NCBI RefSeq assembly: GCF_900107645.1 | Contig: NZ_FNQN01000007.1 | Coordinates: 162,898-192,897 of the forward strand | DNA length: 30,000 bases | Direction of reading: 5' to 3' | Source: Desulfuromusa kysingii | GTDB lineage: Bacteria; Desulfobacterota; Desulfuromonadia; Desulfuromonadales; Geopsychrobacteraceae | Part shown: positions 1 to 30,000 of the stretch, piece after piece | Layout of the letters: the number at the start of each line of letters is the position of its first letter | Numbering within the stretch: position 1 is the stretch's first letter | The notes under the pieces: model-generated | What the model saw: the letters and a program-made list of their open reading frames with translations, nothing else | Database searches by the model: none | What the model was told of the DNA's origin: nothing | Program-made: the position numbers and the translations under genes

Positions 1-198
1 TCGCTCACAGCACAACATGGCGACATTGTGATTGCTGAGTTTAACGGCGAGCTGACGGTCAAGAAACTGGAGATGACCCCTGTCGTCAGGCTGATACCAA
101 TGAACAACCAACATGCTCCGATAGAGATCCCGGAAGAATCTGATTTGGAAATCTTCGGTGTCGTCACCACCTCAATTCACTCTCTGCACAAATCATGA
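1..198 (+). CDS. umuD: UmuD-like S24 peptidase, C-terminal fragment (5' end lies outside the window)
   Basis: Frame +1 is open from the window edge to TGA at 196-198. The translation ...GDIVIAEFNGELTVKKLEMTPVVRLIPMNNQHAPIEIPEESDLEIFGVVTTSIH resembles the UmuD/LexA C-terminal beta domain. The stop overlaps the umuC ATG (ATGA), as in umuDC operons. Confidence 0.75.
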   Translation, partial: SLTAQHGDIVIAEFNGELTVKKLEMTPVVRLIPMNNQHAPIEIPEESDLEIFGVVTTSIHSLHKS

Positions 199-1451
199 CA
201 ACGTTTGCCTTGGTCGATTGCAACAACTTTTACTGTAGCTGCGAACGGCTGTTTCGACCGGAGTTGAAGAAGCGCCCGGTTGCCGTATTGTCCAATAATG
301 ATGGCTGCATTGTCGCCCGTTCTCAGGAGGTCAAAGATCTGGGGATTTCGATGGCAACCCCTTTATTTAAAGTGGCCGATCAGCTTAAACAACATCAGGT
401 ACAGATCTTTTCATCCAACTATACGCTATATGCTGACATCTCTTCCCGGGTCATGCAGACACTGGAACAATTTTCTCCAAAGCTGGAAATCTACTCCATT
501 GATGAAGCTTTTCTTGACCTGACGGGATTCAACCATCTGGAAAAATATGCTCAGCAGATCAAAACCACCGTCTACCAACATGTCGGGGTTCCAGTTTGTG
601 TTGGTATGGCACCAACCAAAACATTAGCGAAACTCGCCAACTACGCTGCTAAAAAGTTTCAGGCCACCGGAGGTGTCGTTGATTTATCCGACCCCGTCCG
701 ACAAAAGAAATTGCTACAGATCACCCCCGTCGCAGAAGTCTGGGGTGTAGGTCGCAAACATACAGAAAAACTAAAGCGGATAGGGATCACAACGGCCCTG
801 CAACTGGCGCAGATGGACAGCCGACGGGTGAGAAAGCTTTATTCCGTGGTGATGGAGCGGACCGTTCGGGAACTCAACGGCGAAGCTTGTATTGAGCTTG
901 ACCACAGCCCGGCAGCAAAACAGCAGATCATCTGCTCACGCTCCTTTGGTGAGAAAATTACCGACTACGCAACATTACGGGAAACCGTTTGTGAATTCGC
1001 TGCAAGAGCCGCAGAAAAACTCCGGGAGGAAAAACAATACACCCGCGCCGTTAATGTCTTTATCCGCACCAGCCCATTTATGAAAACAGATCCCCTCTAC
1101 AGCAACTCTGCCACAGGAAAACTGGCTCAGCCCAGCTCTGACACCCGCGACATTCTTGCGTTAGCAGTCAGGCTGTTTGATGCCATCTGGAAAGAAGGTT
1201 ACCGCTACGCCAAGGCTGGGGTAATGCTGGGGGATTTCTGTTCACCACGACAGTTACAGTACAACCTGTTTCACCTGCCGGCCGAAAACACACACCGGGA
1301 CAAACTGATGCAAACGGTTGACGATATCAATCACAGCGGACAGGGGCAGATCTGGTTCGGCGGGCAACGTCCGAAGCAGGATTGGTTCATGAACCAATCC
1401 AATCTTTCGCCAGCGTATACAACGCGGTGGGATTGCCTGCCACTGGTATAG
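195..1451 (+). CDS. umuC: Y-family translesion DNA polymerase V catalytic subunit UmuC
   Basis: A 418 aa ORF. The N-terminus FALVDCNNFYCSCERLFRPELKKRPVAVLSNNDGCIVARS and the motifs SIDEAFLDLTG, TKTLAKLAN, ICSRSFG and AGVMLGDF are collinear with E. coli UmuC as I recall it. Confidence 0.92.
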   Translation: MTTFALVDCNNFYCSCERLFRPELKKRPVAVLSNNDGCIVARSQEVKDLGISMATPLFKVADQLKQHQVQIFSSNYTLYADISSRVMQTLEQFSPKLEIYSIDEAFLDLTGFNHLEKYAQQIKTTVYQHVGVPVCVGMAPTKTLAKLANYAAKKFQATGGVVDLSDPVRQKKLLQITPVAEVWGVGRKHTEKLKRIGITTALQLAQMDSRRVRKLYSVVMERTVRELNGEACIELDHSPAAKQQIICSRSFGEKITDYATLRETVCEFAARAAEKLREEKQYTRAVNVFIRTSPFMKTDPLYSNSATGKLAQPSSDTRDILALAVRLFDAIWKEGYRYAKAGVMLGDFCSPRQLQYNLFHLPAENTHRDKLMQTVDDINHSGQGQIWFGGQRPKQDWFMNQSNLSPAYTTRWDCLPLV

Positions 1452-1694
1452 ACTTCGATTATAAAAAAATGCCATGCCAGGGTCAGCAGCAGACAACTGA
1501 AGCTCAAGCAAAAATCAGCGGTTCTTCCATACAACTGGCCACGGGGCAAAAAGCATCCATCCCCTTCTTTTGATCGGCGGTCTTAAAACACATCCCGGAC
1601 AATCTCTGCCTCATAATGAATCGCTTTGTCCATCTCCATATCGTTATTAACTTCTTCCTGTGCCTGATCACGGATTCAATCTGGAAACAGCGCG

Positions 1695-3215
1695 TCAACT
1701 TGATAGCAGCTGCTGCCTGTTGATATTGAGTTTTTTGATGCGACTCTGCAGGGTCGTCGGCTTCATTTGGAGTAAATCTGCAGCGCCATTCTCGCCGTAT
1801 ATTTTACCCGCAGTCCGGATGAGAGCAGCTTCAATGTGTCTCTTCTCCATACTGACCATGCTGGGAAACGGCGTCTGTGGTTCGGAACCTGCAGCCACAG
1901 GACGGTCAGGCGCTGAAATCTCTGCAGGGAGTGGAGTCTCTTTCAGCCCGAGATGACGACATTCTATCGTATTTCCTTTAGACAAAAGGACCGCACGGCT
2001 GATCGCACTCTGAAGTTCACGCACGTTACCGGGCCAAGGGTAGCTGAGTAGCCCCGCAACCGTCTCTTCGCTGATAGCGGCAGGGACAGTGCCCGACTTT
2101 TGAGCCTCTTTCTGAATAAAGTGATGGGCAAGAAGGATGATGTCTTCCTGCCGTTGGCGCAAAGGGGGAAGGAGCAGAGGATAGACACCGAGTCGGTAAT
2201 AAAGATCTTCGCGAAACAACCCGTCCTGAACTCTTTGTTTTAAATCCATGTGGCTCGCCGCAATGATACGCACATCGCAAGAACGCGTGACCTCACCGCC
2301 GATCCGCTCGAAAGTCCCCTCCTGCAAGGTACGCAGAAGCTTAGGTTGAATCTCCATAGGCAAATCGGCGACTTCATCCAGAAACAAAGTGCCCCCGTCC
2401 GCAATTTCAAAACGCCCCTTACGTTGGACAATCGCCGTGGTGAACGCACCCTTCTCATGACCGAAGAGCTCACTTTCCGCCAGGCTGGCGTTCAACGCTG
2501 AGCAATTCAGAGCAATAAACGGCTTGTCACTTCGCGGGCTGAGTCGGTGAATGATGCGCGCCACCTGTTCTTTGCCTGTTCCGGTCTCCCCCTGAATCAG
2601 GACAGGGAGTTCGGATTCAGCGACAATTTTGACCTGATCGACGACACGTGCCCAAGCCGGTGAATTGCCCATCATGTTTTGAAAATGAGAAGCCTCCCGA
2701 GTGAGTAAAATATTTCGTTCCCGGGTCAGATCACGCCTGAGACTGTCGAGATACTGACTGGACTCATTCTGGGCAATAATCACGGCAATCAGACGTGAAA
2801 TAGTCCCGATAAATTTGACGATAGCTGGTGAAAACATACTGCAAGCCGAATGATCCAGAGTCAAAAGTCCGATGGGAGTATCCTGAACATACAAGGGGGC
2901 GACCAGGCAGGAATGATCCTCGGGCAAAGCCAACAAGTCTTCGTAGGTATCTTCATGCTCCTCATGCTCATCGAACAAATAAGGTTGATCAAAGCGGAGG
3001 ATATGGGCGAGATCTTTGCGACGGTTCAGATCGACACTGAAGCTTTCGATGCGTTCATTGACCAGCGGCCCCAGAGCTTTCTGTACTGTCAGAGTATTCG
3101 CTCCAGTTATTTTCAGGATAACGGCAAGATCGTAATCGACCAGATCCCGTAAAGCCGTGAGAATCAGTCCAAGAATTTTGTCAGCTGACCCCAGGGAAAG
3201 AAGCTGTCTATCCAT
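1695..3215 (-). CDS. Sigma-54-dependent transcriptional activator with an N-terminal GAF domain (NorR-like architecture)
   Basis: 506 aa. The N-terminal part is GAF-like (...HSCLVAPLYVQDTPIGLLTLDH...). The AAA+ core has Walker A GETGTGKE, ESELFGHEKGAFTTA and GGTLFLDEV. A C-terminal Fis-type HTH is present (AADLLQMKPTTLQSRIKKL). GGAG lies 6 nt before the ATG. Confidence 0.9.
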   Translation of the reverse strand: MDRQLLSLGSADKILGLILTALRDLVDYDLAVILKITGANTLTVQKALGPLVNERIESFSVDLNRRKDLAHILRFDQPYLFDEHEEHEDTYEDLLALPEDHSCLVAPLYVQDTPIGLLTLDHSACSMFSPAIVKFIGTISRLIAVIIAQNESSQYLDSLRRDLTRERNILLTREASHFQNMMGNSPAWARVVDQVKIVAESELPVLIQGETGTGKEQVARIIHRLSPRSDKPFIALNCSALNASLAESELFGHEKGAFTTAIVQRKGRFEIADGGTLFLDEVADLPMEIQPKLLRTLQEGTFERIGGEVTRSCDVRIIAASHMDLKQRVQDGLFREDLYYRLGVYPLLLPPLRQRQEDIILLAHHFIQKEAQKSGTVPAAISEETVAGLLSYPWPGNVRELQSAISRAVLLSKGNTIECRHLGLKETPLPAEISAPDRPVAAGSEPQTPFPSMVSMEKRHIEAALIRTAGKIYGENGAADLLQMKPTTLQSRIKKLNINRQQLLSS

Positions 3216-3226
3216 ATTTTCTCCGT

Positions 3227-3297
3227 AACCGATATTTCGTTACCAAACCACATTCACCGATATTTCGTTTATTTATCACCGAGATATCGGTGAATGT
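3227..3297. promoter_or_regulatory. Cluster of repeated boxes, a candidate upstream activating sequence
   Basis: Direct repeat (A/C)ACCGATATTTCGTT at 3227-3241 and 3255-3269. Perfect 14-bp inverted repeat ACATTCACCGATAT (3250-3263) / ATATCGGTGAATGT (3284-3297). The cluster lies 80-150 bp upstream of the -24/-12 element at 3377-3392 and directly upstream of the divergent activator gene. Confidence 0.5.
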
Positions 3298-3376
3298 CAA
3301 GGCACAGATCACCCGTTCAAAACGAGCATTGAACTAAGCGCCTGTCTTTACTATGAATATTATTTTTTAACAAAAG

Positions 3377-3392
3377 TGGCATAGCCATTGCT
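3377..3392 (+). promoter_or_regulatory. Sigma-54 (-24/-12) promoter for the peroxiredoxin gene
   Basis: TGGCATAGCCATTGCT matches TGGCAC-N5-TTGCW, with correct GG/GC spacing. Confidence 0.7.
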
Positions 3393-3686
3393 AAATAGAA
3401 GCAGAAGAAGACAGCAACACAAAAGCAATCAAGTTGCAAAGGGCTAAAAAAGGATTTCCATCAAGACAGTCAGAGAGATGGATCGACGTCAACCTGGCTG
3501 GACTTGCAAATTGTCACCTTTTATCCGCGTGACTTGCCAAAACAGGAGTCAACGCAGAATTTACAACACACACATTAGCAGCAGATCTTATTCAGGAGGC
3601 CAGTCATGCCATGTGACACAACAAAAGTTATTGAAGACACAGAACCAATTGTTGCCGAAAACCAACCAAAACAGGAGGAAAAGAAA

Positions 3687-4301
3687 ATGGGCTCAACTTT
3701 AGTTATGCGGCGTATGCCAGAATTTGAAATGGAGGCTTATGACGCTGCCACAGGTCATTACACAACGATTTCCAGTGAACAACTCAAAGGCAAGTGGGGT
3801 GTCATCTGCTTCTATCCCGCCGACTTCACCTTTGTCTGCCCAACTGAGATCGCGGCCATGAATTCACAACTTGACAAACTGAATGAGCTGGGAGTTGTCG
3901 TGGTACCTATTTCAGGAGATACAAAATTCAGCCACAAGCGTTTTGTTGAGACAGAACCTTTGCTCGAAGGGTTAAAACTGACCATGGGTGCCGACAATAC
4001 CGGCAATGTCGCCCGTAAATTTGGGGTTTGGATTGAGCAAGAAGGCGTCGCCCTGCGTGGTCGCTTCATTATTAATCCTGACGGTGTTGTCGTGGCAGAA
4101 GAAACTGTCGCCGACAGTGTTGGCCGTAGCGTTATGGAATTGATCCGCCAACTGGAGGCATGGCAGCATGCTTACAGCACAGGAGAAGTCTGCCCCGCCA
4201 ACTGGCATAAAGGGAAAAAGACACTGCCTGTTAACACCGACGTAGAACAAATGACAGGTAATGTTGGTAAATATATCACCATCGATGAAATTCTTGCATA
4301 A
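3687..4301 (+). CDS. ahpC: Typical 2-Cys peroxiredoxin (AhpC/Tsa family)
   Basis: Peroxidatic motif FYPADFTFVCPTE and a C-terminal resolving Cys in EVCPANW. I prefer the ATG at 3687, which has AGGAGG 8 nt upstream. The track ORF starts at 3606, which would add an atypical N-terminal extension. No ahpF is adjacent. Confidence 0.88.
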   Translation: MGSTLVMRRMPEFEMEAYDAATGHYTTISSEQLKGKWGVICFYPADFTFVCPTEIAAMNSQLDKLNELGVVVVPISGDTKFSHKRFVETEPLLEGLKLTMGADNTGNVARKFGVWIEQEGVALRGRFIINPDGVVVAEETVADSVGRSVMELIRQLEAWQHAYSTGEVCPANWHKGKKTLPVNTDVEQMTGNVGKYITIDEILA

Positions 4302-4357
4302 CAGGTGTGACCGTCAGCAAAGTGATATTCCAATAAAATAAAACTGTCTTGTAGAAC

Positions 4358-4410
4358 AAAAACGACGTAAGGCGCGACCGATATTTCATCGAGCTTTACG
4401 TCGTTTTTTA
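4358..4410 (+). terminator. Hairpin plus T-tract after the peroxiredoxin gene
   Basis: AAAAACGACGTAA (4358-4370) pairs with TTACGTCGTTTTT (4397-4409) and is followed by Ts. The 26-nt loop is unusually large. Confidence 0.55.
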
Positions 4411-4680
4411 TATTGTAGAAGACTCTCCCCAGACCTGAATTAACGCCCAAAAACGGCAAAGAACGAAGAAATAATCTGACCTAATCACCAAATTTGCTAT
4501 GAGGCGATGGATCGACTACTCAGTTTGCCGATACGCTCTCCCCTTGCCTCCGATTGCGATATGAAAAGTCCTACGCTGCCGCAACTTGAAGTTTTGGTTA
4601 CGCTGATATAAATCGGGTGCATTGATGATGTCCTTGTGCTAAAACCGAAAACTCATTTCTAAACAAAGAGAGGATAATCA

Positions 4681-5142
4681 ATGCTACAGGCAAAAGAAGC
4701 AGATAAAGTCTCCATCCACTTTATTGGTAAGCTGGAAGACGGAACCATTATTGACACAACCCACGCAGATCCATGCCAAGACGATGAATGCTGTCACGAA
4801 CATGGCCCACTGCAACTTGTGATTGGTGAGGGAGATTTTTACATGCCCATTGAAGAGGCATTAGTCGGGATGCGTGTCGGTGAAAAGAAAAGTATTGTTA
4901 TCGCCCCCGATGACGCTTTTGGTGAGTACGATGCCGAAAATGTTTTCAGTATCAATCGCAGTGAATTTGCTGATGATATCACTCCAGAAATTGGTCTGGA
5001 ACTCGAAGTTACCGGCGACGACGATGAAGTTTACATGGTGACAATTGTGAAAATGGACGATGAAGAGATCACTTTTGACACAAATCACCCCCTGGCCGGT
5101 GAAGAATTAACCTACGAATTTGAACTGGTTGAGATCCTTTAA
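4681..5142 (+). CDS. FKBP-type peptidyl-prolyl cis-trans isomerase, SlyD-like
   Basis: 153 aa. FKBP signature V..HF.GKLEDG..IDTT ... GPL.LVIGEG ... EEAL.GM.VGEKK...AP.DAFGEYD, with an insert-in-flap region and NHPLAGEEL.YE.ELVEI. RBS GAGAGGA lies upstream. Confidence 0.85.
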   Translation: MLQAKEADKVSIHFIGKLEDGTIIDTTHADPCQDDECCHEHGPLQLVIGEGDFYMPIEEALVGMRVGEKKSIVIAPDDAFGEYDAENVFSINRSEFADDITPEIGLELEVTGDDDEVYMVTIVKMDDEEITFDTNHPLAGEELTYEFELVEIL

Positions 5143-5331
5143 AAAAAGATAGGGACATCCATGAATAAAGAGCATTTAGAAGAAATTATCAGTCGGGACG
5201 CTCACTGCTTTGGCTGCAACCCAAAAAAACATGACGAATGCTCGGTCTCTGAAACAAAATTTTGATTTTCTATTTAGATTAATAAATTCATTCCAAATCC
5301 TCATCGGAGGATACCACCTATAAAAAGCCCA

Positions 5332-5361
5332 AAGCCCTTTGGTCATCTGACCAAAGGGCTT
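5332..5361 (-). terminator. Perfect 14-bp hairpin, candidate terminator of the ribBA-ribH transcript
   Basis: AAGCCCTTTGGTCA (5332-5345) / TGACCAAAGGGCTT (5348-5361). On the minus strand it is followed by GGGCTTTTTATA. It lies about 195 nt downstream of the ribH stop. Confidence 0.45.
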
Positions 5362-5556
5362 ACGTTATTAGGGAATACCGTCTACTGAATATTTCTTGAT
5401 TAGCCTTTTAGGGGCCGTTTCATACTGATTTTTGATTCCATAAAGTTTTCAGCATCACCAGCAAAATTGAATATTAGAACCATTCCTAAAATAAAATCGA
5501 TTGTGAAATTCTATTACCTCTATTTTATTGCGACTTCATAACAATTTTGTTTAGCA

Positions 5557-6021
5557 CTAAAGCTTCTTCAAAAGGTTGACCATTTCGATTGCAGTAAGAG
5601 CAGCATCTTCTCCTTTGTTGCCCGATTTCGTTCCAGCACGCTCAATCGCCTGCTCAATTGAATTAGTGGTTAATACACCAAAGGAGATCGGCACACCTAA
5701 TTCCAAAGAAACAGAAGCGATACCTTTGGCGACTTCCGCACAAACATAGTCAAAATGTGGTGTATCTCCTTTGATCACAGCACCAAGACAAATGATAGCA
5801 TCATACGTGCATTGTTCTGCTAACTTCTTGGCCACAAGGGGAATTTCGAACGCACCAGGAACGCGGATGACTTTCAGATTAGTTTTTTCAGCACCATGAC
5901 GACTCAGGGTATCAAGTGCTCCCTCGACAAGGCGTTCACAAATAAAACTATTAAAACGACTGACAACGATGGCAAACTTTTGTCCAGCAGCCCTAAGTTG
6001 TCCTTCTATAATTTCAGTCAT
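5557..6021 (-). CDS. ribH: 6,7-dimethyl-8-ribityllumazine synthase
   Basis: 154 aa. Contains [41 protein letters not shown] and the canonical length. Confidence 0.95.
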
Positions 6022-6024
6022 TAT

Positions 6025-7263
6025 CTAACTAACCTTACTCACGTTACTCGTTGTCTTTTGCAGATTTTCAAATATATGCCCCAGTTTTTCTTGTTTAGTC
6101 CTCAGATAGTGCAGATTAGTACTACAAGCATCCATCTCAATCGGAACCCGCTCAACAATTGATAGACCGTAACCCTCCAGCCCAATGATCTTTTTGGGGT
6201 TATTCGTCATCAAGCGAATCTTACGCACACCTAAATCAGCCAGTATTTGCGCACCCATGCCGTAGTCACGTAAATCAGCTTTAAAGCCCAGAGCCTCGTT
6301 CGCCTCAACCGTGTCACAGCCATTATCTTGAAGAGAATAAGCCTTTAGTTTATTGACCAGTCCGATTCCACGACCTTCCTGCCGCATATAAAGGATAACT
6401 CCAGTGCCTTCTTCATCAATCCGAGCCATAGCGGCATGTAGTTGTTGGCTACAATCACAACGTTGTGAACCAAAAACATCACTCGTCATACATTCGGAAT
6501 GAACCCGAACAAGCACTGGTTGTTCCGAATTGATATTCCCCTTGACCAGAGCCAAATGGTTGCAGTTATCGACATCATTTTCATAAACCTTCAGTTGAAA
6601 ATCACCTCCATAGGAAGTTGGCAGGATTGTCTCAGCAGCGCAGCGGACTATGCGTTCCTTATGCATCCGATAGCTAATCAGATCGGCAATAGTAACAATT
6701 TTCAAATTATGTTTTTTTGCGAAAACCATTAGTTGCGGCATGCGAGACATAGTGCCATCGTTATTCATAATTTCACAGATTACCCCAGCGGGCTTCAACC
6801 CTGCCAAACGGGCCAGATCAACAGACCCTTCGGTCTGGCCAGTACGGACCATAACACCGCCTTTTTTAGCTCGCAGCGGAAAAATGTGGCCCGGACGAGC
6901 CAAATCAGTAGCGGTGGTATTTTCATCAATAGCGGTTGCAATGGTGCAAGCACGGTCAGCCGCTGATATTCCTGTTGTTACTCCTACACGCGCTTCGATG
7001 GAAACAGTGAAGGCTGTCCCGAAGGAGGCAGTGTTGTTAGAAACCATCGGAGGCAAATCAAGTTGATCCGCTCGCTCTTCTGTCAAAGTCAGACAGATCA
7101 GACCTCGACCCTCTTTCGCCATAAAATTAATTGCGTGGGGGGTAACACATTCTGCAGCCAGCACTAAGTCTCCTTCGTTTTCACGGTCCTCATCATCACA
7201 AAGAATAACCATTTTACCATCACGAATATCCTTAATTGCTGCTTCTATCTTGGCGGTAGGCAT
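6025..7263 (-). CDS. ribBA: Bifunctional 3,4-dihydroxy-2-butanone-4-phosphate synthase / GTP cyclohydrolase II
   Basis: 412 aa. The DHBP synthase half has [11 protein letters not shown] and RTGQTEG. The GCH-II half has [20 protein letters not shown] and [18 protein letters not shown] is present. Confidence 0.95.
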
Positions 7264-7285
7264 AACTTACTCCATTTATATACGT

Positions 7286-7495
7286 TTATTTTCCAGCGGA
7301 CATCATTTTGGTCTGTTTACCTTCATTCAGCAAAACATTGCTGAATGAGCCTTCCAAAGTCCCCACAATCTCACGCATTAACGTCGAAACATTCATCCCA
7401 CTATCAAGGGAAAGTTGCTCAAGACTTTGCCTCTCCAAATCGGTGACCCGAAAAGAGACAATATTACGACAAGGATTTTTAGACTTTTTACACAT
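7286..7495 (-). CDS. Small hypothetical protein with a ribbon-helix-helix-like pattern
   Basis: 69 aa. [33 protein letters not shown] fits a strand-helix-helix (CopG/MobC-like) pattern. It sits between fixX and ribBA on the same strand. No family identification was possible by eye. Confidence 0.45.
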
Positions 7496-7615
7496 GATTA
7501 AACATCCACTTCCTGCAAAAAGATTGATTGCAGTAAAAGACAGCCACCTTCACCATAGTTGGAGATACGGATCGCTGTTTTTCAATATAGTGATAACTCT
7601 TAACTTTTATACTTA

Positions 7616-7903
7616 TCAACCAAATCGATACTCGACCCCGAAAGTCCCGACTGGATACTCCCACTTTTGCAGTATGGTTTTGCCGCAAAGAACTCGGCAG
7701 GTTCCGCACTCCAAGCAACCAGCATAGTCAAACTGAATACTGCCATCATCATCTTTTTTATAGAGACCGGCTGGGCAGGCGGCAATCAATTTGGCAAATT
7801 CAACCGAGTCAGGATTCTCAACCAGTTCAATATGGGCATTATTTTCATCTACAAAAAACTTATTGACACCCAGTTTTACATCGACATTCACTACATTTTT
7901 CAT
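7616..7903 (-). CDS. fixX: Ferredoxin-like protein FixX
   Basis: 95 aa. VNVDVKLGVNKF.VDE...CPAGLYKKDDDGS..FDYAGCLECGTCR...WEYP.GTFGVE.R.G is nearly collinear with E. coli FixX as recalled. A 4-nt overlap with fixC is present. Confidence 0.9.
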   Translation of the reverse strand: MKNVVNVDVKLGVNKFFVDENNAHIELVENPDSVEFAKLIAACPAGLYKKDDDGSIQFDYAGCLECGTCRVLCGKTILQKWEYPVGTFGVEYRFG

Positions 7904-9186
7904 ATCGACCTCACTCCTTTCACACCATCTTTGATCAGATTCATAAATCCTACTTTTTTCAAGTGGGGCAAGAAGGTTTTGCGCAACGGCATTGAAGGTC
8001 CGTTGACTGTAAAGAGATCATTCATCATTGCCGTGACCATTGTCGGATACTCATTGAACATGCGTGGATTATCGAGAAATTCCGGCAGAGCTTTGTAAAG
8101 TTTCATATCCTTCATGACAAAGCTGTTCGTTAGCTCAGTTGTGTAAGTCGACAAGGTTGCCTCACTGAAATCACCATCCTCTTTGGCTTTGATTGCGGCC
8201 TTTGCAGCGGCTGCCCCAGAAGCTATAGCCAAATCCATGCCACGTACTGTGTAACCGACGTTCAGGCAAAGGCCAGCGGCATCGCCGGTAATTATAACTC
8301 CGTCAGCAACCATTTTCGGCAACATTGCATAGCCACCCTCGGGAACAACATGTCCCGAATACTCAACAGACTTCCCTCCTTCGACGAGAGGCTTGACTGC
8401 TGAGTGATTTTTAAAATCCTCCAACATCTGCGGTACGCTCTTATCGGTAGTACCTGCGTTATGTAAACCAAATACAACACCAAGCGAGATACTGTCCTCG
8501 TTGGTATAAATGAAACCTCCACCCATCTGACCTGCCGATGGCATACCAGCAAAGAGCCAGGCAGCTCCTTCATTGTCGGAGCAACCGAAACGATCATTGA
8601 TCTGTTGCTTGCTCAGCTGGATCACTTCCTTGACCCCGACAGCGCAATGGTGTGGTGTTACTTGAGAGACCATACCCAACTTTTCTCCGAGAATAGAGTT
8701 AACGCCATCAGCAAGAATCACCATGTCGGCCTCCATCTCTTCGTCACCAGCAATGATACCGCACACCTTGCCGTCACGAACGATAAGGTCATCGACCCGA
8801 ATACCGGGGATGTAACCTGCTCCCTCATTTTCGGCCTTTTCTGCCAACCATTGATCAAATTTAGAGCGCAGAACAGTATATGATCGACTTTCCAGATCAG
8901 TTGCTACCGGTGTCGTATGCTCCATAGTGGTACAGCGTTCTTCATCGATAAAAGAAATCTTTTCATGCACGATACAACGTTCGATCGGAGCTTCCTCTGC
9001 AAAATTCGGTATGATTTTTTCCAGACTGTGACCATAAAGCCTGCCACCAGTCATATTTTTAGCTCCTGGAAAATTACCCCGATCAATGACAAGGCATTCC
9101 AACCCGGCCTGAGCCAACAAATACGCGCAGGTGGAACCTGCCAGACCGGCACCTACGATAATCGCGTCAAATTTTTCTTCAGACAT
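7900..9186 (-). CDS. fixC: Electron-transfer flavoprotein:quinone oxidoreductase-like FixC
   Basis: 428 aa. N-terminal FAD fold FDAIIVGAGLAGSTCAYLLAQAG. FixC/ETF-QO-like length and its position upstream of fixX support the call. Confidence 0.88.
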   Translation of the reverse strand: MSEEKFDAIIVGAGLAGSTCAYLLAQAGLECLVIDRGNFPGAKNMTGGRLYGHSLEKIIPNFAEEAPIERCIVHEKISFIDEERCTTMEHTTPVATDLESRSYTVLRSKFDQWLAEKAENEGAGYIPGIRVDDLIVRDGKVCGIIAGDEEMEADMVILADGVNSILGEKLGMVSQVTPHHCAVGVKEVIQLSKQQINDRFGCSDNEGAAWLFAGMPSAGQMGGGFIYTNEDSISLGVVFGLHNAGTTDKSVPQMLEDFKNHSAVKPLVEGGKSVEYSGHVVPEGGYAMLPKMVADGVIITGDAAGLCLNVGYTVRGMDLAIASGAAAAKAAIKAKEDGDFSEATLSTYTTELTNSFVMKDMKLYKALPEFLDNPRMFNEYPTMVTAMMNDLFTVNGPSMPLRKTFLPHLKKVGFMNLIKDGVKGVRSI

Positions 9187-9282
9187 ATTTCACCTCGCAA
9201 ACGGCCTGTGGCCAGATTGTTCTTATTCTTTTGAACACTGCCCAGAAAGAAAGCCAATCCTTATCAGGGCAGCGTCATTTAT

Positions 9283-10068
9283 TTACTTATTCTTGAAATC
9301 AGGTGTGCGTTTTTCTTCAAAAGCCTTCATGCCTTCTTTAGAATCTTCTGACTCATAAGCAGCCCTGTCGAGCATACGCTCCAAATCCAGACCGTCATTG
9401 ATCCCCTGATTCAGATAACAGTTAACACCTTGCTTTGTCAGTCGGTTGGCAACAGGAGAATTGGCCGCAATTTTTTGCGCCATTTCCATCGTTCGATCGA
9501 TCAACTCTTCGGCTTTGTAAACTTCCTGAACCAAGCCGATCTGCAAAGCTTTTTCTGCACTGATCTTATCCGCGGTAAACATCATTTTTTTAGCCTGACC
9601 AGCTCCAATAGTACGAACCATCCGCTGCGAACCACCCCAGCCTGCAATCATGCCTAAAGATGTTTCAACCAGCCCCATTTTTGCAGTTTCACTTGCAACC
9701 CTAATATCACATGCAAGAGCAAGTTCAAGCCCGCCACCCAATGCATAACCATTAATGGCGGCAATCGTTGGAATTGGGAAATTTGCAAGTTTGGTTAAAA
9801 TCCCTCTGGCCCAAACATCGACCTCTTCCAGATCATCAATAGTCGGATCGGTAAACTCTCCAACATCAGCTCCGGCGCAGAAAGCCCTGTCACCTTCTCC
9901 GGTAAAAATGGCACAACGCAAGTCGGCTTCTTGCTTAAGTTCGTTCATAACGTCGCGGATATCTCGCAACATCTGACCATTCAAAATGTTGTATTTCGGC
10001 AAGTTCAGTGTCACCAAAGCGATCTTATTATTTACTTCACACTTAATAGTCTCGTATTTATATGCCAT
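9283..10068 (-). CDS. Enoyl-CoA hydratase/isomerase (crotonase) family protein in the CaiD position
   Basis: 261 aa. Crotonase oxyanion-hole motifs FCAGADV and INGYALGGGLELALACDIR, and C-terminal EGMKAFEEKRTPDFKNK. It starts 12 nt after the caiB stop. Carnitinyl-CoA dehydratase function is inferred from context only. Confidence 0.85.
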   Translation of the reverse strand: MAYKYETIKCEVNNKIALVTLNLPKYNILNGQMLRDIRDVMNELKQEADLRCAIFTGEGDRAFCAGADVGEFTDPTIDDLEEVDVWARGILTKLANFPIPTIAAINGYALGGGLELALACDIRVASETAKMGLVETSLGMIAGWGGSQRMVRTIGAGQAKKMMFTADKISAEKALQIGLVQEVYKAEELIDRTMEMAQKIAANSPVANRLTKQGVNCYLNQGINDGLDLERMLDRAAYESEDSKEGMKAFEEKRTPDFKNK

Positions 10069-10080
10069 GGTATTTTCCCT

Positions 10081-11334
10081 TTATTTATCTCGGTCGTTCC
10101 TGAAAATAACGCCTTTGTGATATAGCTCGTTAATTTGTTCTTCGGAGTAGCCCAAATCTTCTAGGATCACATCGTTGTCATAGCCGATATGTGGCATCGA
10201 ACGCCAAATCTTGGTTGGATTGACCTTGAACCGAGGAACCACATTGACTCCTTTATATTTTTCTTCCGTAGTCATCGTGTCCCAATCAACCCACATGTCA
10301 CGTGCTTTATATTGCGGATGCTCGACAACATCTTTGAATGACAATACTGGTGCAGCAGCAACCTTCATAGAATCGAAAATTTCAATATGTTCTTCGTTGG
10401 TTTTAGTTTTGAAATAAGCCTCAACCTTTGACTCAACATAATCTGCTTTGTCCCAGTTCAAATTGATGAAGGAGAAGCCTTCTTTGAAATCACCGACACC
10501 GTAAAGCTCTTCACAACCAATCATATTAAACAGCGTCTTCATCTGCTTTCGACCGAGAATATTGGTGAACAAAAAGCCATTTTTAGTTTTATAAATTCCG
10601 GTTGCCCCCTGAATAGGATCTTTTGCGCCAGGACGTGGGTACATTCGACCATCGTTCAAGTAATCGACCATATTATAGGTCGACAAGCGCATTAAAACTT
10701 CGGTCATGGCAATATCAACACTCTCCCCTTTACCCGTTTCACGGGCCCGGATCAGTGCTGCCAGAGTTGAAGACAAACTAAACATAGCCGTAAACAAGTC
10801 ACCAACATAAGGATAAGCTGGCATCGGCGATTCTGGAGTCCCGTTTTGGCTCATATAACCAGACATCGCTTGGGCAATACCATCGTAACAAGGTCTATCA
10901 ATATAGTTCGGATCTGCGTCCTCCTGGCCATAACCAGAGATACGGGTTATAACAAGCTTGGGATTGATCGCCCATAGGAACTCATCCGTAATCCCTTTAC
11001 GGATGAAACTGGGCCCCTTGCCACCGACAAGAAAAACATCTGCCTCTTTAACGAGTTTTTTGAAAACTGCCATTCCGTCTTCAGAGAAGATATCGAGCGA
11101 CATGGATCGGTCATTTCTATGCTCGTGCTCTGATGGTCGGTAGTTACGGTTAGTATCTCCACCGTTGACATTCTCCAACCAAATAACATCTGCTCCCCAT
11201 TCAGCCATAAAATGGGGACCTAGAGGCCCAGCGACTTCAATAGCAGAGAAAACAACCTTTACGCCTTGCAATACACCAAACTTAGGAGGTCTGTGCTCAG
11301 AATTATCAAAAAACTCCTTCACGTCATTTTTCAT
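10081..11334 (-). CDS. caiB: Family III CoA-transferase, CaiB-like (crotonobetainyl/gamma-butyrobetainyl-CoA:carnitine CoA-transferase)
   Basis: 417 aa. Long collinear similarity to recalled E. coli CaiB: PKFG.L.G.KVVFS.IE.AGP...AEWGA.VIW.EN, ETGKGES.DIAM.EV..R, NP..IWR.MP..G.D. Confidence 0.88.
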   Translation of the reverse strand: MKNDVKEFFDNSEHRPPKFGVLQGVKVVFSAIEVAGPLGPHFMAEWGADVIWLENVNGGDTNRNYRPSEHEHRNDRSMSLDIFSEDGMAVFKKLVKEADVFLVGGKGPSFIRKGITDEFLWAINPKLVITRISGYGQEDADPNYIDRPCYDGIAQAMSGYMSQNGTPESPMPAYPYVGDLFTAMFSLSSTLAALIRARETGKGESVDIAMTEVLMRLSTYNMVDYLNDGRMYPRPGAKDPIQGATGIYKTKNGFLFTNILGRKQMKTLFNMIGCEELYGVGDFKEGFSFINLNWDKADYVESKVEAYFKTKTNEEHIEIFDSMKVAAAPVLSFKDVVEHPQYKARDMWVDWDTMTTEEKYKGVNVVPRFKVNPTKIWRSMPHIGYDNDVILEDLGYSEEQINELYHKGVIFRNDRDK

Positions 11335-11551
11335 AATAATATCCTTTTAATTGGTAGCAAAAACTTAGAGCTGCCGCTTTATAAGTAACCATTTAGACAA
11401 TCTGGTAGTTTATATAAAATGATAGACTGCATGCCTCAAACCGAAGAGCATACCCTTCAGTAACTTCTCACAAAGCGCTGACCTCTTAAGCTCTACCTTT
11501 AAAGTTGAGGGATTCACGAGGAATCCCCCTTCTCGATATTTAAAATTGAAA

Positions 11552-12694
11552 CTATTTGTTCCGGTATTCTTTAACTATGGATCTGCCCAAGGTAAGGATC
11601 ATCATTTCGTCGGTACCACCAGAAATACGGGAAGCACGGATGTCTCTCCAAGCACGGCTAGCACGATGATCACCGCAGATACCTACACCGGCAAGAATCT
11701 GCAGTGCGTCATCAGTAACTTCCTGAGCAGCAACAACGCAGTAGTATTTACACATCGCAGCGTAACCTTTATCTAGGGTGCCATCATCCACCATCTCGGC
11801 ACCGTCATAGATCATGTTGCGCATATTGGTGAGCTTGGCTTTCATATTTGCAAGCTTCAATTGAATCAGCTGTTGGCGTCCGATGGCCTCACCAAACTGT
11901 ACCCGTTGGTTAGCGTATTTGGCAGCATCTTCGAATGCGCAAAGAGCATAGCCATAACAGTAAAGACCCGAAACAACACGTTCCGTGTTGAAATCGTTCT
12001 TTTGCATATCAAACCCTGCACCTTCAGCCCCTAACATGTCGTCTTCTTCTAGTTCGACATTGTCCAGGTAAATTTCGCCTGCACTATTAGTTTTAAGACC
12101 CAATTTTTCCAGACCAGCAATAGTGACACCTTCTGCATTTGTCGGAACAAACCAGTTTGTATATTTGGTTTTGGTTTCCGCATCAAGAGCTGTAACTATC
12201 AGGTAGTCGCTGTAAGTAGCATCGGTACAAAACGTTTTTTGGCCGTTCAGGTAAACCTTACCGTCTTTACGGGTATACGTGGTCTGCATAGCCCCTAGGT
12301 CAGATCCAGCTCCCGGCTCAGTAGCCGCGTTTCCAACCTTGGTCAAACCGGTTTCCATTAATTCCAAAGCAATTTTTTTCTGCTTCTCATTCCCTTCCCT
12401 TAAGATAACGGGATAAGTTGATGAGAACCAGATGCATGCTGCATTACCGCCAAGCCGAAGAACTTCCTCCCAAGCGGCAACAAATGTGACCATTGCATTT
12501 TCTTCAAGTCCGCCGTATTCAACAGGATTAACAATTTGGTGCAAGCCCAATTCAGATAATTCTTTGCAAAATCTTTCGGGAAATTTGTGCTCGTTATCAC
12601 ACTCCTTAAAATAATCATCCCAATTTTCCCTAGTCATCAACTCTCTCATACTTGCAACAATCAAATTTTGTTCTTCAGTTAGTTTTACAGACAT
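11552..12694 (-). CDS. caiA: Acyl-CoA dehydrogenase family flavoprotein, CaiA-like (crotonobetainyl-CoA reductase)
   Basis: 380 aa, the same length as E. coli CaiA. Near-identical blocks: ATEPGAGSD, TTYTRKDGKVYLNG, CAFEDAAKYANQRVQFGEAIGR.QLIQ.K, AAMCKY, SGG.DEM.ILTLGR. AAGGAG RBS is present. Confidence 0.9.
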   Translation of the reverse strand: MSVKLTEEQNLIVASMRELMTRENWDDYFKECDNEHKFPERFCKELSELGLHQIVNPVEYGGLEENAMVTFVAAWEEVLRLGGNAACIWFSSTYPVILREGNEKQKKIALELMETGLTKVGNAATEPGAGSDLGAMQTTYTRKDGKVYLNGQKTFCTDATYSDYLIVTALDAETKTKYTNWFVPTNAEGVTIAGLEKLGLKTNSAGEIYLDNVELEEDDMLGAEGAGFDMQKNDFNTERVVSGLYCYGYALCAFEDAAKYANQRVQFGEAIGRQQLIQLKLANMKAKLTNMRNMIYDGAEMVDDGTLDKGYAAMCKYYCVVAAQEVTDDALQILAGVGICGDHRASRAWRDIRASRISGGTDEMMILTLGRSIVKEYRNK

Positions 12695-12752
12695 CGCGCT
12701 TCTCCTTTTTTCATGTTTTATTACTGTAAATAATCAAGACGACTTACTCATA

Positions 12753-12768
12753 GAGCAATTAAAATGCC
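12753..12768 (-). promoter_or_regulatory. Sigma-54 (-24/-12) promoter for the caiA unit
   Basis: The minus strand reads TGGCATTTTAATTGCT, with correct spacing. The predicted leader to the caiA ATG is about 50 nt. Confidence 0.7.
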
Positions 12769-12834
12769 AACGCCCAACCATCTGATATAAGACGTTTATT
12801 TAAAAACAAAACATATTCCACATGGGTCTCATTG

Positions 12835-12875
12835 TTGACAGTTTCACAAAAGGTGTAAACACCTCTTTGACAATT
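12835..12875. promoter_or_regulatory. Candidate enhancer (UAS) upstream of the caiA promoter
   Basis: TTGACAGTTTCACAAAAGGTGTAAACACCTCTTTGACAATT. It has a near-palindromic core AAAGGTGT-AA-ACACCTCTTT flanked by TTGACA repeats, about 70-110 bp upstream of the -24 element. The motifs recur at the other cai/fix-type promoters. Confidence 0.4.
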
Positions 12876-13199
12876 TAGACCGAAACCCTAAAGAGAAAGC
12901 AGTCATGATTTTTCAGAGGAGAAAACTGAAGATTTATTTTTTTACGGCAAGGGAGTCAGCGCGGCATGGAACATTCGTTAACGTAAGCGAGGAAAGCTCA
13001 CGGAGGGGCTCCAGGCTATAACTGACAACGATAGAAAGCTGGTAAAGATAGTCAGTTTTCGACTTTCAAAACGAGGAGAAGGGTGAAGCGCTCAACATCA
13101 TGCCTGCAAGACAACGGCTTCGGTAACTCGAACCAACCTATTTTATGACCAAGAAGATTACGATCCAAAGAATTGACCCGGAGTACAACCTAACGACTT

Positions 13200-13981
13200 T
13201 CAGAACTTATGGATAAAGGCACTTACACTTTCACACCCAACATCTATGGCCACTTCTTGAACCGGCATCCCCCGCGCCAAGAGACAAAGAGCCTCAATGA
13301 GCCTTGCCTGTTGCCGCCATTGCCGAAAACTCATCCCTGTTCCTTTTGGAAAAAGTCGGGCCAGGGTTCTTTCCGTTGGTCCTGCTATTTTTGCCCAACT
13401 CTCGAGCGTACGGGTATCACAGGGATTTTCAGCAATGCTCCGGGTAATTTTCTGCAGACGACTGTCCGTAGGATGGGGAAGCAGTATCGGAGCCGTATCC
13501 AGAGGCTTAACCTGATCAATAATAACGTCCATCACTCTCGACTCATGACTGTTTTCTGCATAATCGGGAGATATTTCTGTCGCATGCTTGAAAAGTTCCC
13601 TCAATAGAGGGGTGACAGATACAACGCAACATTGGGTAGGGAATTCGGAAAAAAATCAGGCTTAAAATATGCATTACGCATCGCCAGAACACCAACAGCC
13701 TCGATCTTATGAAGAGTGTTCGACGGAATCCAAACCGCGGGATGGTTCGGAATCACCCAGAGACCTGTCACTGTTGTAACTTTCATCACTCCCTCGGAAG
13801 CGTATAAAAACTGTATGGGGATGTGCTGATGATAGGGACAACTTAAACCTTTATGGTAATTAAATGCTTTGGCTAGAACCTTCTGTGGCTTTTCCATAAA
13901 TCGTTCAAGAAAATCATCCGGCTCAACAATTGTCTTCTTCTCTACACCATTCGGCTTCATTTCGATAACAGGACTCACCAA
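13200..13981 (-). pseudogene. AraC/XylS-family regulator (cupin N-domain plus HTH C-domain) interrupted by a frameshift
   Basis: Two overlapping ORFs: the cupin part at 13601-13981 (a likely real ATG is at 13960) and the AraC HTH part at 13200-13604. The N-frame ends ...YLSPLY*. The other frame reads ..PLLRELFKH.., a typical linker of one continuous protein. The break lies at a CCCC run (13609-13612). Confidence 0.7.
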
Positions 13982-14033
13982 AAACTGTTAGAGTGATTTT
14001 TTAGACAAGCATAAATGAAAGCTATTCTACGAC

Positions 14034-15200
14034 ATGAACTATCGCATGCTGAATTTATTATCTTTAAGCCATCTGGCAAACGACATTAATCAGGGCGCAC
14101 TTCCCGCGCTCTTACCGTTTTTGATTGTCAAACACACGCTGTCCTACAGTGCTGCTGCGGGAATCATGTTTGCTTTCACCATTACTTCAACCGTTATTCA
14201 GCCGCTGCTGGGCCATCTGGCCGATCGTTTTAATAATAGTTGGCTTATTCCTTCAGGGCTGATCATGGCCGGTGGCGGACTAGCTCTTACTGGGCTATCG
14301 CCCAACTATACTATGATCCTTTTGGCCGTCATCATGAGTGGAATCGGCAGCGCGGCTTTTCATCCTGAGGCCGCCCGGCACGTCGATCTATACAGTGATC
14401 ATAAAAAAGCAACGGCCATGAGTTATTTTGGTGTCGGTGGTAGCATTGGTTTTTCTCTAGGCCCGTTGTTAATGACCGCCTCTATTCTTTATTTTGGGCT
14501 GAATGGTACAATGGTAATGTTTGTTCCTGTTGCAATTGTCGCGCTGATATTCCGTGCACAACTCAGGCAGTCAACAGCCTGTAATAAATCGCCCCAAACA
14601 GTACAAAAGATACAAACAAGAGCAGACCACAAGGACGATTGGGGAGCCTTCTGCAAACTCACTTTAACCATCGTTGGAAAATCAATTATTTTTTACGCCT
14701 TTCTCACCTTCATCCCACTTTATTGGACAACGGTTTTGCAACAAACCAAACTTGCCGGGGGAATGGCACTCACCCTCTTCTCAGTGGCGGGAATATTAGG
14801 AAATTTTCTCGGAGGAAAATTGGCAGACCGTTTTGGGTATAAGACAATTGTTGTTTCAGGATGTACGCTATTGGTTCCAACTATTCCCGCTTTTATTCTG
14901 ACCAACAATGTATACTTTGCCGCTATATTGCTGGCGCTAACGGGAGCATTTCTCTTACTCACCTATGGGCCAACCGTCGTTATGGGGCAAAAATACATCC
15001 CCAACCATGTCGGCTTATCCTCGGGGATGACCCTTGGCGTCGCCTTTTCTATTGGAGGAGGGGTCACACCATTGTTAGGCTCCCTGGCTGATGCTCATGG
15101 CGTTGGCACTGCGCTGTCCACCATTACCATAATTCCGGTATTGATAATGTTCCTCTCTTTCACATTAAAACCCCTTGAATTACACGCTGTCGTAAAGTAA
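14034..15200 (+). CDS. MFS transporter (Fsr-like)
   Basis: 388 aa with about 12 hydrophobic segments. N-terminal SLSHLANDINQGALPALLPFL ... IQPLLGHLADRF is typical of the Fsr-type MFS subfamily. It is divergent from the AraC pseudogene. Confidence 0.85.
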   Translation: MNYRMLNLLSLSHLANDINQGALPALLPFLIVKHTLSYSAAAGIMFAFTITSTVIQPLLGHLADRFNNSWLIPSGLIMAGGGLALTGLSPNYTMILLAVIMSGIGSAAFHPEAARHVDLYSDHKKATAMSYFGVGGSIGFSLGPLLMTASILYFGLNGTMVMFVPVAIVALIFRAQLRQSTACNKSPQTVQKIQTRADHKDDWGAFCKLTLTIVGKSIIFYAFLTFIPLYWTTVLQQTKLAGGMALTLFSVAGILGNFLGGKLADRFGYKTIVVSGCTLLVPTIPAFILTNNVYFAAILLALTGAFLLLTYGPTVVMGQKYIPNHVGLSSGMTLGVAFSIGGGVTPLLGSLADAHGVGTALSTITIIPVLIMFLSFTLKPLELHAVVK

Positions 15201-15284
15201 CAAATCTTAACCATATTGTGACATTTTGTCTGTAAGGGTACCTGCCTTTACATGAATACTGCGGAGAACATGCGGACTGGGGGT

Positions 15285-16856
15285 TCAAAAGTACTTTTTA
15301 AACCCTAGTCGTTCACCCTCTTCATGTAAATATTTCCAAAAGGAAATAAGCATAAGAGCCATCAAAAAGGAAATGGGCAAGCCACCCACAACAGCTGCCG
15401 TTTGACAAGCTTTCAATCCACCGACCAAAATGAGAGTTACAGCGAGAATGACAATAGAAAAACCTGCGATCATTCGCACGAGTCGGCAAGGCTCTGCTGA
15501 ACCATTTGTCAGTTGCATTGAACAAAAGAAAGCCGCTGAGTCAGCAGAAGTGATCATAAATACAAAAAGCATAAACATTGTGACTATTGAAAATAAATAA
15601 CCAAGTGGCCATTGACTGACCATAACGTAAAAACCAGCACCAATATCTTTTTGAATCTCTGCCCATAAAGATACATTGCCTGCCATCTCAGTATAAACAG
15701 CGGAGACTCCAAAGGTTGTGTACCAAACGATACAAGTGAAAACAGGGACAAAGGTACAAACAAGAAGCATTTCCCGCAAACTTCTCCCTTTAGAAATCCT
15801 TGCCAAAAAACCTCCAACAAAAGGAACAAATGAAAACCACCACCCCCAATAAAAGACCTTCCACCATCCCATCCACTGACCATCAAAAGCCTGTTCTGTC
15901 GCATCTGTATATAAACTTAAATATATTAAGTTACCGAAATATTCACCAGGGATCTGGATCATCCAATCTAAAATATGCCGAGTGGGTCCTAAAAACAAAA
16001 CATAACAAAAAACAGCTATTGCAATATATGCATTTACATGACTCAATGTTTTGATACCGGAGTCTAGTCCCCTCCAAACAGACCAGCAAAACCCCAATCC
16101 AATCAGACAGGTCACAAAGATCATCCGAGTTGTATCCAAATGAATACCAAATAAATAATTTATACCGAACCGTAATGAAATAAGCCCCAGCCCTATGGAT
16201 GTAGAAATACCTAAAAAGTTAACAACCATAGCAATCAATTCAAAGATCGTGCTTGGAACTTTTGAATAAGCTTTATCTCCCATCAAACCATAAAATGCAG
16301 TAGAGTAATTAATAGGCAAACCACACCTGAAAGCCGGAAGTCCGATACAAGCACCTGCAACAGCAAAAATGCCGAAGCCACCCAACCCCGTATGCATAAT
16401 TGTGATCTGGAACGACTGTCTTAATGCGTCCATAGTTCCCGCCTCAGCCCCTAGCGGCGGTTGCATCCAATGATACACAGGTTCAGCTACCGCCCAAACA
16501 ACAACCGAGACGGCAAAAGAGCAACATATAAGCATAGTCATCCATGAAAAAATTGAATATTCCGGTTTGTCATCTGGCTTACCTAGCTTCAACGAACCAT
16601 ATTTAGTAAAAGGTATAATAAATATAGGAAGGCAAAAAACAGCATCTAAACCAATGTACCACCAACCAAAATACCTGGCGATAAACATCTTGACTGAACC
16701 CATATGGGCATTCATTAATGCTGGATCAATTGCAGCGTAAATAACAATGGAAAGCAAGGCAATGACACTTCCCCCCGCCAAAAGGAAATTAATCTTTTCT
16801 TTTTCCGGTTCACTATCACTCTCATTCACCACCTGCGTAGTTTTCTCACAACTCAT
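15285..16856 (-). CDS. BCCT-family (betaine/carnitine/choline) transporter
   Basis: 523 aa and polytopic. Canonical BCCT Trp-box WWKVFYWGWWFSFVPFVGGFLARISKGRSLRE. AGGAG lies 6 nt before the ATG. Confidence 0.9.
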   Translation of the reverse strand: MSCEKTTQVVNESDSEPEKEKINFLLAGGSVIALLSIVIYAAIDPALMNAHMGSVKMFIARYFGWWYIGLDAVFCLPIFIIPFTKYGSLKLGKPDDKPEYSIFSWMTMLICCSFAVSVVVWAVAEPVYHWMQPPLGAEAGTMDALRQSFQITIMHTGLGGFGIFAVAGACIGLPAFRCGLPINYSTAFYGLMGDKAYSKVPSTIFELIAMVVNFLGISTSIGLGLISLRFGINYLFGIHLDTTRMIFVTCLIGLGFCWSVWRGLDSGIKTLSHVNAYIAIAVFCYVLFLGPTRHILDWMIQIPGEYFGNLIYLSLYTDATEQAFDGQWMGWWKVFYWGWWFSFVPFVGGFLARISKGRSLREMLLVCTFVPVFTCIVWYTTFGVSAVYTEMAGNVSLWAEIQKDIGAGFYVMVSQWPLGYLFSIVTMFMLFVFMITSADSAAFFCSMQLTNGSAEPCRLVRMIAGFSIVILAVTLILVGGLKACQTAAVVGGLPISFLMALMLISFWKYLHEEGERLGFKKYF

Positions 16857-16899
16857 GTCGTCTCCTGTTGCCCCTCAAAGGTAAGGTTAAATCAACAAA

Positions 16900-16915
16900 A
16901 GCAAGACATATTCCA
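16900..16915 (-). promoter_or_regulatory. Probable sigma-54 promoter for the BCCT gene
   Basis: The minus strand reads TGGAATATGTCTTGCT. GG/GC spacing is correct, but the -24 box is weaker (TGGAAT). The leader is about 35 nt. Confidence 0.5.
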
Positions 16916-17374
16916 ATCGAAAAAAGCAACAATTTTCCATGGGTTAAATAAGGCTCAAACAAAACTTCGGGTTGACACCAATAAGCTACCCATCAGGTCG
17001 TTGGGGGACGGGTAAGGATGAGGGTGTGGTAAAATATTGAGTTAACATTGTTAGCTAATAATTTAGAGATCTGTTATCTACAAAAAGATATGAGTATTGA
17101 AAAAATCTGTAAAGCGCAAGACGACACACTCAACCCAGAATTGACACCCTAGCCCCTTTTAAGAGCAAAAAAAACGAACTCTTATCTCAAAGAGGCACTG
17201 GTTAATACCAAAGGTGTTTTTCATGCAAAAATACATAAATCAGACAAATCAACCCCTGTAACCTAATCTACGCAGAAGCGCGCAGCTTACGAGTATCAAT
17301 TGATCTCTATTGAAAATAGAGATCAATCATCATCATAAATGAATAAAGAAAAATCTCTCCCGAATAAACTAGAA

Positions 17375-17908
17375 TTACTTTAAAAATCTTAAAAGTTTAG
17401 ACGTTGGTTTTCTTTCAGGGCCGTGCGGATTATTCTCAGGATAACCTATTGCGATAAGTGCAATAACATCTTCATCTGTAGGAAGGTCAATCAGTTCTCT
17501 GACTGCGGTCCCATCAAAATCGCCCAAAATTACCGAACCAACACCAACATCTTGAGCAGCTAAACAAAAACCGTAACTGGCAATTCCCGCATCGAACATT
17601 GTCCATTCTTTAGACGTATGATAATAAACTGTACCAGAACTATCGGCACCTGATAAATTTAAAACCGCACTGATAACAATAACAGCTGAAGATCGAGCCA
17701 AATAACGCCTATTATAATCAGATGTTTCTGAAAGTTTGGCTTTTATCTCTTTATTTAATATACAGTTATAACGAATCGGTTGATAATTAGCCCAAGAAGG
17801 GGAGTTTTTAGCAAGATCAACAATTTGCTTGATCGTTTCAACAGAAACAGATTTATCGGTATACCTTCTAACACTATGTCTCTCTATAACAACGTCTTTA
17901 AGCTCCAT
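17375..17908 (-). CDS. Nitroreductase-family flavoprotein
   Basis: 177 aa. N-terminal VIERHSVRRYTDK, SPSWANYQP and C-terminal IAIGYP are typical of the NfnB/NfsA-like nitroreductase fold. Confidence 0.85.
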   Translation of the reverse strand: MELKDVVIERHSVRRYTDKSVSVETIKQIVDLAKNSPSWANYQPIRYNCILNKEIKAKLSETSDYNRRYLARSSAVIVISAVLNLSGADSSGTVYYHTSKEWTMFDAGIASYGFCLAAQDVGVGSVILGDFDGTAVRELIDLPTDEDVIALIAIGYPENNPHGPERKPTSKLLRFLK

Positions 17909-18189
17909 ATGGTAACTCCTCCTGTTCAGTTTAGATTTGTCCTAAATAATAAAATATATATTGATGCATGCATCGTTAACACCAAGATCGACAATAATAT
18001 TTGCCTCAATATTGGCTTCACAAACCGAAGTAGCTAACGAAAAAAAAGGCGTGCATCTTGTAGGTAGGACATGATAAAAACTGAGGCGCAAACAAGTCTC
18101 TGCTTTATAATAAATTTTGAGCTCACAGAAGACTAAAAGGCCCTGCAACACACAGCTTCAATGTAGAATAAAGGACGAATGATAAAACT

Positions 18190-19683
18190 ATGTACATAGA
18201 AAAGTTAAAAGAATCAGACAGAGGACTTAAATTGAATAGCCAAACTCTTGCTTTTCTAGACTGCATTTCTGGTTTGGGGTACTTTCTCGAAGTTATAGAT
18301 GAAAAGGGATATTATACCTATATCTCTTCAAACTGCACTTACGATTCTACAACAGCTGAAGAATTATTAGGGAAGCACACAACAGAAGCTTTTGATTTAA
18401 CCTTAGAATCAAGTATCCTTTTAAATACTTTAAACACAGGAAAACCTTACAGAAACGTACATTTAAAATACAAATCAGCAAAAAAAAACAAAGAATTAAG
18501 TTTTCTTTACCATTCATTTCCCATAACAAGTAACAATATAATCATTGGTGCCATTGCAATTTACAAGTATTTAGACGAAGTAAAGAGAGCCATTCACTAT
18601 ATAGATACAGCAAATACAATTAAAGTTATAAACACAAAAGCAATTACGCAACCTCGAAGGGATGAGCTATTCACCTTTGATGATATAATTTGTTGCAGTG
18701 ATCAGATGGCAAAAACAATAAAACTTGCTCAAAGAATTTCTAAAACAGACGCCTCTGTCTTAATTGTCGGTGAGACGGGTACGGGAAAAGAACTAATAGC
18801 TCAAAGTATACACTCTTTCTACAAGGACAAATCACAACCTTTTGTTGCAGTCAATTGTGCTGCTATACCAGAGACATTACTCGAAAGCATTCTGTTCGGA
18901 TCAACAAAAGGCGCATATACTGACGCAGTGGACAAGCAAGGCTTATTTGAAGAAGCTCATGGAGGTACGATCTTCCTAGATGAATTACACACCCTGAGCA
19001 TTGAAATGCAAGCGAAACTCTTGCGCGTATTAGAAACCAAAACAATCAGAAAAGTTGGTGGCGACAAGACTATTCCCGTCAATGTTCGGGTTATTTCCGC
19101 GATGAATACAAATCCAATAAAAGCCATAAAGGAGAGCAAATTAAAAGCAGACTTATTCTATCGTATTGCCGTTATCACAATTCAAATTCCACCTCTCAGT
19201 GAGAGAGGAATCACAGACATAAAACTCCTGTCAAATCACTTCATTAAACTAATGAACAACAAGTTGGGGTTATCTATTGAGGGTTGCTCTGAAGCCACTT
19301 TAAATATTTTTAGCAATTACAAATTTCCGGGCAATTGTCGAGAACTCAGTCACATAATAGAACACTCTGCGAATATGATTGATGAGAATGAGCGTTTAAT
19401 TGAGCCCTATCACTTACCATATTATATCAGCGAATCGCTGTCAGGTGGGATAAACACTCCCTCATCACCCCACCCGCAACTTAAACCTAGTCAATATGAA
19501 ATTGGGGATTACAAGATTATCCATCAAAAGGCGCTTAATGATTTTAACGACAAATTTAACACTGAGTACTTGACGTATGTGCTCAAAGAGTTTAGTGGCA
19601 ACATATCAAAAGCAGCTCGAGCAATTAATGTTTCGAGACAGCACCTACATGGACTCGTTACAAAATACAAAATACAAGCATAA
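18190..19683 (+). CDS. Sigma-54-dependent transcriptional activator (sensor domain plus AAA+ plus HTH), candidate regulator of the cai/fix-type units
   Basis: 497 aa. A PAS-like N-terminal domain of about 150 aa. AAA+ core with GETGTGKE, GSTKGAYTDA and GGTIFLDELH. C-terminal HTH ISKAARAINVSRQHLHGLVTKY. The gene is very AT-rich. Confidence 0.88.
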   Translation: MYIEKLKESDRGLKLNSQTLAFLDCISGLGYFLEVIDEKGYYTYISSNCTYDSTTAEELLGKHTTEAFDLTLESSILLNTLNTGKPYRNVHLKYKSAKKNKELSFLYHSFPITSNNIIIGAIAIYKYLDEVKRAIHYIDTANTIKVINTKAITQPRRDELFTFDDIICCSDQMAKTIKLAQRISKTDASVLIVGETGTGKELIAQSIHSFYKDKSQPFVAVNCAAIPETLLESILFGSTKGAYTDAVDKQGLFEEAHGGTIFLDELHTLSIEMQAKLLRVLETKTIRKVGGDKTIPVNVRVISAMNTNPIKAIKESKLKADLFYRIAVITIQIPPLSERGITDIKLLSNHFIKLMNNKLGLSIEGCSEATLNIFSNYKFPGNCRELSHIIEHSANMIDENERLIEPYHLPYYISESLSGGINTPSSPHPQLKPSQYEIGDYKIIHQKALNDFNDKFNTEYLTYVLKEFSGNISKAARAINVSRQHLHGLVTKYKIQA

Positions 19684-19715
19684 GCATGTTTTCTTAGTTA
19701 AATTTCCATCAGAAG

Positions 19716-21278
19716 CTATTCACCTTTGAGGTTTTTCTTCTGAATCTTCCCAGTACAGGTATGCTTAAAGTCTTCTACAATTTCGATAATTTCAGGGACT
19801 TTAAATGAAGCAAGCCTGTCGGAGCAAAACTGCCTAATGTCTTCAATCTCAAGGGATTTTCCCTCATAAAACTTCACATAAGCTTTTACTGCCTGTTCCC
19901 TAATAGGGTCCGGAACACCGACAACAGCCGCCTCCTCAATAAAACTGTGGGAGGTTAAAACATTTTCAACTTCGCTTGCAGAAATATTTTCCCCTGAGCG
20001 CTTAATCAAATTATTTTTCCTATCAACAAAATACAGCCACCCATCCTCATCCAAAAAGCCTTTATCACCAGTATGCAGCCAATCATTATCATCATACAAT
20101 TTATAAGTTTCCTGTTCGTCGTTATAATACCCTAATATTAGATTTTCCCCTCTGACACCTTTAAGACAAATTTCACCAACACATGTTGCAGGCAAAGTAT
20201 CATTATTATCATCTACAATTTTTATTTTGTATGGATCATATGTTTTCCCAACTGACGGCCACCTTGCTTCTCCCGTACACACATCTGCGATATTACAAAC
20301 AATTGTTTCGGTCAAACCGTAACAATTGAAAAGTTTAACATTGTAACGATTTTCAAAAGATTCCTTTTCCTCGGTAGACATACAAAGTGAAAAGTACATT
20401 AAGCGTAAGCTATGTTTACGCTCATTTTCCGCTTTCGGTTGCAGCATCAAGGTTCTTATAATCATGGGGATTGCTTCAGCAATGGTGATTTTGTAATCAC
20501 GAATTTGCTGCCAAAATTTGGTCGCGTGGTATTGCTCCTGCACAACCACGACAGCACCCTTAGTAAGGATTGGCATCACGGCAATAGCCTGCCAGTCGAT
20601 ATGAAAACAAGGAAAGACAGTAAAAAATCTATCGTCGGAAGTTAATGCCATTTGATTCGCGTGGAATTCCCCAGCATAAAGCAAGTTATAATGAGTAAAC
20701 GTTGCCCCCTTAGGCATTGATGTTGTACCTGATGTAAACAATACTTCTGCGACATCGCCTGGGTGCAATTCACGATGCTCCTTCAATGTGTCTGTTTGTC
20801 GCGATAACTCCTTCGCAAAATTCAAGTAACCATCGACTTCTCTGTCGCTTCGAGCTAAAATTCTATGTTTTAGGTGTGAGCAATCTATTTTTTCGTGTAA
20901 GTCTAGAAATTTTTCTTCAGTCAGCAGAATACTGACCTTACACTTGTCCATGATATAGCGGCACTCAACATTCGTATAGTGCACATTCATCGGAACAATG
21001 ATCGCTCCAATTCGCATCAGACCAAACATAGCATACAAAAATTCAGGGCTATTATAAAGTTGAACAGCAACCAGATCCCCCTTTTCAAGCCCCAAGCTCA
21101 AAAAAAGATTTGCTGCTTTAATTATATTTGTATAGGTATCACCATAGGTAAACTGAGAAACACTGCCTTCTCTTGTTTCATAGATCATAAAAAGGTTATC
21201 TTTATCAAGTTTGAAACGCTCTTCCCATAAATCACCAATATTTTTTTTATCTACCCTAGTGTTCATCTTGACAGTCAT
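19716..21278 (-). CDS. caiC: AMP-forming acyl-CoA ligase, CaiC-like (carnitine/crotonobetaine-CoA ligase)
   Basis: AMP-binding motif LFTSGTTSMPKG. CaiC-like blocks FHIDWQAIA, IPMIIRTLMLQP, YGLTETIV, WLHTGD, RSGENIS and a C-terminal GKIQKKNL. The start is set at ATG 21278, giving 520 aa (close to the 517 aa I recall for E. coli CaiC). The track ORF runs to 21458 with an implausible 60-aa extension. Confidence 0.85.
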   Translation of the reverse strand: MTVKMNTRVDKKNIGDLWEERFKLDKDNLFMIYETREGSVSQFTYGDTYTNIIKAANLFLSLGLEKGDLVAVQLYNSPEFLYAMFGLMRIGAIIVPMNVHYTNVECRYIMDKCKVSILLTEEKFLDLHEKIDCSHLKHRILARSDREVDGYLNFAKELSRQTDTLKEHRELHPGDVAEVLFTSGTTSMPKGATFTHYNLLYAGEFHANQMALTSDDRFFTVFPCFHIDWQAIAVMPILTKGAVVVVQEQYHATKFWQQIRDYKITIAEAIPMIIRTLMLQPKAENERKHSLRLMYFSLCMSTEEKESFENRYNVKLFNCYGLTETIVCNIADVCTGEARWPSVGKTYDPYKIKIVDDNNDTLPATCVGEICLKGVRGENLILGYYNDEQETYKLYDDNDWLHTGDKGFLDEDGWLYFVDRKNNLIKRSGENISASEVENVLTSHSFIEEAAVVGVPDPIREQAVKAYVKFYEGKSLEIEDIRQFCSDRLASFKVPEIIEIVEDFKHTCTGKIQKKNLKGE

Positions 21279-21447
21279 GATAATACCTGCTTTTTTCCCT
21301 TTAATCCGCAGCCTGATGGGAGCAAACGAATCAATAAAGAATTGAATATTCAATCTGACGATCTGTCTTTCAAATGAAGTGCTGACCCAATTTGCATCAA
21401 ATTTGGAAGGGGAATATATTCGGCTTGAACTTGAAAATGTGAACTCC

Positions 21448-21484
21448 GATTTAACCATAGAAACAACATCTCTATGGTTAAATC
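21448..21484. repeat. Perfect 14-bp inverted repeat in the fixB-caiC spacer
   Basis: GATTTAACCATAGA (21448-21461) / TCTATGGTTAAATC (21471-21484) with a 9-nt spacer. No U-tract follows it on the minus strand. Confidence 0.6.
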
Positions 21485-21528
21485 AGAAAATTTCGTCCGT
21501 GATCCCTTTGCCAGCTTCAGACCAGAAG

Positions 21529-22443
21529 CTACCTAAGCTTCGCGATCAACTTAGGTAGAATTTCGTAAACATCTCCGACGAGACCGAGATCACAAGACTT
21601 AAAAATAGGGGAGTTTTCGTCCTTATTGATGGCAACAATAGTTTTTGCCTGATTGATACCGACCATATGCTGGACCTGCCCAGAAGTCGCCAGAGAAATG
21701 ACAAGTTCCGGCTTCAGCATCATACCGGTTATACCGATATAAACAGCCTTCGGCAGCCAGCCGTTGTTTTCAGCCACAGGGCGGGAACAACCCAGATCAG
21801 CACCCAGCAGAGTTGCCAGTTCACGGCACATTTCAACATCGGCCTCTTCTTTGAATCCACGCCCCATGTCAACTACTTTCTTAGCAATAGCGAGATTGGA
21901 TACAATTTCTTGCTTAGCCTGAGTTTCAATTTTTTTGATTTTGTTGCTTGGTACAACATCAACAAAATGTGTATCTGAAACTGAAGAAACAGCAGGATCA
22001 GTAATCTCGAAGACGCCTGCGCCACTGGTAATAACAGCTGTATTACTGGTAAGTTTTTCACTCCTGAACGCTGCACCACCATAAACCATTCTTTGAGTGG
22101 TTTTATCTTCAAGTGAAGAGATCCCGGAAACAACGCAGGTATCAAGGTAAACAGCAAGCTTGCCAGCCAACAACTTACCCCGCACAGAGTTATTCACCAA
22201 AACCAAGTCCGCATTATTTGATTGCAGTTTTTCAGAAATCATCTTAGCGGAATCTTCGATCATTGTTGACGCATCACACCTATAAACATAAACGTTTTTT
22301 GCCCCATATGAAGCCGCCAGATCCTTTAACTCTTCGTCAAATATAATAATAGAAAATTGTGTGGATAGATTAGATGCACCACTCGCAAGCTCTTTAATGC
22401 TCATTTCGGTATCAGCAATTATAAACGTATTGACATATGACAT
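21529..22443 (-). CDS. fixB: Electron transfer flavoprotein alpha subunit-like FixB
   Basis: 304 aa. The C-terminal FAD-binding half has the ETF-alpha signature ...AVYIGITGMMLKPELVISLATSGQVQHMVG...IVAINKD.... It starts 12 nt after fixA, with an AGGAGG RBS. Confidence 0.88.
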   Translation of the reverse strand: MSYVNTFIIADTEMSIKELASGASNLSTQFSIIIFDEELKDLAASYGAKNVYVYRCDASTMIEDSAKMISEKLQSNNADLVLVNNSVRGKLLAGKLAVYLDTCVVSGISSLEDKTTQRMVYGGAAFRSEKLTSNTAVITSGAGVFEITDPAVSSVSDTHFVDVVPSNKIKKIETQAKQEIVSNLAIAKKVVDMGRGFKEEADVEMCRELATLLGADLGCSRPVAENNGWLPKAVYIGITGMMLKPELVISLATSGQVQHMVGINQAKTIVAINKDENSPIFKSCDLGLVGDVYEILPKLIAKLR

Positions 22444-22455
22444 GATATGTACCTC

Positions 22456-23205
22456 CTATTTGTTCAAAAATTGGATAAGGGCATCAACCATTTCATCGGT
22501 ATCGCCTTTAACAATTTGCAGTTTCCGATCTTTTTGCTCTGGAGCCAAATCGTTCAGAACTTCGGTACTCCCAGCTATTCCTGAGAGATCGACAGATAAT
22601 TCATTTACCTTTTTTTTACCTGCAGACATGATGTCTCTCATGCCCGGAATTGTCGGTACGTTAATTTCGGAGGTAACAGAAATTACGGCAGGCAAGGGAA
22701 TTTCAAGAACTTCAACTTCACCCTCTAGGACTCTCTCGACTCTAATGATTCCTTCTTGGAGGTTGATATCATTAATCTCATTGACAACTGGTAAATCCAT
22801 GATAGCACCAACCTGATTACCAACCTGTTGAGAATACAAGTCAGAAGAACCAGTTCCAAAAATCAACAAATCAAACTCATTCATTGTTTTCACAGCTTTA
22901 ACAATGGCTTTTGCAGTTACTAACGAATCGTTAAACTGTTGATCGGTTATGACCACATTTAATTCATCGGCGCCACGAGACAAAATGTCTTTCCTGATTT
23001 TCGTTTTACTCAATGCGTCTCCGCCAATAGTCAGGACCTTCATACTGCCACCGGTTTCTTTTGCCAATTGCTTCCCAGCTTCCAAAGCGCTCAAATCATA
23101 TTGACCAATTTTCCACTGAGCTTTATCGAATGACAGTTCCTGATTAGGCAAAACCGCGATATCTTGCTCTTCTGGAACAACCTTAATACACGCAATAATG
23201 TTCAT
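22456..23205 (-). CDS. fixA: Electron transfer flavoprotein beta subunit-like FixA
   Basis: 249 aa. MNIIACIKVVPEEQDIAV...GQYDLSALEAG...ILSRGADEL..V...FDLLIFGTGSSDLYSQQVG...IPLPAVISV is collinear with recalled E. coli FixA. Confidence 0.9.
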   Translation of the reverse strand: MNIIACIKVVPEEQDIAVLPNQELSFDKAQWKIGQYDLSALEAGKQLAKETGGSMKVLTIGGDALSKTKIRKDILSRGADELNVVITDQQFNDSLVTAKAIVKAVKTMNEFDLLIFGTGSSDLYSQQVGNQVGAIMDLPVVNEINDINLQEGIIRVERVLEGEVEVLEIPLPAVISVTSEINVPTIPGMRDIMSAGKKKVNELSVDLSGIAGSTEVLNDLAPEQKDRKLQIVKGDTDEMVDALIQFLNK

Positions 23206-23276
23206 TTCTTCACCTCTTGTTTTAGATTAGTCTTCGTTACCATCCATGAATTTAAATTTCGCATGACACACTATTT

Positions 23277-23292
23277 AGCAATCAGTGTGCCA
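23277..23292 (-). promoter_or_regulatory. Sigma-54 (-24/-12) promoter for fixA-fixB(-caiC)
   Basis: The minus strand reads TGGCACACTGATTGCT, a perfect consensus match. The leader to the fixA ATG is about 60 nt. Confidence 0.75.
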
Positions 23293-23368
23293 TTGCGCGT
23301 GAGCATCACAACTAGCTGTTTTTAAATCATTTTTTTTCAGAACAGACATCATCGTGTAAACTGGCATG

Positions 23369-23401
23369 CGACAATTGACAATAGAGAACTAGCAATTGTC
23401 G
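23369..23401. promoter_or_regulatory. Inverted repeat, candidate enhancer site upstream of the fixA promoter
   Basis: CGACAATTG (23369-23377) -N15- CAATTGTCG (23393-23401), a perfect 9-bp inverted repeat 77-125 bp upstream of the -24 box. TGACAAT follows at 23376-23382. Confidence 0.5.
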
Positions 23402-23571
23402 AGCTGAAGTAAAATAAGAGGTGTTAAGAAAATGATAAGCAAATATGAGATGGCAAGTGAATGATAGGCTGTTTCACTGAAGAATCATTTAGTAGGTTTA
23501 GCAATAGTGTTTTTTGCTCGTTAATTTCCGCAAACCGAAAGAAGGCGACCAACATTCAACAATCTTTAGAT

Positions 23572-24174
23572 TTAAACTTTTTTTGGCTTCGAGGCGTCAG
23601 GTTTAGACATTTTCTCTGCGACAATAAATCCATAGACGACAAAGCAGAGCGATAGTATTTGCTGAAATACCAGCAAACGCTTGCCCTGAATCATCATCAA
23701 CAGTGCAATGCTGCCATTCATCAAAATAAAGCAGACCCAGCCATTGAGATTGTCTTTAGCTAATAGACTACTACCAACAAAAAAGGTGAATAAGATGGTC
23801 AACTCTAAGAATTGAGAAAAAGAATGAAGACCGCCAAAATCATAAAGGCTACAGGAGATACCGAAAACTAAGAAGAGATAAGTTGAGTACGTAATAACAC
23901 GAGAAAAAGTCTTACTTGTTGCATCTGGTCCCTTTATGGAAGCATAAAGTCCTAAGTACATCGTAGGGAGACTGCCAACCTCGATCGAAGCAGCGATCCA
24001 ACTATGGCTCCCAATATACAACACAGTCCAAGCAGGAACCCCCATCATATAAACAGACCAGCCTATAATCCTTAGACGCCGTTTTTTATTGTATTTTTTC
24101 CCTTCAGCTAACGCAAAAAAAACTTTACTTAAAAGGTAAAAAAGCCCTCCCCAAACTTGCAATATCAAATCCAT
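23572..24174 (-). CDS. Integral membrane protein of unknown function, possibly a PnuC-like vitamin transporter
   Basis: 200 aa with about 6-7 hydrophobic helices. The two-halves pattern and the segment LNGWVCFILMNGSIALLMMIQG....Q.ILSLCFVVYGF recall PnuC-family repeats. The resemblance is judged by eye only. Confidence 0.6.
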   Translation of the reverse strand: MDLILQVWGGLFYLLSKVFFALAEGKKYNKKRRLRIIGWSVYMMGVPAWTVLYIGSHSWIAASIEVGSLPTMYLGLYASIKGPDATSKTFSRVITYSTYLFLVFGISCSLYDFGGLHSFSQFLELTILFTFFVGSSLLAKDNLNGWVCFILMNGSIALLMMIQGKRLLVFQQILSLCFVVYGFIVAEKMSKPDASKPKKV

Positions 24175-24572
24175 AATAAATTCCTGAAATTGACTCTATC
24201 GCACCTCCCCACAACGGTTACAATATGATCCGGCTAAGGGGGGCCCACTCATGATCAAACTCATCTAGAGTGACAGAAATCACATTCAGCATAAAATGTT
24301 CCAATTCACATCCCAATAATTCTATAAAAGCAGGTGGGAGTCTGATTGGTTCAGAATTAGAGAAGAAATGAAAAATAAAAGGCAAGGACACCTAACAAAC
24401 TCAATGCCAACCCGCAACTGGCGATCGGCATTGAGTTAATCTTCAATCATATTGGAAAAGACACACATAAGATTTTTTCAATTAATGGATTGTCTAGGCA
24501 GACTGCGGCACAACCAATGAAATATCTCTAACATTCACTTCATACCAACAAAAACAGAACGGAAACCGAATT

Positions 24573-25371
24573 CTATTTATTCTTAAACACTGGGATTCTT
24601 TTTTCGGAAAAAGCCCTTACTCCTTCGGCAGTATCTTCTGAATCAAAAGTCAACCGTGTATAGGTTGTCTCTAAATGATAACTTCCATCCTCAGTCATTC
24701 CACTTGCAGCTGAATCCAACAATGCCTTCAAGCACCGCACGCCAATAGGAGCTTTCGCAGCAATGGAGCCAGCGACCTCCATTGCTCTGGAAAGCAAATT
24801 TTCCTCAGCCACTACTTCCTGAACGATATCCCACTCTTTGGCGACCTCAGAAGTAATTCTCTCACCCGTATAAAGCCACTTTTTGATCTTAGGTATTGAA
24901 AATCTTTGACCTAGAACAAGCGTTGCCCCCCCAATTCGGAAACATTCCAAAATTGATTTCTGGAAACGCATATTTCGTATTATCTGCAGCAATGGCGTAG
25001 TCGCACGTTAAAGCGAGAACCATTCCACCACCCAATACATAGCCGTTGAGTGCCGCTATCATTGGGACAGGCAGGCTACTCATCTTTTTCAGAGCAGCCC
25101 TTGCAATTTCATTCTGTTTTACAGCTTCATCGGACGTTTTTGGCCCTTCCCTGACATCATCACCAGCAGAAAAAGCTTTCTCTACCGCAGAAGACAACAC
25201 AACCACACGCACTTCATCCCTACCGACCAACCCTTTAAGATCTTCACTTATTTCGCTAAATTCTGCAAAGACACCTAAGGTAAAGAGGTTCAGTGGTGGG
25301 CGATTAAAAACCAAATGAGCTATTTTATTCTCAATGTCACAATACATAAATTGTTTTTCAATTTTCATCAT
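24573..25371 (-). pseudogene. Second crotonase-family enoyl-CoA hydratase, frame broken at a G7 run
   Basis: The N-part (track ORF 24889-25380) carries FSAGDDV and LNGYVLGGGMVLALTCDY...FPEINFGMFPNWGG. The C-part (24573-24992) continues in another frame with ..ATLVLGQRFSIPKIKKWLYTGERI...EGVRAFSEKRIPVFKNK. The join falls exactly at the C7 (+) / G7 (-) run at 24926-24932. The likely start is ATG 25371, preceded by GAGGTGAAGGGA. Confidence 0.8.
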
Positions 25372-25390
25372 TCCCTTCACCTCTACTCAT

Positions 25391-25422
25391 AAAAAAAGAC
25401 CACAACATGCGTAGTGGTCTTT
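25391..25422 (-). terminator. Rho-independent terminator after the MaoC gene
   Basis: The minus strand reads AAAGACCAC-(10 nt)-GTGGTCTTT followed by TTTTTTTA. It lies between the MaoC stop (25438) and the crotonase start. Confidence 0.6.
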
Positions 25423-25437
25423 GATTTGATTCGACGA

Positions 25438-25863
25438 TCAATTATCTGTCCTTGCTAGGCAAACAGCATCCCCAACAGCAACAACGTCTCCATCTTGATT
25501 TATACCCTTAGTGCCAATAAACAGCCTGTTTCTTTCAACATTTATTTCATTGACTGTGCCCGTGACTGTCACAGTGTCACCAGCATAAACCGGTGCAGTA
25601 TATTTAATGCTGAGTCTTGCATCAATGCCACCAGCGACAAGCTTTGAAAGCATCGCAGAAACCATACAATCGAGATAAACACCGTGTGCAATGCATTTGC
25701 CATAAATTGTTGTTTTTGCATATTCTGGATCCATATGAATCGGATCATGATCATCAATTGCATCCGCAAATGCGTGCAACGTCTTCTGCGTGATTTCCCT
25801 TACAACGCTGGCAGTATCTCCTACCTTAAATTGATCAATTGTTTTACCTAATTTTTCAGCCAT
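25438..25863 (-). CDS. MaoC-like (R)-specific enoyl-CoA hydratase/dehydratase (hotdog fold)
   Basis: 141 aa. FADAIDDHDPIHMDPEYAK.T.YGK.IAHG is the MaoC/PhaJ hydratase motif (D..P.H....A.......IAHG). GAGGAG RBS is present. Confidence 0.85.
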   Translation of the reverse strand: MAEKLGKTIDQFKVGDTASVVREITQKTLHAFADAIDDHDPIHMDPEYAKTTIYGKCIAHGVYLDCMVSAMLSKLVAGGIDARLSIKYTAPVYAGDTVTVTGTVNEINVERNRLFIGTKGINQDGDVVAVGDAVCLARTDN

Positions 25864-25908
25864 GGCTCTCTCCTCATAGGAACATATTTTTTTGATATTC
25901 TACAAATA

Positions 25909-25924
25909 AGCAAGGGACATACCA
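25909..25924 (-). promoter_or_regulatory. Probable sigma-54 promoter for the MaoC gene
   Basis: The minus strand reads TGGTATGTCCCTTGCT, with correct GG/GC spacing. The leader is about 36 nt. Confidence 0.55.
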
Positions 25925-26014
25925 AAAAAAACAGCCATATAGGGTCACTTGAAATCAACCTGTAACACTTCGCTAGCAAGAGTTTTACAGTTTCGTAAAG
26001 TCACTTCTGACAAT

Positions 26015-26632
26015 CTATTTTACAAAGGAATTATTTCTTCTTTCATAATCAACTGTCGTTACTGGGCCATGGCCTGTATAGAGTTTTGTGTCTGGTGGAA
26101 ATTTAAATATCTTACTCTTTATCGTCGTCATAAGCGTTTCATAATCACCACCGTTAAAATCGGATCGACCCACAGAGCCGGAAAAAATAACATCCCCTAC
26201 GAAAGCAAGGGTATGATCGGGAAAGTGCAGGGTCAAACTTCCCGGAGTATGCCCTGGAGTGGCTATCACTTCACACTTTTCACCAAGGAACTCATACATA
26301 CCCGGGTCAAATGGTTCATAATCCACCATTCCACAAGACTGTGAATACATGCACTCCTTCCATGTGTCGACTTCTTCCTTAATCAAATAACCATCGGCTG
26401 GATTAATGTAAATTTTTGCCCCAGTAAGTTTTGAGAATGCAGTAGCAGCGTAAAAGTGATCGAGATGAATATGAGTGATCAGGATGTGTGTCACCTGGAG
26501 ATCTTCATTTCTTATAATATTGGCGATTTCCATAGAGTAGTCGCCTGGATCAATAAGAACAGCTTTCCCTTTATTTGAGATGAGATAGCAATTTGCTTCA
26601 TAAGCGCTGAGCTGAAAGGGACGAATTTTCAT
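26015..26632 (-). CDS. MBL-fold metallo-hydrolase (glyoxalase II / YcbL-like)
   Basis: 205 aa. Metal motif THIHLDH, TPGHTPGS, GDVIFSGSVGRSD and GHG. AAGGTGA RBS is present. Confidence 0.85.
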   Translation of the reverse strand: MKIRPFQLSAYEANCYLISNKGKAVLIDPGDYSMEIANIIRNEDLQVTHILITHIHLDHFYAATAFSKLTGAKIYINPADGYLIKEEVDTWKECMYSQSCGMVDYEPFDPGMYEFLGEKCEVIATPGHTPGSLTLHFPDHTLAFVGDVIFSGSVGRSDFNGGDYETLMTTIKSKIFKFPPDTKLYTGHGPVTTVDYERRNNSFVK

Positions 26633-26803
26633 AAAATCACCTTTTCCCTTAATCGTGTAACTTGAATTTATTAACGAAATACTGAAGGCTGAGAAGAGAT
26701 ACGAGGACTAACTTCTCAAGATTTTCATGCTATGAACCAGTATCAAGCATGGTCGTACATTTCATTGAGAGCGACATTCCTTCCTCTTATCAACCCCACA
26801 ACC

Positions 26804-26848
26804 ACAAAAAAAGCCCCTAAGAATAATTTATCTCAGGGGCTTTTTTCA
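26804..26848 (-). terminator. Rho-independent (bidirectional-looking) terminator after the CaiT-like gene
   Basis: AAGCCCCT...AGGGGCTT hairpin (26811-26842), flanked by an A-run on the + strand (a T-run on the minus strand) and a T-run on the + strand. It lies about 20 nt downstream of the stop at 26863. Confidence 0.7.
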
Positions 26849-26862
26849 TTTTTTACAAACCC

Positions 26863-28407
26863 TTATTCTGTATCATCACCCCAATAGGTTTTAATATCCC
26901 GGAAGAAAGCACCAATAATTAATAGCGAAATGACAAATGCGGGGTAACCTGCCCACACCATCGCGTTCTTAACTGTTTGTATTCCGCCAATATAGAGGAA
27001 ACCGATCGACAGGATACAAGTAACAACGCACCAGAACAGCCGGGTGAATTTTGAAGGGTCCTCATTAGCCGGAAGATTCGGTTGAGATACTAGAGCATTG
27101 CCGTAAACAGCACTCTGGATAAAAGTCCATGCTGAAACAAACGCATAGAACAGGAGAATGATCATAATCAGATTCGAGAACGGAAGTTGGTCAATAACAT
27201 AGGTAATAGCAGAATAAGCATCTTGATCAACCAGAGCTTTATATTGTGCTGGGTCACCAAGATAAGTATCAAGGGCAAAATTACCCATTGTCCAGAAAAA
27301 GATTGCGCAACCTGCTGAACTCGCAAGCACAATACCAAGGACACATTGGCGGACGGTACGCCCCTTACAAAGCTTGCTGTAAAATTGCCCACCACCCAAA
27401 ACAGAAGCAATGAAGAAAAGAGCATAAAAGATCGTCCAAGATTGTGACCACTGACTGGTATTCAAACTCATAGGAATAAAATTTTGTATCCACAGCGCTG
27501 TTGAAGCCACAATATTGTTACAATATTGGCTTGTATTTCCGACTAAAAAGATAAAAAAAGCGACACCGAAGAACATAAATAGCCTTGCGTTACTGATAAG
27601 AGTCATCCCCTTTTTCAAGCCTGTATACATAGCAATAGCCATACAAATAACAACGACTAATAAAATTAAAACATCAAGTGAAAGCGTATGCTTCACACCG
27701 AAAACTTTGCTGAAAAATGTTCCAACGATCGGCACACTAACAGCCAATGAGTAGCCTGCATTGGAGAAAATAATGCCCACTAAAAATACGCAGTCGATGA
27801 CTTTACCAAGTTTCCCATTAGCTCTTTTTGCGCCGATCAAACTTTCACACGCAGCGCTAACCCGTGAAGTGTCTTTTTTCTTAACAAAAAGTAAAAAGGC
27901 TAAAGCAATCCCGATAATGGCATAAGACGAAAAGCCTAGAATACCCCAGTGGAATACCGGGTAAGCCATTGACCACTTCACCGCCTCTTCACTAAACGGC
28001 GTAATTCCAAATGGAGGTCCTGAGATATAGTAGTAAAATTCAATAAACACCCAATAGACAATACTGGCTGAGGAACTATAAGCAAAAAGCATTGCATAAA
28101 AAGAAAATGTGCTGCCATCTGGTTTCTCATCACCAAAGCGTTTATTGGCATATTTCCCAAATGCAAAATAAAGACACAACCCAACACAGGAAAACTCAAA
28201 TACGAGGAGCATCCAGCCAAAATTCTGGTTCATAAAATGGAAGGTATCAGTCATAAAAATATTCATGCCTTCAGGATTCGTAAATAGCGCTCCTGCAAAA
28301 CCAAGAACGATAAGAATTGCAGGAATACTTACCCAATAGTCGATACTACGATCGACTCCATCTTTACTTGCTGCCTTCTTCACTGACATATCCATTTCTT
28401 TCTGCAT
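26863..28407 (-). CDS. caiT: BCCT-family transporter, CaiT-like, with a divergent Trp-box
   Basis: 514 aa. FIEFYYYISGPPFGITP and VFHWG closely resemble recalled E. coli CaiT (IEIYYYISTPPFGLEP, LFHWG). The TM8 box reads SWTIFYALFFIAS....CKGRTVRQ. AAGGAG RBS is present. The symbol is assigned by similarity, so the substrate is uncertain. Confidence 0.85.
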   Translation of the reverse strand: MQKEMDMSVKKAASKDGVDRSIDYWVSIPAILIVLGFAGALFTNPEGMNIFMTDTFHFMNQNFGWMLLVFEFSCVGLCLYFAFGKYANKRFGDEKPDGSTFSFYAMLFAYSSSASIVYWVFIEFYYYISGPPFGITPFSEEAVKWSMAYPVFHWGILGFSSYAIIGIALAFLLFVKKKDTSRVSAACESLIGAKRANGKLGKVIDCVFLVGIIFSNAGYSLAVSVPIVGTFFSKVFGVKHTLSLDVLILLVVVICMAIAMYTGLKKGMTLISNARLFMFFGVAFFIFLVGNTSQYCNNIVASTALWIQNFIPMSLNTSQWSQSWTIFYALFFIASVLGGGQFYSKLCKGRTVRQCVLGIVLASSAGCAIFFWTMGNFALDTYLGDPAQYKALVDQDAYSAITYVIDQLPFSNLIMIILLFYAFVSAWTFIQSAVYGNALVSQPNLPANEDPSKFTRLFWCVVTCILSIGFLYIGGIQTVKNAMVWAGYPAFVISLLIIGAFFRDIKTYWGDDTE

Positions 28408-28624
28408 TACGTTCTCCTTTATTTATGATCGACTTAAATGAGAATCTCTCCGTTTAAGACAGAGAGATCGGACAGAACAATTCATCACGCATAAGTCACA
28501 AAAACTTACAGATATATAAACAAATGCCTATTCAATGACGTTGTTCTGATAGTCGTAAAAGACCTTAAAACCGCCTGAAAGATCTAAGTCGACACCCTCT
28601 TAAGGCATTCGACTTATCAGGATT

Positions 28625-28640
28625 AGCAGAATGCATGCCA
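28625..28640 (-). promoter_or_regulatory. Probable sigma-54 promoter for the CaiT-like gene
   Basis: The minus strand reads TGGCATGCATTCTGCT, with correct spacing and a -12 box of CTGCT. It implies a long leader of about 200 nt. Confidence 0.5.
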
Positions 28641-29171
28641 CTATGATTAATTTGATGAATTCAGGGGAAAAGAAGAAAATTTCAGGTATTTAGTCGTTAA
28701 TTATGATTCTTATGCTGTAACCACGGCATGGTAATTGTCATATCAGTGCTTACACCTCTTAAAGTAAGTTTACAGTTTTACCGTCAGTCAAATTGAGTTG
28801 TTTGATCTCTGTAAAAAGTGCCAATTTCAAAGTATCAATACTTAAAACAGCGAGGAATCAGATATTCCTTCAATGGATTTTCTTATGTGGATTAGAATTA
28901 TTAATTCAGTATAGATAACTATTAGGTCACCTCAAGGTTCTCTGTTTAAACGGATCAACATGCTGATCCAGCGTCAAACTGAAACCATATCAATCAGGCA
29001 ATTACTAAAATAAAAATAAAGTTATTTCCATCCGAAGCGAAGGAACTGCTCGAAAAGCTTTCGGAGTGGAACGTAAAAGGTATACACAAGCGATTGGTTT
29101 TGATAAAAAGATTGTCCGAAGCACACACCAGATCAGGTCAAGCCTTGATAGACATAAAAGGAAGGGAAAAG

Positions 29172-29516
29172 ATGAAGAACCTACCAAACTGCCCGGAATG
29201 TGGATCTGCATACACCTATGAAGACAGAGAGATGTATGTTTGTCCCGAATGCGCCCATGAATGGTTGCAGACCGCGGAGCCAGAAGCAACAGAGACAGAA
29301 GCAACCATAACCGATGCCAACGGCAACCCACTGCAAGACGGCGACACCATCACCGTGATCAAAGACCTGAAAATCAAGGGATCATCATTGGTGGTTAAGG
29401 TGGGGACAAAAGTGAAAAACATCCGTCTGGTTGATGGTGATCACGATATCGACTGCAAAATTGACGGGATCGGGGCGATGAAATTGAAATCAGAATTTGT
29501 AAAAAAACTGGGTTAA
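29172..29516 (+). CDS. yjdM: Zinc-ribbon protein PhnA/YjdM
   Basis: 114 aa from ATG 29172. [28 protein letters not shown] ... DANGNPL.DGD..T.IKDLK.KGSS...[32 protein letters not shown] is nearly collinear with recalled E. coli PhnA. The track start at 29094 adds a non-homologous extension. Confidence 0.9.
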
Positions 29517-29564
29517 CTTGCAGGACAGGGAACACGGTCGTCAGAAACACCGTTGATTAAAAAA

Positions 29565-29612
29565 AGGAGCGGCAAAGAGATGCGGGTAACAGCGCGACTT
29601 TTTGCCGCTCCT
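29565..29612 (-). terminator. Hairpin plus T-run, terminator for the minus-strand ORF at the right edge
   Basis: AGGAGCGGCAAA (29565-29576) / TTTGCCGCTCCT (29601-29612). On the minus strand it is followed by T7 (the A-run at 29559-29565 on +). Confidence 0.5.
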
Positions 29613-29678
29613 AAAAACTGTGGAGGGATGAAATGACCGGAACAGCGCAATGCAAAACTAATCCAGCAAAAGCCCCGG

Positions 29679-30000
29679 CTACGGATAAAGTTTATTCCAA
29701 TCCAATGAAGATTCGGTCAACAGATCTTGTTCGTCATCAGGATGATTGAGAAGGTAACGGATCAAACCACTCAGCTGAAAACAGCGGCCATCTAAACCCG
29801 CCTGCTCCAACCCGTCGACAACCCCAGCGAATAATGTTTTGTACAGCTGTAACTGAAACTGATGCATCATCACCGGTTTAACCTCAGCAAACACTTGTCC
29901 GACGACTGCAGCGCGGCAACTCTCGACATCGGTCGAAGTGACGCTGCGGCAAAACAATGGCCGAACCGGATAAATAAGACACCAGCCCCGATCATCGAGA
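29679..30000 (-). CDS. Hypothetical protein, C-terminal part (ORF stays open to the window edge)
   Basis: The frame has no stop from 29679 up to base 30000, so the track start at 29957 (a TTG) is probably internal. GC content is higher than the neighbouring island. I did not recognise a family. Confidence 0.45.
   Translation of the reverse strand, partial: LDDRGWCLIYPVRPLFCRSVTSTDVESCRAAVVGQVFAEVKPVMMHQFQLQLYKTLFAGVVDGLEQAGLDGRCFQLSGLIRYLLNHPDDEQDLLTESSLDWNKLYP

Follow-up and report, generated by a model that had tools for sequence, protein, structure and literature searches.

The window analysed here is a 30,000-nucleotide stretch of DNA from the anaerobe Desulfuromusa kysingii, in which cai/fix-like genes are scattered over several transcription units and a dedicated sigma-54 activator gene adjoins them. 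Gene families were assigned by Pfam and NCBIfam searches and by BLASTP comparison with the E. coli K-12 proteins; the gene identities, promoter boxes, palindromes and conservation patterns reported below were established by computation. All cai/fix-like genes, their companion genes and the boxes described are on the minus strand. Unit 1 begins with a caiA-type acyl-CoA dehydrogenase/reductase gene (11552-12694), the product of which matched the NCBIfam crotonobetainyl-CoA dehydrogenase model with 496 bits, which is below the cut-off of 540. It shares 51% identity with E. coli CaiA, 94% with its orthologue in locus L001 and 85% with that of Pseudodesulfovibrio tunisiensis. For the caiB-type class III CoA-transferase (10081-11334), the score obtained with the NCBIfam L-carnitine CoA-transferase model (476 bits) exceeded the cut-off of 413. 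This protein is 45% identical to E. coli CaiB and its D179 aligns with E. coli Asp169, which we take to be the catalytic residue. The crotonase (enoyl-CoA hydratase) encoded at 9283-10068 (PF00378, E=4e-61) is the candidate for the CaiD role. It shares 32% identity with E. coli CaiD and 66-82% with its orthologues elsewhere, and its top NCBIfam matches are generic hydratases. The distal genes of the unit are fixC (7900-9186; PRK10015, 615 bits, above cut-off; 60% identity to E. coli FixC) and fixX (7616-7903; NCBIfam FixX, 145 bits; 63% identity to E. coli FixX), and their products form a predicted electron input of the ETF-quinone-oxidoreductase type.

The electron-transfer flavoprotein genes fixA (22456-23205) and fixB (21529-22443) make up unit 3, and the encoded proteins share 45% and 39% identity with E. 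coli FixA and FixB, respectively. Next to them lies a caiC-type betaine-CoA ligase gene (19716-21278, open reading frame to 21458). Its product is 42% identical to E. coli CaiC and scored 653 bits with the NCBIfam crotonobetaine/carnitine-CoA ligase model (cut-off 651). From the alignment, the true start is probably at 21278 (ATGACTGTC), which is conserved and has a ribosome-binding site. Two BCCT transporters are also encoded. BCCT1 (unit 2, 15285-16856; PF02028, E=5e-132) is an uptake-type, betaine-like carrier. Its nearest NCBIfam model is a glycine-betaine BCCT, it lacks the Arg found at position 262 of E. coli CaiT, and its orthologues in L001, L035 and L038 are 74-80% identical. The second transporter (unit 5, 26863-28407) is CaiT-like. 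Its best match was the NCBIfam L-carnitine/gamma-butyrobetaine antiporter model, with 379 bits and thus below the cut-off of 541; identity is 29% to E. coli CaiT and 81-87% to the orthologues in L035 and L038. It differs from CaiT at four of the nine positions compared, which we take to be substrate- or ion-site residues: E111, W142, Y150 and R262 are kept and W147F, W323F, W324F and M331G are changed. The first-pass annotation had named homologues of caiA, caiB, a crotonase, fixC, fixX, fixA, fixB, caiC and two BCCT transporters at these places, and the family searches agree. It had also noted the lack of a caiF or caiE homologue, and tblastn found neither gene in the window.

Five additional genes are kept with the cluster, yet play no part in the pathway of E. 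coli. A MaoC-type (R)-specific enoyl-CoA hydratase gene (25438-25863; PF01575, E=4e-16; L001 orthologue 87% identical) opens unit 4. A second crotonase gene, ech2 (24573-25380), is interrupted by a single surplus G within a G7 run (near 24925-24931), which breaks it into two open reading frames; it is intact in L001, L036, L038 and L039. The gene at 26015-26632 encodes a glyoxalase-II-like hydrolase of the metallo-beta-lactamase fold (MBL; PF00753, E=1.5e-27), possibly a thioesterase, which is conserved in L001, L035, L036, L038 and L040. The remaining two encode a nitroreductase-family flavoprotein (17375-17908; PF00881, E=2.5e-22; orthologues in L001, L036, L038 and L042) and a PnuC-like membrane protein (23572-24174). 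The PF04973 match of the latter (E=3e-5) is below the cut-off, and its orthologues in L001 and L038 share 53% and 57% identity.

On the plus strand, a sigma-54 enhancer-binding protein is encoded at 18190-19683 (PF00158, E=2e-63), where an activator gene had been proposed. The protein consists of a PAS-like sensor (residues ~17-142), an AAA+ core (167-332, with lid to 417) and a Fis-type HTH (~458-486), and it is without a receiver domain. Profile matches to the terminal domains were HTH_8 (E=3e-4) and PAS_9 (E=0.056). In the AF2 model (pLDDT 84), residues 17-142 adopt a PAS-like fold and the AAA+ core reaches a TM of 0.9 to NtrC1, FleQ and PspF. The signature loop reads GAYTDA, not GAFTGA. 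A Desulfuromusa kysingii protein that carries the annotation 'arginine utilization regulatory protein' has the identical sequence (100%). The window does not contain rpoN, and it holds a second activator gene (1695-3215) that faces a peroxiredoxin gene with its own box.

Five -24/-12 boxes with exact GG-N10-GC spacing had been quoted by the first-pass annotation. All five exist, but the caiA box lies at 12754-12769 rather than at 12753-12768. This unit 1 box (TGGCATTTTAATTGCT) is located 60 nt before the caiA ATG and is kept 5' of caiA in L001 (TGGCATTTTATTTGCT), L035 (TGGCATGCTGATTGCT) and L038 (TGGCACCCTCCTTGCT). The unit 2 box (16900-16915, TGGAATATGTCTTGCT) precedes the BCCT1 ATG by 44 nt; L001 has TGGAACATATTTTGCT at the equivalent position, and L035 and L038 have TGGTGT...TTGCT variants. 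In unit 3, the box (23277-23292, TGGCACACTGATTGCT) is 72 nt before the fixA ATG and is kept in L001, L036, L038, L039, L040 and L042. The unit 4 box (25909-25924, TGGTATGTCCCTTGCT), 46 nt before the maoC ATG, has counterparts in L036 (TGGTATTTATCTTGCT), L038 (CGGCACGGGGTTTGCA) and L001 (TGGTATGGGATATGCA). For unit 5, the box (28625-28640, TGGCATGCATTCTGCT) is 218 nt before the CaiT-like ATG, and boxes also precede the orthologues in L035, L038 and L039, where the leaders measure 112-320 nt and are unconserved in sequence. A further sigma-54-like box 5' of the PnuC-like gene (24288-24303, TGGAACATTTTATGCT), which was not among the five, is doubtful as a promoter: there is no palindrome 5' of it in the window, and it has no counterpart in L001, where the PnuC-like gene follows ech2 after 89 nt. 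No convincing box was found within the window for caiC, MBL and the nitroreductase. The nitroreductase 5' region has only TGGTGTTAACGATGCA (8/12) and L001 and L036 carry AGGCAY-AATAA-TTGCT; for MBL, L001 (TGGCAGATAAATTGCT) and L036 (TGGCAAATAAATTGCT) have boxes and in the window only a decayed copy (TCGTTAATAAATTCAA) is left.

For comparison, we used seven other loci (L001, L035, L036/37, L038, L039, L040 and L042) from Geopsychrobacteraceae, Pseudodesulfovibrio tunisiensis and Clostridia-like contigs, which represent at least three lineages. In all seven, activator orthologues (44-72% identity) lie within cai/fix-like clusters. The unit order is shuffled between loci, and the caiA-, fixA-, maoC/MBL- and BCCT-type units usually retain a TGGCAY-N5-TTGCT box, a profile compiled from 31 candidate boxes in 7 loci. 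As judged from these loci, the predicted sigma-54 wiring of cai/fix-like genes is conserved across distant anaerobes; we found no paper describing such wiring. Boxes at the unit starts exceed chance. In 457 kb of unrelated loci, boxes scoring at least 9/12 occurred at 0.49 per kb on both strands, and thus 0.49 boxes are predicted for the sense strand of the 2 kb 5' of the eight unit starts; six were seen (P ~1e-5), a 12-fold excess of correctly placed and oriented boxes. Matches to TGG-N9-TGCT numbered 10 (4.2 expected). Boxes were not enriched in the E. coli cai/fix region (6 in 12 kb), and sigma-70-like promoters showed no excess (36 vs 43 expected).

A palindrome that the first-pass annotation had not seen, TGTMAA-N7-TTKACA, precedes the caiA, fixA, maoC and caiT boxes by 63-96 nt and is a candidate activator site. 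In unit 1 (12835-12872), a perfect palindrome (TGTAAACACCTCTTTGACA, 12854-12872) is accompanied by a half-site (AAACTGTCAA, 12835-12844), and perfect copies are present in L001 and L038 at the same fixed distance of 83-85 nt from the box. The unit 3 site (23355-23380) comprises three half-sites, TTGTCAA-TTGTCGC-N7-TTTACA, and this layout and its offset of 63-64 nt are identical in L001, L036 and L038 despite diverged flanks. In unit 4 (25984-26012), TTGTCAGAAGTGACTTTACG is combined with the half-site AAACTGTAAA, and L038 shares layout and offset (70-71 nt). In unit 5 (28736-28778), TGTCATATCAGTGCTTACA in opposite orientation is joined by the half-site AAACTGTAAA (28769-28778). Farther upstream of its box, at 193-213 nt, BCCT1 has two weak palindrome-like sites (17108-17146), each of which has 2 mismatches. 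Perfect palindromes occur ~170 nt upstream of the box of the L038 BCCT1 orthologue and 95 nt upstream of that of the L036 BCCT. We counted 8 perfect copies in ~174 kb (~0.1 expected), and sites with up to two mismatches were 13 times denser in promoter-upstream zones, but both figures are optimistic, as the same sequences served to define the pattern and to count it.

That the -24/-12 matches are fortuitous, with sigma-70 transcribing the units and the activator regulating something else, appears very improbable to us. A short degenerate motif does arise by chance at the background rate given above, six coding-region matches lie in the window, and the palindrome halves resemble the sigma-70 -35 hexamer TTGACA or equal it. 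Such a reading would have to accommodate the 12-fold excess, the persistence of boxes at orthologous unit starts in the seven comparison loci, where flanks have diverged and the order is shuffled, the missing excess of sigma-70-like promoters and an activator gene embedded in the cluster in all loci examined. A smaller regulon deserves more weight, although we consider it the less probable arrangement. Here, the activator would own only the caiA, fixA, maoC and caiT units, and BCCT1, PnuC-like, nitroreductase and MBL genes would depend on sigma-70 promoters or on a different enhancer-binding protein. The weak and distant BCCT1 palindromes, a -24 element of TGGAA or TGGTG instead of TGGCA, the unconserved PnuC-like box without palindrome, the lack of good MBL and nitroreductase boxes in the window and the second activator gene nearby all point in this direction. 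However, the BCCT boxes of L038 and L036 have perfect palindromes, L001 and L036 have clear MBL and nitroreductase boxes, and the second activator faces a peroxiredoxin gene with its own box.

The regulation may also be as described and the substrate a different onium or quaternary ammonium compound from anoxic marine sediment, which we regard as rather unlikely. Candidates would be D-carnitine, gamma-butyrobetaine used oxidatively, a longer-chain betaine or a sulfonium analogue, with MBL, MaoC, ech2 and nitroreductase catalysing core steps. The low crotonase identity to CaiD, the CaiA and CaiT scores below the NCBIfam equivalog cut-offs and the altered aromatic box of the transporter (W147F, W323F, W324F, M331G) would fit such a substrate. 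The same holds for MBL, MaoC, ech2 and nitroreductase, which accompany the cluster in most loci under sigma-54 boxes of their own. In addition, a distant activator paralogue (35%) adjoins an MttB-type quaternary-amine methyltransferase cluster, so that the wider clade would serve several betaines. On the other hand, CaiB and CaiC exceed the equivalog cut-offs for carnitine enzymes, CaiA (51%) and FixC/FixX (60-63%) are close to the E. coli proteins, and the set for conversion of carnitine to gamma-butyrobetaine is complete, including a CaiT-like carrier with Arg262.

Taken together, we consider it quite probable that a CoA-dependent betaine pathway of the carnitine/crotonobetaine type is encoded in the window as a sigma-54 regulon. 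The switch for this reduction pathway is most likely a one-component PAS/AAA+/HTH activator; a putative ligand and substrate are proposed below. The core idea of the first-pass annotation was that cai/fix chemistry is governed by a sigma-54 circuit with several promoters and a ligand-sensing activator of its own. It is supported by the boxes at orthologous unit starts in the seven other loci, the activator gene inside every cluster, its PAS-like N-terminal domain and the palindrome at fixed offset. The activator would bind TGTMAA-N7-TTKACA, with weaker and more distant sites at BCCT1, and once its sensor is occupied, presumably by the betaine or its CoA ester, it would remodel the sigma-54 holoenzyme at each box. 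Unit 1 (caiA-caiB-crotonase-fixC-fixX), unit 2 (uptake-type BCCT), unit 3 (fixA-fixB, perhaps with caiC), unit 4 (maoC-ech2) and unit 5 (CaiT-like exchanger) would be co-activated. The betaine, which we suppose to be carnitine/crotonobetaine and not some related onium compound, would be imported and thio-esterified by CaiC and then by CaiB cycling. Its CoA ester would be dehydrated by the crotonase to the enoyl-CoA, which CaiA would reduce with electrons delivered by FixABCX, and the product would leave by exchange via the CaiT-like carrier. Such a flux would be reductive and may serve as a respiration-like electron sink. In Desulfuromusa kysingii, the cai/fix chemistry thus appears to be placed under a sigma-54 circuit, whereas in E. 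coli it is controlled by CaiF, CRP and FNR.

The ORF listing together with Pfam and NCBIfam bore out the gene list of the first-pass annotation, which had proposed caiA, caiB, caiC, a crotonase, fixABCX, two BCCT transporters and a sigma-54 activator. The genes fixX, fixC, crotonase, caiB and caiA (7616–12694, minus strand) were assigned from ORFs, Pfam and NCBIfam, and the two family databases also placed the remaining genes. Here, we found a betaine-type BCCT transporter (BCCT1, 15285–16856), a nitroreductase-family gene (17375–17908), caiC, fixB and fixA (19716–23205, with the probable caiC start at 21278), a PnuC-like gene (23572–24174), a second crotonase termed ech2 in two ORFs (24573–25380), maoC (25438–25863), a metallo-beta-lactamase (MBL)-fold hydrolase (26015–26632), and a CaiT-like BCCT carrier (26863–28407), all on the minus strand. 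The activator gene lies in the middle of the cluster on the plus strand (18190–19683). It had also been claimed that caiE and caiF are lacking, and tblastn searches of the window found neither gene (best E-value above 1).

When the proteins were compared with those of the E. coli K-12 cai/fix region, we obtained amino acid identities of 51% for CaiA, 45% for CaiB, 42% for CaiC, 29% for CaiT, 32% for CaiD, 45% for FixA, 39% for FixB, 60% for FixC, and 63% for FixX. CaiB (476 bits, cut-off 413) and CaiC (653 bits, cut-off 651) passed the NCBIfam equivalog cut-offs, whereas CaiA (496 bits, cut-off 540) and the CaiT model (379 bits, cut-off 541) missed them. All four FixABCX proteins are present; FixA scored 234 bits on PRK03359 (cut-off 219), FixC passed PRK10015, and the E. 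coli Ydi paralogues match the window proteins about equally well. The crotonase is unlike CaiD, and its top NCBIfam models are generic. Since CaiA and CaiT stay below their cut-offs and the crotonase is generic, the gene content is cai/fix-like rather than that of a full member of the enterobacterial family. In the alignment, the CaiT-like carrier keeps the arginine equivalent to Arg262 of E. coli CaiT, a residue that takes the place of a sodium site in the CaiT structures, and BCCT1 lacks it. At four of nine compared positions, which we take to be substrate- or ion-site residues, the CaiT-like carrier differs from CaiT.

Relatives of the activator were gathered by a genome scan, a protein search, contig look-ups and a metagenome scan; the latter, carried out with an alignment of the sensor domain, yielded one new locus (L042). 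Orthologues were found in a Geopsychrobacteraceae MAG (L001, 72% identical activator), on the metagenome contigs L038 (69%) and L036/L037 (67%), on the chromosome of Pseudodesulfovibrio tunisiensis (L035, CP094380; 61%), and on the Clostridia-like contigs L039 (52%), L042 (52%) and L040 (44%). Without exception, the activator gene lies within the cluster at these loci, and each cluster encodes a caiA-type dehydrogenase, one or more CaiB-type transferases, a crotonase, a CaiC-type ligase, ETF genes and BCCT transporters. MBL, maoC, ech2 and the nitroreductase gene are also present in most of them. Comparison of the window with the P. tunisiensis locus indicated 89% identity for CaiB, 85% for CaiA and 81% for the CaiT-like carrier, but only 61% for the activator. 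Within the window, the G+C content drops from about 0.49–0.52 at 1–3 kb to 0.36–0.42 at 17–29 kb. This drop and the high degree of enzyme identity between Desulfuromonadales and Desulfovibrionales suggest a lateral transfer of the cluster.

All five sigma-54 boxes (−24/−12 elements) quoted in the first-pass annotation were recovered with GG-N10-GC spacing, although the caiA box had been placed one base off and actually covers positions 12754–12769. A sixth box (24288–24303) precedes the PnuC-like gene. These six boxes have the exact spacing, score 9–11 of 12 and are located 44–218 nt ahead of start codons. For quantification, every GG-N10-GC site was scored against TGGCACG-N4-TTGCW with a threshold of at least 9 of 12. 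The window contains 14 such sites, 8 of which fall into the 22% of non-coding sequence, and 7 of those 8 lie ahead of a gene in the proper orientation. A genomic background rate had been suggested as a check, and 457 kb of unrelated loci gave 0.49 sites per kb (both strands summed). On the sense strand before the eight unit starts (2 kb in total) we counted 6 boxes compared with 0.49 expected (Poisson P of about 1e-5). In the E. coli cai/fix region, which served as control, the box frequency equaled exactly the background. The cluster showed no excess of sigma-70-like promoters (36 compared with 43 expected). The rpoN gene is located outside the 30-kb window.

Alignment of 31 boxes from seven loci gave the consensus TGGCAY-N5-TTGCT (T29 G31 G31 C23 A26 … T26 T30 G31 C31 T28). 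The caiA, fixA, maoC/MBL and BCCT units retain their boxes in L001, L035, L036, L038, L039, L040 and L042. Although the units are arranged and oriented differently from locus to locus, the boxes still precede the caiA-, fixA-, maoC/MBL- and BCCT-type units. Such shifting of units as blocks, each with a box of its own, is what a multi-promoter regulon predicts. Not all boxes are equally well preserved. The one before the PnuC-like gene lacks an associated palindrome, is missing from L001 and is not conserved, and the nitroreductase box is good in L001 and L036 and poor in the window. Upstream of MBL (26633–26700, minus strand) the window reads TCGTTAATAAATTCAA, where L001 carries the box TGGCAGATAAATTGCT and L036 the box TGGCAAATAAATTGCT; the window sequence resembles a sigma-54 promoter that has decayed. 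A good box is also present outside the cluster. A second sigma-54 activator gene (1695–3215, minus strand), which is NorR-like (388 bits, cut-off 476), and a peroxiredoxin gene (PrxU/AhpC-like, 3606–4301, plus strand) are oriented divergently, and the latter is preceded at a distance of 214 nt by the box TGGCATAGCCATTGCT (3377–3392, plus strand). The two genes resemble a small sigma-54 unit of their own that would respond to peroxide or NO stress.

Inspection of the unit upstream regions indicated that the half-sites TGTCAA and TTTACA recur. In the window, TTGTCR-N9-TTAC is matched exactly at four places (0.13 expected), all of them upstream of boxes (caiA, fixA, maoC, caiT), and AAACTGTMAA at three (0.23 expected), which fall into three of these four regions. 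We generalized the half-site patterns to the palindrome TGTMAA-N7-TTKACA as candidate activator site. Eight perfect copies were present in about 174 kb, compared with about 0.1 predicted from base composition, but the pattern was derived from the very sequences on which it was counted and its halves equal the −35 hexamer. Perfect palindromes are located 85 nt from the caiA box in the window (12854–12872), 83 nt from it in L001 (6554) and 85 nt in L038 (3359), 95 nt from a BCCT box in L036 (9618) and 106 nt from the box of an acyl-CoA dehydrogenase gene in L039 (6499). The remaining copies lie upstream of a BCCT gene in L038 (18878), upstream of the activator gene in L039 (8710) and between caiT and the activator gene in L042 (9921). 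If up to two mismatches are allowed, the density of sites within 240 nt upstream of boxes is 13-fold that found elsewhere. In the window, L001, L036 and L038, the fixA promoters share TGTCAAC followed by TGTCnn-N7-TTKACA, and the offset between site and box is an identical 63–64 nt in all four, with diverged flanks. Such fixed offsets across genomes are a stronger argument for the candidate operator than the counts. IHF-like motifs (WATCAR-N4-TTR) between site and box were seen in front of caiA in the window and in L038 and in front of fixA in L001; with matches at no more than these three promoters of all loci, a claim of IHF sites was dropped.

The activator itself is 100% identical to a D. 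kysingii protein labeled "arginine utilization regulatory protein". It carries a sigma-54 interaction domain (PF00158, E = 2.4e-63, residues 167–332), and the aligned activators do not vary in the Walker A and B motifs (GETGTGKE and FLDELH). An AF2 model built from a 44-sequence alignment (pLDDT 84) places the AAA+ core on NtrC1, FleQ, LuxO and PspF with a TM-score of about 0.9 and an rmsd of about 2 Å. At the C-terminus of the protein lies the Fis-type helix-turn-helix, for which HTH_8 gave E = 2.9e-4 and 20.9 bits (cut-off 22), and the SRQHL motif is conserved. A receiver domain is lacking. The N-terminal 165 residues gave a weak PAS_9 match (E = 0.056, model positions 4–97 of 103), and this region aligns with PF13426-positive PAS domains of RocR-like relatives. 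Its modeled order of a helix, two strands, short helices, three strands and a long helix (pLDDT 77–93) fits a PAS fold.

The loop that contacts sigma-54 (residues about 241–246) reads GAYTDA in the window protein and not GAFTGA. Among the deltaproteobacterial orthologues we found GAYTDA, GSYTDA (P. tunisiensis) and GAFTDA (orthologue P0005), whereas the Clostridia-type orthologues have GAYTGA and the RocR-like relatives GAFTGA. We know of no characterized activator with Asp at this position of GAFTGA. Conservation of the loop within the clade suggests that it may be functional. The top NCBIfam model for the activator was PrdR, but an identity as PrdR or RocR was ruled out, since the PrdR score of 316 bits is far below the cut-off of 795. 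The protein is only 37–40% identical to RocR-like proteins. In addition, the activator gene has cai/fix context in 8 of 8 loci and is never accompanied by roc or prd genes, so that the existing annotation is probably wrong and the arginine label probably a transfer error. A more distant PAS activator (35% identical to that of the window) is encoded in a Desulforhopalus MAG (L003, 2350–9098), where it adjoins genes for an MttB-family methyltransferase, a BCCT transporter, an amine oxidase, a corrinoid protein and a pterin methyltransferase. The L003 genes form a quaternary-amine demethylation cluster and represent another quaternary-amine pathway, so that the wider clade of activators seems to be associated with the breakdown of betaines.

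Several non-coding and interrupted stretches of the cluster were inspected. A riboswitch in the caiT leader was rejected, since the leaders (112–320 nt) were unconserved when four loci were aligned and Rfam remained blank across the window. The fixB-caiC spacer (21279–21528, minus strand) comprises 250 nt, and its counterparts in L001, L036 and L038 measure 150–276 nt. It contains neither a sigma-54 box nor sequence conservation besides the caiC start, and in L036 and L038 G+C-rich hairpins are found within it; the spacer may be an attenuator, an internal promoter or a processing site. A general terminator scan was uninformative (20 found, 16 expected). A strong hairpin followed by a T-run is located after caiT (about 26800–26850), which suggests that MBL is not read through from caiT. 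The split of ech2 (minus strand) goes back to one extra G in a G7 run (24925–24931). The gene is intact in L001, L036, L038 and L039, and L001 has GGGGT at the G7 position; the extra G may be a sequencing error in the homopolymer, or else the gene has recently become a pseudogene. The stretch that separates the caiA unit from BCCT1 contains an AraC-family regulator gene in two ORFs (13200–13981, minus strand) and an MFS transporter gene (14034–15200, plus strand). L001 lacks both at this place and has a caiA-BCCT gap of 420 nt, and the AraC/MFS stretch is probably an insertion remnant. The window MFS protein has no similarity to the MFS protein encoded after caiC in L038 and was therefore not counted as cluster member. 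Directly downstream of fixX, ribBA and ribH follow in the same orientation (5557–7263, minus strand), and ribBA is adjacent in L001, too. Rfam indicated no FMN riboswitch in the window.

Genes, boxes, palindromes and their conservation are backed by the computations. As a mechanism, we propose that the putative PAS domain would recognize a betaine of the carnitine type or the CoA ester of this betaine and that the palindrome-bound activator would open sigma-54 complexes at at least five units simultaneously. The betaine would be imported, activated by CaiC and subsequently cycled by CaiB. The crotonase would dehydrate the activated betaine, CaiA would reduce the enoyl-CoA with electrons arriving via FixABCX, and the CaiT-like carrier would exchange the product out. 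More speculatively, MaoC and Ech2 might interconvert two 3-hydroxy stereoisomers through the enoyl-CoA, and the glyoxalase-II-like MBL protein might act as thioesterase.

A broader scenario, which we consider possible rather than probable, is that a horizontally mobile sigma-54 cassette under an unrecognized betaine-sensing PAS activator, mis-annotated as RocR, controls the reduction of carnitine-type betaines across Desulfuromonadota, Desulfovibrionales and Clostridia. In this scenario, the extra components of the cassette (the MBL-fold putative thioesterase, MaoC with the second crotonase, the nitroreductase-family protein and the PnuC-like carrier) would extend the pathway, for instance to D-carnitine or another betaine, and the Clostridia-type members could switch the production of gamma-butyrobetaine that feeds TMA formation. 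TMA and TMAO arise by a route that begins with the anaerobic conversion of carnitine to gamma-butyrobetaine, and to our knowledge the regulation of this conversion is known solely from Enterobacteria (CaiF, CRP, FNR). If the proposed sigma-54 circuit holds true, a second and unrelated control logic would operate on the same chemistry in Clostridia-like bacteria as well as in sulfur and sulfate reducers of sediments. Moreover, carnitine-type betaines would have a candidate small-molecule sensor, with the operator TGTMAA-N7-TTKACA as a possible biosensor, and the annotation of a protein family now filed under arginine utilization would be corrected. The circuit also hints at crotonobetaine-type electron sinks in marine anaerobes and at conserved accessory enzymes.

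Control of catabolic operons by sigma-54 activators is well known, and so is the cai/fix chemistry. What is new is the pairing of the two, the activator subfamily, its candidate operator and the extra conserved genes. In the open-access literature, searches that combined sigma-54 with carnitine, caiA, BCCT or MttB, Desulfuromusa with carnitine, or crotonobetaine with sulfate reducers returned nothing relevant, and the circuit is absent from two surveys of sigma-54 regulons.

A related system is the bbu/gbu cluster of Emergencia timonensis, which converts gamma-butyrobetaine to TMA and comprises a BbuA-type TMA-eliminating flavoenzyme, the paired transferases BbuB and BbuC, the ferredoxin BbuD and the thioesterase BbuF (PMC8364193). 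It is substrate-inducible, with co-induction of riboflavin genes (PMC8364193), and the bbu/gbu papers describe no regulator for it. Compared by description, the two systems share a flavoenzyme of the acyl-CoA dehydrogenase family, a CaiB-type CoA-transferase, a BCCT transporter and a thioesterase-type function, but the window has one CoA-transferase and bbu/gbu two. The 51% identity of the window flavoenzyme to CaiA and the presence of FixABCX argue for reduction over TMA elimination. Two Clostridia-like contigs encode additional enzymes. In L039, a second acyl-CoA dehydrogenase (5170–6312, 28% identical to CaiA) follows immediately behind a sigma-54 box, and L040 has two tandem CoA-transferases (33–2458, 23–30% identical to CaiB); the layout of these enzymes resembles that of bbu/gbu.

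RocR-type PAS sigma-54 activators control arginine and ornithine catabolism in Firmicutes and include PrdR of Clostridioides. The window activator shares their domain order (putative PAS, AAA+, Fis-type helix-turn-helix) and, like them, has no receiver domain, but its putative PAS domain is too diverged for Pfam and its loop reads GAYTDA. The promoters are built like those of the NifA/NtrC type, with a TGGCAY-N5-TTGCT box and a dyad-symmetric site about 60–100 nt (up to about 200 nt) upstream. However, the upstream site of NifA is TGT-N10-ACA, and the window dyad differs in sequence from both the NifA and the NtrC sites. With the caiTABCDE-fixABCX system of E. coli and Proteus, the window, which comes from a strictly anaerobic sulfur reducer, has in common homologues of CaiA, CaiB, CaiC and FixABCX, a CaiT-like carrier and a crotonase, and the chemistry is presumably alike, namely a cycle of CoA esters in which an ETF system supplies the electrons for reduction of the enoyl-CoA. 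In contrast to the enterobacterial system, it lacks CaiE and CaiF, its crotonase is unlike CaiD, and it carries as conserved extras the MBL hydrolase, MaoC, the second crotonase, the nitroreductase, the PnuC-like protein and a second BCCT transporter. Whereas E. coli has two divergent sigma-70 operons under CaiF, CRP and FNR, the genes of the window are distributed over at least five units with sigma-54 boxes, and their proposed regulator is an enhancer-binding protein with a putative PAS domain and an AAA+ core.

Follow-up and report, generated by a model that had tools for sequence, protein, structure and literature searches.

In Escherichia coli, the caiTABCDE-fixABCX genes direct the anaerobic conversion of carnitine to gamma-butyrobetaine, and one of their products, CaiD, has also been reported to be a carnitine racemase (PMC2131755). 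The window, i.e., the whole 30,000-nucleotide stretch of Desulfuromusa kysingii DNA analysed here, holds a cluster that resembles this system, termed cai*, together with genes for an MBL-fold hydrolase (mbl), a MaoC-type hydratase (maoC) and a further crotonase (ECH2). What do these three genes contribute to the cluster, and is carnitine the compound that it handles?

The three genes form a conserved accessory set

The mbl gene (26015-26632, minus strand) encodes a 205-aa MBL-fold metallohydrolase of GloC/YcbL size (Pfam Lactamase_B, E=1.5e-27), and maoC (25438-25863, minus strand) encodes a 141-aa, single hot-dog hydratase of the MaoC/PhaJ type (MaoC_dehydratas, E=4e-16). ECH2 (24573-25371, minus strand) is frameshifted and appears as two overlapping ECH_1 fragments (24889-25371 and 24573-24992). 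The initial annotation placed the trio between the fixAB-caiC unit and the CaiT-like gene, a position that holds, except that a gene for a 200-aa PnuC-like membrane protein (23572-24174, minus strand), which adjoins ECH2 in three related loci, also intervenes before fixA. Neighbourhood comparison bore out the conservation of the trio beside cai-type genes: four further loci share the order mbl-maoC-ECH2, with identities of 64-87%. Judged by gene order and identity, mbl, maoC and ECH2 are a real, conserved accessory set of the cai* cluster.

The three genes do not form one operon, since a strong terminator lies in the gap between the CaiT-like gene and mbl (26804-26849, minus strand, z=-7.2), no sigma-54 site was found 5' of mbl, and maoC carries a separate promoter. 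A single operon running from the CaiT-like transporter to ECH2 was likewise ruled out by the terminators and the internal promoter. The latter, a sigma-54 -24/-12 element 61 nt upstream of maoC (25909-25924, minus strand), has two mismatches to the consensus and is without significance when taken singly; all five close loci (window counted) carry a counterpart 61-74 nt upstream of maoC, which bears out the sigma-54 promoter that had been noted. The maoC terminator, likewise confirmed as a hairpin with a U-run in the maoC/ECH2 gap (25390-25422, minus strand, z=-2.7), is probably leaky, and orthologs carry a similar element; a terminator-like hairpin also lies 3' of ECH2 (24398-24437, minus strand, z=-5.4). 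A TGACA-type half-site (26008-26014, no strand assigned), located ~88 nt upstream of the maoC -24 element, a distance that recurs at fixA, is a candidate activator site; half-sites of this type lie 130-165 nt upstream of maoC in four of the five close loci.

ECH2 is a one-Glu crotonase and MaoC a PhaJ-like hydratase

ECH2 had been described as a second, broken crotonase. The sequence does show the break, a +1 frameshift in a G7 run (24926-24932, minus strand; a C run on the plus strand), where removing one G yields a 264-aa crotonase that is colinear with the intact ECH1 (9283-10068); its identity to an unbroken ortholog of 265 aa is 71%. ECH2 is intact in four close orthologs and the break is seen only in this assembly; because these orthologs have no G run at the site, a programmed frameshift or conserved phase variation was rejected. 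An old pseudogene was also rejected, as identity to the orthologs is similar on both sides of the break (66-73% before, 62-70% after), with no excess of amino-acid change after it, and non-synonymous divergence is within or slightly above the ortholog-to-ortholog range.

The description as a second hydratase did not stand, ECH2 having no water-activating Glu. While ECH1 has both residues of the two-Glu hydratases (Glu144 and Glu164), all 18 aligned ECH2 members carry Val at the E144 position, with the E164-equivalent invariant. A lone Glu164 is the pattern of enoyl-CoA isomerases (PMC9804861), and ECH2 presents it within a crotonase fold (predicted structure, pLDDT 90.6; Z 32.4, rmsd 1.6 over 260 residues). 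Asp71, Asn87, Arg91, Asn146 and His230 are also invariant in the alignment. A fold search with this model and the ESM Atlas returned generic crotonases and nothing more specific. ECH2 thus resembles one-Glu crotonases of the Delta3,Delta2-enoyl-CoA isomerase type in its fold and lone Glu164-equivalent, yet differs from the solved ones in its identity (at most 33%), an invariant Asp at the Ala98 position, and Asn146, Arg91 and His230. ECH2 represents a cai*-specific family, predicted to be isomerase- or eliminase-like.

MaoC resembles the PhaJ/MaoC (R)-specific hydratases (PDB 1IQ6 and 5CPG, E=1e-13 to 1e-14) in its single hot-dog size and the catalytic dyad of its hydratase-2 motif: Asp38/His43 aligns to the 1IQ6 dyad, matches Asp31/His36 of PhaJ (PMC2698920) and is kept in 12 of 13 rows, the remaining row being truncated. 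It differs from 1IQ6 and 5CPG in its ~30% identity, in acidic substitutions in and near the motif and in its cai* context. All ECH2 and MaoC homologs with fetched context sit in cai* clusters, a co-occurrence that is inflated because ECH2 or MaoC served as the query by which the loci were retrieved. Neither appears to be essential: no ECH2 turned up in two Pseudodesulfovibrio genomes that retain cai*, and no MaoC in most cai* loci of the gut type.

The hydrolase belongs to a clade shared with canonical cai loci

The window MBL has an intact HxHxDH metal motif and, like GloC/YcbL hydrolases, is ~205 aa long, its best solved matches being annotated as hydroxyacylglutathione hydrolases. It falls in a separate, cai-linked clade (32% identity to E. 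coli GloC; deep tree nodes unsupported) and scores far under the GloB cut-off (TIGR03413, 75 bits vs 200.8). The tree unites window-type MBLs with the MBLs that neighbour canonical caiT (UFBoot 99), and in this clade the window protein has those of canonical Desulfovibrionaceae loci as its sister group. By phylogeny, the hydrolase is therefore a member of a cai-dedicated clade that also occurs beside canonical caiT. No CaiE hit was obtained in the canonical caiT loci that carry clade MBLs, and the clade is a candidate for the role of CaiE, which is listed as unknown in PMC2131755. The premise that some MBL-fold enzymes hydrolyse thioesters was borne out by MBLAC2, an MBL-fold acyl-CoA thioesterase (PMC7949124). 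Detoxification by a glyoxalase II and D-lactate dehydrogenase pair was rejected, the dehydrogenase being confined to gut-type loci, whose MBLs are ~32% identical and of doubtful orthology.

cai* as a paralog of cai

The core genes, on the minus strand unless noted, comprise a CaiT-like BCCT (26863-28407; W147F, W323F, W324F, Y327S and M331G, with Arg262 kept) with a sigma-54 -24/-12 promoter (28625-28640), the acyl-CoA reductase/dehydrogenase CaiA* (11552-12694), the family III CoA-transferase CaiB* (10081-11334), the two-Glu crotonase ECH1, the CoA ligase CaiC* (19716-21458), and fixA-fixB (21529-23205) and fixC-fixX (7616-9186), linked to the cluster and 39-63% identical to E. coli FixABCX. 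A nitroreductase-family gene (17375-17908) and a sigma-54 activator (18190-19683, plus strand) are conserved with the cluster. Identity to E. coli is 29% for CaiT, 51% for CaiA, 45% for CaiB, 42% for CaiC and 32% for CaiD (ECH1), compared with 70-71%, 76-82%, 67-79% and 54-61% for CaiT, CaiA, CaiB and CaiC from canonical loci of related bacteria. CaiA* falls short of its equivalog cut-off (NF002885, 496 bits vs 540), and no protein of the whole genome passes that of CaiD (NF002936, cut-off 500; best 150 bits, ECH1 140 bits). CaiB* and CaiC* still exceed the NCBIfam carnitine cut-offs (NF002914, 476 bits vs 413; NF005947, 653 vs 651, marginally), which counts against the model preferred below.

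The tryptophan box (W142/W147/W323/W324/Y327), the primary site of CaiT (PMC3442516), reads W,F,F,F,S in the window and W,F,M,F,P in gut loci, and is altered in every aligned cai* transporter. The delta-type transporter still has four aromatics (W142, F147, F323 and F324), so some cation-pi binding may be retained. In CaiA, 32 columns that are at least 90% conserved in canonical proteins hold a residue absent from every CaiA*; among them, D/E357, acidic in 107 of 108 canonical CaiA, is changed to Ser, Y85 to Ala and F242 to Val/Ile. CaiB* retains Asp169 but has lost Glu249, whose position is occupied by Asn (as in the window) or Ala in cai*. We take CaiA D357 and CaiB E249 to be the ammonium-binding residues of the solved structures.

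The 14 CaiA* sequences form one clade (FastTree support 0.99); since the canonical set is not monophyletic under the rooting used, cai* may nest within canonical CaiA and not be its sister. Three genomes (G126, G820 and G821) each encode a canonical CaiA (720-724 bits) and a CaiA* (485-502 bits; cut-off 540). On this protein-level evidence, the window cluster is a paralog of cai, sporadically distributed.

Like E. coli and Proteus caiTABCDE-fixABCX, cai* has a BCCT with Arg262, a CoA ligase, a CoA-transferase with Asp169, a crotonase, FixABCX and a catalytic Glu of the CaiA type; unlike them, it shows 29-51% identity and an altered box, lacks a CaiD ortholog as well as a caiE gene within the cluster, and adds the sigma-54 activator, ECH2, MaoC, MBL, the nitroreductase and a second BCCT. 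CaiD-less canonical clusters (Propionibacterium freudenreichii, PMC11007987; Desulfovibrionaceae loci L124-L130 and L034) share with cai* a hot-dog hydratase and an added hydrolase, but their CaiA is of the canonical kind, and CaiT has the full box in those loci that were analysed here. Their hydratase is a double hot-dog, hydratase-2-type protein weakly similar to the single-domain window MaoC, and neither ECH1 nor ECH2 had a hit in L124-L130 and L034. The bbu cluster of Emergencia timonensis resembles cai* in its acyl-CoA dehydrogenase homolog, family III CoA-transferases, BCCT, thioesterase and link to riboflavin genes, and is set apart by its description as six genes without crotonases, ligase or FixABCX (PMC8364193). 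A search of 50% representatives revealed a third cai-like variant with no named function. No description of the cai* cluster was found in a literature search whose reach lay mostly outside subscription journals.

Of note, a second BCCT that bears W323/W324 lies in or near many cai* loci, another observation that counts against the preferred model. In the window it is encoded at 15285-16856 (minus strand), with TmaT and BetT as its nearest solved relatives, and it is present in part of the cai* loci.

The substrate of cai*

The loss of conserved carnitine-binding residues indicates that cai* probably reduces a compound other than carnitine, in sulfur/sulfate-reducing and human-gut bacteria alike. 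The fallback of the initial annotation, a different substrate, fits this evidence, conserved canonical residues being altered in three proteins. DMSP is disfavoured as the substrate carried by the CaiT-like protein, because the DMSP transporter DddT (PMC13270143) keeps the tryptophan box on comparison here. Gonyol or other onium acids of presumed R-type, considered as MaoC substrates, were not supported either, the box being lost.

We lean slightly towards a model in which MaoC and ECH2 funnel acyl-CoA isomers into a reducible enoyl-CoA, while MBL recycles CoA or hydrolyses an ester. It builds on gene identities, conservation, catalytic residues, paralogy and the altered residues, from which we infer what the enzymes do, which way flux runs and what kind of compound the substrate is. 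The substrate would be a carnitine-like acid without the usual C4 trimethylammonium head, bearing a neutral, bulkier or displaced group instead, which the altered CaiT-like antiporter would swap against the product. CaiC* and CaiB* would attach CoA, ECH1 would dehydrate the S-type 3-hydroxyacyl-CoA and MaoC the R-type, such that the pair could epimerise, though not carnitine, and ECH2 would use its single Glu to move a 3,4 double bond to the 2,3 position. CaiA* would then reduce the 2-enoyl-CoA, drawing its electrons from FixABCX or, where the cluster is of the gut type, from a unit of 2-hydroxyacid dehydrogenase and ETF. MBL may act as a housekeeping hydrolase of cai pathways, freeing CoA from dead-end thioesters or cleaving the substrate where it is present as an O-acyl ester or lactone.

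The initial annotation had instead proposed a CoA-level carnitine racemase, in which ECH1 and MaoC interconvert L- and D-carnitinyl-CoA via crotonobetainyl-CoA and MBL releases the product. Its stereochemistry is correct by CIP reasoning, L-carnitinyl-CoA having crotonase-type geometry, and both catalytic Glu of ECH1, the PhaJ dyad of MaoC, additional conserved Asp residues near the MaoC active site and the carnitine-family scores of CaiB* and CaiC* speak for it. Its premise that a hot-dog fold gives only the D-series is unsafe, however: in eight canonical cai loci whose tryptophan box is intact, a hydratase-2-type hot-dog enzyme takes CaiD's place, so the fold does not fix the stereo-series here. 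Moreover, transporter, reductase and transferase are changed at residues fixed in canonical cai, no CaiD in the genome passes the cut-off, MaoC is optional, and three cai* genomes also have canonical cai. We know of no abundant natural source of D-carnitine, which further counts against a racemase. The paper that calls D-carnitine an industrial waste product already describes racemase activity for E. coli CaiD (PMC2131755), so the activity would not be new either. We consider this proposal quite improbable. That cai* is a divergent but ordinary system for the respiration of L-carnitine or longer betaines, whose range the trio widens (acylcarnitine hydrolysis by MBL, C5 betaines), agrees with the complete cai-like gene set including fixABCX, the partly retained box aromatics, the MBL clade common to canonical clusters and the Propionibacterium cai-cluster hydrolase tied to acylcarnitine loss (PMC11007987); nevertheless, it is made unlikely by its redundancy in the three genomes that also encode canonical cai, by gut transporters with Met, Phe and Pro in their box and by the 32 fixed CaiA differences.

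A bolder alternative casts ECH2 as an eliminase whose Glu, acting as a base, expels dimethyl sulfide, an amine or a thiol from an onium or hetero-substituted acid, possibly imported by the second BCCT; the neutral enoyl-CoA would be reduced by CaiA* or hydrated by ECH1/MaoC, with the CaiT-like protein transporting a neutral product. The one-base site with its invariant residues, the box-bearing BCCTs near many cai* loci, the short-chain hydratases that are the nearest solved relatives of ECH1 and the Bcd- and Hbd-like genes adjoining ECH1-ECH2 in one locus are consistent with this, and a neutral downstream substrate would account for the acid lost in CaiA*. Yet two genomes keep cai* without ECH2, CaiB*, needed for an onium acid, also lacks Glu249, and the CaiA* changes, mostly to smaller residues, suggest a larger and not a smaller pocket. 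We rate as rather unlikely both this mechanism and its corollary, that cai* is a new anaerobic pathway of sulfur/sulfate reducers and human-gut bacteria in which ECH2 performs a new kind of chemistry, eliminating a sulfonium, amine or thiol group CoA-dependently, and the enoyl-CoA is the electron acceptor. Finally, the frameshift, the separate transcription units and a GC content below the genome level could mark the trio as decaying passengers with no tie to the cluster, a very remote prospect given the gene order shared with four other loci at 64-87% identity, the conserved maoC promoter and the absence of excess amino-acid change after the frameshift.

If the preferred model holds, cai* points to a natural electron acceptor used by gut and environmental anaerobes, and its transporters would be, as far as we found, the first BCCT antiporter family without a tryptophan box. 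As public sources give cai* proteins the names crotonobetainyl-CoA dehydrogenase and carnitine antiporter, surveys that count cai genes in gut metagenomes as markers of carnitine-to-butyrobetaine conversion may take in another pathway. Two named Pseudodesulfovibrio isolates, P. tunisiensis and sp. JC047, hold cai and cai* together, which makes the substrate question directly testable.

Gene structure and conservation of the module

The initial annotation had placed an MBL-fold hydrolase, a MaoC hydratase and a broken crotonase side by side, and gene and domain calls bore out their positions on the minus strand: mbl (26015-26632), maoC, encoding a hot-dog protein (25438-25863), and ECH2, a crotonase in two overlapping fragments (24573-25371). 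Removing one G from a G7 run (24926-24932) gives ECH2 a 264-aa crotonase reading frame. Because four close orthologs are whole and lack the G run, and divergence downstream of the break is about the same as upstream, the lesion is either a very recent event or an assembly error. The window holds a second homopolymer lesion: an AraC-type regulator gene (13200-13981), divergent from an MFS gene, is split where a T7 run (13649-13655) seems to shift the reading frame. The sigma-54 promoter and terminator ascribed to maoC also stood, the element's position being kept in all five close loci and the 3' hairpin scoring z=-2.7. As hairpins likewise follow the transporter gene (z=-7.2) and ECH2 (z=-5.4), the module comprises at least two transcription units.

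The mbl-maoC-ECH2 order recurs beside cai-type genes in four further loci (64-87% identity), one of them from a genome of the host's own family, Geopsychrobacteraceae. Two Pseudodesulfovibrio genomes have a transporter-mbl-maoC arrangement, and whole-genome searches of both gave no ECH2. Gut metagenome contigs carry ECH2, a more distant MBL, a GlcD-like dehydrogenase and a second ETF, with MaoC in some only (gene absence was judged within 20-kb loci, save for the whole-genome searches for ECH2 in Pseudodesulfovibrio and for CaiD in one other genome, G126). The MaoC family comprised 12 clusters (59-100% identity) and the separate ECH2 family about two dozen (47-100%); the same type of gene cluster surrounded every homolog whose context was fetched, a biased count of co-occurrence, since loci were collected via ECH2 or MaoC and several gut loci are close relatives of one another. 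The cluster is scarce, turning up in 2 of the order's 233 genomes and in 1 of a 401-genome sample of the phylum, and the GC content of the window at 17-29 kb (36-42%, versus 46% for the contig) fits horizontal transfer. A literature search of partial coverage found no description of it. The three genes are real and conserved, and their products all belong to recognised folds. The system as a whole is a novel cai/fix variant; that the three genes are passengers is scarcely credible.

A host cluster distinct from canonical cai

The host cluster (cai*) is distinct from canonical cai, its proteins being 29% (CaiT), 51% (CaiA), 45% (CaiB), 42% (CaiC) and 32% (CaiD) identical to those of E. coli. 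Three other genomes with cai* also hold a canonical caiA (720-724 bits), their cai* copies scoring 485-502 bits, below the family cut-off of 540. CaiA* forms a clade of 14 sequences with 32 diagnostic columns; the tree is compatible with cai* being either sister to canonical cai or nested within it. Catalytic Glu240 is retained, while D/E357 of canonical CaiA (107/108) is replaced by Ser, Y85 by Ala and F242 by Val or Ile. Similarly, CaiB* keeps Asp169 and has Asn or Ala for Glu249. We take CaiA D357 and CaiB E249 to be contacts to the substrate's ammonium group. The transporter retains Arg262 and carries Phe at 147, Phe/Met at 323 and 324, and Ser/Pro/Ala at 327; these tryptophan-box positions, where CaiT primarily binds its substrate (PMC3442516), are retained by DddT (PMC13270143).

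Given this parallel change in three proteins and the coexistence with canonical cai, we infer that cai* handles a substrate other than that of canonical cai, in keeping with the alternative-substrate branch proposed initially. Against this, CaiB* and CaiC* still score above carnitine-family cut-offs, and a second BCCT transporter with W323/W324 is often close by. Respiration of ordinary or longer betaines by cai* appears unlikely.

Roles of the three enzymes

The MBL has an intact metal motif, scores far below the GloB cut-off and is 32% identical to GloC. MBLs 43-51% identical to it lie upstream of caiT in five of seven canonical Desulfovibrionaceae cai loci, none of these five having a match to CaiE, and the MBLs beside canonical caiT form one clade with the window type (UFBoot 99). 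Because canonical loci carry an MBL of the same clade, its phylogeny indicates a general cai accessory, outside the epimerisation branch to which it had been tentatively assigned. Thioesterase activity has a precedent in MBLAC2 (PMC7949124), and an O-acyl esterase role has one by analogy in a Propionibacterium cluster (PMC11007987).

ECH2 is confidently predicted to adopt the crotonase fold. In aligned members the Glu164 equivalent is invariant, as is a Val at the Glu144 position, and so, by its residues, ECH2 would not be a second ordinary hydratase. Enoyl-CoA isomerases show this single-Glu pattern (PMC9804861), though ECH2 may instead catalyse another one-base reaction; an eliminase specifically is rather improbable.

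ECH1 (9283-10068) has both catalytic Glu residues, and the MaoC Asp/His dyad aligns with that of PhaJ (PMC2698920). An enoyl-CoA shared by the two, if there is one, would be epimerised, so the CoA-level chemistry first envisaged may hold for another compound. For carnitine itself it fared poorly, with three proteins altered and canonical cai coexisting, and a D/L-carnitine racemase is very unlikely. The idea is weakened further by eight canonical cai loci with an intact tryptophan box (L034:12865-13803; L124-L130), in which caiD gives way to a gene for a hydratase-2-type protein with a double hot-dog, lying between caiC and fixA, and by G126, which holds both caiA types and has no CaiD above cut-off. 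Either such hot-dog proteins accept L-carnitinyl-CoA or the clusters concerned use another isomer; with such a protein in CaiD's place, the fold leaves the stereo-series unsettled. Nor would the activity be new, having been ascribed to E. coli CaiD (PMC2131755). We lean slightly towards a model in which MaoC and ECH2 would feed R-hydroxy and 3-enoyl isomers of an acyl-CoA into 2-enoyl-CoA, which CaiA* would reduce, while the MBL would keep CoA free or open an ester.

Neighbouring genes and cluster variants

A PnuC-like membrane gene (23572-24174), with a 50% identical paralog on another contig (C14), is conserved adjoining ECH2 in three other loci (L014, L019, L022). In the window (5557-7263) and in L019, fixX is followed by ribBA-ribH, and in L022 by ribBA; riboflavin genes are co-induced with the gamma-butyrobetaine (bbu) cluster (PMC8364193).

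Within the gut cai* loci examined, fixCX is mostly missing and a GlcD-like FAD dehydrogenase is present, accompanied by an ETF pair of its own (L023:11509-14630), a candidate electron-donor arm. One of them (L028:6430-7370) has an internal deletion from the activator through mid-caiB, with rpoN and a box-bearing BCCT adjoining the cluster. Another cai* locus (L031:5120-11807) has extra Bcd-like and Hbd-like (3-hydroxyacyl-CoA) dehydrogenases, which suggests an oxidative branch there.

A third cai-like variant (L113:2927-8836) has a CaiA 46% identical to the window's and 45% to E. coli's, a CaiT-like transporter whose box is altered too (F147, F323, T324, A327) and a CoA-transferase with Gly at 249. 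In canonical Desulfovibrionaceae cai loci, fixB and fixC are separated by a conserved gene for a membrane protein of ~540 aa (L124:15194-16813; also L126, L128 and L130).
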